IMG/VR virus record: IMGVR_UViG_3300031088_000775
Length of the DNA: 64,000 nucleotides
Source: an uncultured virus (IMG/VR IMGVR_UViG_3300031088_000775)
Lineage: Duplodnaviria > Heunggongvirae > Uroviricota > Caudoviricetes
Reading direction: 5' to 3' (one strand)
Shown: in pieces, positions 1 through 64,000 of the stretch
Layout: each line of letters opens with the position of its first letter
Numbering within the stretch: position 1 is the first letter of the stretch
Notes under the pieces: model-generated
Database searches by the model: none
Seen by the model: the letters and a program-made list of their open reading frames with translations, nothing else
Told to the model about the DNA's origin: nothing
Position numbers and translations under genes: made by a program

Positions 1-2
1 TA

Positions 3-1160
3 GAGCTATATTGGGATTGCAATAAAGGCCATACTTTTAAATCTCGAGGCTGCGATTTGAAGTCAAGAGGCTATAAATGTAAAGAGTGCTATCCGAGTAG
101 AAACGTATCCCCGAAGGTAAATTCTCTCCAGGCGATTTATCCAGATATTTCTGCTCATTATGATAGAGAAAGAAATGGTAACACGCCAGATCAAGTGCAT
201 AAGGGCTCTAAAAGGCTGGTTTGGTGGCTCTGCGATTTCGGACATAATTATGATAGAGAAGTTTATGTAGAGGTAAGATATGAGGGACGCTGCCCTATTT
301 GTACTGGCTATAGATTAGTTCCTGGAATAAATGATTTAGAAACTCTTTACCCGCATCTTGCTCCTATGTGGAGCCCTAATAACCCTAAGCCTATGAATAT
401 GTATTCTCCTAAGAGTGATTTTAAGGCTGAATTGATTTGCTCCTCAGGGCATGTATTTTTAAGAAGAATTTTCCATCAGACTAACGGTAATCTTTTACCT
501 TGTCCTGAGTGCCCTAAGCCTATACCTTTTGAAACTTCTGTAGCTTCAAGTGATTTGTTAATGAGCATGTGGAGCGAAGTTAACGAAGAAGACCCGAGAT
601 ATATTAAGAAGAAATCTCATAAGATCTTTACTTGGAATGGTAGAAATTGTGGGCACGCATTTATGAAGTCTGTTAAAGATGTTACTGAAACTTATGGTAA
701 GTGTTCTGACTGCAAAAACACTCAAGAAGATATTTTCGCTGACTTTATTAAAGATAGATATGAATTGTCTAATATTTTAAGAAATAAAAGACTTCTTAAG
801 AGTGATGAAATGAATCTTGAGTTAGATATTGTTGTTCCTGATAAGAATATTGCTATAGAATTTAATGGAGAATTGTGGCATTCTAATATTAAGATTTCTT
901 CTAATAGCGTTTTTGGTAGTGCTGTGAAGTATCACTCTTGGAAGATCTCTAAATCTAAAGACATTAACCTTGATTTGAAGTTTGTTTGGGCTCATGATTG
1001 GAGGGCTCATAAAGAAGAATTGTTTGATGCACTTGATGAATTGTTTATGAATGGAGAATCTGACTCCCCTTTTCTGAATCGTTTAGAGTCTCGTTTTGAT
1101 AGAGATTTGGATTGCGGTTGTGAGAAGTTTGAGAAGTCTCCAGAGTGGCTTACTACATAA
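3..1160 (+). CDS. Zinc-ribbon repeat protein with C-terminal PD-(D/E)XK/Vsr-like endonuclease domain (homing-endonuclease-like), 5'-truncated by window
   Basis: Frame is open from base 3 (ELYWDCNKGHTF) before the ORF-track start; repeated W-x-C-x2-GH...C-x2-C zinc-ribbon units; C-terminal ELDIVVPDKNIAIEFNGELWH...VWAHDW. Confidence 0.75.
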   Translation, partial: ELYWDCNKGHTFKSRGCDLKSRGYKCKECYPSRNVSPKVNSLQAIYPDISAHYDRERNGNTPDQVHKGSKRLVWWLCDFGHNYDREVYVEVRYEGRCPICTGYRLVPGINDLETLYPHLAPMWSPNNPKPMNMYSPKSDFKAELICSSGHVFLRRIFHQTNGNLLPCPECPKPIPFETSVASSDLLMSMWSEVNEEDPRYIKKKSHKIFTWNGRNCGHAFMKSVKDVTETYGKCSDCKNTQEDIFADFIKDRYELSNILRNKRLLKSDEMNLELDIVVPDKNIAIEFNGELWHSNIKISSNSVFGSAVKYHSWKISKSKDINLDLKFVWAHDWRAHKEELFDALDELFMNGESDSPFLNRLESRFDRDLDCGCEKFEKSPEWLTT

Positions 1161-1290
1161 AATCTTAAGGTTTTTAGTAGTTTTTTATAAAGTACTTTTG
1201 TCCTTCGTCTCAAAATACGCTCAACAGACAGTAACTGTAGTCTCACGGCACTTTAGTTACTGACTGTACACAAACCAACCTATAATATGA

Positions 1291-1325
1291 CCCTCTTAGT
1301 CTCGCTGGTAGAGCTGCTAAGAGGG
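1291..1325 (+). terminator. Stem-loop, possible intrinsic terminator
   Basis: CCCTCTTAG...CTAAGAGGG followed by TATTTATTT. Confidence 0.4.
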
Positions 1326-1359
1326 TATTTATTTGTAAATTTTTTGGTAAAATATTTTC

Positions 1360-2745
1360 ATGGCTAAAAAGATTGTTATGTATAAATGTGCTGACTGTGG
1401 GCGTGTACACAGAAAAGAACCGATCTCTTGCAATGGTTGTCAAGGTTTTGGTCCATTTAATGAATTTATTGAAGGTGGTGCTACAGAAGCGTCCAGTGCT
1501 GGTTTGAAATCAGGTGGAGCTGCTGCTCCGTCAAGTCGGGCTATGTCAATTTCAGAATTGAATAATAAGCCCTTTGCTAGAACTGAAACTGGGATTACCG
1601 AGTTAGATAGAGTTCTTGGTGGGGGTTTCGTTAATTCCTCTGTAGTTCTTCTTGGTGGAATGCCTGGAGCTGGTAAGTCTACTATGTGTTTAGCAATTGC
1701 TGAGAAGTTTGCTCAAATGGGTAAGAAAGTGCTTTACGCTTCAGGTGAAGAGTCTGAGCAGCAGATTGGACTTAGAGCTAAGAGGATGAATATTGCTAAT
1801 GAGAATATTCGTATAACAAATGAGGTTAGTCTTGAGGTGATTCAAGGCCATATTGAAACTGAAGCTCCAGAGTTCATGATCATTGATTCACTTCAGACGT
1901 TAGCTAGTTCTGAGATTTCTGGAAGTGTTGGAAGTATTTCTCAATCGAAAGAAGCGGCTCATGTTCTTACCAGAATCGCTAAAACTCGAGGGATTACGGC
2001 AGTATTGGTTAATCAAGTTTTGAAGGACGGAGATATGGCGGGCTCACAACAGGTGACCCATCTAGTAGACGCTGTTCTCATGTTTGAGTCTGATAAAGAG
2101 TCTCCGCTTAAGTTTTTAAGGGCTAGCAAGAATCGCTTTGGGGATATTTCAGAAGTTGGAGTATTTCAGCATTCTGAAACTGGTTTAGAGGAGGTTACTG
2201 ACCCGGGTGGAATACTTCTGGATGATGAATCAGATTCACCGCTTACTGGAACAGCCTGTGGTTTTATTGCGGAGGGAATTCGCCAGCTCCCAGTTGAGGT
2301 TCAGTCTCTAGTCGTAGATAGCAATCTACCTAACCCTAGAAAGCAGTTTAACGGAGTTAACTTCATGCGTGGTCAAATCATTTGCGGTGTTCTCGATAAG
2401 TTCTGTAGGACTAAACTCTATGACTATGATGTGTATGTTAGCACTATGTCTGGTGTTAAAGTTATGGATCCTCTTTCAGATCTTTCTACAGCTGCTGCAA
2501 TTCTTTCTTCTCGAATGGATAAGCCTACTAAAGGTAGAGTAGCCTTTGTTGGGGAGTTAGCTCTTACTGGTCAGATTCGTGGTTCGTATATGATAGAGAA
2601 CAAGATTAGAGAGGCTGCTCGTTTAGGTTTTGATGAGATTGTGATACCTAAGCCTGCATTGAAGAATCTTCATAAAACTAATTTTGGTATTAAGATTTCT
2701 ACTATTTCTAATATTCGAGAATTGTCGAAATTCCTTGAAAGTTGA
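1360..2745 (+). CDS. radA: DNA repair protein RadA/Sms
   Basis: N-terminal C4 zinc finger (CADC...CNGC), ELDRVLGGG, Walker A GMPGAGKST, KNRFG motif, Lon-like C-terminus GELALTGQIR; leaderless start 6 nt after TGGTAAAAT. Confidence 0.95.
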   Translation: MAKKIVMYKCADCGRVHRKEPISCNGCQGFGPFNEFIEGGATEASSAGLKSGGAAAPSSRAMSISELNNKPFARTETGITELDRVLGGGFVNSSVVLLGGMPGAGKSTMCLAIAEKFAQMGKKVLYASGEESEQQIGLRAKRMNIANENIRITNEVSLEVIQGHIETEAPEFMIIDSLQTLASSEISGSVGSISQSKEAAHVLTRIAKTRGITAVLVNQVLKDGDMAGSQQVTHLVDAVLMFESDKESPLKFLRASKNRFGDISEVGVFQHSETGLEEVTDPGGILLDDESDSPLTGTACGFIAEGIRQLPVEVQSLVVDSNLPNPRKQFNGVNFMRGQIICGVLDKFCRTKLYDYDVYVSTMSGVKVMDPLSDLSTAAAILSSRMDKPTKGRVAFVGELALTGQIRGSYMIENKIREAARLGFDEIVIPKPALKNLHKTNFGIKISTISNIRELSKFLES

Positions 2746-2799
2746 TATTTAGTTCTGAAATTGTAATAACAAGTTTAAACTAAGGAAGGGGAATTCAGT

Positions 2800-3480
2800 A
2801 TGGGTTTACCTACAACACCTCCGGGCGGTTTCCCTAGAGATATGGGCCCTAAACCTACAGACGCTTTAAGGGATCATATAAAGAGAGTTCCGGCCGAGCA
2901 ATCTCGCAAGAAAGTTTCGGAAGTTAGAGAAAATAAAACTCCTGCTGGAAGACCTAAATCAGCAGAGAGCCCTAGAGTTAATAGGTCATCACCGTCTGAA
3001 TCACCGTCTAGAAAAACTGTTGATTCTTCGAAAAGTTCTCGCAGGGTTGAGGAAAAACCTTCGCGCCGAGTTCAGCCTAAGGTTGAAGATCGTAAAGTAG
3101 AAAACGAACCTACAGTCAGTGATCTTCCTGAGGGTTGGGCAATTGATCCTAAGACTGGTAAGAAGTATAAGAAGCTTGCTGGAGCTCCTGCTGACGCTAT
3201 TAAGAATGGTAGAAAGTCAGGTTTAAGTAAAGAGCAGTTAGAAGCTATAACAGTTTTTGATGATGACTTTAATTTGGATGACTTGAACGCTTCTGCTAAT
3301 ATTTTTATGGCACATCTTAGAGTCCCACCTGATAAAGATGAGCAAAAGCGTCTTGCTGAGGATCGAGTAAAGAAGCGTCGAGCGAGTGATGCTGCGTATA
3401 AGGCTGCTCAAGAATTCCTTGATGAGAAAGACAAGGCTCGCGAGGAAAAGGCTGAAGAGAATAAGAAGAAGCGCAAGTAA
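2800..3480 (+). CDS. Hypothetical charged/disordered protein
   Basis: 226-aa ORF with GGAAGGGG RBS, co-oriented with neighbours. Confidence 0.7.
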   Translation: MGLPTTPPGGFPRDMGPKPTDALRDHIKRVPAEQSRKKVSEVRENKTPAGRPKSAESPRVNRSSPSESPSRKTVDSSKSSRRVEEKPSRRVQPKVEDRKVENEPTVSDLPEGWAIDPKTGKKYKKLAGAPADAIKNGRKSGLSKEQLEAITVFDDDFNLDDLNASANIFMAHLRVPPDKDEQKRLAEDRVKKRRASDAAYKAAQEFLDEKDKAREEKAEENKKKRK

Positions 3481-3540
3481 TTCGGTGATAACTTGTTAGA
3501 AAACTTTATAAATAATATTTATTGCTGAGGTACTTGGAAA

Positions 3541-3738
3541 ATGATGAGATTTATCAAAAATGTTTTTATCTTTATTGTAGCTGCTGGTGTTATTGTAGCT
3601 CTACTGAAGATGTTCGGTGGTGATCCTTTCGCTGTTCTTGAATGGGCGTGGAGTTGGGTTATCTCCTTTATTGACAGGATTTCCGATTGGCTTTCTGGTA
3701 ATTACTACTTCCAGAAAGCAGCTAGTTCTCCTGCTTAA
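3541..3738 (+). CDS. Small membrane protein
   Basis: Hydrophobic N-terminal helix and Trp-rich amphipathic segment; GAGG upstream. Confidence 0.65.
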   Translation: MMRFIKNVFIFIVAAGVIVALLKMFGGDPFAVLEWAWSWVISFIDRISDWLSGNYYFQKAASSPA

Positions 3739-3857
3739 AACTGTATAAAACTTTTTATAGTTTATGTCTATTTATTGATCAAATAGCACGTCTTGTTGGT
3801 AAAATAATACTAACAGACGTGCTATTTATTTAGTTTAAAATAAGGAGAAAAAGTAAG

Positions 3858-4811
3858 ATGAGCACATATTCAAGAGCACCATTCATTTCTTATGATGGTA
3901 AAGACGAAAGCGGCCTTAGAGCTGAAGTCAAGGTAGTTGTAGGCTACGGCGACATTTTTGATGTTGAAGATTCTGACAACGGTAAAGCAGCTAAGGTTAC
4001 TTTCAAAGTTGAAAATAGCAAGTGGAAGTCATCCGGTTGGGCTCCTCTCGATTCTAATGTTATTGAGAAAGTAAAAGAAGCTCAATCCTCTGGCGTTCCT
4101 ATCCACTTCAGAATTGAAACTAGACGTAAAGATCATGTTGATAGAAGCATGCCAATGGCTGAGGTTTCACCACCACGCGATTCTACAGCAGCTCGCGATA
4201 ATACAGTGAAATCACTTGCTGCAGTTCGTTTAGAGTCTGAAGAGAATTGGACTATTTCTCCTCACGCTAAAACACGACTTGAAGAGGACCCTAAAACAGG
4301 TGGCGGCGGTTCACCTTCAGCCTACGATACCCCACTTGAAGAATTAAAGCCTAAGCCTTCAAGCCCGCACGCTTCTGCCCCTTCACATAGCGGTGTTGAG
4401 GCGCCACCATTCACTACTTACAATAATGATGGTAGCTTGAATCTAGGTTCAGTAGCAGTATCAGTTCCATCTAATCTTTTCTCATATGTTACTGAATATG
4501 AAAGAACCCATAAGATTGAATTTAGTGATAAGCAGCGCATTATTCTTTCAAAATTGATGCTTTCAGCTTCTAACGAAATTCAATTAGGTATTTATGATGG
4601 AGAGAAACTAACTAAACCAGATCTATCACTCGGTTCACATACTCGCGCTCGCGCTTTGCTTTTTGAGTCTATTAGAACCTACTTCCCTATCACTCTAGAA
4701 TTAGTTGAGAGTAAGGAAGAAATGATGAATTGGCGTAAGAATCTAGTTGAGAAGTCATTGTGGTTGTGGCGTTGGAGTATTTCAGAAGTTAATAAGCTTT
4801 CAGAAGGTTAA
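3858..4811 (+). CDS. Hypothetical protein
   Basis: 317-aa ORF, AAGGAG RBS, TGGTAAAAT extended -10 upstream. Confidence 0.75.
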   Translation: MSTYSRAPFISYDGKDESGLRAEVKVVVGYGDIFDVEDSDNGKAAKVTFKVENSKWKSSGWAPLDSNVIEKVKEAQSSGVPIHFRIETRRKDHVDRSMPMAEVSPPRDSTAARDNTVKSLAAVRLESEENWTISPHAKTRLEEDPKTGGGGSPSAYDTPLEELKPKPSSPHASAPSHSGVEAPPFTTYNNDGSLNLGSVAVSVPSNLFSYVTEYERTHKIEFSDKQRIILSKLMLSASNEIQLGIYDGEKLTKPDLSLGSHTRARALLFESIRTYFPITLELVESKEEMMNWRKNLVEKSLWLWRWSISEVNKLSEG

Positions 4812-5001
4812 TTCTTTTTATTAGTTAATTAGCGTTTATATAGACTTTAAATGTCCTTTAGAATTTGCATTCTTTAGGTCATTTTTAGTATTTTCTTAAA
4901 GTTTTTCTTAAATTGATATTAGTTTTGTGACTGGTTCTAGCAGCTTAAGTTAGAAAACTTAAGTGAAGGTATCTCGAGAATACTAATAAGGGAAAAATAA
5001 T

Positions 5002-5304
5002 ATGAAAAATTTCATGTCTAATGTAAACGCTGCATTTGGTACTGCAGGTTCTACTGAAAGCCGCGACAGCGGTGAAATCGTATCACTAGTTCTTACTATC
5101 GCTGGCTTCGCGGTTATCGCTATTCTAGCCGTTAACTGGCTTGGTACTGCGGTTCTATCAAAGGCTGCAGACGCTGCTACCTGTATCGAAGGGTCTAGCT
5201 CTTACAACGCAACTTCTTCCTCAGGAAAAACTAGCTGTAATGCTAAGGCTGGTGGAATCAAATCCTTCAAGGAAGATTCTGGCTACAAGCAAAGAGTTAA
5301 GTAA
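5002..5304 (+). CDS. Flp/Tad-type pilin-like protein
   Basis: Hydrophilic leader ending RDSG followed by a hydrophobic helix (EIVSLVLTIAGFAVIAILAV) and a Cys pair; directly upstream of tadC-tadA-tadB and followed by a strong terminator. Confidence 0.6.
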   Translation: MKNFMSNVNAAFGTAGSTESRDSGEIVSLVLTIAGFAVIAILAVNWLGTAVLSKAADAATCIEGSSSYNATSSSGKTSCNAKAGGIKSFKEDSGYKQRVK

Positions 5305-5316
5305 TAACTTTTAATT

Positions 5317-5350
5317 AAAATAGCGGGGGATTTAATTCTCCCGCTATTTT
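5317..5350 (+). terminator. Intrinsic terminator after pilin-like gene
   Basis: AAAATAGCGGGGGA / TCTCCCGCTATTTT inverted repeat. Confidence 0.75.
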
Positions 5351-5451
5351 AGTCAGATCTGTAGATCTTCCTATTCCTCAAAACTTCTAAAAACAACGAG
5401 TCTTTGATATTTGAATTAAACTATCACAATAATATTAACTAAAGGAATCTC

Positions 5452-6348
5452 ATGGGAAGTCCATACGTTATCGCAGCAGTCATAGCGCTTGCTCTAGGAT
5501 TGTTTGCATACTCTATACTTGTGCCAAGAAATATTGATCACTTCGCACCAGACAACAGTGAAGAGACTGAAGATAATTTTATCCTCAGAATCACAACTAA
5601 AATCTCTAGTGAGCTCTACAATGCTTTGCCAGCCGGAGTGGGGTCAAATAGAAAAGTCAACCCAAGAGTCGAATTGCTTCTTCAACGATCAGGTAACCCT
5701 TGGGGTTTACGCTCTGATGAGTTCATATTTTTCCAGTGGACTGCAGGAATTCTAGGTCTTGTCGGCGGCTGGCTTATTTCTCTTATTGTATCTCCATTAC
5801 TAGGCGTACATTGGGGTTTTATTGCCGGCGGTTTCGCTATTTTTGGATTCTTCATTCCACAAATTAAGTATGCAGAACTAGCAAAAGAACGTGATTTAGA
5901 ATTCACTAGGCATCTCCCCGAAATTCTTGATCTTTTGATTATCCCGCTTGTCGCTGGTTCAGACATTAACAATGCTATCCGTAAGTCATTACCTAATATG
6001 CCCAATGGAGTTCTTCGCGATGAATTTGAAGAGGTATTGAGAGCTATTGACACTGGTAAGACTACTAATGAAGCTTTAGATATTCTTGCTGATAGAGCCC
6101 CAAATGAGAGTATTTCAGCATTCGTTAGAGCAGTCCAGGAGGCGAACACTCTTCAAGTGCCTATGGTTGATACTATGAAGTCCAGAGCTCGTGCAAGCCG
6201 AGCTGACTTCTTCGGGCTTATCTATAATAAAACTGCTCAAATGCCTTCAAAGTTAATGCTAATACTCTTCCCAACCTTAGTTCCAGCACTTATTATCGTT
6301 GTAGTTGCACCTGCAATCGGATCCCTAATGTCAACCCTAGGAGGGTAA
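5452..6348 (+). CDS. tadC: Tad pilus assembly protein TadC (T2SSF domain)
   Basis: TM helices, LPEILDLLIIPLVAG, EALDILADR, C-terminal KLMLILFPTLVPALI; adjacent to CpaF ATPase. Confidence 0.8.
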   Translation: MGSPYVIAAVIALALGLFAYSILVPRNIDHFAPDNSEETEDNFILRITTKISSELYNALPAGVGSNRKVNPRVELLLQRSGNPWGLRSDEFIFFQWTAGILGLVGGWLISLIVSPLLGVHWGFIAGGFAIFGFFIPQIKYAELAKERDLEFTRHLPEILDLLIIPLVAGSDINNAIRKSLPNMPNGVLRDEFEEVLRAIDTGKTTNEALDILADRAPNESISAFVRAVQEANTLQVPMVDTMKSRARASRADFFGLIYNKTAQMPSKLMLILFPTLVPALIIVVVAPAIGSLMSTLGG

Positions 6349-8142
6349 ATGTCACTTATGAATTGGTCAAGTAATAAAAAAGACAAGAAGAATGGTTTAC
6401 CTTCAGAAATAATGAATACAGACTCTGAAGAAACACCTATTGTAGAAGATTCTATAAGTTCTGATAAAGAACCACAGAATAATTCTACTACTGTTACGGA
6501 TGATTTAACAGTCGAACCTACTGCCTTCGCAGGGTTAAATACCCCGAATCCTAAAGATTATGAACCCGGAAGTAAGTATAAAGACATTGATAGATTCTTT
6601 TCAGATGATGATGAAATTAAAGCCTTAAATAAAGCTAAAGGGAATAACGCTCTTACTGAAATTGCTCCTCAAGAAGGTAATAAGACTACTAGAGCTCTTG
6701 AAAAATCATTTAAAGAATATAAGCAAATGTATCCCCATAGCTCTTTCAAGGCTGCAAAATTCATAACTGCTGACATACTTTTAGAAGCTGATGAAAATTA
6801 TTTCGACGTATATCAAGAGAATCTTAAGGCCGCTGTCGATTGGACTCAGACTACGATTGCTGATAAAGAGATGTCAGATATTCTAGCTGAATGTAAAGCA
6901 AATCCAACTGATGATGCACTCCAAGAAGAGGCCTTTAAAGTAGTCCAGACAGTTGCTATCGAGTTTCTTGATAGGCTTTCATATCGCGGTATTGATCGAG
7001 AAATAATGAAAGCACTTGTTGCAAACGAGATTGTAGGCTTTAGCGCTATCGATCCTCTTTGGCGTGATCGAAAAATTAACGAAATTTTCTGTAACGGCCC
7101 AAATAATATTAAAGTTGAAATTGCTGGTAAGAAGTATAAGGTACCGAGCTGTAAATTTAGAGACGCAGTACACTTAGAAAACTTCCTAGAAAGACTCTTT
7201 GGAGCTCTTAATAAGAAGCTTTCACGAACTACCCCAATTCTTAAAAGCCGACTTCATGATAACAGCCGTCTTCATGCGACACATAGAGTTGTTGCGCCGA
7301 ACGGACCGAATGTCAACATTCGTCGCCATCCTGAAAGATTCTGGGAGCCTGCTGACTTAGTAAGCAATGGTTCATCTTCAGAAGAAATGATGACATATTT
7401 AGGAAACTTAATTAATAAAGGCTGTTCTTTTATTGTTATTGGTGGTACTTCAACTGGTAAAACATCTTTGCTTAATGCTATGACAGGTTTCATTAAAGAT
7501 GATGATTATATCCTAACACTTGAGGATAGCATCGAAATGCTCCCGAACCCGCGTAAGATGCTGGGGTCCCCTATGGAGTGTGTAGCGCCCGCGACTGATA
7601 ACGGTAATGATCGTGGAGTTACTATGCGTGATTTAGTTAAGGCTTCAACCCAGATGGCTCCAGACTGCATTATTGTAGGTGAGGTGAGGGACTCTGCAGC
7701 GATGGACTTAGTACAGGCTTTGAATACTGGTCACTATGGTGGCTCAACTGTTCACGCTAATACAAGTTTCGATGGTGTTTATCGTATGGCATCTCTTATT
7801 GCTCAGTCAGGAGAATCAACAATGGAGGGCGCACTACCTCTAATTGCGGCAGCTTTTGACATTATTATCCACGTTAAGAGATATAACATTGATGGTTCAA
7901 GAAGAATTTCTGAAATTGCCGAAATTGCACCATTCCCTAAGCAGGATGAAGCCGGAAACGCATATTTACCTTTGAATCCTCTGTGGCGTTTCAAGAGTGA
8001 AGGTTTAGTGGATGGAAAAGTTACAGGTGATTGGGTTAAAGTTGGAGAGATGTCTAAGATTAGATCTGAGAGGCGTAATCTTAGTATCGAACCTGATCTT
8101 TCATGGGAAGAGTTGAAACATTTAAGTCGAATTAAGGATTAG
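6349..8142 (+). CDS. tadA: Tad pilus ATPase TadA/CpaF with acidic N-terminal extension
   Basis: INEIFCNGP, Walker A GGTSTGKT, TLEDSIE, PDCIIVGEVR, ALNTGH, STVHAN, RRISEIAE. Confidence 0.92.
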   Translation: MSLMNWSSNKKDKKNGLPSEIMNTDSEETPIVEDSISSDKEPQNNSTTVTDDLTVEPTAFAGLNTPNPKDYEPGSKYKDIDRFFSDDDEIKALNKAKGNNALTEIAPQEGNKTTRALEKSFKEYKQMYPHSSFKAAKFITADILLEADENYFDVYQENLKAAVDWTQTTIADKEMSDILAECKANPTDDALQEEAFKVVQTVAIEFLDRLSYRGIDREIMKALVANEIVGFSAIDPLWRDRKINEIFCNGPNNIKVEIAGKKYKVPSCKFRDAVHLENFLERLFGALNKKLSRTTPILKSRLHDNSRLHATHRVVAPNGPNVNIRRHPERFWEPADLVSNGSSSEEMMTYLGNLINKGCSFIVIGGTSTGKTSLLNAMTGFIKDDDYILTLEDSIEMLPNPRKMLGSPMECVAPATDNGNDRGVTMRDLVKASTQMAPDCIIVGEVRDSAAMDLVQALNTGHYGGSTVHANTSFDGVYRMASLIAQSGESTMEGALPLIAAAFDIIIHVKRYNIDGSRRISEIAEIAPFPKQDEAGNAYLPLNPLWRFKSEGLVDGKVTGDWVKVGEMSKIRSERRNLSIEPDLSWEELKHLSRIKD

Positions 8143-8144
8143 CT

Positions 8145-8182
8145 AAAAGCGGTCAATACTTATTTATGTATTGACCGCTTTT
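8145..8182 (+). terminator. Intrinsic terminator
   Basis: AAAAGCGGTCAATAC / GTATTGACCGCTTTT perfect 15-bp inverted repeat. Confidence 0.75.
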
Positions 8183-8289
8183 AAGGCTTTAAGTGATATT
8201 AACTTTAAAATCGCCTCAGAAAAATGACAAAACTACGGCGACTACCACCTAGACCTAAACATCTTTTGATTAGAGGGGAAAACAAGTAT

Positions 8290-9246
8290 ATGTTCAATCT
8301 TACTGGCGATATAGTGATATACCTAATCTCTGCCTGCGCTGCTGCAGCAGTAGGTGTCACTTTCATGCTTATCTATTTGCACTACCGTAAGAATAATGAC
8401 GATGCAGTTTATAGCAAGCAGCTTGAGGATCTTCTTTCAGATGATAGTGATGTTAACCTCAAAAACACTTCTAGCGTATCCTATAAATGGAATAAGTACT
8501 GGGGAGGAATCGCTAAGGAATCAGGATTATCGAGATATTCTGATACTACAAGTAATGCAGGTAGAGATGCAGTAATTCTTACTATTGTAAGTACAGTTCT
8601 AATTTCAGCTCTATTCCAAAATATTATTGCTGGTGCTGCGATCTCGCTCGCTCTATTATTTGGGGCCTCCACAGCATTACGTACTATGTCTAATAAGAAA
8701 GTAGAACTTCTCAATAACCAACTACCCGGATTCCTTTTCGCTTTAAAGGCTAACGTAGTATCAGGCGAAACACTTGAGAAATCATTTTTAAAAATATCTA
8801 ATGTAATGCCCCAACCTTTACGTGATGATCTAAATATAGTCACTAATAGAATTCTTGCTAACGCTACTTTCAAAGAAGCACTTGAAGAGCTTTCCGAAAA
8901 GACTACATCTAACGATCTTCGCTTTCTTTGCTCATGTATGATTCAAGCTTCCGGCGAAGGTATTTCACTCGAAACTCAAATTAACACTATTCAAGAGGTT
9001 ATTGAAGAAAAACAACGAGTTTCAAGAGAAATTACTAAAGGTTTGAAGTCAGCAACTCCTTCTATTTGGGTTTCCTCAGTTGCTATCCCCGGATCTTTTA
9101 TTGCAGCATACCTTCTTGATACCCAAGCTCGTGAATTCTGGTTCAACGGAATTTTCTCTTGGATTCTATTAATTGTTGTCGGTGTTCTATGGGGTCTATC
9201 AATCTATGGAACTAAGAAAATGGCTGACGGTATCCGCAATCTTTAA
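8290..9246 (+). CDS. tadB: Tad pilus assembly protein TadB (T2SSF domain)
   Basis: QLPGFLFALKANVVSG, EALEELSE, two C-terminal TM helices; ATG 8290 preferred over 8224 because of GAGGGG RBS. Confidence 0.8.
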   Translation: MFNLTGDIVIYLISACAAAAVGVTFMLIYLHYRKNNDDAVYSKQLEDLLSDDSDVNLKNTSSVSYKWNKYWGGIAKESGLSRYSDTTSNAGRDAVILTIVSTVLISALFQNIIAGAAISLALLFGASTALRTMSNKKVELLNNQLPGFLFALKANVVSGETLEKSFLKISNVMPQPLRDDLNIVTNRILANATFKEALEELSEKTTSNDLRFLCSCMIQASGEGISLETQINTIQEVIEEKQRVSREITKGLKSATPSIWVSSVAIPGSFIAAYLLDTQAREFWFNGIFSWILLIVVGVLWGLSIYGTKKMADGIRNL

Positions 9247-9259
9247 GAAAGTTATGTAA

Positions 9260-10099
9260 ATGTCTAAAATTTTAAAAGCACGATTCATTATCCCGAAGAA
9301 TAAGATTAAGAATGCTAATGCGCCGTTAGGTCATATTATAGCAGCACAAAGATCAGCATGGATTAGAGAGTATTCAGTTGATGTTTGGGGTGAAGCTATT
9401 CGCGAGCAATTTAATATTGAGGCTATTGAGCCTTCGGTCGAAGATGTGGGAGCCTTAGAGTACCCTGAAGAAGTTCGTGAAATTCAGGAAAAGATTCAAT
9501 CCTTAACCGATGATATGAATGAAGCAGACTCTAAATTGAAGGAATTACAATCTAATGATTCTGAGTATAAGTCTTGGAAGAAAGAACGTACTTCATTAAA
9601 GCGTAAGGCGGCCGAAAACTTTGAGAAGCTTGAGGAAATAGAGCAAAAAATCTTTGAGTATGAGGAGAAGATTTCTTCTTTGAAGGCTTTGAAGGTTCGG
9701 CGTAAAGCTAGTTTAGCCTCTTTTAAGAAGAGCCGCGAAAAAGACTCTAAGAAGCTTATTCGAAAGACTGAAAGTAACAATAAGAAGAAATACATTGAAG
9801 CGAAGATCAAGGCCAACGCCTTCCAGCATATTTTTGAAAAGTGTTTTGTAGTAGCTACAGTACATAATATTACTAATCGCGACTTTGACTCACCAAACTT
9901 TTACCCAAGTTTGAAGCCCATATTAGACGCAGGAACCGATACTGGCGTTCTCTGGGAAGACGATAATAACAGAATCATTCGCAGTACAACGTTCTTACCA
10001 GGTACTAATCTAGACAGAAACAACTATATTCTTGATATAGAGATTTTTGAAAGTATTGAAGAATTCTATGAAAAACTCAAAGAAGCAAACGATCAATGA
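9260..10099 (+). CDS. Coiled-coil hypothetical protein
   Basis: Central K/E-rich heptad region; in operon with tadB. Confidence 0.7.
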   Translation: MSKILKARFIIPKNKIKNANAPLGHIIAAQRSAWIREYSVDVWGEAIREQFNIEAIEPSVEDVGALEYPEEVREIQEKIQSLTDDMNEADSKLKELQSNDSEYKSWKKERTSLKRKAAENFEKLEEIEQKIFEYEEKISSLKALKVRRKASLASFKKSREKDSKKLIRKTESNNKKKYIEAKIKANAFQHIFEKCFVVATVHNITNRDFDSPNFYPSLKPILDAGTDTGVLWEDDNNRIIRSTTFLPGTNLDRNNYILDIEIFESIEEFYEKLKEANDQ

Positions 10100-11474
10100 A
10101 AACATAACTTTTTACGTTTATAGAATTACAGCATTGGATTCCCATAAATATTACTACGGAGTCTCTCATGTGAAGAAAGCCAATGCAACTGAAGACGAAT
10201 GCTTAAATGATGGGTATTTCGGTAGCGGCGGTAATCACCCTAATAACAAGTTTCGCAATTGGAAAAATAAGTATAAAGATTTCTTGTTGAAAGAGATTCT
10301 AGAAATATTTAACTCTAAGGATGAAGCCTATTTATTTGAGAAAGAGATTGTTGGCGACCTTTACAAAACTGATAAAAACTGTTTAAATAGCACTTCTGGC
10401 GGTAAAGATAGTGGATTGAGAGATGTTAAAAGTTCTATTCTTGAAGGTGACTGCTCTATTCATGGAGTCACTCTCTTTAATAGAGAAACGTGTTTAAAGT
10501 GCAGGTCGCAAGAGTCTGTTAAAGAGGGTTTTTGCGAAACCCATGGGAATACTCTGTTTCAGGGTGATGTTTGCAGTTCTTGTAATAGCCAAAATTCTAT
10601 CTCATTAAGACTGTGTTTGATTCACGGATTAGTTAAACATAGAGGCAATAAATGCTTTAAATGTCGTAACCTTAATTATTTTATTGACAAATGTATAAAA
10701 CATGGAGAAACTCCTTTTAGAGGTAACTCTTGCTTAAAGTGTGATTACAGCGAAAATATTTTAAGTATGAAAAACTGCGAGATGCATGGAGAGTCAAAGC
10801 ATCTTTATGAATTATGTACTAAATGCAATGGAAGAAATATTCTAATTGACGGGGATTGTAAAGAGCACGGAGCTACTTTAATCTTTTATAAGTCTAAAAA
10901 GTGTCTTAAGTGTATCAATAGGAAAAGATTCTATAAAGACTTATGCGCCTCTCACGGTGAGGCAACCTTTATAAACAAAAAATGCACTACTTGTATAAGT
11001 ATTAACTTTTTTCAAACTTTAGATTGTTCAAAACATGGATTAGTAAAGCATCGAAATGATTCTTGTATGTCATGCTTTAATGAATCCTTAATCTCGATTA
11101 AAAACTGCGAAATTCACGGTGAGAGTAAACATAGAGGTGAATCATGCTATAAATGCACTAAAGTTAATTCAGTTAAAGAAGGTTTTTGCAAAGACCATGG
11201 TTTAACAATATTCCAAGGGGCAAAATGCGCAAAATGTTTAGTTGCTGATAGCGATTCACTTAAGATATGTACTAAGCACGGTAAGACTATTCATCGAAAA
11301 GATGTATGTCTTAAATGCTCTAACTCAAAGAATATGACTTTAAAAGACTGTGAAATACACGGTTTTTGCAAGCATTATGGGAATTCTTGTAAGAAGTGCG
11401 CTGCTATGAAAACTGCACATAAACGTTTTCATAGCAGTAGAAAGAATGAATTGTGCCCAAATTGTCAGTTTTAG
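10068..11474 (+). CDS. GIY-YIG (Seg-like) endonuclease fused to 12 tandem C-x2-HG-x8-C-x2-C zinc-finger-like repeats
   Basis: FYVYRIT...YYYG...YFGSG...EAYLFEKEIV...CLN N-terminal domain; ~27-aa repeats from about 10452 to the end. Confidence 0.75.
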   Translation: MKNSKKQTINENITFYVYRITALDSHKYYYGVSHVKKANATEDECLNDGYFGSGGNHPNNKFRNWKNKYKDFLLKEILEIFNSKDEAYLFEKEIVGDLYKTDKNCLNSTSGGKDSGLRDVKSSILEGDCSIHGVTLFNRETCLKCRSQESVKEGFCETHGNTLFQGDVCSSCNSQNSISLRLCLIHGLVKHRGNKCFKCRNLNYFIDKCIKHGETPFRGNSCLKCDYSENILSMKNCEMHGESKHLYELCTKCNGRNILIDGDCKEHGATLIFYKSKKCLKCINRKRFYKDLCASHGEATFINKKCTTCISINFFQTLDCSKHGLVKHRNDSCMSCFNESLISIKNCEIHGESKHRGESCYKCTKVNSVKEGFCKDHGLTIFQGAKCAKCLVADSDSLKICTKHGKTIHRKDVCLKCSNSKNMTLKDCEIHGFCKHYGNSCKKCAAMKTAHKRFHSSRKNELCPNCQF

Positions 11475-11529
11475 TCATGTCTTCGATATTAAAAATACTA
11501 TTATTATTTAATCTTTACGGAGGAGTTCA

Positions 11530-12000
11530 ATGAGTCAAGGTCAGGGTCTTGTTTCTATAAACATGACTAGCTTCTTTAAGAGGAAACTCTTCATGTATTC
11601 CATTGGGGATATTAAGTTTAAGAAGCCTATTGCTCTTAAGAAAGTTGGTTATATTACTGCTGCTTTTATTCTCTGGACAATTCCAATTTTAGTTATTTTT
11701 GGAATACATTTAAATGTCTGGTATGCACTTTTTGTAATTGCGCCTCCAATTATCTTTGGTCATTATGCTTCTGAGCCTAAATTTAGCGGGATGACTCTCA
11801 TTGGATGGCTGAAGAATGCTTTCGAGTTTATGACTACGCCTAAAGGTTGGTCTGATAGCGGGCCAGTACATGAAGCCGATTGCAAAGGGTCTTTCAAAGT
11901 TGACAATGAGATATGGATTAGCCGAAGAAGAGAATTGCAAATTCTAGCAGATTTACGAGAAGAAAAACTCAAGAAGGAATCAAATGAGTCAGGAAATTAA
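11530..12000 (+). CDS. TcpE/VirB3-like conjugation membrane protein
   Basis: FFKRKLFMYSIGDIKFKKPI followed by two TM helices; overlaps the start of the VirB4-like ATPase; GGAGG RBS. Confidence 0.6.
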   Translation: MSQGQGLVSINMTSFFKRKLFMYSIGDIKFKKPIALKKVGYITAAFILWTIPILVIFGIHLNVWYALFVIAPPIIFGHYASEPKFSGMTLIGWLKNAFEFMTTPKGWSDSGPVHEADCKGSFKVDNEIWISRRRELQILADLREEKLKKESNESGN

Positions 12001-13162
12001 TTATTCAACTAGTGCTTTAATTGCAACTACCACTGGTGGTCTTGAAATGCCGGTATTCTATGACCCGCATACTCAAATTTATAATAGCAAGCCACCAGCT
12101 TCAGTCATTACGGGTGCGCCCGGTTCTGGAAAGACATTCTTAGCTTTAACTCTTACTGCAATTAGCACGATTATGGGCAAGACTACTGTTGTACTCGACC
12201 CTAAAGGTGACTTTCTTTCATTAATGAATATTAAAGAAGATATTGGAAGTTTTGAACTATGGAATCTTATGGACAATAGGAATAAAGGTATTCTTGATCC
12301 GTTCAATATGGCTAAAACTGAAAGCGAAACTCTTTCGTTAGTTCTTGAAACTATCGAGTTGTTCATGGGTGGGCTTCGGGATGAACAGCTTACTGCTTTA
12401 TCACCAATTGTTCAAGACGTTATGGATGAGAAGTCACCTAGTTTAACTAGAGTTGTTTCAATGCTACGTAGTAGTCAGAATCAAGCTGCTCAGCATATGG
12501 GGACTCGCTTAAACATGATTAGTAAGATGAATTTTGCTAAACTATGTTTTGCTCCCGCATCTAGAACATCGAATAAAGTTAATTTATCAGGTGGGCTTAC
12601 AGTCATTACTCTTTTAGGATTAAACCTACCCAGTAGCCCTGAAGAAGCTAAAGAGTCTAATGAAGGCCGACTTGCTTCGGGCATTTTCTTCCTTTTGACT
12701 GATTTTATTCGAAGAGTTATGGAAGATGATCAATCAGTTAAGCCGAAAACATTAGTGATTGATGAAGCTTGGGCTGTTATATCGTCTAAGGCAGGCGCTC
12801 AAACAATCAAGAAGGTTAGCTTACTTGGTCGATCTAAAGATATTGCAATGATTCTAGTAACTCAGAGCCCTAAACATCTTGAAGGTTTGGATATTGAGTC
12901 AACAATAAAAACTAGGTTCGCCTTTTCTACATCTACAAACGAAGCTAAAATACTTATTGAAGACATGAATCTCCCCCTTAATGAAGGATTTGAGAAGATC
13001 ATAACTAATCTTTCGCGAGGTGAATGTTTAATGCAGGATTGGCGTGATAAGTATTCAACAATCAAAATAACAAGCTGGAAGAAAGACTGGATGACAGCTT
13101 TCGCAACTAATCCACTACAAAAGAGACTTCAGAAAATGCAAGACAGCAAAGCAAGTGCTTAA
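11984..13162 (+). CDS. VirB4/TcpF-like conjugative ATPase (ATPase domain only)
   Basis: Walker A GAPGSGKT, VLDPKGD, Walker B LVIDEAW, GRSK, LVTQSP, LSRGECLMQD. Confidence 0.8.
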   Translation: MSQEINYSTSALIATTTGGLEMPVFYDPHTQIYNSKPPASVITGAPGSGKTFLALTLTAISTIMGKTTVVLDPKGDFLSLMNIKEDIGSFELWNLMDNRNKGILDPFNMAKTESETLSLVLETIELFMGGLRDEQLTALSPIVQDVMDEKSPSLTRVVSMLRSSQNQAAQHMGTRLNMISKMNFAKLCFAPASRTSNKVNLSGGLTVITLLGLNLPSSPEEAKESNEGRLASGIFFLLTDFIRRVMEDDQSVKPKTLVIDEAWAVISSKAGAQTIKKVSLLGRSKDIAMILVTQSPKHLEGLDIESTIKTRFAFSTSTNEAKILIEDMNLPLNEGFEKIITNLSRGECLMQDWRDKYSTIKITSWKKDWMTAFATNPLQKRLQKMQDSKASA

Positions 13163-13229
13163 ACTTGATACTTTCTGATATTACTAAAGATTAAAATAAT
13201 TTTGCACTCTAGGAAGGCTAAAGGTCAAC

Positions 13230-14237
13230 ATGGCTCAAAAGAATAAATCGGGCAATTCTTTTTGGAAGAATAACAGTGTAATAATTGGCGGCATTGCTGC
13301 TCTTATTGTTATTGCTTTCGTAGGTATTGCGACTTTTCTACAATCGTTCTATCAGACTGAGACTTACTATGTTCTAAATGATGAGTATGGAGACACATTC
13401 CCAACAAGAACTGAAGTTACTGAAGACATGCTTAAACCTCTAATTATTGCTGAAGGTTCTGCGCCACCTAATGCACTTCCTTTAGAGACTATCCAACAGA
13501 ACTACGTTTACACTAAATTTGCCCTAAACGCAGGAGATGTTCTAACATACTCTAATGCTGGCCCTGTTACTGACATTTCTTCAGGTGTTCCTGAAGACTG
13601 GGTAATAACTAACTTCTCAGTCGGAGCTGATAATGCTGTTGGTGGACGTATTTACGCTGGAGACTACTTTGATATGCTTGTAGCCACTGAAGATGGTTCA
13701 TTCTATCCTTTCGTGAATGTTTTAGTACTTGACGCAACTGTTGACCTTTCAGGTGCTTCATCTGCTGGTGCCGCTGAAACTGAAGAGGCTTATGATGGTC
13801 AGACTTCACAATATGTAGTTGCAATGTCACCTAAGAATGCTGCGACTCTACACAATATAGTTCAAAAGTATAGCGATTCAATACGTCTAGTAATTTCGCC
13901 TAAGCAAAATGACTACAATGCTCCTAAACTATCAGACTACAATGGAATGTTCAAATTCGAAAATGGTTCAAGCCCAATCTGGCCTGGTAAATCATCTGAT
14001 AACTGCACAGTTAAAGATGGGGATTCTGAAAAGACGGTTTCCTCTTGCGAAATCACTGATTCTAACTTTTATAGTGTCGATAGAAATGCAGCTGGCGAAC
14101 CTGTTGAGCAATCAACTACTAAGACTGGCGGTAATACTCGTGGTGATTATGCGAAGATTCCTGTTGAAGACCAGAAACATCCAGATTCCGATATTAATGA
14201 AACAAACGAAGAGAATGCTGCATCTGAAAATCAGTAA
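13230..14237 (+). CDS. cpaB: Flp pilus assembly protein CpaB/RcpC-like
   Basis: N-terminal TM, SAF-like region (EVTEDML...LNAGDVLT), AVGGRIYAGDYFDML, NVLVLD. Confidence 0.65.
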   Translation: MAQKNKSGNSFWKNNSVIIGGIAALIVIAFVGIATFLQSFYQTETYYVLNDEYGDTFPTRTEVTEDMLKPLIIAEGSAPPNALPLETIQQNYVYTKFALNAGDVLTYSNAGPVTDISSGVPEDWVITNFSVGADNAVGGRIYAGDYFDMLVATEDGSFYPFVNVLVLDATVDLSGASSAGAAETEEAYDGQTSQYVVAMSPKNAATLHNIVQKYSDSIRLVISPKQNDYNAPKLSDYNGMFKFENGSSPIWPGKSSDNCTVKDGDSEKTVSSCEITDSNFYSVDRNAAGEPVEQSTTKTGGNTRGDYAKIPVEDQKHPDSDINETNEENAASENQ

Positions 14238-14321
14238 TTCTTACATATAGCAAACCAATTCTTCGACTACCACCGAAGATTTGATCCTTAGGGGTCAATC
14301 AATGAAAGAAAAGGAAAAGCA

Positions 14322-15668
14322 ATGGCTCAAGTAAAACCTAAAGTTATATTTGTTGGCGACCAACGTATTGGTAACTTTTTTGAAGTCAGAAAGACTGAAT
14401 GGGATTTCGCCGCATATGCTGAAAATATCATGTCAGTTTGGACTGGATTAAAATCTGGTAAAATCGACAACCAATCACAGGTTATTCTCATATCAGACCA
14501 ATTCTTTGACCCATCAGGTCAAGATGACTCTCTTGAGCAGTTAGTTGCCGCAATGGCCCCATACTGCTTTATAGGCATTGTAAATTATAATGAGGCTCAA
14601 AGAGAAGAGATTCGATCTCGAATTGAAGGGCGCCAGGCTGCATTATCAGCAACTGACGCTAAATTCTACTTCATTCAGAAAAAGAATCCTATTAACAGTT
14701 TGAATATTTCTATAAAAGACTATATTAAAACTAGTGGTAATGAGAATGTTATTGCTATTCTTGAAGGTCGTGAAGTTGTTCAAGAAGAGGTTCCTGAAGA
14801 ACCTGAAGAGGACTACACTCAAAAATATAATAATATAGACGAGGCTGCCTCGAAATATCTAGGGCAAGTTGTTGCGGTAACATCTAGTAAAGGTGGTTCC
14901 GGTAAGTCTACTGTGGGTATTATGCTTGGTACTTATTTAGCTCACTCTTCAGTAAACTCAGTCAAAGAGGGGAAGGCTGAAAGACCTCTTAAGGTGTGTA
15001 TTCTCGACCTTGACGTTCGAGATGGTCAGATAGGATTCTTAACTAATCTTTCAAGCCCTACTGTAATTAATCTAAGGCTTAAAGGAATCTCTCAGGAATC
15101 AATTGAAGAGACTGTAATCCACAGCCCTCGCTTAAAGCTCGATCTACTTCTTGCTCCAAAGCGACCACGTCACTCAGATGAAACCCCTCCAGATTTTTAT
15201 GTTGAATTGATACACAATCTAAGAAGAATGTATGACTACGTCATCCTTGATACTTCCGTTAACTATCTAGACCCCCTACTTGAAAAAGTTGCTTACCCTA
15301 CAGCTGACCAAATTGTCTTCGTAACAGACATCGTTGTCAACTCAGTTCTATCAATGGCTCGATGGGTACACGAAGTAACTAGCCCTAAAGAAGCCGGAGG
15401 TATGGGTATCCCTAAAGGCAAAATTGGTATTGTTGTAAACAAGGCTCTCGCACAAGTCAGCATGTCTGGTGAAAAAATTGTGAAAAGTGCTCAAGGTATT
15501 GGAATCGTTACGGCTATACCTTCGAACCCAAAGATTATTGCCCACGCAGCGAACATGTCCGCAATGGAAGTTCTACTTAAACACCCCGACTTAGTACCAG
15601 CGATAGAGCGTCTTGCTTGGGCTGTAGTCGGAAACAAATACAAGTTAAGTAAAAACGTAGAGGCATAA
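14322..15668 (+). CDS. cpaE: CpaE/TadZ-like MinD/ParA-family ATPase
   Basis: Receiver-like N-terminus, deviant Walker A SSKGGSGKST, LDLD, YDYVILDT, IVVNK. Confidence 0.75.
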   Translation: MAQVKPKVIFVGDQRIGNFFEVRKTEWDFAAYAENIMSVWTGLKSGKIDNQSQVILISDQFFDPSGQDDSLEQLVAAMAPYCFIGIVNYNEAQREEIRSRIEGRQAALSATDAKFYFIQKKNPINSLNISIKDYIKTSGNENVIAILEGREVVQEEVPEEPEEDYTQKYNNIDEAASKYLGQVVAVTSSKGGSGKSTVGIMLGTYLAHSSVNSVKEGKAERPLKVCILDLDVRDGQIGFLTNLSSPTVINLRLKGISQESIEETVIHSPRLKLDLLLAPKRPRHSDETPPDFYVELIHNLRRMYDYVILDTSVNYLDPLLEKVAYPTADQIVFVTDIVVNSVLSMARWVHEVTSPKEAGGMGIPKGKIGIVVNKALAQVSMSGEKIVKSAQGIGIVTAIPSNPKIIAHAANMSAMEVLLKHPDLVPAIERLAWAVVGNKYKLSKNVEA

Positions 15669-15845
15669 ATAAGTTTCGTCTTGCCCGATTATAGACGAAA
15701 AAACGGAGAGGTGCTGTTCCTAGTGGTAGGGGACATAGCACCTCTCTTTCTTTTTACCCTCTTTAGATTAACGAAATTAAAACTATACAAAACAATGAAA
15801 CTCATGATAGAATATAAACAAAACAAAAATGTCGTAGGAGAAAAA

Positions 15846-17969
15846 GTGATTGAACAAAACGTTGCAACAAGTATTCTAACTACAGAAGAAGTTGAAGGTC
15901 TTATTAACGAACTTCATGAAGCTTCTGTAAAATACTACCAAACAAATGAAGACTCAGGAATTAGCGACTCTGACTTTGATGCTAAATTAGAATACTTACA
16001 GGAATTAGCAGCAACAGAAAATTATAAAACACTATTCAGCCCAGGTAGCAAAGGATATAGCCTTATTGAAAATGCTGTAGCTTTAGGTACTTCAATTGAC
16101 GAAGAAAGCGAAACATTCACACATAAGTCTCCAATGCTCTCTCTCGACAAAGCTAAAAAGGTTGAACAACTTGACGCATACTTAAAGCGAGTTCGAGCAA
16201 GCGGAGCTAAGGGCTTTAGGCTGCAGGCGAAATTTGACGGTCTCGCTTTATCTGTTCATTATAATAAAGGTAAAATCACAACTATAGCAACTCGCGGAGA
16301 TGGGCTCGTCGGCGCTGACTCGACTTTCATGCTAAACGATAGCGATCTATCAATCGTAGGCCTACCAAGAAGCGTATCAAATCAAAAGAAGCTCGAAGTT
16401 CGCGGTGAACTTATGTTCACTACACAGCAATTCAAAAAAGCTGACGATGCCCGCTTTAAACTAACTGGACAAAGATTCAAAAATTCTAGAAATTCTGCTT
16501 CAGGCTTATTAAAGAAATCTAAGGCGGGAATTGGGTACCCAGTAGAGCTTACATTTGTCGCTTACTCAGTACTAGAGAATAATGAGTTAACAGAATTATC
16601 GAAAGCTTCTGAAGAAGAAGGTTTCTTAAACGCAGATAATCTCACTGCTAAAGTTACACCGACAGTAAAGCTTGAAGGTTTTGCAAATGACGAAGAGCTA
16701 ATGGAGAATATTCAAAAGTTTGGTAATCTCCGAGAAAGCCTAGACATTCCAACTGATGGAATCGTCATCAAACCAATTGAAGAAGCTAAACTGCATAAAA
16801 CTATGGGGGTAAAAACATCACACCCAGCTTCTCAAATTGCCTGGAAGTATCCTTCTGAAACTGCAGAAACATTCATTAAGTCTATTGACGTAACTGTAGG
16901 AAAGACTGGAAGGCTAACCCCTGTGGCTAGAATTGAGCCAGTAGAGCTTGATGGTTCCGAAATCTCTAATGCATCTCTACATAATTTCAATCTTATAGCC
17001 ATTAAAGATATTCGCATCGGTTCAATTGTCAGAATCGAAAAGGCTGGAGAAATCATTCCTCAGGTTGCATCAGTAATTAAGAATCCTGAGAATACTACAA
17101 AAATTGTAGCTCCAACACACTGCCCATCCTGCAGTAAAAAACTTGACTACAATCCAATTGAAGGTTCACTTCCGCCAAAAACTATTAAGTGCGCTAACAT
17201 AAATTGTCCATCGCGAGAATTTTACGCTTTAATGACTGCAGTAGGAAAGAATTATTTTGACATTGATGGGCTTTCAGAGTCAACTTTGACATTCTTCACT
17301 GAAACCAAGAGAGTGCTCAACATTGCTGACATTTTCACTCTAACTAAAGAGGAGTTAGCGAACTCTACTAACGGCTACACTGAAAAAGGCACCGCACGTC
17401 GCCTAGGTGAATCAAAGGCTGAACACATTCTAAAATACATTGAAAATTCAAAGACGAAACCGCTACCTAAAATTCTTGCAGCTATGAATGTTGACTTGCT
17501 TGGTCGAACAGCCTCAAAGAAACTCGAAGCAGCTTTTAAAGATATTGACGGTATTTTAGCTGCTAGCGAAGATCAAATTCGTTCTGTTGATGGTTTAGGT
17601 GACATTACAGCAGAAAATATCTATAATGGACTTCAATTACGACGTGAATTAATTAATAGGCTTCGAGAACTTGGTGTAACCTTCGGTAAGATTGAATCTA
17701 CTGAAGACGAAAGTACTCAGAAAGAAGACAATGCTATCCGCGGTCTCTCGTTTGCTATTAGTGGTTCAGTCCCCGAACCCTTCGGAAATAGAACTAAATG
17801 GGTTGATTATATTGAAGAAAATGGAGGTGTATTCCATTCAGCCCCTAAAGCGGAAACAAATTACATGGTAGGTAACAAAGATGACTCATCTTCAAAGATC
17901 AAAAAGGCGCTTAAACTTGGAATCGAATTTTTGACTGCTGAGGAATTTACAGAACAATTCGTAAAATAA
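15846..17969 (+). CDS. ligA: NAD-dependent DNA ligase
   Basis: YY...SDSDFD, HKSPMLSLDK, KFDG, TRGDG, EVRGE, DGIVIK, VGKTGRLTPVA, CPSC zinc finger, HhH and BRCT; GTG 15846 has a GTAGGAG RBS. Confidence 0.95.
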   Translation: MIEQNVATSILTTEEVEGLINELHEASVKYYQTNEDSGISDSDFDAKLEYLQELAATENYKTLFSPGSKGYSLIENAVALGTSIDEESETFTHKSPMLSLDKAKKVEQLDAYLKRVRASGAKGFRLQAKFDGLALSVHYNKGKITTIATRGDGLVGADSTFMLNDSDLSIVGLPRSVSNQKKLEVRGELMFTTQQFKKADDARFKLTGQRFKNSRNSASGLLKKSKAGIGYPVELTFVAYSVLENNELTELSKASEEEGFLNADNLTAKVTPTVKLEGFANDEELMENIQKFGNLRESLDIPTDGIVIKPIEEAKLHKTMGVKTSHPASQIAWKYPSETAETFIKSIDVTVGKTGRLTPVARIEPVELDGSEISNASLHNFNLIAIKDIRIGSIVRIEKAGEIIPQVASVIKNPENTTKIVAPTHCPSCSKKLDYNPIEGSLPPKTIKCANINCPSREFYALMTAVGKNYFDIDGLSESTLTFFTETKRVLNIADIFTLTKEELANSTNGYTEKGTARRLGESKAEHILKYIENSKTKPLPKILAAMNVDLLGRTASKKLEAAFKDIDGILAASEDQIRSVDGLGDITAENIYNGLQLRRELINRLRELGVTFGKIESTEDESTQKEDNAIRGLSFAISGSVPEPFGNRTKWVDYIEENGGVFHSAPKAETNYMVGNKDDSSSKIKKALKLGIEFLTAEEFTEQFVK

Positions 17970-17990
17970 CTTATTCTAAAATTTAATAAT

Positions 17991-18036
17991 AAAAGATCGC
18001 TGGTGTGCAAACTGCATTGCTATCAGCGATCTTTTT
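17991..18036 (+). terminator. Intrinsic terminator after ligA
   Basis: AAAAGATCGCTGGTG...TATCAGCGATCTTTTT. Confidence 0.65.
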
Positions 18037-18084
18037 AAGTTCAATAACCGCATTAAAATCATTCTGTAAGGCGGTAATAGACTG

Positions 18085-18240
18085 CGGGATAGCGCTGTTT
18101 TTAGACTGTAAAATCTAGATTTGGTGTAGTCATGCAGTAGACAGTATTTACTGCAAAAACTGTTAAAAACTGCAAAAACACCACCTAGTTAGACCCGAGC
18201 CTATCACGGCAAACTAGGTGGTGCTACTAGGACCGTTTTT
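18085..18240. repeat. Dispersed ~180-bp structured element, copy 1 (core loop inverted relative to flanks)
   Basis: CACCACCTAGTT(18179-18190)-21 nt-AACTAGGTGGTG(18212-18223); left flank GTCATGCAGTAGACAGTATTTACTG matches other copies. Confidence 0.85.
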
Positions 18241-18482
18241 AAGAGTTAGTATAAAATCTTAAAAACACTATTCTCAAGGGAAATTCAGTAAGCACACTTC
18301 TAAGTATTTAAGGAGCAGTTTGAACGAGTTACTAGAATAAAAAAAGAATGAAAGACTTTCTACAATAACCCCCCAATTTATAAATAAAAATAAAAAAGAG
18401 CCGCTAAAATTTTAGCAGCTCTTTTAAAGTATATACATAAGTATAAAGAAGATAACAGAGTAATTCTATAATTTATGAAGTA

Positions 18483-18854
18483 TTAGAACTTGCAGGAATC
18501 GTCTCCATGAATTTGGTCCATAGTAATCTTCTCGTTAACATTAGAGTAACAGAATGATTGACCAACCTCAACTTCTTTAAAAGTTTCTTTATCGATAGGA
18601 ATGAAAATTACACTATTATCTACACGATCTAATAGAAGCTCAACCTGCCATGATTCTGGATCAGTGTCACCCTTAATCTTACTTAATAAAGAATCAGAAT
18701 CTTCATTAATAATATGATCTTTTCCTACTACTGAGACTTTACCCTCGTAAAGATCTACACTCTCGTTCTGAGGGGATACGACTGCGCAAGCCGACAACAA
18801 ACCAATGGCTGTAAAAGCAGTAACAGCCTTAACTAAATAATTGAATTTAAACAT
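18483..18854 (-). CDS. Lipoprotein
   Basis: Lipobox LSAC; leaderless start after TGTTATAAT. Confidence 0.7.
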   Translation of the reverse strand: MFKFNYLVKAVTAFTAIGLLSACAVVSPQNESVDLYEGKVSVVGKDHIINEDSDSLLSKIKGDTDPESWQVELLLDRVDNSVIFIPIDKETFKEVEVGQSFCYSNVNEKITMDQIHGDDSCKF

Positions 18855-18922
18855 AAGTAAATTATAACAAAAAATAAAAGAAAAATAAATCTAAGTAAAA
18901 GCAGTATTATCAAACTTATAGA

Positions 18923-19843
18923 CTACAGAGAACTATTAGAAGATTTAAAAATATGCTCAAGGATAGACTTTAAAAGAAAACTATCTAGTACCTCATCTTC
19001 CCAAATATGCAAAAGTCGAATCCCTAACTGTTCTTCGCACAACCTACTTTTTAACTCATGGTATTCAGGGCCCTTAAAGACTTCACCATAACGAGTGAGT
19101 CCATTATCCATGAAGCGGGAATGAGTATCAAAATCATTAACCTCAATTGCTAAATTAAGACTTGGAATCATAAAATCTAATTCTAAAATTCTTCCATCAG
19201 TATTTCGCAAAGGTCTTTTATTACGAAGTATATCGTCAGGAGAAAGTCCAAAGTCTAAGAGTGCTTTAAAAACAATAGACTCTAACTGAGACTTCTCTTT
19301 ACCCTTACGACTATCAAACAAATCAAAATTAGCATAAGTAGGTATATTACGCACGTTAAAATAAGCCCTCACATCTTGAACCCTAGGTTTACGATTAAAC
19401 TTCTCAAAAAAGTTTTTAGCCCAAAGGTTAATACTTTTATACTCGACAGTCTTTTTAAAATCAAAGTCATCACTTAAATTAACGCAGATAGAGTCACAAT
19501 AATCAATATTCAAAGATCTACTCTCACACTTAAGATCTAACTGTGTAAAGCATCTCTTGCAATTTTTAATAATCTTCTTAAAGCAGAATTCTTGCTGAGG
19601 CGTCCCTTTAAAATCACCGCCACACATAGAGCATCTCTTAAGAATAGCTTTAGAATTAGCTAGAATGGCAGAACAGCTTTGCGAACAACTTTTAGGAATT
19701 CTTTTTCTACATGTATAAGAGTAATCTTTAAGACAATTACGACATTTAGCATTCTTTAGTTCACAGCAGAATACAGAATTAGCCCTCCCTATAAACTCAA
19801 TGTTACAGAGAGGGCATGTATGTAGATTCTTACTATTAACCAT
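18923..19843 (-). CDS. Cys-rich zinc-finger protein with C-terminal PD-(D/E)XK/Vsr-like endonuclease (homing-endonuclease-like)
   Basis: Multiple CxxC units; LELDFMIPSLNLAIEVND...LLHIWEDE. Confidence 0.7.
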   Translation of the reverse strand: MVNSKNLHTCPLCNIEFIGRANSVFCCELKNAKCRNCLKDYSYTCRKRIPKSCSQSCSAILANSKAILKRCSMCGGDFKGTPQQEFCFKKIIKNCKRCFTQLDLKCESRSLNIDYCDSICVNLSDDFDFKKTVEYKSINLWAKNFFEKFNRKPRVQDVRAYFNVRNIPTYANFDLFDSRKGKEKSQLESIVFKALLDFGLSPDDILRNKRPLRNTDGRILELDFMIPSLNLAIEVNDFDTHSRFMDNGLTRYGEVFKGPEYHELKSRLCEEQLGIRLLHIWEDEVLDSFLLKSILEHIFKSSNSSL

Positions 19844-19865
19844 TTGTAAAGACTTTCAAAAAGTA

Positions 19866-21647
19866 TTAAACATATTCCTTAATGATTTTATCAAACAAGA
19901 AAGGGTTGCTTGATTTAGATCTAGCCCCATCAATACTACACTTACCTTCAAGTACAGCATTAGCTAGCATATGTTCCATAGTAATTTTATTTCTCATTTG
20001 ATAGTCTTTAATGCCTTTAGTGTTAGCTGTAGCAATCATTTCCGAAACTTCTGGATCAATGTCTAGAACTTCACGAACGGCAAAACGGCTCTTTCCGTCT
20101 ATAGTAGGGACAAGAACCTGGTTAGCGAAACCTCTAGAAATATCTCCAAGTGTTCTTAAGATACGCTTCTGGTCATCGCCAGCAAACAGTGAACTAATTC
20201 TATTGATAGTCTCAGCAGCTGAGTTAGTGTGCATTGTGGATATAACTAAGTGACCAGTCTCAGCAGCCCTCAATAATTGACTAACTTCAGTATTATTTCT
20301 AACCTCACCCACAACAATAATGTTAGGGGCTTCACGCATCATTAAGTCTAACGCGTCAGAGAAGCTTCTAGCATCTACACCAACTTCACGCTGAACAACT
20401 ATACCAAGCCCGTCATTACCGAAAACATACTCAATAGGCTTTTCTACAGTAATAATCTTTTCTCTACGAGTACGCTGAATTTCTTTCACAAGGGAGGCTA
20501 ACGTACTAGACTTACCAGTACCAGTAGGGCCATTCATCATTACTAACCCATTTGGGAGCTTCACCCAATCTAGAAGAGAACCAGTAATACCAAGCTCCGA
20601 GGGCTTAGGGATGTTATCTGAAATAACACGGAACTGTAAAGTAATCTGACTATGATTAGCTTTACCTAAGGCTAAACGAAGTCTGCGGCCCCTATGCTTC
20701 CCCTTCTTAACAACATAGGAAGCGTCAAGCATGAAGTCTCTAACAAAATCTGCTTCAAGCTGGTGGCTAATAATCAAACGATGAAGCGTCTCAGTAATAA
20801 TAGGCTCAATAACACCGAATTGCTCTATACGATAAATAGAACCATTAATAGTATATGCAACAGAATCTCCAGGTGTAATATGAATATCCGAAGCGCCCTT
20901 ATCAATAGCTAAACCTATTACTTCATCAATCTCAAAACCACGTAAGTCTTCATCAGGGTCTTCAACTGAAGAAAAACTAGAGTTCTCAAAAGAGTCTTTA
21001 TGATTCTGCTTTGCTTCTTCATCATCATATAAATCACCTAAAACTTCATTTAGGCTACCAGTAAGGCTGTTAAGAATATCTTCATCATTAGATAGAATAG
21101 GTATAGAACTTTCTTCAACTTCTAGAAAACTACTAGAATCACCATCATCATAACGAGATTCTCTATTACTAGTGCTATCTTTTTCTAGATCATCATCAGT
21201 ATAAGGACCACCATATAAATCAAAATCATCATTATACTCAGTGTTAGAGTTACTACTATTGACGCTATATGAATCAGTTGAGTCCGCGTCAACCAAATAA
21301 TCAGTTACTACATTATCATTAGGATCTTCATAAGCATTAGGAAAATTAGGTACAGCGTAACTCGGTTCAGGCTTATTGTCAAACTCAAAATCAGGTAATG
21401 AATCATCCTCAAGAAGATAGTCTTCATCATCTAAAGAACTCTCAAGACTTGAAAAATCATTCTCAGAACTTCTATTAGAGTCGATCAAGGGCTTACTATA
21501 GTCTTTTTCAGTACTTACATAATCATTCTTAAAACCACTTCTACCTTTAGAAACTCTACCGTGATCTTGTAAACGCTTATTTCTTAAGGCCTCTAAGGCC
21601 GCCTCTTCATCGTCAAAAGGAAAAGTATCATCATTTAAATTGTCCAT
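19866..21647 (-). CDS. pilT: PilT/PilU-family type IV pilus ATPase with long acidic N-terminus
   Basis: ASDIHI, GPTGTGKSSTL, TVEKPIEY, QREVG, REAPNIIVVGEVR, AAETGHLVISTMHTNSA. Confidence 0.85.
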   Translation of the reverse strand: MDNLNDDTFPFDDEEAALEALRNKRLQDHGRVSKGRSGFKNDYVSTEKDYSKPLIDSNRSSENDFSSLESSLDDEDYLLEDDSLPDFEFDNKPEPSYAVPNFPNAYEDPNDNVVTDYLVDADSTDSYSVNSSNSNTEYNDDFDLYGGPYTDDDLEKDSTSNRESRYDDGDSSSFLEVEESSIPILSNDEDILNSLTGSLNEVLGDLYDDEEAKQNHKDSFENSSFSSVEDPDEDLRGFEIDEVIGLAIDKGASDIHITPGDSVAYTINGSIYRIEQFGVIEPIITETLHRLIISHQLEADFVRDFMLDASYVVKKGKHRGRRLRLALGKANHSQITLQFRVISDNIPKPSELGITGSLLDWVKLPNGLVMMNGPTGTGKSSTLASLVKEIQRTRREKIITVEKPIEYVFGNDGLGIVVQREVGVDARSFSDALDLMMREAPNIIVVGEVRNNTEVSQLLRAAETGHLVISTMHTNSAAETINRISSLFAGDDQKRILRTLGDISRGFANQVLVPTIDGKSRFAVREVLDIDPEVSEMIATANTKGIKDYQMRNKITMEHMLANAVLEGKCSIDGARSKSSNPFLFDKIIKEYV

Positions 21648-24520
21648 AGATCTCTCTCCTTAAAGACACCATTTTCAGTAATAATAGGGACTATATCAAT
21701 CCCACCTTCTTGATGCAGACCAATATCTCGAGCTACCTGAATAAGCTTACGGGCTGGGCCAGTGTTCTTGCAAACCCAAACAACTTTCTTATATAGTCTT
21801 TTATCAGCCTTATATGCTCTCAAAGTGCGCTCATAAGAATCCAAAGCTTTATTGCTAATCTCAATCTCAACAGCAATAGAGTTAGGTGAGCCATCCGGAT
21901 TCCTAGGTCGCTTAATAACTAAATCGGGAACGTGATAAGCAACTCGCAAAGCCATAGGAGGATACAAAGCCCACATATACTCATTACCATACTGCATCTC
22001 AGGGCTATCACCAAATTCTGGACCGCCTGCTGCTTCCCACTGCTTGAATTCTTTATCAATACGACCAAGCAATTGAGGGCGATAAACATCCGAACGATCA
22101 AACATACGCATCTTACCAAAAGACGATTGAATCTCTAACTCAGACACTAAACTCTCTCCATAAATTCTTTTACCCTTATCATCAACCCTATTCAATGCTG
22201 GAAAACCATCTTGATTCAAAACATTAATATTAGCACCCCACAAATTTGCTGCAGTATTATTAACAGTGAACTGATGCGGGAACATGCTAAAAGTTAATTT
22301 AGACTCTGTAATACGAGGTAAATCATAACCACTCAAAATCATTCCAGCAGACGTTAAAAACCATATAGGGCGATTACCATAAATCTTCTTATCAATAACC
22401 AAGCCCTGCTGACGCAACTTCTTCAGCCTATTATAAGTAGTTCCAATAGCTTCAGAAAACATTCTAGACAATTGAGCGTCAGTAGCATAACGGAACAAAG
22501 CTAAAAATTGAAGCAACTCTCGATCTTTCTGACTAAAACGCAAACGATTATTACGCTTAAAAGCGTCCTTACCCTCTAAGGCTCGAACAATCTTATCAGC
22601 ACGAACCTTACGCTCAGACTCCGACTCATTCCAACCCAACGGACTACGCACACCCTCAAGCAAATCAGGATTAGCCTTAACTTCAGCCTTAGATTTAGCT
22701 AAATTCTTGAAAAACTCTAACTCAGCAACATTCATCTTCCCGTCTTTAGAAAGATAACGATACCTCTCTCTATCTTTAGACTCAACACTAACTGAATCGC
22801 CAGCACTTGCAACTACCTTAGAAACAACTTCCCCATGTTCATCAACAAGCACTTCACGCACATTAGATTTACGGAAACCAGTATCCAACGAATCAATAGG
22901 TACAGGTTTACTACGAGTATCAACAGGCTTACTAACAGGAGAATCAGCAGCAATACGACTCAACTCTTCACGAGCTACAGCACGATCACGCTTCATCTTA
23001 CCGCGAATCTTACTCTTCAACTCACGCTGCCCAGTCTTAACTTCAGCATTTTCACCAGTAGGAACAATATCCTCTCCAGCGTTAGAAACAACACGACTCA
23101 ACAACTCGCTCGAAGACTCACTAATACTAGAATCATTCTTAAACTTACTAAAAGCCTCTAACTCTTCATCGTCCCCACCAAACAACTCATCAAGCATACC
23201 ATCAAACGACTCATCATCACCAACATTATCAGCGGAATCGAAACCCTCAAAAGTTGAATTATCTTCCTCAAAGGAGCCAGGAATAAAACGTTTAGGTTCA
23301 GGCTTAATATTATCTACAGATGAATACTCAACAGAAGAATCATAATCAACATCATCTAAACTATACTTAGAAGAGCTACTCAATTCCGTCTCATCGTAAA
23401 ACTGAACCGTCTCATCAACAAGATTATCATCAAAACTTTCAGAAAAATCATCATCGAACTCTAATGAATCACCATCAATAAAACCATCTTCAACATCAGA
23501 GTAGTCTGAATCAAAACCTAGATCAGAGCCCTCAAGTGCACTTCTAGAATCTTTTTCTTCATCCTTAGCAAAGCCCGTGAACAACTCTCCATCAAGTGAA
23601 TCACCATCAGTTAAATCACTCTCAACAGACTTACCATCACCACTAAAAGAGCTACTCAAGCTTTCAAAATTATCACTCAAACTACTATTTGAAGTGTGCT
23701 CACCCTTATTACGATCACGATTAAAACTTAACTTAAATGGTTTATCAGATGTAGAACTGCTTTCTAAATCGTTACCATAAATACTATCTAAAGTATTACC
23801 GACTGAATCACCACTGCTAAAACCATCAGTCTCACTACTTCTCGAACTAATTCTAGAATCACTTACAGACTCTTTAAAAGCCTTACGGACATTAGGATTA
23901 AACTTAAACACAGGCTTAACTTCATCGCTACCAGTAGAATCATCACTTAAAGAGACATTACTAGAATCTTTAGAGCCCCCCACATGTGTGCTTTCACCAT
24001 TATTTTCATCGTTAGTAGAAAGAGAAACACCACTTAAAGAATCATTAATGAATGTTGAAAATGAATCATTAGTAGTACTAGAAACACTATCACTATCATT
24101 TAATACTTCACTAACAGTATTATTAGCATGAGTAGAATCATTCGAATCATTAGACTTACTAGCATTATCAACATATGTATTATTACTTAATAAAGTACTA
24201 GAATTATCAGGTGTGCTACTACCGTTAGACTCAGGTGTGCTTAAAGTACTTTTATCAACACTAGTTGACTCTGTATCTACATCATTAGTAGATGGTATAT
24301 TTAAAGGTTTACGAATCCTTTGAGAATTAGGTCTACTTGCATGGTTCGAGCCACTTTCAGACTCTTTATTATTTGAGGGTATATTTAGAGGTCTCATTCT
24401 TACAGGCTTTCGATCATTAGAATCACTGCCTCTATTAGATTCATTTTCAGAATTTTTGAAAGCATTTAGATTAATAGGCTTACGCCGAAGAGAATTAGAT
24501 TCATTGTTATTTACTGACAT
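21635..24520 (-). CDS. Replication-relaxation (Replic_Relax-like) protein with ~600-aa Ser/Asp-rich disordered N-terminus
   Basis: C-terminal wHTH (KDRELLQFLALFRYATDAQL...RLKKLRQQGLV...WFLTSAG), PHQ, VPDLVI, AVEIEISNK, i.e. a PD-(D/E)XK-type core. Confidence 0.7.
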   Translation of the reverse strand: MSVNNNESNSLRRKPINLNAFKNSENESNRGSDSNDRKPVRMRPLNIPSNNKESESGSNHASRPNSQRIRKPLNIPSTNDVDTESTSVDKSTLSTPESNGSSTPDNSSTLLSNNTYVDNASKSNDSNDSTHANNTVSEVLNDSDSVSSTTNDSFSTFINDSLSGVSLSTNDENNGESTHVGGSKDSSNVSLSDDSTGSDEVKPVFKFNPNVRKAFKESVSDSRISSRSSETDGFSSGDSVGNTLDSIYGNDLESSSTSDKPFKLSFNRDRNKGEHTSNSSLSDNFESLSSSFSGDGKSVESDLTDGDSLDGELFTGFAKDEEKDSRSALEGSDLGFDSDYSDVEDGFIDGDSLEFDDDFSESFDDNLVDETVQFYDETELSSSSKYSLDDVDYDSSVEYSSVDNIKPEPKRFIPGSFEEDNSTFEGFDSADNVGDDESFDGMLDELFGGDDEELEAFSKFKNDSSISESSSELLSRVVSNAGEDIVPTGENAEVKTGQRELKSKIRGKMKRDRAVAREELSRIAADSPVSKPVDTRSKPVPIDSLDTGFRKSNVREVLVDEHGEVVSKVVASAGDSVSVESKDRERYRYLSKDGKMNVAELEFFKNLAKSKAEVKANPDLLEGVRSPLGWNESESERKVRADKIVRALEGKDAFKRNNRLRFSQKDRELLQFLALFRYATDAQLSRMFSEAIGTTYNRLKKLRQQGLVIDKKIYGNRPIWFLTSAGMILSGYDLPRITESKLTFSMFPHQFTVNNTAANLWGANINVLNQDGFPALNRVDDKGKRIYGESLVSELEIQSSFGKMRMFDRSDVYRPQLLGRIDKEFKQWEAAGGPEFGDSPEMQYGNEYMWALYPPMALRVAYHVPDLVIKRPRNPDGSPNSIAVEIEISNKALDSYERTLRAYKADKRLYKKVVWVCKNTGPARKLIQVARDIGLHQEGGIDIVPIITENGVFKERDLWTI

Positions 24521-24851
24521 TCGATTGACCCTTAGAGATTTTTTAAAGTTTGAAACCTTTAATATTCAATATCAAAATTAACTAGAATTGGGTCGGATAC
24601 TACTAAGTACTGTTTTAGATGCAGTTATTATACATATATAAAAACTAAAGTCAACTTTGACAGCGACTTACTAACGACCTGAGCGCTAAAATCGCAAATC
24701 ACCAAAGATGATTTGAAGACAGTAGAAACCTGTTAAGTAACTATAGGTACTTTAATACGTGCAATACACTATATGTATTTAGGTAAATGTACTAAAACCA
24801 TTAAATGTGCTTTAACTATTAAACGTATAGATTCATAGCGGGGCTTGCGTT

Positions 24852-25039
24852 AGAGTGGTGGCCTGCCGGTAGGGTGAGCCTTGGAGCCTGGCGGCTCCTG
24901 CGTCTCACTGCGCTTCGGAGCTGGCGCTCCTTCGCTTCTTTACTTCACTGCTGGCGCAGTTCGTAAAGCCTACCTGCAGTCAAGTCAGCGAGGCTGCCTG
25001 TAAGAGAGTCAGTGCCTGCCTCACTTACCCCACCACTCT
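24852..25039. other. Multi-branched GC-rich hairpin element
   Basis: AGAGTGGTGG/CCACCACTCT closing stem enclosing three hairpins with identical TGGC loops (24883-24898, 24917-24930, 24947-24960). Confidence 0.7.
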
Positions 25040-25081
25040 GTAGGGTGCTTTCGGACACTTGAACTCACTTGAAACCAGTGA

Positions 25082-25471
25082 GTGTGCGGTTAAACTTTAA
25101 CCTCGCTACGTAAGTCTGACTTCGTGAATCCTTACTGAAGTGCTTCAAGAAACCCTCCTACTTAAGAAACTATCTCGCCTGACATTACGTGTGTGCGGTA
25201 CACTCCATGAAAGCTAAAGCGTGTGCGGTGCACTGCTTCAAGTTACTATCTAAAGTTGACTTAAGGAAACCTGCTCGGTACCCTCACTGAAAGAGAGGTG
25301 TGTGCGGTACACTGTGACTCGAGAGGCCACTCTCCCCGCCAGGGCTCAAGGGGCCACCCTGACTTGACACTTACTCGCCCACCTGTAAGGTACGCGTGTG
25401 CGGTGACCTACTCGACTTCACTTACGTGAACCCCGTGTAAACCATCTCGCCTGACACTACGTGTGTGCGGT
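25082..25471 (+). repeat. Iteron-like direct repeats GTGTGCGGT (6 copies)
   Basis: Copies at 25082, 25191, 25221, 25300, 25396, 25463; two extend to ATCTCGCCTGACAyTACGTGTGTGCGGTrCACT. Confidence 0.8.
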
Positions 25472-25499
25472 GCACTGCTTGATTGAAGTCTAACTCAAA

Positions 25500-26400
25500 G
25501 GTGAGTGACCCGACGGTACTAAACTCACGAAGCGCGAAACAGCTGACTGTACCGAACCAACTCTAAAGTGGTGCAGAGGAGCGTAAGCTGTAACTCGCTA
25601 GGTGAAACAGAACGAGAAGCTCGGAGTGTGAAACCGAACCGTAAGGGGCGGGTGCAACACGACTGAAAGCTGAAGCGGACTGGAGAACCGCGAACCAGCT
25701 GAAGCGTGAACGAAACCACAAAAGAGTGTGAAGGTACACAGCGAAGCGCTGGAGTGACACACCCAAGAAACCAAGGGTGATAAACCCGCGAGACTACAAA
25801 CCAAAGGAAAAGCTTGAAACGCAAAGCTAACTGAAGGCTGCGATGCATCCCCCTCAGGGGGTGCAAGCAAGCCGAAGGCACTAAACCGCCACCACAACCG
25901 AACCGCCCCAGCGGTGAGAAGCGCGATCCGCCAGGATCCGCTTAACCCGAGCGCCAGCGAGGGCCGCCACGCAACCACAAACAAAACCGCAACCCCCCCT
26001 TACAAATACTCGGGTACCGAGTGAGTGAGACGTGTGCGTCGAACTGTAAAGAGAGTCACTTGTGTTGTGAGTCTAATGTAGCGTACTAATAAATGAAGTG
26101 AGTCGTGTTTAGCGTATTGATCAAGTAAGCGGTGTGAGTCGTGTATAGCGTGAGTGTTGAAGAAGAGTAATTTGAGTGGTGAATTTGAGAAGCTTAGTGA
26201 AGACTGTGTGAATGGTATTTGAATCGTGTCTGGCGTGATTGGTTGAGAAAGCGACTGTTTGATGAGATCTGATGATTACGAAGACTGTGTCTAGGATGAT
26301 TGCGTGTGACTGTGTAAATGGGAAAGGAGAGAAAAGAGATGAGAGTAACGGAGACGGGGAGTGGAGAGGTAGAGAAGCTGAGGGTGCTGGAGTGGTCTGG
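25500..26400. other. Putative replication origin region (strand-skew switch)
   Basis: Plus strand is A/C-rich up to ~26007 and G/T-rich after the ACTCGG-GTA-CCGAGT palindrome (26008-26022); GTGAGTCGTGTnTAGCGT-like repeats at ~26067-26240. Confidence 0.55.
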
Positions 26401-26442
26401 TTGTGGAGTGGAGAATTGTTACGCTGAGCGCTAGGCTGCGGC

Positions 26443-27360
26443 GGGGAATGCTGGGGGTGTTTTTCTTTTTTTTGTTTTTGTTTTTTGTTTGTTGTGCTGA
26501 GTCTCTGCGGTTTGAGATTGTTTTAAGTGTGGTGAGTATTTTGAGTGTGGGGAATGCGGTGGAGTGTTTTTCTTTTTTTGCGTGTAATATTTTGTGTTTT
26601 ATTTTTTTTGGAAAATTTTTGTATTTTTGTGCTGGTGGGGTTGACAGGGATTCTAGTTCTTACAGTTTGGGGTATTGCGTTTTGCGTTTGGTCGCTGTCA
26701 ATAGGTTGGCGCGGTGTTTTTGAAGTATTTTTAAATCTTCTTGTACTCTAGTGTTTTACTTCTATCCTATGAGTGCTACACATTGTAGTATCTCTATTGG
26801 TTACATGAAATAAATTCAATTGCGAGGGGTGAGGCTGTTTCTAGAGCGGTTAAAGGTTTTTCGAGAAGTTTTAAAGAGCTTACTTTAGTGGCGAAGGTAG
26901 TGCTTTAGACTATCCTTCGCCACGTTGAGTGTTTTTATTTTAGAGTAGCTCTTCGTCAATTAGCCGCTTGTATTCAGTGTCTGAATTTTGCACTGGTACG
27001 CTGATGAGGTTTTCATTCCATCCTACTTGGATATCCCAAATTTGGAAAGTAGCTACACTGTTGTCCTCTAGAACTAATTCAGCCTCTAGTACTCCTTTTT
27101 CGAAGACGATTGTCTTTCGGCCGTTATCTTTGTTGATGTAGGAGTTAGTTGTTGGGGTATTCTTTGAATTTTCCATAATTAAATCTTAACATAACTTCTT
27201 CTAGAAGTAAAACATTTATTCATAGGCTCTGGTTTCTTTGGGGATGAGCTTTAGTAAGCTGTATTTTGGGTTGTGGGTAAATTTGAATTGTTACTCTGAG
27301 CGATGTGTGCGAACAGTGTTCTTCGGGGGTGGGGAATGCGGAGAGTGTTTTTCTTTTTTG
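26443..27360 (+). repeat. Three copies of GGGGAATGCnGnnGnGTGTTTTTCTTTTTT(T)G
   Basis: Copies at 26443-26474, 26549-26580, 27331-27360. Confidence 0.7.
26940..27176 (-). CDS. Hypothetical protein
   Basis: 78 aa; leaderless ATG 6 nt after TGTTAAGAT. Confidence 0.6.
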   Translation of the reverse strand: MENSKNTPTTNSYINKDNGRKTIVFEKGVLEAELVLEDNSVATFQIWDIQVGWNENLISVPVQNSDTEYKRLIDEELL

Positions 27361-27526
27361 TTTTAATCCTATGTATTGCTTTCTTTAATTGTTTATGTTT
27401 TGAGTGCAGTGTTATTTGTTGAGTGTTTTTGTTTGCGTTATAGAGTTTTTGTTTTTTGAATTATGATTGTTGTTTGTTATAGTTGTGTTGAATGGTAAGA
27501 CTAAGTGGGGTGTGAGGGGTTTTAAA

Positions 27527-27697
27527 GTGGACGTGGATTTAAAAGCAATGCTGGATGAGCATTTGGGTAATTATGAAAAATATTCTAAAAGGTCTATGAA
27601 TTCTGACTCGCCAACTTGGGCTGCAGTTTACGCTGATTTGGCTTCTTCGGAGGCGCGGATTGTTGCAGCATTGATTAGCAAGATTCCGAGTGTTTGA
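27527..27697 (+). CDS. Small hypothetical protein
   Basis: GTG start after GAGGGG; downstream of promoter motif. Confidence 0.55.
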   Translation: MDVDLKAMLDEHLGNYEKYSKRSMNSDSPTWAAVYADLASSEARIVAALISKIPSV

Positions 27698-27793
27698 GGC
27701 TTTCTAGAATTTTAGAATTGTGGTTTTAGATAGATTTCAATAATAAGTAGGCTTCACTAATTAAATGAGAAACAATTTTAGGATAAGTAAAAG

Positions 27794-28213
27794 ATGAGGA
27801 TTGGTCGTTGTAAGAGGTTTGCTGCTGTTGCTCTTGTGGTTGCATCAGTTAGTCTAATGACTGGGTGCGCTGTTGACTCTAGTGAGCGGGCTGCCTGCGA
27901 GTCGAGTGGCGGTGTTGTCAAGAGCGAGCGTTTCCCTTATAAAGATTTTGATAGTGCTTTTGGGAAGACTTCTACTGGTAGTCTTAGTTATTGCGAGTCG
28001 AGTGATGGTTTGATGACTGCTGTTTACAATGAGAAAGTTGTTGAGCTTGAGGATGGTTTGTTTAGTCCTAATAAGAGTAATCGTGAAGTCTTTGAGAAGT
28101 GCTCTGAATTGGGTGGGGACACTTATAAGACTCGAAAGTCAAGTGGTAAGAATAATCGCGTAACTCGTTTTGCCTGTGTGGTTGATGGAGCTTATGTAGT
28201 AATCCTTAAGTGA
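27794..28213 (+). CDS. Lipoprotein with two Cys-containing repeats
   Basis: Lipobox MTGC; CESSGG and CSELGG repeats. Confidence 0.7.
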   Translation: MRIGRCKRFAAVALVVASVSLMTGCAVDSSERAACESSGGVVKSERFPYKDFDSAFGKTSTGSLSYCESSDGLMTAVYNEKVVELEDGLFSPNKSNREVFEKCSELGGDTYKTRKSSGKNNRVTRFACVVDGAYVVILK

Positions 28214-28354
28214 TTCTTTTATAAGATTTTAATGAAAAGAATAGAAATGGAATTTGATTGTTGAATGTCTTATAATAAGTTTTATTCTTTGTTTTTGATA
28301 AAGTTTAATTGAGTTATTTTTTAAGATTTTTAATTGTTAGGAATGGTTTGAGTA

Positions 28355-28501
28355 ATGAGTGAAGATTGTAAGAATGGTAAGTGTTTTGATTCTGATGAGT
28401 GTGCGAGTCTTTTAGAGTGTGAAGCTAGTGAGAGTAGCACTCCTGTGAGTCGTTTTTCTGATGGTGGAACTTTTTCTCCTAGAGTTATTCGTAAAGGTTA
28501 A
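28355..28501 (+). CDS. Small Cys/acidic protein (48 aa, not in ORF track)
   Basis: MSEDCKNGKCFDSDECASLLECEASE... Confidence 0.4.
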   Translation: MSEDCKNGKCFDSDECASLLECEASESSTPVSRFSDGGTFSPRVIRKG

Positions 28502-29278
28502 TTGTAGAAAGCTTATTAAAACTCGTCTTTAAGTGGGCTGGAAATAGTCACTGTTGATTGAGAAATTACGAAGAATGAAGAATAGTGACTTCTTCAGTTT
28601 GCTTAGTCACTGTTCATTAGTTTACTTAGTTACTGTAAAATAAAAGTCTTTGAAATTAAATGTTTAATTCTTAATTGAATCTTATTTTTAAAAGTCTTTA
28701 TTCTTCTTCTATTATAGTTTAGATTTTCTTTTAAGTGTTTTTAATTCTGAGAGTGCTTTAAAGTTTAAGTAGTTGTTTTAGACTTTGCTTTAATTGTTTT
28801 ATGGAAGATTCTTTTTTGTAGAGAAAGTCTGAGAAAAGCGTCTGGGTCTTCAGCCCAGATGTAGTTCACTTTTATGGTAGCGTTATTGAAAGACTCTCGA
28901 TTTTGTGAGTAATTCTTATAGACTTATAGAGGCAACTGTTTTAAGAGTCTTGTTGATCGTTTTTGAATCGAGGTGTCTCTTTTTTGAATTTTTATAAAAG
29001 ATGTTTCGCTTTCGGGTTGTGTTTTGATCTTTAAGTCAATGAATGATTATTTGGCTGCGCGAGTTTAAAGATTCTCTCATAGTAGTTTGATCAATAAGTC
29101 ATTGTTTGGTTATTTTATTGATTAGAATTTTAAGAGTTTTTGCAGAGGTTGATGTAGCGGCTTTTAAGAAGTCTTTTGTCTTGGATTCTAGGGAATGGCG
29201 GGTTTTGCTATATTTTGGTAAGGTTTCATTTCAAGTTAATATTTGATAAGACTTTTAATGCGGGGAGAGGGTTTATAA

Positions 29279-29440
29279 ATGTGCGAAGACTGTAAGTGTG
29301 GTGGGCTTGAAGAATGCGAGAACAGTTTAGATTGTGAACTTGAAGAATTGTTGCTTGTTGAAAAAACACGAAAGAGACTTCTGAGTGATTCGAGGATTCC
29401 TTTTAGAAGCCTTTTAGAAGATCTGGAGTTAGATAAGTAG
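29279..29440 (+). CDS. Small Cys/acidic protein (53 aa, not in ORF track)
   Basis: MCEDCKCGGLEECENSLDCELEELL...; GAGAGGG RBS. Confidence 0.5.
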   Translation: MCEDCKCGGLEECENSLDCELEELLLVEKTRKRLLSDSRIPFRSLLEDLELDK

Positions 29441-29618
29441 TTATTATTCTAGTTCTTTAAAGCTAGCGAAGCTTAAGTCTTCCCTTGCTTTAGATTATTC
29501 ACTTCTTAGGTTTTCTTCTGATTTTATTGAAGTTGATTTTAGACTACAATTTTAATCGTTGTATAAGTTCTTCTTTAAGGGTCTTACTACAAAAATAGTA
29601 AGACCCTTATTTTAATAG

Positions 29619-30119
29619 TTAGAGTTTTAGGGAGCCGATGAGTTCACTGCTAATAAATTCTCCAGCGCTATTGAATAGGCTTTCTTTCAAGACGATAGAG
29701 TCAATTGCGATTCCGTCTTTTTCGTGAGCTTCTCGTAGTTGAGCTTCAGTAAAGTTTTTAGAAAGTGAAATGTGGGGATTGTAGTTTTCGCCAGAATATT
29801 GAGGCTGCATTATTTCGTAACCTGAGTCTTCAGTAATTTTCAATAGACTCTTGTGGAGTTCTTGAAGTTCTTTATTGCTGTTAAGCCTTACTACTTCAAA
29901 TTCATTGTTTTTACCGAAGTAGTCAGTCTCTGCAAGGCTAGCATGGATTGGTTTATTTGCGAAGTCAGCCTTGTTAACTGTTTCTAGTAGTTTTTTGAAT
30001 CCTTGATTGTTCACGTCGTTAATTTGACCTAAGACTGTCAAGTGTGGTGAGGCGTTTGAGTCATTGATTGGTAGGAAGTAAATGAAGAATCCACGGCGCG
30101 TGATTGTTTGAGCGTTCAC
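29619..30119 (-). CDS. 2H phosphoesterase (2'-5' RNA ligase/LigT superfamily)
   Basis: Two HxT/S motifs: PHLTV and PHISL. Confidence 0.8.
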   Translation of the reverse strand: MNAQTITRRGFFIYFLPINDSNASPHLTVLGQINDVNNQGFKKLLETVNKADFANKPIHASLAETDYFGKNNEFEVVRLNSNKELQELHKSLLKITEDSGYEIMQPQYSGENYNPHISLSKNFTEAQLREAHEKDGIAIDSIVLKESLFNSAGEFISSELIGSLKL

Positions 30120-30433
30120 TAGTTTAATCCTTTTTATCTTTAAGCATCCTCTAACAATGATAACACAAATAGTCAGAGCGCCTTTCCGTGTTAAGCGTTA
30201 AAAGCTTTAGCGCTGAGAGTTTATTGAAGTGTCTAAAGTGCTCCGCTGCGTCTGTATTTAGAGCGCTTCAGGTATTCTCCACGCTATTCTATTAAGCTTT
30301 TATGCTATTCTGTTAAGACGTGTTTAAAGTCTTACTTGGAGTTCTTGCTTATCTAATTTATCTAAGGATTGAATCTTACTAAGGTTTCGTGTAAAGTTGT
30401 ATTTGTACGAAATAAAAAGTTAAGGATTCTGAA

Positions 30434-30712
30434 ATGGCACAATTCACTACTGTAATCACGAAGTCTGATCGCGTTGAAGAGATGAAGGCTTATCTTGCTT
30501 CGCATTCTTCGAATAGTTGGGATATTGTGACTGCTGCTGATGAAGCGGAGGCTGTTGAAATGGCGAAGGAAGGGTTTCTTGTTTCAGCCTTGCAGAGCTC
30601 TGCATCGTTGGAGGACTCTGATGCTTATGATTTCGCTATTGCGGAGAGCGAGGCCTATGAGATGACTGATTCAAATGGAGTCGTTATTGGCTGGGAAGTC
30701 GATAGTCTTTAG
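30434..30712 (+). CDS. Small acidic hypothetical protein
   Basis: AAGGA RBS, conserved promoter upstream, terminator-like hairpin downstream. Confidence 0.7.
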   Translation: MAQFTTVITKSDRVEEMKAYLASHSSNSWDIVTAADEAEAVEMAKEGFLVSALQSSASLEDSDAYDFAIAESEAYEMTDSNGVVIGWEVDSL

Positions 30713-30881
30713 ACAGTGAGCGTTAAGTCTCAGTGAGGTTAAGAATAAAAGCTGCGTATTGAGTTTTCTCTTTGCGCGGCTTTTATTAGTTTTAGAAGTA
30801 AGAGTCTAGCGGGCGTTATTTTTGATAGAATCTTAAATAGGGTAGTATTGTCAACTCAAAACGTTCTGGAGGATAGTTTAA

Positions 30882-31520
30882 ATGGATTACAGTTTTCTCG
30901 AAGATACTGAAGCATCATTTCGTAATAAGGTAGAGGAGTTAGGCTTACCAGAATTTGTAAAGAATCTTCCTCGCGAGTTGCTAGGTCGCCCTTACCATAA
31001 CTCTCATCACCTGCATCTTGTTGCTTTGAATACTTTGAGGATCGCTCGAAGTGAGGGTCTTTCAGAAAATCTTCAGAAAGTTGTTTTTGCTGCTGCGATA
31101 TGCCATGACCTTGACTATGTGAGCAAGGATAATGAGCCGGCAAATATATCTTTAGCAGTTAGTAAGTTCAAGCGTATTTCAGAATTCCTTAATTTTACGA
31201 GTGAGGAAAAAGATTTTGGTGTGCAGTCAATTAGGAATACAGATACTAGCGTAAAGAAAAAGTTTTGTGGAGATAGTGATTCTTGGATTCTCCATGATGC
31301 TGATTTGACTCTCTGGTGCCGTATTCGAAGTTTTGATCACGCGTGGTATTTGTGTGAGGGCATTGAGAAAGAGCTGGGGATAGAAACTGACGTTTATAGC
31401 ACTTTAGCGTTTTTGAAGAATTCTAAAATTTTCACGATGACGGGGAAGAAATTAGTCCGCGATCTAGAGGTCAAGTTGATTGAGTGTCCGACTGTTGGCC
31501 GCTGGATTTCTTATTCTTGA
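30882..31520 (+). CDS. HD-domain phosphohydrolase
   Basis: PYHNSHH, AAICHDLDY, LHDADL; GGAGG RBS. Confidence 0.75.
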   Translation: MDYSFLEDTEASFRNKVEELGLPEFVKNLPRELLGRPYHNSHHLHLVALNTLRIARSEGLSENLQKVVFAAAICHDLDYVSKDNEPANISLAVSKFKRISEFLNFTSEEKDFGVQSIRNTDTSVKKKFCGDSDSWILHDADLTLWCRIRSFDHAWYLCEGIEKELGIETDVYSTLAFLKNSKIFTMTGKKLVRDLEVKLIECPTVGRWISYS

Positions 31521-31714
31521 TTCAACCTAGTCCTCTTGTTGTAGTTTTTGGTTACTGAAGTTTAGTTTTTGTGGTTTCAAGTTTTTGTGGTTTTGTGAAC
31601 TCTGTACGCATTAATGGTTTATGCGTTAAGGCTTTACCTGTTAAAATAAATTACGGTATTTTTTAGTAAGTAGACTAAGGCAGTTTTTAGTCTTAAGAAA
31701 AATGGGGAATTGTT

Positions 31715-32410
31715 TTGAAAGATATTTGCGAGAGTTACGTTACTCTAGAAGAGCGCATTGAGTTTTTGCGTGAGACGATGCATAGAAATATTGAAGGACG
31801 TTTGGATAATTACTACTATACTCAAGAAATTCCTAAAATGTTTAGTCTTGATGGATACTCTAGTCTAATTGTTGATGATGATTGGTATTTGAAGATTCTT
31901 GATTTAGTGAAGAACGAAGATCATTTGAGAATTATTCATGTTTTTTCTTCATGGTCTAAAGAATCATTTTTTGAGTACAAGGCTGCTTTAGATACTTATT
32001 CTAGAATTACGAATTATCAAGTATTGAGTGACCGCTTTAATTGCTTTAAAGATCTTTATCTTAAAAGAGAGGATAAAGATGTTTTTACGATGATTGATGC
32101 TGGGGACAATATTTACTCGTTGGAGATTATTTCGAGCCCAGCCTTTGGATTATCAGCATTCATCTCTAGTGAGTCTAGTCATTTACACTTTAGTATGCTT
32201 ATTAAGTACTTGGTTGATTGGTCATGTGCGTTTAGTCTTGAGACTCAGAGGAAAGTCTATAGTTGGTTTTCAGAGAATAGAGGTTATAGCTTTAGCGTTA
32301 GGCTAGCCTATTATTTGACGATGATTTTTGAAGAATCTGAAAATGTTGAGGAGTCGCTTTTAGAGTTAGAGGAAACTCCGATCGAGTGGCTTGAAGCTTT
32401 GTGGAGTTGA
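31715..32410 (+). CDS. Hypothetical protein with C-terminal P[IL][ES]W motif
   Basis: Ends EETPIEWLEALWS. Confidence 0.65.
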   Translation: MKDICESYVTLEERIEFLRETMHRNIEGRLDNYYYTQEIPKMFSLDGYSSLIVDDDWYLKILDLVKNEDHLRIIHVFSSWSKESFFEYKAALDTYSRITNYQVLSDRFNCFKDLYLKREDKDVFTMIDAGDNIYSLEIISSPAFGLSAFISSESSHLHFSMLIKYLVDWSCAFSLETQRKVYSWFSENRGYSFSVRLAYYLTMIFEESENVEESLLELEETPIEWLEALWS

Positions 32411-32549
32411 ATCTAGTTAAGATAGTCTCTGTAATTTGAGATATTCTTTTCCTCTCGTAGTCAATTAAGGTCGGATCGGTAATCTATCTTCGACTCTTGG
32501 GAGTATTTATGAATGCTTTTTGAATGAATACTGTTTGAGGCAGTATTTT

Positions 32550-32715
32550 TACTGTTTTATAGATCGAGTAGAAACTGCGCTACTAAGCGCGTCTAGTTAG
32601 ACCCGAGGCTATCACGGCAAACTAGGTGGTCTTTTCGTGTTTCTATGCAGTTTTGACGGAAAATGCTGTTTACTGTATGACTATACCCTAAGAAGCTTTT
32701 TGCTGTCTTAGACTG
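32550..32715. repeat. Dispersed ~180-bp structured element, copy 2
   Basis: AGATCGAGTAGAAACTGCGCTACTAAGCGCGTCTAGTTAGACCCGAGGCTATCACGGCAAACTAGGTGGTCTTTT...ACTGTATGACTATACCCTAAG. Confidence 0.9.
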
Positions 32716-32958
32716 CAGTCTCTCTGTAAAGAGCAACCTTCCTCAATTCAGAAATCATAGGATATTCTCTCTTTAAAGTCTCGACGATCACGCAGTGCAA
32801 TTATTATTGAAGAATAATTCAAAGTTTACGTTGTGTCTCTATTGGATGTATAAAAGTGGAGTTGCAGAATACTATGCACCCTGCAACCCCACTAATAAGC
32901 TGGTTATTCAGTAACGAATACCGAACCTGCATCAGCTCTGGAATCAATTCTTAATGTT

Positions 32959-33477
32959 TTACCTAAGATCAGGATGATTTTGAACATTAGCATCCTCGTC
33001 CTGTTCAATAGTGAAATAGCTCATAATAATTTTATTGACTCCATATTTATCTTCGAAACTGTTCTCGAATATCTGACTCCATTTACTAACCTCATCGTTT
33101 CCAACAAATCTCTTGAAACATTCAGCTAAGAAAGCATTAGCTTCAACTATGTCGTTTCCAGCAAAGTCCTCCCATAATTGGAGATTGCTAGGGAAACTAT
33201 AAAGTCGGTATCCTTTATATGTAACATAATTTATATTAGATACAAGAATGAATGCTTCTGTAATTTCAGGGTCCCCAATAAAATCATATTCATCTGAGTA
33301 GTCTACACTACGCAAGTCATCGAGAGACATTCGCCTATCCTTATCTGCCATGTATAAATTTCCAGATAACCACGATTCAGGGCTTTCATCTTGACTCCTG
33401 ACAGAATAGTCTACCTTTAGTATGTAGTGGATCTCATTTGTTTCCTTATTCACAAGGTAATAGTTTCTGATTTTCAT
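32959..33477 (-). CDS. Hypothetical protein
   Basis: 172-aa ORF. Confidence 0.6.
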   Translation of the reverse strand: MKIRNYYLVNKETNEIHYILKVDYSVRSQDESPESWLSGNLYMADKDRRMSLDDLRSVDYSDEYDFIGDPEITEAFILVSNINYVTYKGYRLYSFPSNLQLWEDFAGNDIVEANAFLAECFKRFVGNDEVSKWSQIFENSFEDKYGVNKIIMSYFTIEQDEDANVQNHPDLR

Positions 33478-33666
33478 GGATATGTACTCATTTCTTTCAC
33501 GGGATTTACATTTACTTCTTTAAACTCCATTTTAGTTTTATCTCTTTTTCAAATTCTAGTGTCCTCACTATCTTATCAAGAGGAAATGATCCTGCTAGAC
33601 CTTTAAAAATAAAAATCTTAACAAAAGATTGTTTGAAAATAGAGTAAAACATGGTAATATAGAATT

Positions 33667-33999
33667 ATGGAAAATATTAAAGTAGTAAGAAACAAGGATC
33701 GCTCCCTCAAGGTCGAGCGAATTGACTTCAACCAGATTAAAGAGGGTGATGTAATCCTTCACCTATTCGAAGAGGGTAATCAGTTATCTGGCTGGATGGG
33801 TGAAGCGCTTGAGAAGGGTGTGAATACTGAACAGTGGTATGGCGACCTTTCGGATAAGATCTTATTCGCCGCTACGGATGAAGAACTTCTTTTTGTAGAA
33901 CCTACTTCAAAGATGCGAGAACCTGCTAATGGGCGCCTAGTAGCTGCTGAATGGCACGCGACTGAGGCAGGTCACTCACTTTGGCGTATTGAACTCTAA
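33667..33999 (+). CDS. Hypothetical protein
   Basis: Leaderless ATG after TGGTAATAT. Confidence 0.65.
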   Translation: MENIKVVRNKDRSLKVERIDFNQIKEGDVILHLFEEGNQLSGWMGEALEKGVNTEQWYGDLSDKILFAATDEELLFVEPTSKMREPANGRLVAAEWHATEAGHSLWRIEL

Positions 34000-34213
34000 T
34001 CTACCCTTTGTAAAAATTTTAATACAGTAAAGTGAGAGGAGTAGTTTTAATAATTGCTCCTCTCTCTTTTTAGTAGAGTGAGAGATAGTTTTTAGTCAGA
34101 TAGACATTACTCGAGAATACTCTATTTTTATCTTCTAAAAAACTAGTAAGAAGATTTTGAATGTTCAGTACTTAATATTTGACAAAATAGGGTAAGTTCA
34201 TTATCATAGAACT

Positions 34214-34522
34214 ATGAATACTTCTGAAAATATGAATCCAATCGCTGTTGACCGACTTCCTGAACTCCCAGCAGGCTTTAATTGGCGTATTACTGCTACC
34301 CAAAGTTCGGCAGACGAAACCGTTGTTCAGACACGACTTTGGCTTGAGAGCAACACGGGTAAAACTATCGTCGCCTGGGTTAATGTCCAGAAAGATGGTA
34401 AGTGGATTCAGAATCCTACTCTTGAACAGCTTATGGTCCATGCTGAGGGAATTCTCGAGAAGACGTCTACCCGCTGGGTTCTTAATCTTCCAACAGTCCT
34501 CGAAAAGCCGAGCTTCATGTAG
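34214..34522 (+). CDS. Hypothetical protein
   Basis: TTGACA -35 and TATCAT -10 then leaderless ATG; C-ending codon bias. Confidence 0.65.
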   Translation: MNTSENMNPIAVDRLPELPAGFNWRITATQSSADETVVQTRLWLESNTGKTIVAWVNVQKDGKWIQNPTLEQLMVHAEGILEKTSTRWVLNLPTVLEKPSFM

Positions 34523-34716
34523 GAATTCCTTGTAAGAATTCTTCAAAAATCTTTATAGTGCTCACTCGTTGAGCGCTGTAAACTTGAGAGTAAATTATAA
34601 GAAGCTAAATTCTGTAATTTTACTGGAGAGAAAAGCTTTTTTCTTAAAGTGCTGTAATAGTAAAAAGCATAGTATAAAGTTGTATGTCTCACTAATTATA
34701 ATGAAAGAGGTTTTCT

Positions 34717-35310
34717 TTGAAAATTAAAGTCCTTACTACATTGTTCGCTTTGCTCTCACTTCTTTTTGTAGGATTATCTCCTGCACAGGCTGCAGCGCAA
34801 AGTCATTCAGCGCCTACCTGCGAAAAGAAATGGTTTGGTACAAAGGCAGATTGTACTCGTGCTGAAGCTTGGAGAAAAACTACCTCGCTAACAAATGCTG
34901 CGCTAAATCAAAAGAATAATACTGCACGAGCTACTGAAATTAAGAAGTCTATCTTGAAGGTTGCCGGACCAAGCATGGGAAAAACTTCAAAAGGCTCAAT
35001 GTCAGGTATTGATAAAAACGCTGAAAGTGCTATCAATAATGCATTAGGATATACTGGCAATTCGGTCAGCCTTAACAAAGGTTATTGCATTCAGAAAAGT
35101 CTTCAGAGATACACTAATACGATGACTGCAAATTCGAAGCTAGTTAAAGACTACTACAACTACTTGAATTTTGTTATCCCAAAGAAAATCGGAACAGTCA
35201 ACATTAGCGGATACAAAGCCGTTCTTAAAGGATCGAAAGCTACTGTTAGTAAAATTGGTGCTTATCAGAATGTAAGAGTTCTAGCAAGCGAAATTATGTC
35301 TTGTAGGTAA
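34717..35310 (+). CDS. Secreted basic protein
   Basis: Signal peptide ending AQA; Lys-rich; four Cys. Confidence 0.65.
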   Translation: MKIKVLTTLFALLSLLFVGLSPAQAAAQSHSAPTCEKKWFGTKADCTRAEAWRKTTSLTNAALNQKNNTARATEIKKSILKVAGPSMGKTSKGSMSGIDKNAESAINNALGYTGNSVSLNKGYCIQKSLQRYTNTMTANSKLVKDYYNYLNFVIPKKIGTVNISGYKAVLKGSKATVSKIGAYQNVRVLASEIMSCR

Positions 35311-35398
35311 GTAGTTTTTAAATAAAGTCGGACCGATTATTAGCTTCGGTCCGACTTTATTTTTGCAAGAAAAAGAATATTCATGTATAGTTGTAAAT

Positions 35399-36625
35399 AT
35401 GAATACTTACCTTAATGACGTTGTAGATGCTTCGCGTTTCGAAGACTTCGTAAACCGCGGACTCATCGACTCCCGCCCACATGAGAGCAATCCTCTTCTC
35501 CGAGTGTTTGCTTACGCTAAGCGAGTGCAGTTCGACGGAATCTGGACTCCAGAGACACGACTAGCGCGCGGCCTCATTCTCGAGTTCACTTCAGAAAATG
35601 ACTTCCAGAATGCTCGAATCGTTGGCCGAGGAATTCCAAAGTTCTTCACTATCGAACAGGTTCAGGAAGGAGATTGGACTGCCACTAAGCTTGTTGACGA
35701 TGATGAGAACGTGACTGTAGATGAGCACCCAGTAATCCCTTGGGATGAACCAGCATTCGTTGCTAACAAGCTCAACGGAGCACTCGGTCTCGGTTATGTT
35801 GACCCTGCAGGAAAGATTGCTGTCTCGACTAAGGGTTCATTCGCATCTATCGAGGCTGGAGTTGCTTCTCGCCTAATTACTGAAAAGCTTGAAGATTCTG
35901 AAAAGCAGGTAAATCTCTTCATTCAGTCAGGCTACACTCCATTGTTCGAGATCATTACTCCAGAGCGGCCTCACCCAATTGATTACGGAAATCTTGAAGA
36001 TTTAATCTACCTAGGCTACGTAAACAATGCTGACGGTTACTTCAATCCTGCTGAAGAGTCGCACCTCTTCGCTCAGCTTAGCTTTACTATCGCTGACAAC
36101 ATGCCTTACGATACCCTGCGAGAAGCTGTAGATGCTGACTACAAGCCAAATACTGAAGGAATGGTCGTTACTATCAATGACAGTAACGGTAATCAGCATC
36201 TGTACAAGGTTAAGCCTCAAGAGTACCTCGAACTACGAAAGCTCTTCTACTCGCTAGACGCTAAGGGTTTGAAGCGAAATCTCGAAAAGATGACTGCTGA
36301 TGAAATCAAGGGTATTTCTGAAGCTTCTGAAATCAGCCTAGGTATTGCTGAGGGTGCTTTCAGCGAGGGGCATAAGAATCTCGTGATGAAGCATAAGGAG
36401 TCAATGTATTCGATTGTTCTTGAGGCTCAGAATCTAGCTATTGAAACTCGCAATGAGTTTAAGAAGATTCTCGAAGTTACTCACGACTCTCGAAAGACTT
36501 TGTCTCTAGCAATCAAGAAGACTGACTTCGATCATTCTCTCTTGTTCGCTGCAATGAATGACCACTTCAACCAGACTAACAGTGTTTACACTGTTTCTTT
36601 GAAAAAGGTCTTGAAGGGAAAGTAG
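35399..36625 (+). CDS. T4 Rnl1-like RNA ligase
   Basis: ARGLI, PKFF, motif I KLNG, STKGSF, FEII, EGMVV, YKVK; leaderless ATG 35399 after TATAGT. Confidence 0.8.
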   Translation: MNTYLNDVVDASRFEDFVNRGLIDSRPHESNPLLRVFAYAKRVQFDGIWTPETRLARGLILEFTSENDFQNARIVGRGIPKFFTIEQVQEGDWTATKLVDDDENVTVDEHPVIPWDEPAFVANKLNGALGLGYVDPAGKIAVSTKGSFASIEAGVASRLITEKLEDSEKQVNLFIQSGYTPLFEIITPERPHPIDYGNLEDLIYLGYVNNADGYFNPAEESHLFAQLSFTIADNMPYDTLREAVDADYKPNTEGMVVTINDSNGNQHLYKVKPQEYLELRKLFYSLDAKGLKRNLEKMTADEIKGISEASEISLGIAEGAFSEGHKNLVMKHKESMYSIVLEAQNLAIETRNEFKKILEVTHDSRKTLSLAIKKTDFDHSLLFAAMNDHFNQTNSVYTVSLKKVLKGK

Positions 36626-36807
36626 CTAGATCTAGTTGCTTACTACTGAAAAGCGCGATTCACGATTGAAAAATATTTATGAATCGCGCTTTTTGTTTGA
36701 AACTCGTAAGTATTGATGTATAGTTGTATTTGTACGAACCACGAAAACAAAAATGGTTCAAAAAATAAATTAAACTTTAAAAACAAAAACTTTCAAGGAG
36801 TTAAAAA

Positions 36808-37080
36808 ATGTCTAGAGCACAGGAATTCGAAGACATCCTCAACGCTATCCCACATGGCGAACGTGGGTCCGAAGAACGCGCACTCTACCATGAACGCCAG
36901 CAGGATGTAATGGACGAATTCCGCGAATACCTTGCTGATACTCACGGTTATGACTTCACTCCGGCTCAACAGGCCGCAGTATACGACCGCGCTATTCATC
37001 GTGCCGACGGAGGCCTCTACAGTATTGAGGTTGAATATGAGGAGATTGCTGACTTCGTTCGCGACTTCAACTCCCTCTAA
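36808..37080 (+). CDS. Small hypothetical protein
   Basis: AAGGAG RBS, promoter motif, strong C-ending codon bias. Confidence 0.75.
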   Translation: MSRAQEFEDILNAIPHGERGSEERALYHERQQDVMDEFREYLADTHGYDFTPAQQAAVYDRAIHRADGGLYSIEVEYEEIADFVRDFNSL

Positions 37081-37119
37081 AACAAGATAACTCGTAAAGA
37101 AAAAGCAAAGGATTCTAAA

Positions 37120-37311
37120 ATGTCTGAAATTGTAAAGCAGAATGTTGCTGGAGTCCGTGAACTCCGATATATCATTGTTAAGAATGATGTGAACCGCGCT
37201 ATCGCAGCCTTCAAGAATCTTGGAGATGCTGAGACTCTCCTCGCGAATCTAGATGACCCGGAATTCATCATTGTAGAATTGCTCGATCAGCTCGGGTATA
37301 TCCAACGCTAA
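37120..37311 (+). CDS. Small hypothetical protein
   Basis: AAGGA RBS. Confidence 0.65.
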   Translation: MSEIVKQNVAGVRELRYIIVKNDVNRAIAAFKNLGDAETLLANLDDPEFIIVELLDQLGYIQR

Positions 37312-37433
37312 AGAAAAATATTCATGTTTCGAGAAAATTCTCAAATATTTTTGAATAGATTTGCTTTTCTTGAAACATGATGTATAATTATTACTGAACG
37401 AACTTTTAAACAAAAAATTTAAGGATTTTAAAA

Positions 37434-37670
37434 ATGATCAATGCAGAAGCTATCCTGAACGTTGCAAAGCGCTACAACGAAGCTGGCGATGACCAGATCA
37501 CCCAGGAGATCGTTACCACCCTTCAGCACTCCGCAACTATCGCTCGTGATGCTGAAAACCCTGAAACCGCAGTTGCTAACTACCTCCTTGGTTTGCTGAA
37601 CGATCCAGAGGTGCCTGAGTCCTACATTGAGGTTGTCAAGTCGGTAAATCACTTGATTGAACTTGTTTAA
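37434..37670 (+). CDS. Small hypothetical protein
   Basis: AAGGA RBS, promoter motif upstream, GAGGGCGGCATCCC/GGGATGCCGCCCTC hairpin downstream. Confidence 0.7.
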   Translation: MINAEAILNVAKRYNEAGDDQITQEIVTTLQHSATIARDAENPETAVANYLLGLLNDPEVPESYIEVVKSVNHLIELV

Positions 37671-37820
37671 CTTCTAAAAACCTTTTGAAAATAAAGGTTT
37701 ATGAGGGCGGCATCCCGAGGTGAATTTAGGGATGCCGCCCTCAAGAGTATCGCTATCTAAAGACTCTTTGCTTTCTTTATATTGCGTATTTGAGGCAAGA
37801 AGTTTTTGCATATTTAGTAG

Positions 37821-37997
37821 GTCGAGCCTAAGCAGTCTATAGCGTCGTTTTTACTTCTTAGGGTAGAGTCATACAGTAGACAGTATTTACTGTCAAAACT
37901 GCATAGAAACACGAAAAGACCACCTAGTTTGCCGTGATAGCCTCGGGTCTAACTAGATGCGCTTAGTAGCGCAGTTTTCGCTCGATCTAGAAAACAG
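37821..37997. repeat. Dispersed ~180-bp structured element, copy 3 (opposite orientation to copy 2)
   Basis: Near reverse complement of copies 2 and 5. Confidence 0.9.
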
Positions 37998-38046
37998 AAA
38001 AGTTTTACCTTATTGACTGAGTTATGAAAGAGATGAGTTTGATCTA

Positions 38047-38706
38047 GTGGATGACAATCAAAGCATGTTGAATCAGCCTCGAAGAGTACATAGTCTAGCG
38101 AAGACACGGGCAGGGCTTAACAAAATTATGAACAATCTTTCAAAGCTAAAGAATAAAGCAAGATTTGGTGAATCTCGAGCGAATGCAACAGAGGCAAATA
38201 TTGTTTACGAGTCTTATCTTCGTTACGGAGGTCCGCGGACTGAGTTACTAGTTAACTTAATCTCAATGGCTACACATGATCAGTTACAAAAATTCGGTAA
38301 TCTAAGGCTTAAAGAAAAAGACATATTCATGAGATGGCTACCTATGGAGAATATGGCGATTGGATTGATTTTTCTTGAAGCTTTGAGAACACCGACTGGA
38401 TTAAAAATCTCAAGGAGACAACTCCGGAAACCAACATTAAAGAATCTTGCAAAAATCTACTCTCAGCTAGAAATTTCTACAAGTAAGATTGAAATGAGCA
38501 GTTCGAACTCGAGAGAGATCATGTCTTCAATACTTGAGAAAGAGTACAGTAAGTCAATTGTTTCGAATACCTTTAAATATCTAGAGGAAAATAACCTTGA
38601 TCAAGCAATTTACTTCAAAGAGATTATTGAAGCCTTCAAGTATGCCGAAAGAAACAATGTCCCTATAGAGTGGGTTCTTTCTGGCGGACTATCAGAAGAG
38701 AAATAG
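38047..38706 (+). CDS. Hypothetical protein with C-terminal P[IL][ES]W motif
   Basis: Ends NNVPIEWVLSGGLSEEK; start uncertain. Confidence 0.6.
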   Translation: MDDNQSMLNQPRRVHSLAKTRAGLNKIMNNLSKLKNKARFGESRANATEANIVYESYLRYGGPRTELLVNLISMATHDQLQKFGNLRLKEKDIFMRWLPMENMAIGLIFLEALRTPTGLKISRRQLRKPTLKNLAKIYSQLEISTSKIEMSSSNSREIMSSILEKEYSKSIVSNTFKYLEENNLDQAIYFKEIIEAFKYAERNNVPIEWVLSGGLSEEK

Positions 38707-38816
38707 ACGAGTCAAGCGAGAAACTAAAAATCTCTTCTCTCTAAAAAATTTGCAAATCACGCGACTTATTGTATTGTTGTATTTGTAAGCTTTATAAAGT
38801 TTTTAAGGATTTAAAA

Positions 38817-39218
38817 ATGCGTTTGAGTGAAATGATAAAGACAGTCAATGAAAAGATTGCTGCTGGAGAAAAGTACATCGAAATTATCACTGCTCCTGGT
38901 CTCGGGGTCAACTCGCAGTTAGAGGAAACCTTTGGCTTAAAAGACGCATACTACATTGATTCTGTCATTAACTCAACTGATGACTTCACTATTGTCGAAA
39001 GTCGCGGTAAGCTTAATTTGATCTCAATCAATGCAAAGATTATGGTTGCAGAAACAATTGTCATTACTGACTGCGAAGGCGATGATGTGCTCGAAGAGGT
39101 CTGCGAAACTCTTATGAACGATCACGCTATTCTTGATCTAGAGCTAGAAAATTTGAAAACTGTTATTAAAGTTGCTTATGATTTTGCTCTTTCTGCTGAT
39201 GAGATTATTGTGATCTAG
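38817..39218 (+). CDS. Hypothetical acidic protein
   Basis: ATG 38817 after AAGGA; the ORF-track start lies inside the promoter. Confidence 0.65.
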   Translation: MRLSEMIKTVNEKIAAGEKYIEIITAPGLGVNSQLEETFGLKDAYYIDSVINSTDDFTIVESRGKLNLISINAKIMVAETIVITDCEGDDVLEEVCETLMNDHAILDLELENLKTVIKVAYDFALSADEIIVI

Positions 39219-39244
39219 CTTTTACATTACTTTAAAACAAAAAA

Positions 39245-39323
39245 GAGACCACCTAGTTTGCCGTGATAGCCTCGGGTCTAACTAGGTGGTCTCAATAATG
39301 TAGTTTCTACTCGATCTAGAAAC
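39245..39323. repeat. Dispersed structured element, copy 4 (partial)
   Basis: GAGACCACCTAGTTTGCCGTGATAGCCTCGGGTCTAACTAGGTGGTCTC...AGTTTCTACTCGATCTAGAAA. Confidence 0.85.
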
Positions 39324-39391
39324 CTGATATATTTTCGAGAACAAGAATTTTAGCAAATATTCTTATAGAAAAGTTACTTCAGAAAGACTTT

Positions 39392-40069
39392 ATGAGCACA
39401 AAAAAGAGAACTAAGTATGGCAAGAGATTCACTCGATACTTCACTAAGAGCATTTCTCGAGAGTGGGCTACCCATGAGACTCTAGTTGCTTACGGAGACA
39501 CCTATATTGAAAACTATATGGGAGTCTTATTCTATTACTTCAAGTACAAGAAACTTTCTTTTCTAGACTACATGGATTCTGAATTGGATGCTTCAAGTAT
39601 AGTTCTATTAGGATATGCTGAAAGATTCAATAAACTTAATGAGCTAGACAAGAAGAGATTCATTCATATCAAGAATAGATCTAGCTCAATTGAAACATCT
39701 TTCGTAATTGTAGACCTATTAAACTCAACTAGCTTTAATGAAGCCGACTCTTACATCTATGCAAAAAGCCATAAAAAGTTTATGAAAATTCAAAGGCTTC
39801 TAAAAGACTACAAAGAGTCAGATGTAGCCTTGAATAATCTAAATGATGAAGAATACATGATTCATCTTCTTTTTAAAAGTCTTTTACATAAGAGATACAA
39901 TCAAAGTGAAATTTCTTTGACCTACGAAGAATTAAACTCTAACTCTATACCTCTTCATGAGGTAAACGTCTTGAAGCTACTTAAATTTCGCGAGGCCAAT
40001 ACTGACTTTAGAGACACTCCTCTATCATGGATACTACCCTTGCGTCTAATAGAGTTTAATCACGAGTAG
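39392..40069 (+). CDS. Hypothetical protein with C-terminal P[IL][ES]W motif
   Basis: Ends RDTPLSWILPLRLIEFNHE. Confidence 0.6.
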   Translation: MSTKKRTKYGKRFTRYFTKSISREWATHETLVAYGDTYIENYMGVLFYYFKYKKLSFLDYMDSELDASSIVLLGYAERFNKLNELDKKRFIHIKNRSSSIETSFVIVDLLNSTSFNEADSYIYAKSHKKFMKIQRLLKDYKESDVALNNLNDEEYMIHLLFKSLLHKRYNQSEISLTYEELNSNSIPLHEVNVLKLLKFREANTDFRDTPLSWILPLRLIEFNHE

Positions 40070-40203
40070 TGCAGAAATATTTTAAAATGCAAGAAGAAAG
40101 CGTATAGATGAATTAACAGTGAAGACTTGTATTTGCTTTCTCGATAAAATGTTATATAGTTGTTTACGAACTTAATTCAATCAAAAAGTTAGTGAGTGTG
40201 AAA

Positions 40204-40806
40204 ATGTCTCAGGCAACAATCTACCGCGTAGGTTCAATGAAGCCCGCTGAAGATGTAACTCCAGATCTTCAGGAGTTCCTCGAGCGTTTTGACTCTTACT
40301 GCCCAGCTGGCCGCACTCCTAGGACTAAGGCACTGTTTGCCTCCCCTAACCTCGAACAGCATTCACGCTGGGTCATCGGCGTTAGTCTCCTTCATTTCGG
40401 TGATTATACGAAGAGCCATGCTATTACTGTAAACCCAGATACTACCTACATCTATCCTATTTCAGCTTATGAAGATGCTAGCGCTAGAGAAACTGAAAGC
40501 TACATCAAGCGCTACTGGGCCGCTGGGATGACGCTCACTCAGTACCTAGAGGAACATGAGGGTATCAACACTCCGAGCACTGGCGAGTGGGAAATCCTCT
40601 TCACTGAAAAGGACATTATCGAAGTTTCAGCAATCAACAATAAGAAGGTTCTTGAAAACTCATCTGAATCGCGTAAGGAACAGGTAATGCGCCTACTCTT
40701 CCCGAAGATGTACCGAAAGTATATTGACAACTACCTTCCACAGGAAAGTAAAGAAGCTGTCTCTAAGCAAGCTGCCCTCTACATGAACTATGTTAACTCT
40801 ATCTAG
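40204..40806 (+). CDS. Putative ADP-ribosyltransferase-fold protein
   Basis: IYRV, LFASP, GEWEIL arranged like an R-S-E triad. Confidence 0.4.
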   Translation: MSQATIYRVGSMKPAEDVTPDLQEFLERFDSYCPAGRTPRTKALFASPNLEQHSRWVIGVSLLHFGDYTKSHAITVNPDTTYIYPISAYEDASARETESYIKRYWAAGMTLTQYLEEHEGINTPSTGEWEILFTEKDIIEVSAINNKKVLENSSESRKEQVMRLLFPKMYRKYIDNYLPQESKEAVSKQAALYMNYVNSI

Positions 40807-40963
40807 ATAAACCTCTTTGTAAAAGAATAGACTACGCAACGACTTTTAGTCGTTGCGTTTTTTCGCAAAGAATTCTATAAGTGTGAAGTCTTATTCTTTT
40901 TACTTACTGGAAAAACTATTCAGACTCTTATTGTCAACAATTGTTGACTATTCTTTGAAAACA

Positions 40964-41215
40964 TCAAGAAAGAGGTATTGTGACAAAAGCGTAAATAACA
41001 AAGGCTATAGTCGCTATTGCCATGGTAACTGCCAATAGAAGCCCCTCAGACAGTCTCTTTCGAGCAGCAATTGATAGAATTGTTCCTACAAAGAAAACTA
41101 CTGCGAAAATCAGAAAGACTACCGAAGAAGGATTCGAGAGAAGACCCTCAAACAAAGTCTTCCCTTGCTCTTTTTCTAGTAAGTCCAACCCTTGCATTGT
41201 AGAATGCTTGAACAT
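40964..41215 (-). CDS. Small membrane protein (2 TM)
   Basis: Two hydrophobic helices; TGGTAAAAT upstream. Confidence 0.6.
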   Translation of the reverse strand: MFKHSTMQGLDLLEKEQGKTLFEGLLSNPSSVVFLIFAVVFFVGTILSIAARKRLSEGLLLAVTMAIATIAFVIYAFVTIPLS

Positions 41216-41505
41216 TTTCTTAAACCTTCAATCTTTATTCTTCTATTTCGATTCAGCTCATATCTCTCTAGAATTGTAGGGGATATTTTACTTCTTAGAT
41301 TTTACCAAAAACTTACTGAAAAATGATGCTTCAGATTGCAATCCTCATTACATATTAAAACAGAGGACATTGCCTCTACATTAGTTGAGCTGCATGCTGT
41401 TGAACTATGGTAATAGCTTCAGTGCCGCTGTTTTCCCGCTCAGCAGTTATAAAAACAGTCAATCCTACCACTACGTTTTCTTAAAGTTTTTCAAAAGAGT
41501 TCTTT

Positions 41506-41724
41506 CTATTCGTCGATTCGACCAGCATTTTGAATGCGAATCTTAAGATAAACAGCAATCGAAGTTGAGATAAGAACTAGAAGCAAACAGAACATCAACA
41601 TGACTGCAACTGGTGAAAGCAAAGGCTTCTCTGCAAACACTAAATTCAACCCGGCCGCGACTGTAAGAGCGCTCCAAATTAATAGAAAGATGAACGTCGG
41701 CGCCATTTGCTTAAGATTTTTCAT
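41506..41724 (-). CDS. Small membrane protein (2 TM)
   Basis: Two hydrophobic helices; AAGG RBS. Confidence 0.6.
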   Translation of the reverse strand: MKNLKQMAPTFIFLLIWSALTVAAGLNLVFAEKPLLSPVAVMLMFCLLLVLISTSIAVYLKIRIQNAGRIDE

Positions 41725-41893
41725 TTTAGGCCTTTCGTAAAGTTTTTAAATAGTCTTAAAGGGATATTAACAAGCTTTGAAGTTTTCAGATATATGAAAT
41801 ATTCCTAAAAATTACTGTTAAAGATAGACTGAGATTATTCATATACAAAGAACAGCAGCTAAGATAATTCAATAGCTGCTGTTCTTTCAGCCC

Positions 41894-42259
41894 CTACAGG
41901 GGACGATGATTCAATGCACGGTATTTATTACCCGCCTCGTCTAAACAGACGCCACTGCCGTCTAGCGCGAAGCGAACAATATTGTGGGAAAGCTTTCGCA
42001 TAGCTTCTTCAACATCAGCCACTACATCATGCGAGTATGGGATACCTTCAGAGTCAGCGTAAAACATGTGAATTGTATTTGCAGAATCCGTTACAGCAAG
42101 AACAACGTCTCCATCTCGTGACAGAGGATTATTCGGGTCGTGAATCATGCGTTGACCGGCTGAAGCGATTTCACGGACAGTTCGGATATCTTCATACTTC
42201 TTCGCGATAGCATAATTCACACCGAGGCTATTGCTTTCAGAAAATTCGAGTTTATGCAT
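41894..42259 (-). CDS. Hypothetical protein
   Basis: AAGGA RBS. Confidence 0.65.
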   Translation of the reverse strand: MHKLEFSESNSLGVNYAIAKKYEDIRTVREIASAGQRMIHDPNNPLSRDGDVVLAVTDSANTIHMFYADSEGIPYSHDVVADVEEAMRKLSHNIVRFALDGSGVCLDEAGNKYRALNHRPL

Positions 42260-42300
42260 TGCCTGAGTCCTTAGTAGAGTTCGATTAGAAAATTTTAGTT

Positions 42301-42546
42301 TTAGAGACGCATAGTGTCAGATGCGAGGTTTACGGCTTTAGTCATCTTCTTGTCGCCCTCATATTCGCGCGACAATTCAAAGATATAATCAAGCGCGCCG
42401 GCTTCATTCATCATGTCAGAAGCGTCGTAGCCTGCAATTACAGCGATGATGTCTGCAGCAGCTGAATTGATTTCAAGTTCTTCCTGAGTTCCATCAGCTT
42501 CGTCAAGTTCAAAAGAAGCTTTGACTGCGTCAGCGTGGTTCAACAT
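42301..42546 (-). CDS. Small acidic protein
   Basis: AAGGA RBS, promoter motif. Confidence 0.7.
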   Translation of the reverse strand: MLNHADAVKASFELDEADGTQEELEINSAAADIIAVIAGYDASDMMNEAGALDYIFELSREYEGDKKMTKAVNLASDTMRL

Positions 42547-42718
42547 GTGAATTCCTTAAAGTAGGGCGATAATCTGTTTTCATGGTTCGTACATATACAA
42601 CTATACATTAAACTCTTCTGAACGCAAACAATCAATTCAACTGTTCACGTTCATTAGAGGAGGAAACCACATAGGAGACTAGTCTAACATCTCGCAATTC
42701 AAGAATAGACTTCCATTT

Positions 42719-43117
42719 TTAGCCCCGACGGTTATTTCGAAGACGCTTCTCACGCCGACGAGCGCGATCACCAGGCTTCTCCCATTGGTTGAAAAGCTGA
42801 CGCTTATTCTGGTTGTTATTGATTTTCGGGTCGGGGATAGAACTGATGACATGATTAAGGACGTTAGTGATTCGTGAATTTGCAGCACACTCTCCACGCT
42901 CATACTCATCTCCGTCACCGTATGCCTCATACTGCGTAGAAAGAGTACCCACATACTTCTTAAGAATCCGGAATCGCTGAGTTGCGATCTTATTCTTTCG
43001 CTTCAATGCTAAATTCTCATCTTTGAGTCGCTGTACCTGCAATTGGAGCTCAATAATTGCGTCAGAGTTAGACTGGTCAACAATGGAATGATTCGATTTT
43101 ACAGGATCTTTAGTCAC
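42719..43117 (-). CDS. Coiled-coil hypothetical protein
   Basis: AAGGA RBS, promoter motif. Confidence 0.65.
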   Translation of the reverse strand: MTKDPVKSNHSIVDQSNSDAIIELQLQVQRLKDENLALKRKNKIATQRFRILKKYVGTLSTQYEAYGDGDEYERGECAANSRITNVLNHVISSIPDPKINNNQNKRQLFNQWEKPGDRARRREKRLRNNRRG

Positions 43118-43255
43118 TTTTAATTCCTTGGGTTAGAGATGGGGGCATTTGAAAAATGTTTTTAGTGTCAAATACAACTATACACGAAAACTTTTAAAAG
43201 GAAAACGTATCTAATAGCAGAGCTTTTGAAAAAACGCTGAGCGACAGTTATTTTT

Positions 43256-43431
43256 CAGTTTTCTAGATCGAGTAGAAACTGCGCTACTAAGCGCGTCTAG
43301 TTAGACCCGAGGCTATCACGGCAAACTAGGTGGTATTTGCTGTATTTTCGCAGTTTTGCAGTGAAATGCTGTCTACTGTATGACTATACCCTAGACAGTA
43401 AAAACGACGCTACAAGACGCTTAGGCTCGAC
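43256..43431. repeat. Dispersed ~180-bp structured element, copy 5
   Basis: About 70 bp identical to copy 2 through the hairpin, plus the conserved ACTGTATGACTATACCCTA...CTTAGGCTCGAC tail. Confidence 0.9.
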
Positions 43432-43576
43432 ACGTAAAGTTCAGCTTTGAGTGTCTCTCTAATAAGAATTTTAGGCAAGTCGCTAATCTAAGTTCATTAA
43501 TGAAAATTGTGTCTAAAATTAAAGACCTGTTGTATAGTGGTTTTCATATGAAAGTACCTAAAACAGAGGAATAAAT

Positions 43577-43828
43577 ATGTCTAACATTGGTTATAGCCCA
43601 TCAGATGTACTTCTAGCAGCAATCAAAGGTGGTCTAGATGAAGAGCTCGCCCACGATCTTGCTGACTACGTTCGAGAAGTTCAGATTGACGCAAAGTATG
43701 ACCTCTACAAGAGTCATATTTGGAATAAGAATACGAATAGCTCAATCAAGGAAAATCCTATCTCTAAAGATGAGTTCCGTAATCTAGTGAAAGAATCTCG
43801 CGAGCACGAATTGTTTCTAGAAGTCTAA
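43577..43828 (+). CDS. Small hypothetical protein
   Basis: GAGGA RBS. Confidence 0.65.
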   Translation: MSNIGYSPSDVLLAAIKGGLDEELAHDLADYVREVQIDAKYDLYKSHIWNKNTNSSIKENPISKDEFRNLVKESREHELFLEV

Positions 43829-43950
43829 AAAGAATTCAAACAGTCTCTGTTCTTCTAGAGTTTCGGTTATTCGAAAATTTGATAGTTTCTGAAGTATATA
43901 GGCATTAGAAAACTTCATGAAAAATCAAACATTCTCAAAAGGAGATAAAG

Positions 43951-44829
43951 ATGAGTCACTATCACGCAAACGTTCTATGGCAAAATGACGATGGATCATG
44001 GAATATAGCTATTCAAAAGAAGTTGAGCACTCCCAATCATATTGCTAATAATCCTAACTTCGATGAAGAGTGGGATGCAGAGTACTCAGATGAGTTCGAT
44101 ACAGTCGTTTTGAATAAACCAACTCTTAAAGAAGCCATAAGTCACTTTGGGAATTTCGGTTCATATAACCCTGTCTATCGAACTGAAGAGAATATCCCTT
44201 ATATCAACAAGATTGAAGCTGAAGTTGACCGAGCACGCGTTAGCTCAATGAACGGCGGAACTGAAAGAATCATTGGTAGAAGATCAGATGTCAAGGCTCC
44301 CTACCATGTCGCTTTAAAAAATCTTTCTGAAATCATTGCTCCAGACGATTACCGCCGCGGAGAGGTTACTGTTAAAATGAACTTAGAAGACAATATACAG
44401 TCATTTGAGGTAGCGGCGAACCACCCAGCAATCACTCCAAGCGAACGTGCTAAACTAAAAGAAGAGAGAAAGAAACTTCTCGATAGGTTTAAGAATGATC
44501 CAAAAGTCAAAAGCTATATGAAAGAAGTTTTCTCTGGCCAAAGACTAAAAGACTTCAAAGGGACTTTAGAAAAACTTCAGAAAACACCGATCACTGCATC
44601 AAAGTCAAGTGAGAGGTCAAAGCTAGAACGTGAGATAACTAAAGCTGCTGGACCGAAGCATCATGTCAACCCTGAAACTGGGCGAACAGGTCAATGCAAG
44701 GCTACAAAGAAACCTTGCCCATTCGGTGGGGGCGATGAGCATTACGCTTCAGCTGATCTAGCTCGTAAAGCATATGAAGCGAAGAACCAAAAGTCAGTAC
44801 TGCGATCATTCAACCGTAGGGGATATTAA
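43951..44829 (+). CDS. Hypothetical protein with C-terminal His/Cys motif
   Basis: HHVNPETGRTGQCKATKKPCPFG...EHY putative metal-binding module; AAGGAG RBS. Confidence 0.7.
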   Translation: MSHYHANVLWQNDDGSWNIAIQKKLSTPNHIANNPNFDEEWDAEYSDEFDTVVLNKPTLKEAISHFGNFGSYNPVYRTEENIPYINKIEAEVDRARVSSMNGGTERIIGRRSDVKAPYHVALKNLSEIIAPDDYRRGEVTVKMNLEDNIQSFEVAANHPAITPSERAKLKEERKKLLDRFKNDPKVKSYMKEVFSGQRLKDFKGTLEKLQKTPITASKSSERSKLEREITKAAGPKHHVNPETGRTGQCKATKKPCPFGGGDEHYASADLARKAYEAKNQKSVLRSFNRRGY

Positions 44830-45008
44830 TAGAACAAAATAGGCCGCTGAGTCTCAGCGGCCTTCGTAAAAACTGTTCAAATATTCACCTAAACACACTC
44901 GACTGCTAGAATCAAAAACTACTGGTATAGAAGAATGACTATCTAGCTATTATAGAATACTAAAATAGCGGGGCACCTTGATAATTTGGCGCCCCGCTAT
45001 TTTTAGAA

Positions 45009-45284
45009 TTAATCTCGGAACTGGAAGTGCTGGCGAAGCATAGCTTCAACGATAATGTTCAACTCAAGAGGTAGATCGTCCGCAGAGCACATCATGTTGT
45101 TTACAGCCCACGCATTCATTTCGAGAAGTTCTTCGGGCGGATTCTCACCGAAGTGCGAGGTGACGTTCTGAGCACCTTCAATCAAAGCGTCACAAACAGC
45201 ATTACCGTGGCCTTCGTGAAGTTCAACAAGAGTCGGGCGGGTCGCGTTAACTTCGTTGATGAACAGTTCAGTGGTGGTAGCCAT
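45009..45284 (-). CDS. Small hypothetical protein
   Basis: ATG 45284 after AAGGA; the ORF-track extension overlaps the promoter. Confidence 0.65.
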   Translation of the reverse strand: MATTTELFINEVNATRPTLVELHEGHGNAVCDALIEGAQNVTSHFGENPPEELLEMNAWAVNNMMCSADDLPLELNIIVEAMLRQHFQFRD

Positions 45285-45453
45285 TTTCAGATCCTTTAGA
45301 TTTGAGTTTTTGTAATTCGTGGTTCGTACAAATACAACTATACATGACTTTTTGCGCTTTGCAAACACTTGAGGAAAATTTTACTAAAATGCGCGAGGCT
45401 TTTTATTTTTAAGCCTCGCGCATTACTAAGTCTATTCAAACAAGAATCAGAAA

Positions 45454-45687
45454 TTACTTCTTAACTTCAGTAATTTCGTCACAGGACATAGAGCCCCAGC
45501 GATCTCCCTTGCTATACCAAAGGCATTTAAAGTCGCCATCGCTAGTACTCACATATTCAACTGAATACCCATTAATTGCTGGATTGTCAATCGAATCACC
45601 CTGACCATCACCACCACAGCCAGTAAGGCTTAATGCAGCGAACATACCAACAAGCGCAACAAGGATAAACTTCTTAAAGCTTTTCAC
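45454..45687 (-). CDS. Small lipoprotein
   Basis: Lipobox LTGC. Confidence 0.7.
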   Translation of the reverse strand: MKSFKKFILVALVGMFAALSLTGCGGDGQGDSIDNPAINGYSVEYVSTSDGDFKCLWYSKGDRWGSMSCDEITEVKK

Positions 45688-45689
45688 AA

Positions 45690-45953
45690 TTACTTACCTT
45701 CCTGATTCTGAGACTCCATAATCTCGTTATACATCTGAATCAATTTTGCAGCAATGTCTGGAAGATGCTCAGGTGCAACATCAATGCTCAAAGGAACTGC
45801 ATTCATTTCCTCCACCTCATAATGACCCGGAGTCAAATGCAACTCAACTTCGCCCCGTTCTGGTGACCAAATTGAAGTCAAAACATTCTCACCTGGGTCT
45901 TCGTAGTGAATCTGAGTCGAAGTGTTCATTTCAGCATTCTTAGTCATGATCAA
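45690..45953 (-). CDS. Small hypothetical protein
   Basis: AAGGA RBS, promoter motif. Confidence 0.65.
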   Translation of the reverse strand: MIMTKNAEMNTSTQIHYEDPGENVLTSIWSPERGEVELHLTPGHYEVEEMNAVPLSIDVAPEHLPDIAAKLIQMYNEIMESQNQEGK

Positions 45954-46115
45954 TCCTTAAGATTAGTGGATTCAGTTAAGCAGTAAGTTCAATGACAACT
46001 ATACACGAAAACTATTTAAGTGCAAACAATACATAGATCTTTGGGCAAGACTTTAGAGAACATTAAAGAATCATCCCTGAAGCAATTGAAACTTAAGCCT
46101 ATTATGCAATTAATA

Positions 46116-46634
46116 CTACTTCGCTTTGAACTTTACCCACGAATAATCTTCGGGAAGACTCGGAAGATCAAACCATAAATCAACAAGCTCCTTAAAGTCT
46201 GATTCAACGAGACTATCAGGATCGCTAACCCAAGCTGAACCATACCCAAACTGCATTCTAGAAAAATTACTCAAATACTTTACAGTTCGTGATCCTCTTG
46301 CCTCAGGGTCTTTTTGAGTCAAATTTACTCTACCTAGACTCAGCACCTCATCAGGATGCATGTCTTTATAGGTATCTCTATTGTCAATTTCTCTAGCGAA
46401 AACATCATTGAACTCGAAAGTAACAGTACCTTTACAGAGAGTCGCTGTAGGCTCTCTATTAGAATTTTTAGAAATATTCTTCAACCAGTAAGAATCGAAC
46501 TCATAGACTACAAATTTGTCATCATAGACGGCTCGATTAGAGTACCAATATTTCGGCGTTCTCATAGAGTTAATATTCAAACCATAGATTCTTCCACGCT
46601 GGAATGGGTTATCAGTATAGTCAATCAAGTCCAT
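46116..46634 (-). CDS. Hypothetical protein
   Basis: AAGGAG RBS. Confidence 0.65.
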   Translation of the reverse strand: MDLIDYTDNPFQRGRIYGLNINSMRTPKYWYSNRAVYDDKFVVYEFDSYWLKNISKNSNREPTATLCKGTVTFEFNDVFAREIDNRDTYKDMHPDEVLSLGRVNLTQKDPEARGSRTVKYLSNFSRMQFGYGSAWVSDPDSLVESDFKELVDLWFDLPSLPEDYSWVKFKAK

Positions 46635-46658
46635 GTCTGAAGCTCCTTAAAACTTTAA

Positions 46659-47138
46659 TCAAGGATTAATCAATTCGAGTCGGTCATTCATAGGTCGATA
46701 GGCGGCATAGTTTTTATCGTGAGAGCGTATTTCTACAACGTTTATGAATCCATCTCTCTCGTAGAGTAGATTAAGATCATGAGTAGTTAAATCACTTTGA
46801 GTAGAATCTATTTTCTGAATCATTTTCAAAGATCTCTTCTTTATTTCTAGAATAGACTTCTCCCGCCTTGACCGAGACGAAAAATCAATAATATTGTAGA
46901 GAATGACAATAAGTAAGTTCGTCACGGAGACAATTACTAAAAAAGTTGTATCATCGTTTAAGAATACAGAAAATATGATTGTAAGGGCTAACCCAATAAC
47001 AATTAACTTTGCTATAAAAGACGCTTTATTTAAGAAGTTAGGCAAGTCTTCAATAGTGAAGTCTTTCTCGAAATCTATAGAAAGATTTCTTTTAATAGCC
47101 TTCGGGTGCTGCGATTGCGCCTTCATCATTACTCTCAT
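46659..47138 (-). CDS. Membrane protein (2 TM)
   Basis: Two hydrophobic helices. Confidence 0.6.
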   Translation of the reverse strand: MRVMMKAQSQHPKAIKRNLSIDFEKDFTIEDLPNFLNKASFIAKLIVIGLALTIIFSVFLNDDTTFLVIVSVTNLLIVILYNIIDFSSRSRREKSILEIKKRSLKMIQKIDSTQSDLTTHDLNLLYERDGFINVVEIRSHDKNYAAYRPMNDRLELINP

Positions 47139-47600
47139 TCATTTAACAGTCAGAATATCTAGGTTAACATCTAACTAAAATTCGTATTTGAATCAAAAGA
47201 GGTGAAGTAAGTTCAAACCGAAAGAAAGTTAGATGTTGATCTATTCCATAATACCAAAAGTATGCAGAAGTTTTCAATTGCGGGAATAATTGTTTTTGGT
47301 TGGTTGGTTGGAGGTTACCCGGTAAGGGCGGAGGGGGGAGCAAGGCTTGGGTGGCGAGGGACTTGGTTTCGCGGGCGCATATACACCTCAAGTTAAAGTC
47401 CATGGTAGGTAAGGTAGTTAGCGACAGAAAACTGTAGGTTTCTAGAAGTTTCAAAAACCGAATCTTTAGGAGTTCAACTCTCAATAGTAAAAGTTATAGA
47501 GGAATTTGCATTCTAAAATGAACTCCAAAAACCACCTTTGAATCTTACGGATTGCTGAAATTATGAACCCTGAATGTTTGAGGGCTTTAACTGAATGCCT

Positions 47601-47873
47601 CTACGAATTGAGCAGTCGAGTGAACATCGAGTCAAGAAAATCCGCTACAGAACGTAGAGTGTCGACTGAATAATTCTCAGCAATGAGATCGAAGTGATCA
47701 GAAATAGTATTCATCATTAGATCAACAGTGTTGTTCTCACGAGCAACTTTAGAGACAGCGTCGACCTGGTCAGCAAAGGACTCCAGCATACTCGCAGCTT
47801 CGCGGTCAGAGGCATCACGAAGGGAGGATGCCTTGTTGATTAGTTCAAACTTGACTACCGATCCGATGCTCAT
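47601..47873 (-). CDS. Small hypothetical protein
   Basis: ATG 47873 after AAGGA; promoter motif. Confidence 0.65.
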   Translation of the reverse strand: MSIGSVVKFELINKASSLRDASDREAASMLESFADQVDAVSKVARENNTVDLMMNTISDHFDLIAENYSVDTLRSVADFLDSMFTRLLNS

Positions 47874-48246
47874 TTTTAAATCCTTTGCCAATTTGTCGTT
47901 CGTTGATTTTCAATAACAACTATACACGATTGCTTCAGATATTAAAAACAACTATGAGTTAACTAGAAGTGGCGTTAGAAGTTGCAGCGAGAGCGTCGTT
48001 TTTTGGCGGCGTGGGTAACTACGTGGGAGGGTTGTATCTGGGTGTAGGGGCGGTGGCTTCGCGTGCGCGTATACACCTCAAGTTAAAGTCCATGGTAGGT
48101 AAGGTAGTTTTAGACTACTAATAAATGATTTTTCTTTTACTAACTATTACAGTCTTCCTTTGCTATCTAGTTCTATAATTGTGGTTAATGCGATATTAGA
48201 AACTGTAAAAATATTATTCTCTCAAGAAAGAGGTAAAGCACTACCC

Positions 48247-48549
48247 ATGTTTGGAAAACTTAAAGAAGCGTCAAAGCCGTCCACAAATTATGTCACTCTA
48301 AGAGAGTTGGCTGAATCGAAGAATGCGAAGGTTAGAGCTGCAGTCGGCGCGAATAAGAATACTCAATCCCACGTACTCGAGAATCTCGCTAAAGATATTA
48401 AGCCTAAAGTTAGAGCCGCGGTAGCGACAAATCCAAATCTACCTTCTAACGTTTGGGAAATTCTCTCTAAAGATTCAGACGCTCTTGTTCAATCTGCACT
48501 TAATGAGTCCCACCCAAGCCAACCTGAAGAGGCTAGATATAGAGGCTAA
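48247..48549 (+). CDS. HEAT/leucine-rich-variant repeat protein
   Basis: LAESKNAKVRAAVGANKNT / LAKDIKPKVRAAVATNPNL / LSKDSDALVQ repeats; GAGG RBS before ATG 48247. Confidence 0.7.
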   Translation: MFGKLKEASKPSTNYVTLRELAESKNAKVRAAVGANKNTQSHVLENLAKDIKPKVRAAVATNPNLPSNVWEILSKDSDALVQSALNESHPSQPEEARYRG

Positions 48550-49000
48550 AGAAACTTAATTAGGGAGGTGCTAGGTAATTCAATCACAGTTAGCGCCTCC
48601 CTTAAAGAGACGGCTAATCAAACTGGATAAACTCTATTTCGAAGTTTCTTTTAGTTAAATAAACAGAATTTTTGAGTAATATGAAAACTGCGTTTTTCTG
48701 TCGCTAACTACCTTACCTACCATGGACATTAACTTGAAGGGGTATGGGGACCCTACTAGCTACATCTCCACTCACCCCCTGGAACCATCCACGAGTCCGA
48801 CCAAATGGGCTAAACCAACCCTCAAAAGATAGACACTCCCGGGGTAAACTTAATACTGGAATCCATAGCGTTAAGACTGAAATTAAATCTAATGCTCTTA
48901 CTCTTAAGAGGCACCTCATTTTGAAGCACCTCTTAAGAGTATTTTAATTTTAGTAAATAGATTAAGAGTCTTTATCTATTAAAAGAAAATTTTTATAGTT

Positions 49001-49816
49001 TTAGCATCCAGCCTTCACACCCTTTGAATAGATATTTTTAATATTAGTCAAAGACTTGCCAGTAGCCTTCTTCTTTGTGTAAACTCCCTGTCCAACGCTA
49101 CCATGAAGATAGTAAGCCATTTGATCAGCTTGAACTTCTAGGCTCTTATTTCGGATAGCCTTATTCCACCCTGAAACGTTATTCTTATATTTTCCAGTCC
49201 ACTGTAGATGATGACTGAACTCGTGGACGAAAACAAAGCCCATTCGCGAAGACTTTACATGAGACTTAGCGATAGCAATGGTTCTGGTATTTGGATTATA
49301 GTGAGAGACCCTACCCGAAATTTGCTTGATCTTCACTCCTTTACAACTCTGCTTTAGATACCTTTGTGCGTCACTGTAAGTTTTTACCTTGCTGATTGCA
49401 AGCTTCTTAGGAGTTGCTTTCTTCACTTTAGTTTTAGGGTTTGCTGCAGTGATATTAGTCAGATACTTGGAGGAGACCCATCCTGATAGCTTACCCGACT
49501 TGATTTGAGACCAACCTGACTTAGTCTTTACTACAGTCACGGTAGCGCCCTTTTTAAGAGTTCCAACCTTCTTGTACTTTACGCCAGCATTCTTTCGTAC
49601 ATTCAATGCAGACTTAGTCTTCATTGACTTAGCTTTAGCCGCTGTAGCAATTTTTACTCCAGTCGGGGTTGCGATAGTCGAAACACCTGCAGTCTTAATA
49701 GTATTCTGGATAGTTGTTGTTGGTGCTGCTGCAAACGCGTTTGCTGGAAGGTTAACTCCACCGGCTACAATAGCCATTGCTAGAGTTCCTGATGCGAGAA
49801 TCTTTTTAAAATCCAT
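49001..49816 (-). CDS. Secreted SH3b-domain protein with zincin (HExxH) domain
   Basis: Signal peptide (AFA), LNVRKNAG...GWSQI...GWVSSKYL, HEFSHHLQ...EVQAD. Confidence 0.75.
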   Translation of the reverse strand: MDFKKILASGTLAMAIVAGGVNLPANAFAAAPTTTIQNTIKTAGVSTIATPTGVKIATAAKAKSMKTKSALNVRKNAGVKYKKVGTLKKGATVTVVKTKSGWSQIKSGKLSGWVSSKYLTNITAANPKTKVKKATPKKLAISKVKTYSDAQRYLKQSCKGVKIKQISGRVSHYNPNTRTIAIAKSHVKSSRMGFVFVHEFSHHLQWTGKYKNNVSGWNKAIRNKSLEVQADQMAYYLHGSVGQGVYTKKKATGKSLTNIKNIYSKGVKAGC

Positions 49817-50563
49817 TTTTGTATTACTCCCCAAAAGTTAATATTGTTCTGTTAATAGTTAGAAGTCTTTTTAGAATACAGCTTTAAAAACTCTAAAATA
49901 GATCGGTTTGAAGGGCCTTTCGGAATATCAGCATTGAATGCCCTTCAAAGCAACAAAAACAACTATATAATAATCTTCTTAGAATTCAAAACTACTAAGT
50001 AATTGACTCAAATGTTTCTAAAACAGATTCTAGCGTGACATTTTAAAGAATTGCGGCCCTTTAAAATACTGTCTAAAACTACCTTACCTACCATGGACAC
50101 TAACTTGAGGTGTATACGCGTGCGCATAGCCCGCGCAACACTCGATCACGGCCTCAGCCCTCCCAAACAAATCGCCCCTTCAAACAAACCAACCTCTTCA
50201 AAGATAACCTCTATAGAAAAGATTATCTCCCCGCCGCCTACAACCTAAACTAGAAGCATCATGAGATATCTGAATAGCACTTTTGACCTAGTAAGTCCTG
50301 CTTTAAAAAGAATAAGACTCACTCTTTAGATCTTTAATTGTTGTCTTCGTATTATAGTCGATTTGTCATATACTCTAAACAGCGGCACCAGACAGTCTCG
50401 CAGTAGCTAGTTTTAGGTGGGTATTTGTTCGTCTCTTCGCTATGCTGCTGAGAGAACCGGGTTTACTGACTGTTTAGCGTATACTAAGAAAGCAAAGCTT
50501 CCATGTTAACTCAAAACAGATTTTGGAAGCTTTGCTTTACTGTAGTTTCGCTGATTTTTAATG

Positions 50564-51538
50564 CTATGCGCTGACGCTAAACTCATTGTTAGAATCAGCA
50601 ATCTTGAAGTCGATGGCAACCCCCAAGGATTCAGCATAACGCTCTACATTCTTTGCGGGGCTGTTAGTAGAATTTGCGAAGATCGTTACAGATCGGTGAG
50701 TCATATTCGCCATCTTGCTGAACTTGTAGGCGCTGATACCGCGGTCAACTCGAATCTTATCCAAAGTTTTAGGCAGTTCGCTAATCGCAACTTCAATTTC
50801 TTCATTTTCAGCCTTAACGAAAACAGTGAGCTTCTTATTTAGAGCTTCAGCGATCTTATAGAAGTTGTTGAAACCACGACCTCGCTTTTCAGCAATCATA
50901 ATAGACTGTGGAGAAACCCCCGAGGTTCGCGATAGGGAGACCTTATCTAGACCCGCATCTTCGCGAAGCTTCTTAAGGGTGTTACCAATCTCTACACCGA
51001 AGTCAGTGTTGCGCTCGTTTTCGCGTGAATTAGCAGAGAAATCAACTCGTCGGTCATTACCTTCACCCGAGGTTGAAATATTGAGCCCTTCAACTTCGAA
51101 AGTGAATGACAGTTCATAGTTAAGCGCTTCTAGAAGGCTTTGGATAGTTCGTACAGTAGGGTTAGCGCTATTTCGGAAGTTCTTGATTCCCTGAATAGTT
51201 AGACCTGACATTCGCGCAAGTTCAGTCTGGGTGATTTGAGTCAGTTCAATCGTTTCATTGATGATTGTCTGAAGGTCATCAAGGCGGACCTCTCGAGACT
51301 CTGTTTCACCGTTCTTGATGAAGGCGCGAATAGTCACCTCTAGAGCATTTGCAACTCGCTTGATTGAAGAGATAGTTCCGGGATTCTTTTCGAAGAGGTT
51401 GACTGAGTTCCAGTTTAGTTCGCTCTGATCAGAAACGAATCCGACAGTGAGACCCTTTAGCTCTCGAATGTTCTTCATGAGCGGGCCAATGTCTAGCAAG
51501 TTAGTAATGTTCGAATCAATCGTTACAGTGGTAGTCAT
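50564..51538 (-). CDS. Transcriptional regulator with four XRE-type HTH domains
   Basis: Four HTH-like units (IRELKGLT.., TQTELARMSGLT.., LREDAGLD..SGVS, IRVDRGIS..); looks like a duplicated two-HTH module. Confidence 0.75.
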   Translation of the reverse strand: MTTTVTIDSNITNLLDIGPLMKNIRELKGLTVGFVSDQSELNWNSVNLFEKNPGTISSIKRVANALEVTIRAFIKNGETESREVRLDDLQTIINETIELTQITQTELARMSGLTIQGIKNFRNSANPTVRTIQSLLEALNYELSFTFEVEGLNISTSGEGNDRRVDFSANSRENERNTDFGVEIGNTLKKLREDAGLDKVSLSRTSGVSPQSIMIAEKRGRGFNNFYKIAEALNKKLTVFVKAENEEIEVAISELPKTLDKIRVDRGISAYKFSKMANMTHRSVTIFANSTNSPAKNVERYAESLGVAIDFKIADSNNEFSVSA

Positions 51539-52295
51539 TTTATTCTCTTTCGAATAGGTGTAAGAATCTTTGGGGAGGGTAGGGCCTCCGAATAGAGTTC
51601 AAAGTTTTATTGAATTTTTAGTGTAATTACAACTATACATCATTACTTGTCACTTTGCAAACAATCCTATTGAAAGCAAGTTTCTGAGATTGTGGATAGA
51701 ATATAGATTGTTGCTCAAGATTTTAAGAATCGACTAGCTTCGAGCCTGAGACTGTTGAAATATACTTCACTAAAGTATTGAACTCTAACTGAAGCAATGA
51801 TAAAGTTAACTATGTTGAACGCTTCGCTCGAAGTGAAGCTAATCGTTCTGGATGAACAAGCAAAATGCAAACATTGTTCAAAATAATTGTTTGTCGATAG
51901 GTTGCTTTAGCAATCACTTAATGAAAAACCTATCGCTTGATGAAATACATCTTAAATGTACCTTCGATTTGATAAGGTGAATACAATGATTCTTTCTATG
52001 AAAGCTAAACGGGAATAAAACAATTAAATATATGTTGAAATCAATGCGATATGCGTTTGATGCAATTACCTGAGAATCAGATCTGGTTTTACATGCGAAT
52101 TGTTCAATTGAAAAATGCATTGAATTGACGGAAAGCCTTTAAAATAGAAAGAGCCTCAGGCTTTCAAATTGAAAACTTCAGTAATCGAAGAAATCAATAA
52201 GTAGTTTAGCCTGAGGCTCTTTCAAAGGATATTCTTATTTAAAGGTTATTGCACTTCACGAATTGCTTAATGAAGTATTTCTAGGTAAAAATGCT

Positions 52296-53435
52296 TTAGA
52301 AACCAGCGAGTGATAGGCCGACTAGCTTACCGCTTGAGATATCCTTATTGCTTACAGCAATGTGAGTGTTCTTCTTAGAAGTTAGCTGATTCATGAAAGA
52401 CTTGCTGATCTTCAGTTCATCAATAGTCCGCTCAACATTAGCGCCACCGCTGAAGTTCATTTCAAAGGTGAAGAGGGTAGTCATTCCGTCAGCAATACGC
52501 GGGCTTCGTGAAGAGCTAAAGTTATCCTGAGTCCAAGCGTTAGTCGGGCCATCAAGAACACCAGTAGTTTTTAGCTTAGGGAGTCCCTTGCTTACGCGGA
52601 TCTCGTTTAGCTTGTTGATGACTGAAGTATTGTAAGAAGTGGTTGATGCGGCCTTAGCCTTAATCATGATCTTTTCAGTTTTATTAACAGACTTCTTGAT
52701 AGTTTTCTTTCCGCTCTTGTAAGAGTAAGAAACATTTGACTTCACAGTGTATGAACCAGGCTTAAGAGTAGCGTTAGTCTTGTTCTTCACGACTGGCTTA
52801 CCCTTAGAGTTAGTTACAGTAACCTTAGCAGAAGTAACCTTAGCGGCCTTATCCTTCTTGTAAACTGGCGCAACCTTTGCTGCAGAATTCTTGCTTGATA
52901 CAGTCTTATTACCGATCTTACCAATAGTGACCTTAGGTGCGTGAGCCTTTGCCTTCGCCTTCTTTACAGTCACCTTGAAAGACTGATTGTACTTAGTAGT
53001 CTTAGTTACAGTCTTCTTACCGCTCTTGTAAGTGTACTTAATTGTATTCTGCAACTTGTAAGAACCAGCCTTGAGCTTCACGCTGTTCTTATTCTTAGCA
53101 ATAGTCTTGCCCTTAGTATTCTTTACAGTCACCTTGGCTGACTTGATCTTTGTACCTTTAGACTTAGTGTAGCTAGGCTTTACAGTCTTAGTGCTCGACT
53201 TTTTCGCTACAGTCGCATTCCCAATCTTCTTAAACTTTACTTTAGGTGCTGCCTTCTTAGAGGAGGCCTTAGCAGGAGTAGCGATAGTAGCTCCAGCAAG
53301 AGATGAGATCCCTACATTCGATGCCTGCGTTGCGACAGTTGGTGCCGGTGCAGCATTTGCCGCGACTACACCCGAGAGTGGAAGTGCTGTAGCAAGTGCG
53401 AGAACCGCTACGCTCTTTGCAAATTTCTTAAACAT
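52296..53435 (-). CDS. Secreted Lys-rich protein with internal duplication and CAP/SCP-like C-terminus
   Basis: Signal peptide; two APKV..KIGN..P.Y..SAKVTV.N.KGK..GSY..YKSGKKT repeats; VINKLNEIRVSKGLPKL. Confidence 0.7.
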   Translation of the reverse strand: MFKKFAKSVAVLALATALPLSGVVAANAAPAPTVATQASNVGISSLAGATIATPAKASSKKAAPKVKFKKIGNATVAKKSSTKTVKPSYTKSKGTKIKSAKVTVKNTKGKTIAKNKNSVKLKAGSYKLQNTIKYTYKSGKKTVTKTTKYNQSFKVTVKKAKAKAHAPKVTIGKIGNKTVSSKNSAAKVAPVYKKDKAAKVTSAKVTVTNSKGKPVVKNKTNATLKPGSYTVKSNVSYSYKSGKKTIKKSVNKTEKIMIKAKAASTTSYNTSVINKLNEIRVSKGLPKLKTTGVLDGPTNAWTQDNFSSSRSPRIADGMTTLFTFEMNFSGGANVERTIDELKISKSFMNQLTSKKNTHIAVSNKDISSGKLVGLSLAGF

Positions 53436-53820
53436 TGTTTTACTCCAAATTAAATAAGTTATCCTTTATGAAAACAACTATACACGAAGTTTAGATTATT
53501 TTTACATTTTTAATAGAATTTAAAGTAGATTATCAGTCTTTTAAACTCTGTCTTAAAGGGTTTTGATAATCAAGACTAACGAAAATTCATTATTAGTAAT
53601 AGTAAAACCATTAAGTTCTCAAAGGAATTCTGTGTTTTGATTGATTAAAGAGAGTAATTATTTCCACTGTTAAATAAGACTTAAACAGACTTAAAATAAG
53701 TAGAAAAATTTTTCAAAGTATTCTAAAAACTGTGTCTAACCATCAAAACTTGGTAAAATCAGAATCAACTGATATACGAATTGAACAACTAAAACAAAAC
53801 TATCTAGTAAGGCTTACTCA

Positions 53821-54906
53821 ATGAATAATGAAAACGATAAACGCCACCGCGAGAACGGAGGCAATCATGAAGACAAAAATCTCTTTGACTTGAACTCCCC
53901 ACATAATGATTTCTTAAATGAAAGCAATACTCAGTCGAATACAAATGACTCGAATAATTCAGAATCGCTAAATACTGAGTCACCTTTCATGAATTCTTCT
54001 GAAACGCCTTTTACGAATACTCATCAAAATAACTTTGAGAATGTGGGTGAGACTTCAGACGGAACTCACACGCCACCGCAGCCTGAAAGACAGCCTCAAC
54101 AGCATAATGCGGTTCCACGAAATCCGTATAACCCTCGAAATGCAATGGCTTACGGCGGTGTTCCAATGTCCCCAGTATTACAGAAAGATTGGGGTTTGAG
54201 AAAGATTCTCGCATCTGTTTTCGCAGTGCCGATGATGTTCTTGCTAATGGTTGCTCTAATGATTCCTGTAGTTTTCACCATGGGAGTTCCTGATATAACA
54301 ACTAGCCTGATCTTGACTATCGTCTGTGAAATTGGTGTTCTTTTCTGGGGCCTATGGATTACTGGCGCATTAGGGAAGATTAAAGAAACATTATATTTGA
54401 AGAATTTCAGTTGGAAAAATATTGGAATTGGTGCTGGATTCGGTGCATTACTCTTTATCGGGCTTCAAACACTTTCGATAGGTCTATCTCAACTAGGCTT
54501 GTCAAAAGTTGAATCAAGCGACACAAGTACTTCTTTAAGTAGTCTCACTGGTATTGAGCAATTCATTATTCTGCTTATTGTAGTCCCTTTTATTGTTCCA
54601 GTGATTGAGGAATTGTTCTTCCGTGGTTACATTTTCGGGTTCTTGAGAAATTCAGAAAGATTCAGGAGTGAAAAAGTTGCTTTCTGGACTGCGTTGCTAG
54701 TTTCATCATTTATTTTTGCAGTGATGCACGCTCAAGGGTTTTCTACATTCAGTGATTTCTTTATTATTGGTTGGATTTTCATTGTAGCGTTAGTGAATGC
54801 GAAACTTCTTGAGAAGACACAGTCTATTTATACTGCAATGGCTTCGCATGTTACTTACAATTTCATTACAGCAATTTTGGGCTTTATCGCTTCTTCCGCT
54901 GCGTAA
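53821..54906 (+). CDS. CPBP/Abi (CAAX-type) intramembrane metalloprotease
   Basis: EELFFRG, FAVMH, HVTYN; multiple TM helices. Confidence 0.85.
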   Translation: MNNENDKRHRENGGNHEDKNLFDLNSPHNDFLNESNTQSNTNDSNNSESLNTESPFMNSSETPFTNTHQNNFENVGETSDGTHTPPQPERQPQQHNAVPRNPYNPRNAMAYGGVPMSPVLQKDWGLRKILASVFAVPMMFLLMVALMIPVVFTMGVPDITTSLILTIVCEIGVLFWGLWITGALGKIKETLYLKNFSWKNIGIGAGFGALLFIGLQTLSIGLSQLGLSKVESSDTSTSLSSLTGIEQFIILLIVVPFIVPVIEELFFRGYIFGFLRNSERFRSEKVAFWTALLVSSFIFAVMHAQGFSTFSDFFIIGWIFIVALVNAKLLEKTQSIYTAMASHVTYNFITAILGFIASSAA

Positions 54907-55026
54907 AAATTAAGAATTACTAATGATCTCTTGTTAAAGTTTTCTATATTTTTTAATGTGATTAATTGCTTTTAAAAACTAAAGTGAGGTACCCTAGGTT
55001 ACAGGGTACCTCACTTTTTATTTGTT

Positions 55027-55359
55027 TTACTCAGTGAGAGCTTTGAAGAGACGGTTATAATCCTCACCGACAGCTGCCATAGCGTCCGAACGTTCCGTGA
55101 AGTAAAGCATCCGGTCGTTAAAGTCCTCAACAGCGCCATCGAAGCCGTCATCAAAGTACACGAGGTAGACAGTGACTCCTTCAATTTCTACTTCGTAGAC
55201 GCTGATTTCATATCCTCCACGGACATATTCAGCGAACTGTGGATTCAATTCATAGAAGTCAATGTTCAGGATTTGGTTTTCTTCAGTTAGCTGCGAGTCA
55301 ACAAGTTCAAAATTGTCATCATTAAGTTCGAATGGGAAAGTCGATTCAAGCATTTTCAA
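55027..55359 (-). CDS. Small acidic protein
   Basis: Promoter motif upstream, GTGAGGTACCCT/AGGGTACCTCAC hairpin downstream. Confidence 0.65.
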   Translation of the reverse strand: MKMLESTFPFELNDDNFELVDSQLTEENQILNIDFYELNPQFAEYVRGGYEISVYEVEIEGVTVYLVYFDDGFDGAVEDFNDRMLYFTERSDAMAAVGEDYNRLFKALTE

Positions 55360-55640
55360 AATCCTGTCAATAAGTTTTTCAAAGTTTTGAGTTTCACGAA
55401 GATTTGTTTTCGTGGTTCGTACAAATACAACTATACATCATTCCTTCGAGTAATGCAAAATCTTGCTGAGCTTTCAAAAAAGTTCAAGCTTGTTAAGGGT
55501 CAAGATCTTAAAAACAAGTAGAGTAAAAACAAAAAGACCACCTTCTTTTGAAAGATAGCCTTCATGTTGTTTTCAAGCTATTTGGTTCGCAAGTAACTTG
55601 AAAGTTTATGAGAATCAGAACAGTACGTAATTTTTAAAAA

Positions 55641-55997
55641 TTAGGAAAGTAGATTTTCTGAGTTAGTGATCGATAGATTCCCGCTATCTTTGAGCGAGAG
55701 CCATACAGTCATACCATTCTTCTTGAGATTGTTAGCGTAAGAAGAATCAGTAAGGCACCAGTTTTCATCAATGGAGTCTTCAGGAATCATGAAGGTAAAG
55801 GATTCATCAACTTCATTGTTGACTACAATGCCATTCACTATGAAATCGAACCAAACCGAATTGTTCTTATCCAAATGCATATTTCCCTGGAACTCCGCCG
55901 AAATGTCCGAAGTGTTTGACTTGTCCCAACGGCGATCCTTCAAGGCTTCAACAATCATGTTCCCCATGAGTTCAGTTTTGTGATTGATGTTGAACAT
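55641..55997 (-). CDS. Hypothetical protein
   Basis: ATG 55997 after AAGGA; promoter motif. Confidence 0.6.
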   Translation of the reverse strand: MFNINHKTELMGNMIVEALKDRRWDKSNTSDISAEFQGNMHLDKNNSVWFDFIVNGIVVNNEVDESFTFMIPEDSIDENWCLTDSSYANNLKKNGMTVWLSLKDSGNLSITNSENLLS

Positions 55998-56202
55998 GAT
56001 TCCATATCCTTTGAATTGTTTAGTAGTTCCTGACACATACAACTATACATGAAACTCTAATAAGTGCAAACAATATTAGCAGGCGCAGTAAGAATCAACA
56101 GTCAATTCTTAAAAATGATACAGACGCAATAGGTCTTCAGAGGCTGGAGTAAGCAATATTTTGTAAAATTGTTAAAAATCAGTTGAGAGCAGCATATTTT
56201 AT

Positions 56203-56375
56203 TGTTTTCTAGATCGAGTAAAAACTGCGCTACTAAGGCCACCTAGTTGGACCCGATAGCACAACGGCAAACTAGGTGGTCTTTTGCAGTAAAATGACAG
56301 TTTTGCAGTGAAATACTGTCTACTGTATGACTATACCCTAAGAGCCATTTTTGACTCTATAGACCGCTTAGGCTA
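56203..56375. repeat. Dispersed ~180-bp structured element, copy 6
   Basis: CCACCTAGTTGGACCCGATAGCACAACGGCAAACTAGGTGG with conserved flanks. Confidence 0.9.
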
Positions 56376-56409
56376 CAAGCAAAAAAGACAGTCTCTAGAC
56401 TTTGAAAAG

Positions 56410-56577
56410 TTATTCCTTCTCTAGCGAATCTTCAAAATCATCAAGAAGATCTTCAACTGAACTCATCGCGCTATCCCAGCCGTAAGCAGCTTCGTTACTC
56501 ACCCAGACAGCCGCTTCTTCTTTAACTAATTCTCGAAGCTTCTTTACGAATTCTTCAACAGTCATTTTAGAACTCAT
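56410..56577 (-). CDS. Small acidic protein (55 aa, not in ORF track)
   Basis: MSSKMTVEEFVKKLRELV...; AAGGA RBS. Confidence 0.6.
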   Translation of the reverse strand: MSSKMTVEEFVKKLRELVKEEAAVWVSNEAAYGWDSAMSSVEDLLDDFEDSLEKE

Positions 56578-56627
56578 TTTAAAATCCTTTAAATAGTAGT
56601 AATTAAATATAAGTTTTCGGATACTCT

Positions 56628-56885
56628 CTATCGAGAGCGAATATCTTCAATATCCAAGGCGGTATCGTAGGGGTAGATATTGGAGGACTCAGAAGAGGTT
56701 TCAGCAATGAAGCTATTGCAGTAAGTCGGCCCGCCAATCTCGAACCAAACACGTCCTTCATGAAGAAAAACAACTCCAGTGTGAATCGGGCGATCATCGA
56801 AATCATCTTCATTTTCGAGAATAAGGTCAATCAAGTCTTCAACTTTATCCTTGAGTACAGCCGTAGTTTCAGTAACGTTTGACAT
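56628..56885 (-). CDS. Small acidic protein
   Basis: AGGAG RBS, promoter motif. Confidence 0.65.
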   Translation of the reverse strand: MSNVTETTAVLKDKVEDLIDLILENEDDFDDRPIHTGVVFLHEGRVWFEIGGPTYCNSFIAETSSESSNIYPYDTALDIEDIRSR

Positions 56886-57137
56886 GCGTTGCTCCTATAT
56901 GAGAGTTCAAGAAGTGCTTTATTTTTCAATTGCAACTATACACGAGAAATAGGGTATTGCAAAAGTAGATTGCTTTTCGGAATTACAAAATACTTTATTC
57001 GTATCGCGAGTAGGTGTTAAGAACATAAAGTACACAACTTTCCGAAACAATAGAAGAATGTCTTTGACAATACATAAAACTTGAGGTTCGAGCACTTTGT
57101 AATTTTTAGTGTTCGAGCCTCAAAAATAGCAAGAGCT

Positions 57138-58019
57138 CTAATTATGAGAACTCAAAAATTCTCTAATCGCATCTTCAGTCTCTACACGATTCTTCATCCA
57201 TTCATCAGACCAAACATGCAACAAACAAATCCCTAAATCTTTACAAAGTCGTTCTTTCAAAGCCTCACGCGAAGACTCAGTACCGTCAGCAACATCCCTC
57301 AAATAAGCCTCTCTATCATGCCAACGAATTCCATTGTACTCTATCGCTAACTTCAAGCTAGGGATGTGAATATCCAACTGCATTGCCCCACCAGAGCCAG
57401 GCCTCGAAATAACAGAATAGTCCCCATTAATCACCTCAACAGTTTCAGAAAGACATTCTTTAACAAACTCAAAGACTTCTAACTCTTCCTTTGAAGCGTG
57501 ATTGTAGTACCAATTCTTCCCATACCGCTCTTTAATAGTCGATTGAGCTTTCTTCACCATCTCTTCAATACGCTCAGGATCTGAGTAAAGCTTAGACATT
57601 CCTTCTTTGCGGGCTTTCTCTTTTGCTTCATCAGTTTTAGTTATATCAAAATCAGAAAGTATTTGCCTAAACCTTTCTTTTGTTATTCCATAATGATTTG
57701 CGCAAGTCTTTAATGATAAATTTTGAGTAATATATAAATCAAAGACCTCATCCCTTGGAATTACGTTCTGAACTAGAGGTTCAGGTTTTATATTAGTCTT
57801 GAAGACTGACTCACCTCTTGACTCAAATTCTTTAAAATTTTCTAGTGGCTGAGGCTTTATTTTACGCTGGCTAGCGTCAATTCCATTCTTGTTCATAATA
57901 CTTATAAGTTTGCCACTAGAGAATCCAAATATTTCAGGTAAGTCTGTGGATTTTATTCCTTGATTAATAAATACTTCAATAAGATTCTCGATAGTCACTG
58001 GAAGATACTCTTTACTCAT
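57138..58019 (-). CDS. HTH-containing PD-(D/E)XK/Vsr-like endonuclease (homing-endonuclease-like)
   Basis: QLDIHIPSLKLAIEYNGIRWH...LLHVWSDEW; N-terminal HTH-like segments. Confidence 0.7.
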   Translation of the reverse strand: MSKEYLPVTIENLIEVFINQGIKSTDLPEIFGFSSGKLISIMNKNGIDASQRKIKPQPLENFKEFESRGESVFKTNIKPEPLVQNVIPRDEVFDLYITQNLSLKTCANHYGITKERFRQILSDFDITKTDEAKEKARKEGMSKLYSDPERIEEMVKKAQSTIKERYGKNWYYNHASKEELEVFEFVKECLSETVEVINGDYSVISRPGSGGAMQLDIHIPSLKLAIEYNGIRWHDREAYLRDVADGTESSREALKERLCKDLGICLLHVWSDEWMKNRVETEDAIREFLSSHN

Positions 58020-58020
58020 C

Positions 58021-60180
58021 TTATTTCAACTCAATCGCCGTTTCTAAAACTTCAGGCTCCGGCTGCTTAGCATAGGCCTCTTGCATTTTCGCGTATGGTT
58101 TAATTTGCGCTACCGGACAGAGTTTTGCAGCTATGCACCATGAGCAAATAAATGACGGTTTGTACTCAAAAGTATTCGTCTCAGCGAAGTTATCTAGCGC
58201 CTTGTCTGCTTTTTCGACATCTTCGATAACTTTTTCTAGAAGTTCTTGATCGTCTACATCAACATTGACTACATCTCGAGCGACGGGGAAGATTAGTCTT
58301 GCGCCTGATACATCAATGTCATCCTGTCGTAAGAGGATAGTGTAGATTAGCTGCTGGCGAGCCTCTGGCCATCCATCCATTGATTTTAGATGCTTCTTAT
58401 ACTTCTTTGCCTTCGCCCCAGTATTGTGAGTTAAAGTGAAGTTTTCGCCAAACTGATATAGAGAATCCTCAGCATCTACCCCAATACATTGAGTCGGTAC
58501 TGATTCTACCTTCTTGATATTTCGGATATACTTTCGGGTAGACATATATTTAGTCTTTGATGTTGGAGCGTAATCTTCAACAAGTTTTCGCTTTCTTTCG
58601 AGAAGGAAAGGATTTAATGAGAACGTGGAGAACTCTAAAGAATAAACAGGCTTGTCATAAACTTCATTGTTCTTCCATGAAAGTTTCTTCTCAAGTACAG
58701 CGTGATACGGAGTTATTCCGAAAGTCGAAATAAGAGACATTACGTTATAGAACAACTCTTCTTTAATTCCCCCAAAGACAGCTCTATTTCGAGTTTTGTT
58801 CCATGTTCCGTCTGAATCCATTAAGCCTTGTAATAAGGCTAATCTTTGGTCGTGGCTAGCAAATAAGTATTCTTCAGGAATATGCTTGTTATTTTGAAGG
58901 TTATTCCTCTTTAAGAGAGTACTTAGACTTACATTGTATCCATCTCTTCTTGACAATCCCTTAGTTTTTGCAGCGTATTTACATTCATCACAGAAATCAA
59001 TATGAGGATGACTCTTATGAAGATTTCCAAAACTACAGCCAGCCTCAATCAATTTCGGAAAACCTATGCTATAATGACCAGACTTTTTGTCAAGAATCTT
59101 TTTAGCTGTAGGCCAGATTTTCTGCAGTCTTTCGAAAGTTTCATCAATATCTTGGTTCCCGACAGAAATGTACCCACCGCTACTATCTCCGTCACCTAAC
59201 CAGTATCCAAGAAGATATGGGTCAATTGGTAGATCTTTTTCTGGTAGATCTAGAGGTTCTGGGTTTACAATTCGGAAAGCAGCTGTTAAAGGATCTGAGA
59301 ATTTTTCGAACAATTCTTCTGTACTCAAAACCTCAGAAATAAACTTACCAGTTTTTTCACCAGCATGTTTTTTGTGGTTGTATTCAACCTGCCATAAATG
59401 CACATTATCAGATGTAACAGTCTGATTTGACGTAAATTCAAGCTCGTAACAATCTCTATTGTGAATGCCAGACTTTTTGACAATCTTCGTGGGTTTACCA
59501 TTAGAGCCGAGAACATCTTCACCTTCTTTAAGCTCAGCCATAGTCTTAAAACCAGTGGGTGTCGGGATAGGAGTGTCTAATGCTAACCCCTTCCAATCCT
59601 CTACTACTATCGACCCATCATTACGTTTAGTATTCTCAGTAACCCGGTCTATAAACCCTAGAGTCTGTCGTTTAGCTTTACCAATTTTACCTTTGACGAA
59701 GATTTCTAAACCGTCTTGAGGTTCCTGCCCTCTTACTGAAAGTTTAGCGATTTTGATGTTTTGCGGTTTAGCTCCCATCGTGTAATAACCATTGACTGCA
59801 TCTCGAATCCAAGCGATTACTTCAGGGTTAGTGGACAAGTCTACATATTCTTCTGACTGTAATACAGTATCGACTTCTTCTTTAATTCTGTCGGTAGTTC
59901 TTTCTTCAGGTGGGAGTGCGAAGAAGTTTTCCATAACTTGATGGAATAGGGATCCGCGGCGTGCAGCATTGTCTGGTTCTTGCTCGATTACTTCGGACTC
60001 TACGAATGAGCTGATCGCCCATTTTGCTGGACATGTTTCGATGCCAGTGATTAGAGAGGCGGAGATGTTTTTCTTTTCGAAAGCTTCTACAACTTTAGGG
60101 TGCACTAGATGGACACCTTCATAATCCATAGAGACTAGAATTTCTTGATTGCCGTTTTCGTCTAAATACTTTTTAGCCAT
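58021..60180 (-). CDS. Cas4/AddB-like PD-(D/E)XK exonuclease interrupted by an intein
   Basis: SAS..TCP, RGSLFH, GFIDRV, EDWK|TG, QQLIY, CSWC..LCP (4-Cys cluster); extein is 330 aa. Confidence 0.85.
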   Translation of the reverse strand: MAKKYLDENGNQEILVSMDYEGVHLVHPKVVEAFEKKNISASLITGIETCPAKWAISSFVESEVIEQEPDNAARRGSLFHQVMENFFALPPEERTTDRIKEEVDTVLQSEEYVDLSTNPEVIAWIRDAVNGYYTMGAKPQNIKIAKLSVRGQEPQDGLEIFVKGKIGKAKRQTLGFIDRVTENTKRNDGSIVVEDWKGLALDTPIPTPTGFKTMAELKEGEDVLGSNGKPTKIVKKSGIHNRDCYELEFTSNQTVTSDNVHLWQVEYNHKKHAGEKTGKFISEVLSTEELFEKFSDPLTAAFRIVNPEPLDLPEKDLPIDPYLLGYWLGDGDSSGGYISVGNQDIDETFERLQKIWPTAKKILDKKSGHYSIGFPKLIEAGCSFGNLHKSHPHIDFCDECKYAAKTKGLSRRDGYNVSLSTLLKRNNLQNNKHIPEEYLFASHDQRLALLQGLMDSDGTWNKTRNRAVFGGIKEELFYNVMSLISTFGITPYHAVLEKKLSWKNNEVYDKPVYSLEFSTFSLNPFLLERKRKLVEDYAPTSKTKYMSTRKYIRNIKKVESVPTQCIGVDAEDSLYQFGENFTLTHNTGAKAKKYKKHLKSMDGWPEARQQLIYTILLRQDDIDVSGARLIFPVARDVVNVDVDDQELLEKVIEDVEKADKALDNFAETNTFEYKPSFICSWCIAAKLCPVAQIKPYAKMQEAYAKQPEPEVLETAIELK
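58423..59589 (-). mobile_element. Class 3-type intein with LAGLIDADG homing endonuclease (389 aa)
   Basis: GLALDTPIPTP...HLW...LLGYWLGDG...LLQGLMDSDG...TQCIGV...LTHN|T. Confidence 0.88.
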
Positions 60181-60379
60181 GATTTTTACCTATGTTTAGT
60201 TCTGTTATTTTTTGTTTTATAGACTTTGAGTCTTTTTTGTATAGATATGTTTTACCAAAAATATATGAGGTAATTCTTATCGCTATTAGTACTGGTGGCG
60301 GACTTAGCAAGAAAGCCATGTCTATTCATTTTGAAAGTGTTCTTCAAGCGAAGTCACTAGCTTATTTCAAACTTTTGGA

Positions 60380-60556
60380 GTCGAGCCTAAGCGGTCTATA
60401 GAGTCGGTTTTAGCTCTTAGGGTATAGTCATACAGTAAACTGTATTTTCTGTTGAAACTGTCATTTTACAGCAAAAGACCACCTAGTTAGCCGTTATAGC
60501 CTCGGGCCTAACTAGGTGGTCTTAGTAGAGCAGTTTCTACTTAAAGTCTAAAACAG
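60380..60556. repeat. Dispersed ~180-bp structured element, copy 7
   Basis: AAGACCACCTAGTTAGCCGTTATAGCCTCGGGCCTAACTAGGTGGTCTT with conserved flanks. Confidence 0.9.
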
Positions 60557-60664
60557 CAAAAATACTGCTTAAGTTTGTTATTTTAAGAAAAGAAAGTTTA
60601 GAGTACTCTAAAGAGAATAAAAGATTTATTTACTCTTTTTAAAAGATTCTCTAAGAATTAATTA

Positions 60665-61645
60665 TTACTGATAGTCATCCCATCCTTCAGGTGTTCCTCC
60701 AGAAGAAATCCAAGTTTCTCTATCAGTAATTTGAGATCCATTTATATAAAAACTTACAATTCTATCGTCGGTAGAACCCGTTGAAGAATAAATATATGCT
60801 GGCCCGTCAGTTCTATGGAATTCTCCGTTTATGCGCCACTCTTCAGATAGAACACCTTTCCCATCATTTGTTAGATTTGCTGACGCAGCGGCACCCTCTC
60901 TATGTGCTTTCCCTTCAGCGTTTACATATGAATAACCAATCTGAACTCCTTCTGAGTTAAAGGATTCTTGCGCTATTCCTGCAGTGTTCACCCCTTTGTC
61001 TGTGATGTTTACTTCATTAGAAACGTATGAAACAGTACAAGTACCGCTTGCGTCATCAAAGAGGAACATATTTGGCCCGGCTGTGTTTACTGTGGAAAAC
61101 GAAATATTAGCGAACATTGCTGAACCGCCCTCTTCATAAAGAATTGACCATCCGTCAGTCACTTCACTAATACCAGAAGTATCACCTGCATTTGCTTTAT
61201 TAAAGTTTTCTACACCTTTTTCATAATTTTCTTTGCTGATGGTGTAACTATGAGGACCGCATACAAATTTTGTGCTGTCACTTGTAGTAAAGATACCCTT
61301 TTCGAAATCGCCTGAAGGCTCAGAGTTCTCGCCAGTATTAACTGGAGGAACGAAAGTGCTTTCTCCGCAGTCACCTTTTTGAGCGTTAATGCTAGGATCT
61401 GACTCGTAATATCCTGACACACAGATTTTGTGACTAGAGTCTGCTTCAACTTTAGTCAATAAATTAGAAATACTAGGATTCGGTCCAATAATTGCGGCTG
61501 CTGCTATTAGAGTTAAACCTATAGAACCTAATCCAAGCATTTTCTTTATTCTAGAATTGCTTTTAAAGCTTTTATCCGTAGCTTCTATGTCAATTCTTTC
61601 TTCATTGTTTTTATTAAACAATTTTACTGCCCCCATTTTAAACAT
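60665..61645 (-). CDS. Membrane-anchored extracellular protein with C-terminal HRxDGPA-type repeat
   Basis: Single TM; HREGAAA, WRINGEFHRTDGPAYI, FYING. Confidence 0.65.
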   Translation of the reverse strand: MFKMGAVKLFNKNNEERIDIEATDKSFKSNSRIKKMLGLGSIGLTLIAAAAIIGPNPSISNLLTKVEADSSHKICVSGYYESDPSINAQKGDCGESTFVPPVNTGENSEPSGDFEKGIFTTSDSTKFVCGPHSYTISKENYEKGVENFNKANAGDTSGISEVTDGWSILYEEGGSAMFANISFSTVNTAGPNMFLFDDASGTCTVSYVSNEVNITDKGVNTAGIAQESFNSEGVQIGYSYVNAEGKAHREGAAASANLTNDGKGVLSEEWRINGEFHRTDGPAYIYSSTGSTDDRIVSFYINGSQITDRETWISSGGTPEGWDDYQ

Positions 61646-61912
61646 TAAAGTAAACTTCTTTTAAAATTTTGATTAAAATTATAAAATACCTCAGTTTATA
61701 TCAGACTTTATCATTTTTGGAATATAGTATGTAATTTTCTGAGAAAACGCAATGATCTTTGGTCGTTGCGTAATTCTTATATGTAAATACAGGAAAGATG
61801 ATAAAATTATAATTAGTATAGTCTTAAAGGGATCTAAGAGTCTGCAAATACTCGAGAGACTTATTGTAAGTAAGTGTCGTTAGAGTCGAAGTAAAGTGAT
61901 GGAGGGTTAACT

Positions 61913-62722
61913 GTGGCTGAATGTATTAGCGATAGTTTTTCTTTAACAGAATATTGCGAAAGGCTTAAGAAGTCTTTTGAAAATGACGAGTTAAGTGACT
62001 ATGATCTATCTTGTATAGATGTAAAATTTAGAGTAGATGTAATCGTTTATTTCTGGTCTAGAATTGGACTTTCAGAATTTTATTTGCTCTTCGCTAAAAA
62101 TCATGATTTTAACGAAATCATAAAAGACGATAGAGCTTTTTCTGTAATTGCTAAAAACATGTTCAAGCGAGATAACGCTATAATAATTTGTACTTTGATT
62201 ATTAACACTAGTGTCCCGACTGTTCTTGATCATAATAAATCTATTTACATACTTCACTTCTTTTCAAGGCTTAAGGATATCTCTAAAAATGGTTTTCTTG
62301 ATTTTAAACAAACTAGAATGAGGGTCTCTAAAATTGACTCAAGTGGTAATAGAGTTAAGCTTTTAGCAGCTGATCCTACTAGTCTAGTAAAGAGAAATAA
62401 TAAATCAAAGAAGAAATTTCCCTATTATGGAGTTCTCAATCGGGATACTGCTGACGGTGCTCCATGGAGAAGAATTACTAAAGATATGATTTTTAGTGGA
62501 GATAGAGTCTCAGCAATATATTATATTCATTTTTGGTCTAAAACAGTAGACTATAAAATTCAGAAAGCTGTTGCAAGTTTCTTTGAAGATTATCGAGAGA
62601 TTGAGCCTAGCTTCTTCAGTATCACTGTCGTTACTGAAGTCTTTGAGAGTCACGCCACTCGTAAGGAAGCCATTCAAGACTTAGAGTCCATGCCGTTAGA
62701 GTGGCGTGCAGCTATTAATTGA
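61913..62722 (+). CDS. Hypothetical protein with C-terminal P[IL][ES]W motif
   Basis: Ends ESMPLEWRAAIN; GGAGG RBS. Confidence 0.65.
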   Translation: MAECISDSFSLTEYCERLKKSFENDELSDYDLSCIDVKFRVDVIVYFWSRIGLSEFYLLFAKNHDFNEIIKDDRAFSVIAKNMFKRDNAIIICTLIINTSVPTVLDHNKSIYILHFFSRLKDISKNGFLDFKQTRMRVSKIDSSGNRVKLLAADPTSLVKRNNKSKKKFPYYGVLNRDTADGAPWRRITKDMIFSGDRVSAIYYIHFWSKTVDYKIQKAVASFFEDYREIEPSFFSITVVTEVFESHATRKEAIQDLESMPLEWRAAIN

Positions 62723-62806
62723 TGCCTTCTAAATTCATATAGGAATCAAGATATCTTCAAAAGATTAGAATGCTAAATTAATGTCTGCGAGATTGTAGCC
62801 TAAGAA

Positions 62807-62890
62807 CGAAAAGACCACCTAGATAGCAACGCTATAGTTGAGTTATCTAGGTGGTCTTAGTAGCGCAGTTTCTATTAGATCTAGTTTACA
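62807..62890. repeat. Dispersed structured element, copy 8 (divergent, compensatory changes)
   Basis: AAGACCACCTAGATAGCAACGCTATAGTTGAGTTATCTAGGTGGTCTTAGTAGCGCAGTTTCTA. Confidence 0.8.
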
Positions 62891-62922
62891 GTGAAATACT
62901 AGAACATATTTCTGCTTTGAGA

Positions 62923-63525
62923 TTATTTGCTTTCGCCGTCTTTTTCGCTGAAAATGTTTTCAAAATGATCAGATCTTGGTACAGGCTTCAGACTATCGTT
63001 AGATGTAGTTTCCATATTGCGCAAGACAATTGCTTCGTACTGCTTTAGTATTTCCCTAGGGTTATCAGCAATTTTAATGTCAAGTTCAACTTCGGGTAGT
63101 TTTGATACATCACTGTAAAGCGTCTGATTCTTTTCTACGTTTTCTTTCGAGTACTCTTCAGGGTTATTCTTTCGAACTGATTTGTTGTAGGCTTTATTAA
63201 GCATGGCTATCAAGGGATAGGATATAACTGAAGATATAATTAGTGAAGCAAAAAGGGAGATTAGAATAAGGATATCTCCTGTAAAAAATATAGCTGAGAA
63301 GGAAGCAAATATAGTGAAAATAGGTAATAAAGTTGCAGCAATTAAAGAAAAGATGATAAAGCTTTCAGAGGATCTGTCCTGCGGTGTAACTTTAATAGTG
63401 CCTTTATCGAAAATTGTTTTAACTTGCAAGCTATTGTTAGTGCCGGCAAGCCCTATTTGATTTCTGAAGTCTCTTTTAAGATCATAATCGGAAAAGCAAA
63501 TGTCTTGAGTAAAACTTTTAAGCAT
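62923..63525 (-). CDS. Membrane protein (2 TM)
   Basis: Two hydrophobic helices; TGGTAAAAT upstream. Confidence 0.6.
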   Translation of the reverse strand: MLKSFTQDICFSDYDLKRDFRNQIGLAGTNNSLQVKTIFDKGTIKVTPQDRSSESFIIFSLIAATLLPIFTIFASFSAIFFTGDILILISLFASLIISSVISYPLIAMLNKAYNKSVRKNNPEEYSKENVEKNQTLYSDVSKLPEVELDIKIADNPREILKQYEAIVLRNMETTSNDSLKPVPRSDHFENIFSEKDGESK

Positions 63526-63665
63526 GTTAGTGGCCTATCTAGTAGAATCGTTTTTAGAATTTTACCAAAAAGCTTGTATTTTGATAAGATATAACAAGAT
63601 ATTCGAGATGGAGAATTATGATTAGTATAGATTTAATTAGATCAAGAGAGACTCGTCCAATTGAA

Positions 63666-64000
63666 ATGACAATCGATGAGTACCATAGTCTTGTGAGTAG
63701 TCTTACGATAGACCCTTCAAAACTTACTGCTCCTATCCGACTCTATGTTGATGTTGACGGAGTCCTACTACCTTTTATCCGTAATGAGGAGGAATTGAAT
63801 GAATTTAGCTCAGTCATTAAGACTTCTATTTTAAATTCAGACTTTAATAAAAACTTTACTGAATCTTTTCACTATCATCCTTATCATAAGAAGGTAATTG
63901 AAAGAGTCGCTCAGTTATCTAAAAATCCTATGATCGACTTTGTTTTTCTGACAAGTTGGAACTTTAATGCTGTTCGAAGTATTGCTAAATCTTTTGGTAT
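63666..64000 (+). CDS. HAD-superfamily phosphatase, RNA-repair (Swiss-army-knife HAD)-like, 3'-truncated (not in ORF track)
   Basis: MTIDEYH...IRLYVDVDGVLLP...FVFLTSW: HAD motif I DxDGV and motif II T. Confidence 0.7.
   Translation, partial: MTIDEYHSLVSSLTIDPSKLTAPIRLYVDVDGVLLPFIRNEEELNEFSSVIKTSILNSDFNKNFTESFHYHPYHKKVIERVAQLSKNPMIDFVFLTSWNFNAVRSIAKSFG

Follow-up and report, generated by a model that had tools for sequence, protein, structure and literature searches.

Eight intergenic copies of a structured repeat of about 190 bp were found in the window (the whole 64,000-nucleotide stretch of DNA that was analysed). The family is uncatalogued and most likely consists of small intergenic repeats, selfish or co-opted, such as are already known in other bacteria. 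With moderate confidence, we regard it as an interspersed repeat that is modular, terminator-like and specific to its lineage, in the manner of SPRITE, BOX, ERIC or Correia elements. An earlier reading made from the sequence alone (hereafter the sequence-only reading) had proposed a selected, strand-specific, multi-stem element; what stood of this was a real multicopy non-coding family with a hairpin kept paired by double changes, while multi-stem covariation held for the central hairpin only and strand specificity was no more than suggestive. Among the candidates it had listed, a REP/MITE-like unit fitted best, whereas an attC-like site and a multicopy sRNA fitted poorly.

Detection, layout and abundance of the repeat family

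An HMM built from the five full copies and run over the 64 kb with nhmmer recovered all eight loci of the sequence-only reading at the places it had given and matched no other locus, with E values of 5e-63 to 5e-56 for the full copies (Table 1). The 11-mer arm ACCACCTAGTT, exact or with one mismatch, occurred 14 times in the window, on each occasion inside one of the eight loci; when two mismatches were allowed, 21 matches were obtained, and shuffles gave 12.5 +/- 3.8. The repeat had been described as a unit of about 180 bp; it was real, but its full length by alignment was about 190 bp. Pairwise, the five full copies were 73-83% alike (10 pairs), which argues against a recent burst, and c2 and c3 were 93% complementary over 148 nt. 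The family split into subfamilies, with partial and internally deleted forms alongside the full copies.

In a full element, the left module (about 95 bp) is followed by a variable spacer, then by a hairpin with a 14-bp stem and an inner stem nested in it, and finally by the right module (about 50 bp). The ends, mapped from the alignment of full copies and from c8, read GT(CG)AGCCTAAGC on the left and ...ATACTGC on the right; neither end is the reverse complement of the other, and the lack of terminal inverted repeats does not fit a classical MITE. Dyad symmetry was internal and imperfect, around the hairpin only (minus-strand nhmmer E 9e-6 to 1e-2). Inspection by eye of the flanks of the five full copies, whose ends are fuzzy by 1-3 nt, revealed no common direct repeat of the target-site duplication type. 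In c8, a 10-nt left terminus, GTAGCCTAAG, was fused to the spacer, followed by the hairpin and the right module. A clustered change of 4-6 bases in one arm, which in c2 gives a small GCGC...GCGC hairpin, was common to c2, c3 and c5, yet the spacer of c5 differed, indicating that the copies are mosaics.

Table 1. Copies of the repeat and a candidate relative (window coordinates).
Feature	Position	Strand	Hairpin	nhmmer E	Form
c1	18068..18262	+	18180-18222	9e-18 (+ strand); centre also 1e-12 (- strand)	old, diverged full-length copy
c2	32539..32722	-	32588-32630	5e-56	full copy, left module minus 10 nt
c3	37821..38008	+	37919-37961	5e-63	full copy
c4	39237..39327	+	39248-39290	2e-23 (profile positions 91-180)	partial, without left part: right module, hairpin, T-run
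c5	43244..43432	-	43292-43334	6e-61	full copy
c6	56188..56379	-	56238-56280	1.5e-59	full copy
c7	60379..60569	+	60478-60520	9e-61	full copy
c8	62795..62898	+	62814-62855	3e-13	internal deletion, both ends present
Candidate degenerate relative	55533..55563	-			terminator-like hairpin, 13 pairs

As the sequence-only reading had supposed, the element matched no known family: Rfam gave no match at gathering score across the whole window on both strands. E-value scans of Rfam over 24400-30500 and 47300-50700, stretches that hold no element copy, also returned none. The element had no match in phage and plasmid records, GTDB species-representative genomes, IMG/VR or JGI metagenomes. The claimed lack of a transposase or integrase was confirmed when the 59 ORFs of the window were scanned against Pfam, and HUH, Y1_Tnp and GIY-YIG domains were absent among them.

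Contigs of public metagenomic runs pointed to a larger family. Summed contig depth at the element, which is not itself a copy number, was 565-1351 in run X1, where single-copy DNA had about 27-37; the corresponding figures were 174-289 and about 10 in run X2, and 171-427 and about 7 in run X3. These depths suggest tens of element copies per genome. Between 32001 and 52000, the contigs of four public runs broke inside every copy examined; no site was bridged and no empty site was seen among these contigs breaking at copies. The closest other strain (run X2) broke at the same four copies, and those four sites look occupied in that strain too.

Covariation in the central hairpin

The core noted in the sequence-only reading, a main stem around a loop of about 21 nt with an inner CCG/CGG stem, was present as described in the alignment. 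Within the named structure, 85.7% of 258 cells paired, compared with 35-49% when the partners were slid by 1-3 columns as a control. Changes on both sides were seen at 7 of 35 pairs, against 1.7 +/- 1.1 in shuffles (0/500 reached 7); three of the seven fell in the main stem (c4, c1 and c8) and two in the inner stem. The 14-bp main stem had 93.8% of its cells paired, with six of its pairs invariant and three carrying double changes, and conservation was much higher in the hairpin than elsewhere in the element. The compensation proposed for c8 held, both arms differing (U-A to A-U at columns 59/83), and its inner stem, CAAC/GTTG, was likewise different yet paired. Outer segments able to pair do exist, as had been claimed, but they barely covary: no pair of the four in AGTA/TACT showed a double change, and one of eight did so in AAACTGC/GCAGTTT, where 76.6% of cells were paired. 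Observed support for the outer stems was weak, and the notion of a multi-stem element with covariation applied to the central hairpin only, the outer stems being mostly invariant or broken.

Compensatory changes in a DNA palindrome can also be produced by templated repair between the arms, with no need for selection on RNA. The loop motif was flipped relative to its flanks in three of the eight copies, which indicates an event at the DNA level; in c1 the loop was the reverse complement of that in most other copies while the flanks kept their orientation. In c6 the loop was a variant of the ATAGC type, and one of the stem pairs was G-U. When folded as DNA, the element was dominated by the hairpin (z = -4.4, c7), and the RNA fold of c6 gave z = -2.7 on the strand with the T-run and -1.5 on the other.

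Strand asymmetry and gene context

In all eight copies a run of 3-6 T followed the stem on one strand, whereas on the opposite strand three consecutive T directly after the stem occurred in none. Cells with G-U pairs numbered 22 on the T-run strand and 9 on the other, of 261 cells, or 17 and 5 in a recount without flipped loops and the cells of c4 and c8 beyond homology. The claimed bias to G-U rather than A-C was thus real as a count but reflects few independent events, several of these cells being co-inherited in c2, c3 and c5 with their clustered change. Minimum free energy favoured the T-run strand in five of eight copies. Together, these features make the claimed strand specificity suggestive only.

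The mixed contexts noted earlier were found again, with three copies between convergent genes, four between tandem genes and one between divergent genes. Three of the four tandem copies (c3, c4 and c6) had the T-run strand opposite to the genes: c3 lay between two plus-strand genes and c6 between two minus-strand genes, each opposing both neighbours, and the hairpin of c4 began 28 nt past the stop codon of ORF 38769-39218. The fourth, c7, ran the same way as both of its minus-strand neighbours. Among the rest, c1 sat between two convergent genes that each had their own hairpin and T-run, c2 was also in a convergent gap, and the end of c8 was about 25 nt downstream, on the T-run strand, of the stop of ORF 62923-63525. 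Because c5 was positioned between divergent genes, upstream of both promoters, neither neighbour would transcribe it. Overall, a gene running with the T-run strand preceded four of the eight copies (c1, c2, c7 and c8), the number that chance would give, and orientation relative to neighbouring genes was random. Such randomness, and the presence of a full copy between divergent promoters, speak against the family acting generally as a cis-regulatory element or sRNA.

A stable, GC-containing stem (14 bp) followed by a T-run, as in intrinsic terminators, was present in all eight copies; in position, the copies do not fit an intrinsic terminator, as only those four were behind a co-oriented gene. 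The hairpin was absent from a simple terminator scan because its loop (about 21 nt with an inner stem) exceeds the definition used there. A separate hairpin at 55533-55563, co-oriented with ORF 55641-56042 and 78 nt downstream of it, had the GGCTATC loop motif and GGTGGTCTTTT in common with the element (76% over 37 nt); it was not recovered by the nhmmer element profile and is a possible degenerate relative.

Interpretation and competing explanations

We envisage that the family spread by copy-and-paste into the intergenic DNA of a small bacterial genome (contig of about 0.7 Mb), the host probably being a candidate-phyla-radiation bacterium. The hairpin may have been retained as the part recognised by the spreading machinery or, alternatively, because transcription of the CTTTT strand makes it an intrinsic terminator or 3'-end hairpin. 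Whether a copy is tolerated or co-opted would then depend on its surroundings: one behind a co-oriented gene could stop transcription, and one in the opposite orientation would be merely a stable hairpin through which transcription passes. A bolder version, possible but doubtful in our judgement, is that a strand-specific folded module (the hairpin with side hairpins or a three-way junction) is under selection in an ultra-small bacterium and belongs to a broader class, not yet described, of mobile structured repeats in candidate-phyla-radiation genomes, acting as ssDNA or RNA, for example as portable transcription stops or as sites of a single-strand enzyme for DNA uptake or transfer.

A DNA site that acts as a single strand is unlikely. 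Folded single-stranded DNA could be acted on by an enzyme specific for one strand and encoded elsewhere in the genome, such as a Y1/HUH transposase (as for REP/REPIN-RAYT or miniatures of IS200/IS605) or an Ssn-type ssDNA nuclease, the latter acting on incoming or replicating DNA. The great stability of the hairpin as DNA, hairpin-forming segments near both ends as well as the centre, the retention of both termini in c8 and the gathering of G-T rather than A-C mismatches on one strand are consistent with such a site, although that asymmetry comes from few independent events. Orientation alternates along the window (5 vs 3) with no visible replication-strand bias, and the 59 ORFs lack GIY-YIG and Y1 transposase domains. 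Hairpin repeats cut as ssDNA are described from several phyla (PMC11893778). An Ssn-related (NTS-like) repeat in particular did not fit, as the published degenerate motif (SRM), searched as a regex on both strands of the window, had no match; 30 mononucleotide shuffles gave 0.1 on average. Selection on an RNA from the T-run strand, whether a multicopy sRNA or a cis-acting leader or 3'-UTR element, appears less likely again. Compensatory changes in the main and inner stems, a series of A-U, G-U and G-C at pair 33/116, and a hairpin and U-run that would make a natural 3' end argue for it, as does GTATAGT in the left module, the -10 core of about 18 gene promoters in the window. However, this box has no -35 box at the proper distance, and the promoter-like box of the other strand, TATGAC, ends in C where the window's own promoters have T. 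Orientation fits a terminator in 4/8 copies, a forward promoter in 3/6 and a reverse promoter in 2/6; the well-kept c5 is upstream of both divergent promoters, the loop is flipped in some copies, the outer stems hardly covary, and no conserved peptide encoded by the element was found.

T4-type phages carry promoter-stem-loop cassettes, and on that model the element could be a recombination linker or regulatory cassette, a 3'UTR-terminator-promoter spacer that travels with small gene modules and serves as a homology patch for shuffling; we think this improbable. On the T-run strand, the order of hairpin, T-run and TTTGCA-N18-TATGAC mirrors the gene promoters of the window (TTTGCA-N17/18-TATAGT), all copies lie in the 18-63 kb part rich in small unknown genes and none in the dense 1-18 kb block, and the inverted pairs c2/c3 and c6/c7 bracket gene blocks of 5.1 kb and 4.0 kb with the same polarity. 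Set against this, the box resembling a -10 is defective, the promoter-like half is missing from partial copies, c7 alone is co-oriented with both neighbours, and no c2-c3 or c6-c7 inversion joint was present among the 15 of 68 joints listed. Common descent of a shared terminator, with no spread, is disfavoured and highly improbable: the hairpin and T-run of every copy, and the candidate relative at 55533-55563 where a terminator is expected, would suit it, but homology extends over about 140 bp of flanks, well past any terminator, a co-oriented gene precedes only half of the copies, the genes around them are unrelated, and depth indicates tens of copies. Integron attC sites have R''/R' core sites (RYYYAAC / GTTRRRY) that end an imperfect palindrome, with an integrase nearby and co-oriented, promoterless cassettes. 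Such a site fits poorly: GTCTAAC is found on one side of the loop, but GTTTGCC stands in the partner position, the genes that separate the copies point in both directions and have their own promoters, and the window has no integrase.

Selfish DNA is expected to be lost from genomes reduced to about 0.7 Mb; the present structured repeat, about 190 bp long, seems to fill tens of intergenic sites and to be common to strains from several habitats. If the hairpin is a portable terminator or transcript-end hairpin, the family would influence where operons begin and end in an organism that has few regulators; if the hairpin is the site of a single-strand enzyme, it would point to a system controlling mobility or DNA uptake that is not yet known. 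On present evidence the family is an ordinary representative of interspersed palindromic repeats, and its main use would be as a strain marker and as an added family for comparing such repeats across uncultured small-genome bacteria.

Comparison with known interspersed repeats

REP, BIME and REPIN sequences are extragenic, hairpin-forming palindromes found in both orientations that can stabilise or end transcripts; REPs are units of 20-40 nt, often clustered, with an associated Y1 transposase gene (RAYT) flanked by REPs. The present unit, in contrast, is about 190 bp and the window has no Y1 transposase gene. We know of no cognate transposase for Correia elements. ERIC/IRU and Correia (CREE/NEMIS) elements, as characterised in PMC3184786, resemble the present family in being intergenic imperfect palindromes of about 100-200 bp in both orientations that form long stem-loops if transcribed, some copies affecting mRNA ends or having promoter-like boxes. 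They differ in their clear terminal inverted repeats and TA target duplication; the ends of the present element are not inverted repeats of one another, and its flanks showed no duplication. The NTS/dRS3 repeats of Neisseria and Ssn-related motifs (PMC11893778) are likewise tagged hairpin repeats in which the stem outweighs the loop, with possible single-strand action; their units are 20-50 nt, and the degenerate motif and GIY-YIG gene are absent from the present window.

The BOX elements of S. pneumoniae (PMC3049150 and PMC3184786) are modular, with single modules missing as in c4 and c8, and have outer modules that partly pair and a middle module that folds on itself. The three defined modules, tandem boxB, terminal inverted repeats and target duplications reported there set BOX apart, none being seen in the present element. 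Pneumococcal SPRITE, with 30 copies, has an 18-bp duplex and a U-rich tract, is enriched after convergent genes and has no established target duplication (PMC3049150). The likeness to SPRITE is one of description, and there are differences: the present element adds an inner stem nested in the hairpin and about 140 bp of conserved flanks, arranged as two modules, only three of eight copies are between convergent genes, and the host is of a different, uncultured lineage. Both are interspersed non-coding repeats below 200 bp with, to judge by depth for the present one, tens of copies per genome, found near gene ends, with no clear terminal inverted repeats beyond A/T runs and no established target duplication, and both have a core duplex longer than those of ordinary terminators, followed by a T/U-rich tract.

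Copies and anatomy of the repeat

The ~190-bp intergenic hairpin repeat of the window (the element) is a real, uncatalogued, lineage-restricted interspersed palindromic repeat, and its terminator-like hairpin is under constraint. The sequence-only reading had placed eight copies in the window (c1 to c8, in window order), and this was borne out: a profile HMM of the five longest copies recovered all eight loci and nothing else in 64 kb, each of the 14 occurrences of the arm 11-mer (≤1 mismatch) in the window fell inside one of these loci, and repeat finding across the window sorted them into direct and inverted repeat families. Five copies were full-length in the alignment (about 190 bp each), with 73-83% identity across their ten pairs and, judged from sequence, the copies are not recent. 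The centre of the element was far better preserved than the rest, c2 and c3 being 93% complementary over 148 nt. As the left terminus of c8 is fused straight to spacer, hairpin and right module, c8 is an internal-deletion derivative.

Described along the strand on which CTTTT follows the hairpin (the T strand), the element comprised a right module (about 50 nt) that opens with a small palindrome, CAGTA...TACTG; a stem of 14 bp, AAG ACCACCTAGTT / AACTAGGTGGT CTT, enclosing a loop of roughly 21 nt that contains an inner stem of 3-4 bp; a T-run; a variable spacer of at least two types; a module with many CAGT/ACTG words and a possible hairpin of its own; and a terminal CCTAAG...CTTAGG hairpin. 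CTAG and CAGT/ACTG words were 3-5 times denser in the copies than in the whole window.

Positions of the element copies and of other features in the window
Feature	Position	Strand	Description
Homing-endonuclease-like ORFs (four)	57-1160, 10047-11474, 18923-19843, 57138-58019		PHROG HNH/homing endonuclease families
Gene cluster	5452-24520		Resembles pilus or DNA-transfer apparatus: TadA/VirB11-like ATPase, two T2SS-F-like membrane proteins, TcpE, TcpF/VirB4-like ATPase, ParA/MinD-like protein, PilT-family ATPase, 961-aa protein with weak MobC-like stretch; chromosomal-type LigA in the middle
c1	18068-18262		Full length, but diverged
Stretch of odd composition	24840-26700		About 1.9 kb without long ORF
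Promoter-like boxes (about 18 sites)	30391-56941		TTTGCA-N17/18-(TG)TATAGTTGTAT
c2	32539-32722	-	Full-length
c3	37821-38008	+	Full-length
c4	39237-39327		Right module, hairpin and T-run only
Between-strain indel	41299-41492		Intergenic, away from element copies; 17 other letters in place of these 192 bases in a contig of metagenome run X2
c5	43244-43432	-	Full-length
Second repeat family	47364-47442, 48054-48115, 48683-48737, 50069-50136		Four copies (two direct, two inverted) with 86-95% likeness
c6	56188-56379	-	Full-length
Intein-like insert	58021-60180		LAGLIDADG type, within PD-(D/E)XK nuclease protein
c7	60379-60569	+	Full-length
c8	62795-62898		10-nt left terminus joined directly to spacer, then hairpin and right module

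Covariation and strand asymmetry

The structure tested consisted of the main stem, the inner stem, AAACTGC/GCAGTTT, AGTA/TACT and the CAGT hairpin. Pairing held in 85.7% of 258 cells, compared with 35-49% when partners were slid by 1-3 columns, and 7 of 35 pairs carried double-sided changes, against 1.7 ± 1.1 in shuffles. Five of the seven fell within the hairpin: the main stem had three (c4, c1 and c8) and the inner stem two. Of the remainder, one belonged to the AAACTGC/GCAGTTT stem and one to the CAGT hairpin. With double changes at 0/4 (AGTA/TACT), 1/8 (AAACTGC/GCAGTTT) and 1/6 (CAGT hairpin) pairs, and many cells unpaired, the outer stems contributed almost nothing to the covariation signal. 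The central hairpin was present in the single-sequence fold of every copy, and the remainder of the fold varied between copies. Because covariation was concentrated in the hairpin, the hairpin and the compensatory changes proposed for c8 were confirmed, whereas the proposed multi-stem structure was not.

In all eight copies the T strand had a run of 3-6 T after the stem; three consecutive T directly 3' of the stem occurred on the opposite strand in none. The variants had also been proposed to give G-U rather than A-C pairs on one strand, and this stood in part. Of 261 cells, 22 were G-U on the T strand and 9 on the opposite one (17 versus 5 when recounted without non-homologous cells), and A-U, G-U and G-C all occurred at pair 33/116. 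However, few events lie behind the asymmetry, because c2, c3 and c5 have one clustered change in common, and pair 40/109 in c6 and c7 was asymmetric in the opposite direction. Minimum free energy favoured the T strand in only five of the eight copies. The clustered change replaces GGTGGTC, and the new letters, together with the bases after them, make up a perfect small GCGC...GCGC hairpin; the change resembles a templated mutation that perfects a palindrome. Five copies carried GCTAT as the loop motif, and c1, c6 and c8 carried the reverse complement (ATAGC) between unchanged flanks. The clustered change and the flipped loops both show that DNA-level processes operate between the arms, so that compensation by itself is no proof of selection on RNA.

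Gene context and strain comparison

All copies were intergenic, three in convergent, four in tandem and one in divergent context. If the T strand is read as a terminator, four of the eight lay behind a co-oriented gene, and at c1 both flanking genes already ended in a hairpin and T-run. If instead the left module is read as a promoter, it faced a gene start in 3/6 cases on the strand with GTATAGT, a box without a -35 element, and in 2/6 on the TTTGCA-N18-TATGAC strand, where the TATGAC box ends in C and the roughly 18 gene promoters of the window (TTTGCA-N17/18-TATAGT) have T; c5 was situated upstream of both divergent promoters. Neither a dedicated cis-regulator nor an sRNA gene fits this pattern, which does suit an insertion-like repeat tolerated where harm is small. 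Three of the four tandem-context copies were in the non-terminating orientation, in line with such a tolerance filter, although four cases prove nothing.

Contigs of four public runs, compared with the window over 32001-52000, broke at every element copy. Summed depth at the element, which is not a copy number, was 16-39 times single-copy in metagenome run X1 and of similar order in runs X2 and X3; the left-terminal part of the element was less deep (243 versus about 35), which agrees with the modular forms in the window. Since contigs of X2, the nearest other strain, were broken at the same four copies, and neither empty sites nor inversion joints between paired copies were found among the joints listed (15 of 68), present-day mobility is unproven. 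In X3, cover was lacking at 38004-38670 and 39338-40671 (binned positions), with no contig joining across. Joints that connect element ends with 48061 and 50354-50375 had short sides (20-52 nt) at 85% likeness and might be artefacts of repeats.

Source lineage and other contents of the window

We infer a bacterial source with a small genome, probably a member of the candidate phyla radiation. The RadA-like protein of the window was found on a 697,643-bp contig, with relatives at 55-63% identity on contigs of 0.39-0.83 Mb. The closest RadA relatives (88% and 72% identical) came from Logan assemblies only; those in JGI data reached at most about 62%, and none was found in IMG/VR. RadA and LigA matched bacterial equivalog models, and no tRNA was found in the window, which also encoded pilus and transfer ATPases, TcpE/TcpF-like proteins, homing-endonuclease-like ORFs and an intein. 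Two of the homing-endonuclease-like ORFs had only a C-terminal nuclease-like domain in common. A link between the element and these genes was rejected, the small ORFs adjoining c1 and c6 being unrelated (E 0.35).

The promoter-like box of the window was strongly conserved, often followed by TTGTACGAACC, and always directed at the next small gene, with an AAGGA ribosome-binding site after it; at ≤2 mismatches there were 28 matches versus 6.3 in shuffles. The first half of the stretch of odd composition was GC-rich and T-poor, with a repeated GTGTGCGGT(R)CACT word, and the next half was G/T-rich and C-poor, with a GGGGAATGC...GTGTTTTTCTTTTTT unit occurring three times (26440, 26546 and 27328). 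Scanning 24400-30500 against Rfam by E-value yielded no matches. The second repeat family resembles a common 5' end of small ORFs (…ACCTTACCTACC ATG GAC …), and its summed contig depth was 2-6 times single copy in X1. As a structured RNA, 50340-50500 was rejected (z = -0.9, not significant).

Relatives and comparison with known repeats

A stem-only pattern had no matches in IMG/VR and one in GTDB species genomes, a cyanobacterial hairpin (L001) with unrelated loop and flanks. L001 and a metagenome contig matching it showed the same 11-bp arms and a 21-nt loop of unrelated sequence in a terminator-like hairpin behind a gene; as the flanks lacked homology, this was judged a coincidence. A DNA search of the L001 genome with c3 gave no matches. 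The stem-plus-loop pattern was not found in JGI metagenomes, and stems with a free 15-25-nt loop yielded eight metagenome loci. Among nine pattern-matched loci compared, nhmmer (E≤1) detected no flank homology to the element, and these matches were read as chance hairpins. Plasmids and phages gave no megablast match to window 30001-55000, and plasmids no blastn match to c3.

The absence of a recognised family, already suggested from sequence, was upheld by an Rfam scan of the window, which returned no match. The published Ssn-related motif, as it appears in an excerpt of PMC11893778, was absent from the window, and none of the testable features of attC, REP/RAYT or classical MITEs was found. 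Judged by titles and abstract openings, none of the papers listed in literature searches dealt with such repeats in Saccharibacteria or Patescibacteria. Going by excerpts of the published accounts, the nearest precedents for the element are SPRITE and BOX, two pneumococcal repeats (PMC3049150), together with two families of imperfect palindromes, ERIC and Correia (PMC3184786).

Follow-up and report, generated by a model that had tools for sequence, protein, structure and literature searches.

The four sites described here, A to D, belong to a dispersed family of oriented, non-coding repeats, of which they are the local copies, and they lie at the junctions of self-contained single-gene cassettes, each with a promoter, a gene and a stem-loop. 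We found them in a 64-kb window, by which we mean the whole stretch of DNA that was analyzed. Nothing found shows a dedicated DNA-flipping switch. The explanation that we favor, although tentatively, is that the repeat may be an oriented cassette-boundary module that acts on transcription, is read on the C-rich strand, and in addition provides homology for recombination of the promoter-early stem-loop (PeSL) kind.

A 32-nt core, TCAAGTTAAAGTCCATGGTAGGTAAGGTAGTT, has four matches in the 64-kb window when up to three mismatches are allowed and both strands are searched, and none in any of the 100 shuffles that served as the chance baseline. The sequence-only reading from which this analysis started had described four sites in the order > > < <, and that arrangement was recovered, with a chance expectation of 0 (Table 1). 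A and B are identical over 40 nt, as that reading had claimed (the A copy is 47380-47419), and 95% identical over 56 nt; the cores of B and C agree at 97% over 32 nt. All three differences among the cores fall at two adjacent positions, where A and B have AA, C has AT and D has GT, which bears out the T variant noted for C and D. The upstream sequence GCG.GCGC..TATACACC is present in A and B, for which a shared upstream flank had been noted, and also in D; C diverges there. When the four sites are aligned over 250 nt, mean column identity is 66%, and only the core and short adjoining parts align. Comparison by hand revealed no dyad symmetry in the core beyond its central CCATGG (4 of the 14 other positions are symmetric), and the site alignment contains neither terminal inverted repeats nor target duplications on the units.

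The four sites are real, oriented, and non-coding. No open reading frame is shared across them, and each of the three frames runs into a stop codon within the core or shortly past it. Two coding candidates were rejected. On the C-rich strand the ATG of CCATGG opens frames of 79, 24, 36, and 51 codons, which were read by hand (those over A and D are also in the list of open reading frames); they lack a Shine-Dalgarno sequence and share nothing beyond 11 residues. On the G-rich strand the Gly/Val/Trp-rich peptides are those expected from any G/T-rich DNA, and the frame is not kept between copies.

Table 1. Coordinates of the core sites, their adjoining parts, and nearby genes and repeats (positions in the window)
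Feature	Position	Strand	Remarks
Site A core	47388-47419	+	0 mismatches
Site B core	48078-48109	+	0 mismatches
Site C core	48706-48737	-	1 mismatch, AT variant
Site D core	50077-50108	-	2 mismatches, GT variant
Site A tract	47258-47385	+	G 51, C 16 of 128 nt; carries 5' block and G4 motif
Site B tract	47965-48070	+	G 47, C 16 of 106 nt; carries G4 motif 48013-48042
Site C hairpin and weaker G/T-rich tract	48738-48846	-	G 37%, C 19%
Site D hairpin and G/T-rich tract	50109-50241	-	+ strand C 50, G 17 of 125 nt
5' block, A	47299-47310	+	GTTGGTTGGTTG
5' block, C	48812-48823	-	GAGGGTTGGTTT
5' block, D	50186-50197	-	AGAGGTTGGTTT
Site A right flank, type 1	47420-47442	+	AGCGACAGAAAA...; common to C; in extra copies elsewhere through 47436
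Site B right flank, type 2	48110-48115	+	TTAGAC, directly 3' of B core
Site C right flank, type 1	48683-48705	-	From sequence comparison
Site D right flank, type 2	50069-50076	-	From sequence comparison
Cassette gene without known family	47601-47873	-	90 aa from ATG 47873; promoter word TATAGTTGT at 47916-47924 (-)
LRV-repeat gene	48247-48549	+	Pfam LRV/LRV_2, E 1.5e-8; promoter-type word TATAATTGT at 48174-48182
Secreted SH3 and Zn-peptidase-like gene	49001-49834	-	Promoter word TATAGTTGT at 49959-49967 (-)
Separate high-copy repeat	50354-50485	+	Rod-like hairpin with inverted ends
Four-HTH regulator gene	50564-51538		324 aa; several Cro/C1-type HTH matches; 460 nt from D

Read in the orientation of the core, a unit of about 125-150 nt consists of a 5' block, a G/T-rich tract, a GC hairpin, the core, and an optional insert. 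The tract, which is C-poor and about 100 nt long, precedes every core and is kept in composition, not in sequence, with 37-47% G and 13-19% C in all four units. An excess |G-C| of at least 24 per 80 nt occurs in 13 stretches of the 64 kb, three of which are the tracts of A, B, and D; the C tract is below this threshold. Both strands of the 64 kb together contain only two canonical G4 motifs, one in the A tract (47326-47360) and one in the B tract, and the tracts of C and D have none. The 5' block, which resembles GAGGGTTGGTTT, has a fixed offset of -89 in A and D and -86 in C. The GC hairpin is the minimum-energy fold in only three of the four copies, its support being a single compensatory pair; at site C, GGGGGTG pairs with the divergent ATACCCC. 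No T-run follows this hairpin, and the two terminator-like sites of the region lie elsewhere. A T-run is present after the core or after the insert. Folds of 146 nt on both strands were no better than shuffles (all eight z-scores between -1.0 and +1.2). Rfam 15 gave no match in the 64 kb at the gathering score and, in E-value mode, two weak matches, both away from the sites.

The units fall into two types by their right flanks. In type 2 (B and D), TTTTAGAC comes straight after the core, whereas in type 1 (A and C) an insert of about 19 nt comes first. A and C have the core plus AGCGACAGAAAA in common (a 34-nt exact run; 91% over 55 nt), and B and D the core plus TTAGAC (a 28-nt exact run; 88% over 66 nt, including the left side). 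The pairing of flanks noted in the sequence-only reading is thus reproduced for both classes, but its interpretation as the footprint of an inversion between B and C is not supported, as the same flank classes occur at other loci in public assemblies. The flank classes represent subfamilies of a repeat whose copies are dispersed, so that no local flip has to be invoked; a > > < < flank mosaic can arise from such subfamilies and is not evidence of an inversion switch. In the extra copies with the A-type flank, the downstream DNA starts with CTTTTAGAC, the B/D-type motif, so that the A/C class looks like the B/D class with an insert. All four units show a relation to gene direction, type 1 facing convergent genes and type 2 preceding co-directional genes; the probability of this by chance is about 1 in 3 to 1 in 6.

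Assembled Logan contigs from public runs, representing the same and related strains, were compared with the window, in particular those of X1 (the run that probably yielded the window), X2 (an isolate), and X3 (a dairy metagenome). In all three the contigs break at every site, and 89 (X1), 75 (X2), and 73 (X3) contigs pile up on 7.5 kb. Summed depth in X1 is 141-255 in the bins containing sites versus 27-44 beside them. The additional copies that the sequence-only reading had proposed to look for do exist outside the window. The core with the A right flank through 47436, followed by other DNA, occurs in contigs from X1 (two), X2 (two), and X7 (one), and in some contigs the core is joined directly to a copy of the separate repeat next to D, in the same strains and at other loci. 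The family exceeds four copies and has other neighbors there, its copy number outside the window being judged from contig depth.

X2 and X3 contain the three cassettes and, in the same places, the four sites, and no gain, loss, or turnover of cassettes was seen across the X1, X2, and X3 contigs. The B core does not differ in X2 or X3 among the differences listed, and the listed pieces elsewhere differ by about 2-9%. Two related strains show exchange between copies, the left part of site A having been replaced: at this locus X2 has a D-like left part (joint 47307/50125) and X3 a B-like one (joint 47296/48060). A joint in X1 from 47448 to 48706 was considered as a rearrangement and rejected; the likeliest cause is the near-palindromic right flank, which would mislead the alignment.

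A protein search with a 961-aa gene identified three distant relatives in IMG/VR, with 58-62% protein identity. These are 189-345 kb long, one having inverted terminal repeats, and judged from them the element is AT-rich, giant, and phage- or plasmid-like, with a size of roughly 190-345 kb. In this group, Tad-pilus and conjugation-type genes occur together with ligases and many homing endonucleases; our literature search found no paper on this type of element. No copy of the core was found in any of the three, so that the repeat family is dispensable for such replicons. One relative has a repeat family of its own, with at least 11 copies. The > > < < repeats at 15-18.5 kb in relative G003 were rejected as a parallel; they encode the conserved C-terminus of a set of paralogous genes that have no relation to the window. 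Of the G/C-skewed tracts that G003 has beyond its 20-34 kb region, most fall within open frames, and these tracts have no shared core. The DNA at 46-52 kb of the window had no match in phage or plasmid collections, and no exact 22-mer or 20-mer of the core was found in IMG/VR or in a set of one genome per GTDB species. The single match in JGI metagenomes was dismissed as chance, as it is inside a coding gene and has unrelated flanks. In the protein searches the HTH gene was without a match in the genome contig set and the SH3 gene in the viral contig set.

That each site separates single genes, as the sequence-only reading had stated, holds for the three single-gene units between the four sites, and both a cassette arrangement and a role in protein binding stay viable on this ground. 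The gene between B and C, previously taken for a HEAT-repeat gene, matches a leucine-rich repeat variant with a HEAT-like fold, and the -10/discriminator word TATAATTGT in the same segment is the element's standard promoter type. There are 24 promoter-like sites in 45-52 kb, none within a core, and the cores do not contain the promoter word typical of the element either. The distance from a core to the nearest -10 element is not fixed, ranging from 57 to about 200 nt. None of the four sites was called as an intrinsic terminator; the genes before A and C have their own stem-loops after the stop codon, as read from the sequence. Site B sits between divergent promoters, and no known transcript crosses it. 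A second repeat family of the window, with eight copies, combines a long hairpin with a T-run and a promoter-like block that is conserved; a 22-mer from this family had no match in IMG/VR. The element carries other selfish DNA in the form of four homing-endonuclease genes and a LAGLIDADG insert.

In the boundary module that we tentatively propose, the core would be recognized by a sequence-specific factor, and the module would act on transcription crossing the cassette junction. On the C-rich strand the order would be the core, the hairpin, about 100 nt of C-rich, G-poor RNA of the Rho-loading type, and a promoter-like site within about 90-250 nt. The units would then be the factor-dependent counterpart of the intrinsic terminator-plus-promoter cassettes elsewhere in the window. 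RNA of the C-rich strand would have a Rho-type composition at all four sites (37-47% C, 13-19% G) and no excess structure. Downstream on that strand are a promoter-like site matching at 10 of 12 positions with a TG at A (47277-47248), an exact TATAGTTGT at B, a 9 of 12 match at C (48830-48857), and, read from the sequence, TATAGT at D (50353-50358). As a by-product, the exact runs of 22-40 nt could be substrates for homologous exchange between copies; exchange between A and B would give a deletion or a mini-circle and exchange between inverted copies an inversion, with no need for a dedicated invertase. We count in favor of this proposal a family larger than four copies, the constraint on the core, the fixed offset of the 5' block, the tract composition, the non-coding status and lack of a known RNA family, the exchange between copies, the promoter-like sites downstream on the C-rich strand, and the PeSL precedent, together with the second repeat family and the separate family of one relative as analogous forms of punctuation.

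Several observations count against the boundary module. A co-directional gene lies upstream on the C-rich strand only at A and C, so that only two of the four sites would terminate the transcript of a known gene, and both of those genes have stem-loops of their own. To our knowledge, Rho sites do not need an invariant 32-nt core. The hairpin is found in three copies only, the C tract is below the skew threshold, no turnover of cassettes was seen in X2 and X3, and the three relatives yielded no copy of the core.

The non-palindromic, invariant core, with its variation confined to two adjacent positions, could instead indicate asymmetric double-stranded sites bound by a monomeric or multi-domain protein, whether as a Ter-like fork barrier, as operators of the four-HTH regulator, or as scattered partition sites. 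We regard this as unlikely, though it is the strongest of the alternatives. The position of B between divergent promoters, where there is no known transcript, would suit it, and so would the multi-HTH gene close to D, which is kept in two of the three relatives; the > > < < order, with its two opposed groups, is the classic layout of a fork trap. However, no Tus or RTP family was found among the 68 open reading frames, and cumulative GC skew is flat over 40-56 kb, where it tracks gene direction, with no turn at 47-50 kb. The variable spacing between core and -10 element is unlike that of operators, the relatives with the HTH gene lack the core, and the strand-asymmetric tract, fixed 5' block, and hairpin are left unexplained.

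It is improbable, in our view, that the family is a selfish or relic repeat of the MITE or REP type, which spread in the past or was homogenized by gene conversion and has no function of its own. Its copies are indeed dispersed, in both orientations relative to genes, with mosaic, subtype-specific boundaries; the family is confined to this lineage, judging from the relatives and the phage, plasmid, IMG/VR, and GTDB collections, and the element is rich in other selfish DNA. But the units lack terminal inverted repeats, target duplications, and a whole-unit palindrome, the four sites occupy the same places in X2 and X3, and no Y1 or RAYT transposase was found among the 68 open reading frames of the window with Pfam. 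A mobile unit should show similarity from end to end, and here only the core is conserved; the tract has held its composition under sequence turnover, which points to selection.

Less probable again is a function of the G-rich strand. The unit would be transcribed in core orientation, and either the G-rich non-template strand would form R-loops or G4 structures, with the core marking a site of programmed recombination or priming, or the product would be a small RNA, about 130 nt long, that varies in its 5' half but keeps its 3' end. The G4 at Neisseria pilE and R-loop origins offer analogies. The sole two canonical G4 motifs of the window are in the tracts of A and B, but C and D have none. 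At A, a promoter-like TATGCA-18-AATAAT-TGT, read from the sequence against the element's consensus, ends just before the 5' block, and at D the upstream TTTAGA-17-TATAAT matches at 10 of 12 positions in the right direction, whereas no promoter was found for B or C. The T-run after the core or insert would agree with such a transcript, but no intrinsic terminator was called at the sites and the folds do not exceed shuffles; the relation of unit type to gene direction fits as well, at the chance level given above.

We are very doubtful of a composite of these ideas, in which the unit would be a new kind of site for programmed recombination or for the control of replication. Here a dedicated protein would read the invariant asymmetric core, the adjoining G/T-rich strand would form G4 or R-loop structures, and the resulting polar barriers or break-prone points at cassette junctions would drive targeted exchange, inversion, or excision of single-gene cassettes within a giant linear mobile element, amounting to integron-like gene capture without an integrase.

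Least probable of all is a dedicated site-specific inversion system like a shufflon, in which a recombinase encoded elsewhere would flip segments between inverted cores: the two plus two inverted copies, the near-identity of B and C, right flanks that pair across inverted copies, the single genes between sites, and a replicon larger than the 64-kb window scanned for recombinases would accommodate it, but the flank classes present at other loci, a core with neither dyad symmetry nor inverted half-sites around a crossover, and the absence of serine or tyrosine recombinases and integrases from the 68 open reading frames scanned with Pfam, which agrees with the earlier reading, oppose it. The segment 48110-48705 itself is not supported as invertible, as it holds the whole LRV gene with its promoter word and a flip would switch nothing obvious. 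If the variable dinucleotide were the crossover, B, C, and D would be incompatible with one another. No contig joint links 48109 with 48705, contigs ending at each site, and none of three opposite-strand joints lies at the B or C crossover positions; the joint of the D left side with the A right flank is explained by the D-like left part that X2 has at its A locus. The earlier suggestion of a shufflon or cassette system is supported in its single-gene units and not supported in its use of the flank mosaic as a trace of inversion.

The AT-rich elements to which the window belongs form a group that is almost undescribed and has many orphan genes. Through a repeat that marks junctions, with its core invariant and its tract preserved in composition alone, one could get at the organization of these genomes and at gene exchange among them; the repeat might prove to insulate transcription, to be a landing site for a protein, or to be a joint for recombination.

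Among known systems, integron attC arrays differ from the four sites, which lack an integrase, have mixed orientations, and show no attC-type complementarity of the 5' block with the end of the core. As in shufflons and invertible segments (Rci/sfx, Hin/hix), there are short inverted repeats that bracket small DNA segments, but the four sites lack the recombinase, the dyad core, and the alternative gene ends or promoter-out arrangement. In Tus-Ter and RTP-Ter, asymmetric intergenic sites occur in two opposed orientation groups. The four sites resemble them in these respects and in a length of about 23-32 bp, and differ in their spacing of 0.6-1.4 kb, the missing Tus or RTP homologue and skew signal, and the unexplained tract and hairpin. 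REP/BIME and BOX elements are likewise multi-copy, modular, intergenic, hairpin-bearing repeats found in either orientation; our units are not palindromic over their whole extent, are conserved only in the core, and reside in a giant mobile element in which no RAYT-type gene was seen. Lambda nutR-tR1 is a Rho-dependent terminator with an upstream recognition element. On one strand our units would have a similar order, in which a conserved sequence is followed by a hairpin and then, ahead of the next promoter, by some 100 nt of RNA that is rich in C, poor in G, and little structured; they differ in that only two of the four follow a co-directional gene, and no antiterminator or NusG-like gene was seen in the window.

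In T4-type phages, PeSL cassettes consist of short, conserved repeats between genes that lie on either side of orphan genes and supply homology for modular shuffling and mini-circle formation (PMC2839356, PMC4122927). PeSLs are not described as having an invariant asymmetric core or a G/T-rich tract, both of which the four sites have, and the sites differ further in lacking a sigma-70-like promoter and an intrinsic terminator and in occurring in both orientations; no cassette exchange was seen among the three strains. The PeSL design fits the window's second repeat family well, with its hairpin, T-run, and promoter-like block. The four sites resemble PeSLs insofar as conserved intergenic repeats surround single genes, non-essential or orphan, within the plastic parts of a large phage-like genome, where they would offer homology for shuffling and for mini-circles.

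The repeats at sites A-D, which lie in the order > > < < and share an oriented 32-nt core, are genuine: they do not code for protein, are conserved and are specific to this lineage. The core occurs four times in the window and in none of 100 shuffled controls, and two adjacent positions account for every core difference among the sites. The exact run between A and B is 40 nt; it is 34 nt between A and C (the remainder of the core plus AGCGACAGAAAA), 28 nt between B and D (the remainder plus TTAGAC), and 22-23 nt in the other pairs. The sequence-only reading had described four sites, identity of A and B over 40 bp, and 3' flanks that pair A with C (type 1) and B with D (type 2), all of which these runs bear out. 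To the left of the core, GCG.GCGC..TATACACC is common to A, B and D, and C diverges there.

The units extend further than that reading noticed. In core orientation, the roughly 100 nt before each core contain 37-47% G, 26-31% T and 13-19% C, and in every copy this tract keeps to one side and one strand relative to the core. Tracts A, B and D are three of the 13 stretches in the window reaching |G-C| of at least 24 per 80 nt, a threshold under which tract C falls. The four tracts do not align with one another, and the constraint on them, judging by base content, is compositional and not at the sequence level. A GAGGGTTGGTTT-like block lies at -89 (A), -86 (C) and -89 (D) from the core, with A and D each differing from the 12-mer of C by three substitutions; B has weak matches only. 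Directly 5' of the core, B, C and D fold as a GC-rich hairpin that closes on ATACACC or ATACCCC, unlike the minimum-energy fold of A. In the C hairpin the 3' arm has an A-to-C change and the 5' arm a T-to-G change that compensates for it; this single pair is only suggestive.

The units neither encode a protein nor match a known RNA. Each of the three frames across the core stops inside it or just past its end, and no ORF is shared among the copies. Rfam gave no match at gathering scores in the whole 64 kb, and at E ≤5 only two weak matches in 47-51 kb, both away from the sites. ARAGORN found no tRNA, and the 146-nt folds of both strands had z-scores of -1.0 to +1.2 in all eight cases.

The window (33-45% G+C) encodes the Tad-pilus-type Pfam families T2SSE, T2SSF and CpaB-like, TcpE, an AAA_10 ATPase, an NAD-dependent ligase, a RadA-like protein and a T4-type RNA ligase whose nearest phage homologues are actinophage proteins (25-30% identity). 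At 5452-17969, a Tad-pilus-like set (two T2SSF, T2SSE, CpaB-like and a ParA/TadZ-like ATPase) is interspersed on the same strand with TcpE, AAA_10 ATPase and NAD-dependent DNA ligase genes, a combination of pilus, conjugation and repair functions that is odd for a virus-classed relative group. Relatives of a 961-aa protein that matches Replic_Relax weakly lie, at 58-62% identity, on three IMG/VR contigs (309, 189 and 345 kb); the 345-kb contig is classed as one with inverted terminal repeats. The gene of the 961-aa protein adjoins 24520-27500, a candidate replication or transfer origin of about 3 kb without a convincing gene, where GC skew switches from -0.36 to +0.41; the GC-rich part (24.84-26.0 kb) has at least five copies of GTGTGCGGT(A/G)CAC, and beyond it comes G/T-rich DNA in which GGGGAATGC...GTGTTTTTCTTTTTT units recur. 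The homologous side of the relative contig G003 (20-34 kb) is skewed to the same degree. G003 also carries six paralogous genes (14658-18456, < < < < > >) with a common C-terminal motif PSINFVELVDW, surrounding a 156-nt C-rich intergenic tract (16996-17151); nothing in the window matches this family. Four ORFs match homing-endonuclease PHROGs, and a LAGLIDADG segment inside a PD-(D/E)XK nuclease is probably an intein, an unusually high selfish-gene load. Homologues (23-33% identity) of a 324-aa protein with several tandem Cro/C1-type HTH matches occur in two relatives, G001 (9.5-10.5 kb) and G003 (335.6-336.5 kb), about 9-10 kb from a contig end.

The element's promoter consensus is strongly conserved: TTTGCA, about 17 nt, (A/G)TG, then TATAGTTGT, with 17 exact copies of this last 9-mer in the window and, at several, the conserved leader ATTTGTACGAACCACGAAAAC next. 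Being so uniform, it suggests that a single dedicated regulator or sigma factor acts on it. Each gene between the sites has its own promoter word, and the sequence has a stem-loop after both the 47601 gene and the LRV gene between B and C; A-D thus sit at junctions of self-contained units. A second repeat family, whose eight copies are 75-93% alike, has a hairpin with a long perfect stem (ACCACCTAGTT...AACTAGGTGGT), a T-run and, in five copies, a conserved promoter-like block TACTGTATGACTATACCCTAAGA + GAC.CTATAGAC. It looks like a PeSL-type terminator-plus-promoter cassette, and G003 has its own family (at least 11 copies) of the same general design.

Coordinates of repeat sites, promoter words and associated genes
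Feature	Coordinates	Strand	Remark
Site A core	47388-47419	+	sequence match
Site B core	48078-48109	+	sequence match
Site C core	48706-48737	-	1 mismatch
Site D core	50077-50108	-	2 mismatches
Promoter-like site beyond A tract	47277-47248	C-rich strand	10/12
Promoter-like site beyond B tract	47916-47924	C-rich strand	exact standard word
Promoter-like site beyond C tract	48830-48857	C-rich strand	9/12
Promoter-like site beyond D tract	50353-50358	C-rich strand	TATAGT
Promoter word, gene 47601-47873	47916-47924	-	
Promoter word, gene 49001-49834	49959-49967	-	
Promoter word, LRV gene	48174-48182	+	one-mismatch form TATAATTGT
TATAGTTGT promoter examples	36719-36727, 45334-45342, 55427-55435	+, -, -	
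Second repeat family	18123-18241, 32535-32701, 37821-38001, 39235-39335, 43249-43441, 56183-56374, 60370-60569, 62806-62900		8 copies
HNH/DUF4379-type homing endonucleases (four, free-standing) and LAGLIDADG-bearing nuclease gene	57-1160, 10047-11474, 18923-19843, 57138-58019, 58021-60180		
324-aa protein, tandem HTH	50564-51538	-	

Three things need explanation: the invariant asymmetric core, the one-sided tract and the placement at cassette junctions. A constraint on the base composition of one strand is what marks a function exerted by a single strand or at the level of RNA. Read on the C-rich strand, the order is core, hairpin, C-rich/G-poor tract and promoter-like site. Because the second family has a parallel design, terminator and then promoter, we favor, with low confidence, a factor-dependent boundary or insulator. 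A main rival is a double-stranded protein site, either Ter-like or an operator of the four-HTH protein encoded next to D; a Pfam scan of the 68 window ORFs found no Tus or RTP, nor any Ser/Tyr recombinase or Y1 transposase. Another places a G-strand RNA, an R-loop or a G4 at the site; the 64 kb have just two canonical G4 motifs, counting both strands, one in tract A and one in tract B.

Eight sequencing runs contain parts of the region, of which four were compared, as contigs only. In X1 (the probable source run), X2 (an isolate) and X3 (a dairy metagenome), which have 89, 75 and 73 contigs on 7.5 kb, contigs end at all four sites, and summed depth in X1 is 141-255 in site bins vs 27-44 in neighboring ones. 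Contigs with the core and the A right flank to 47436 continue into other DNA, starting CTTTTAGAC or CTTTTTAGA, in X1 (two), X2 (two) and a further run, X7 (one). Position 47427 is joined to 50354 in one contig each of X1 and X2, and 48110 to 50354 in one of X3, so that elsewhere the core directly precedes a copy of the 50354-50485 repeat. The family thus exceeds four members, with both flank types at other loci. A selfish relic is a further main rival to the boundary reading. X2 and X3 retain all four sites and all three genes, and among the differences listed, in pieces about 2-9% off the window, none changes the B core. The 50354-50485 repeat itself is high-copy (X1 summed depth 407 vs about 35) with no second copy within the window; it begins with promoter-like TATAGT, folds as a rod-like hairpin whose ends are inverted (z -2.15), and could be a small RNA gene or MITE.

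The A locus of X2 carries a different tract with a D-like left part and that of X3 a B-like left part, which indicates exchange among copies. Type 1 resembles type 2 carrying an insert of about 19 nt. The flank mosaic, the sole positive argument for an inversion between B and C, has a simpler cause. A true invertase system, the remaining main rival, shows none of the defining features that were open to test: no recombinase (0 of 68 window ORFs by Pfam, as first read), no dyad-symmetric site and no expression consequence. The contigs, which cannot reveal minor forms, have no joint where a B x C flip would put one. The "invertible segment" label should be dropped.

Whatever their primary function, the exact runs of 22-40 nt, direct and inverted, are potential substrates for homologous exchange, as has been demonstrated for the PeSLs of T4-type phages (PMC2839356, PMC4122927). 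Dispersed junction repeats are already known from large phage genomes; what is unusual here is the core-plus-tract anatomy of the putative boundary element.
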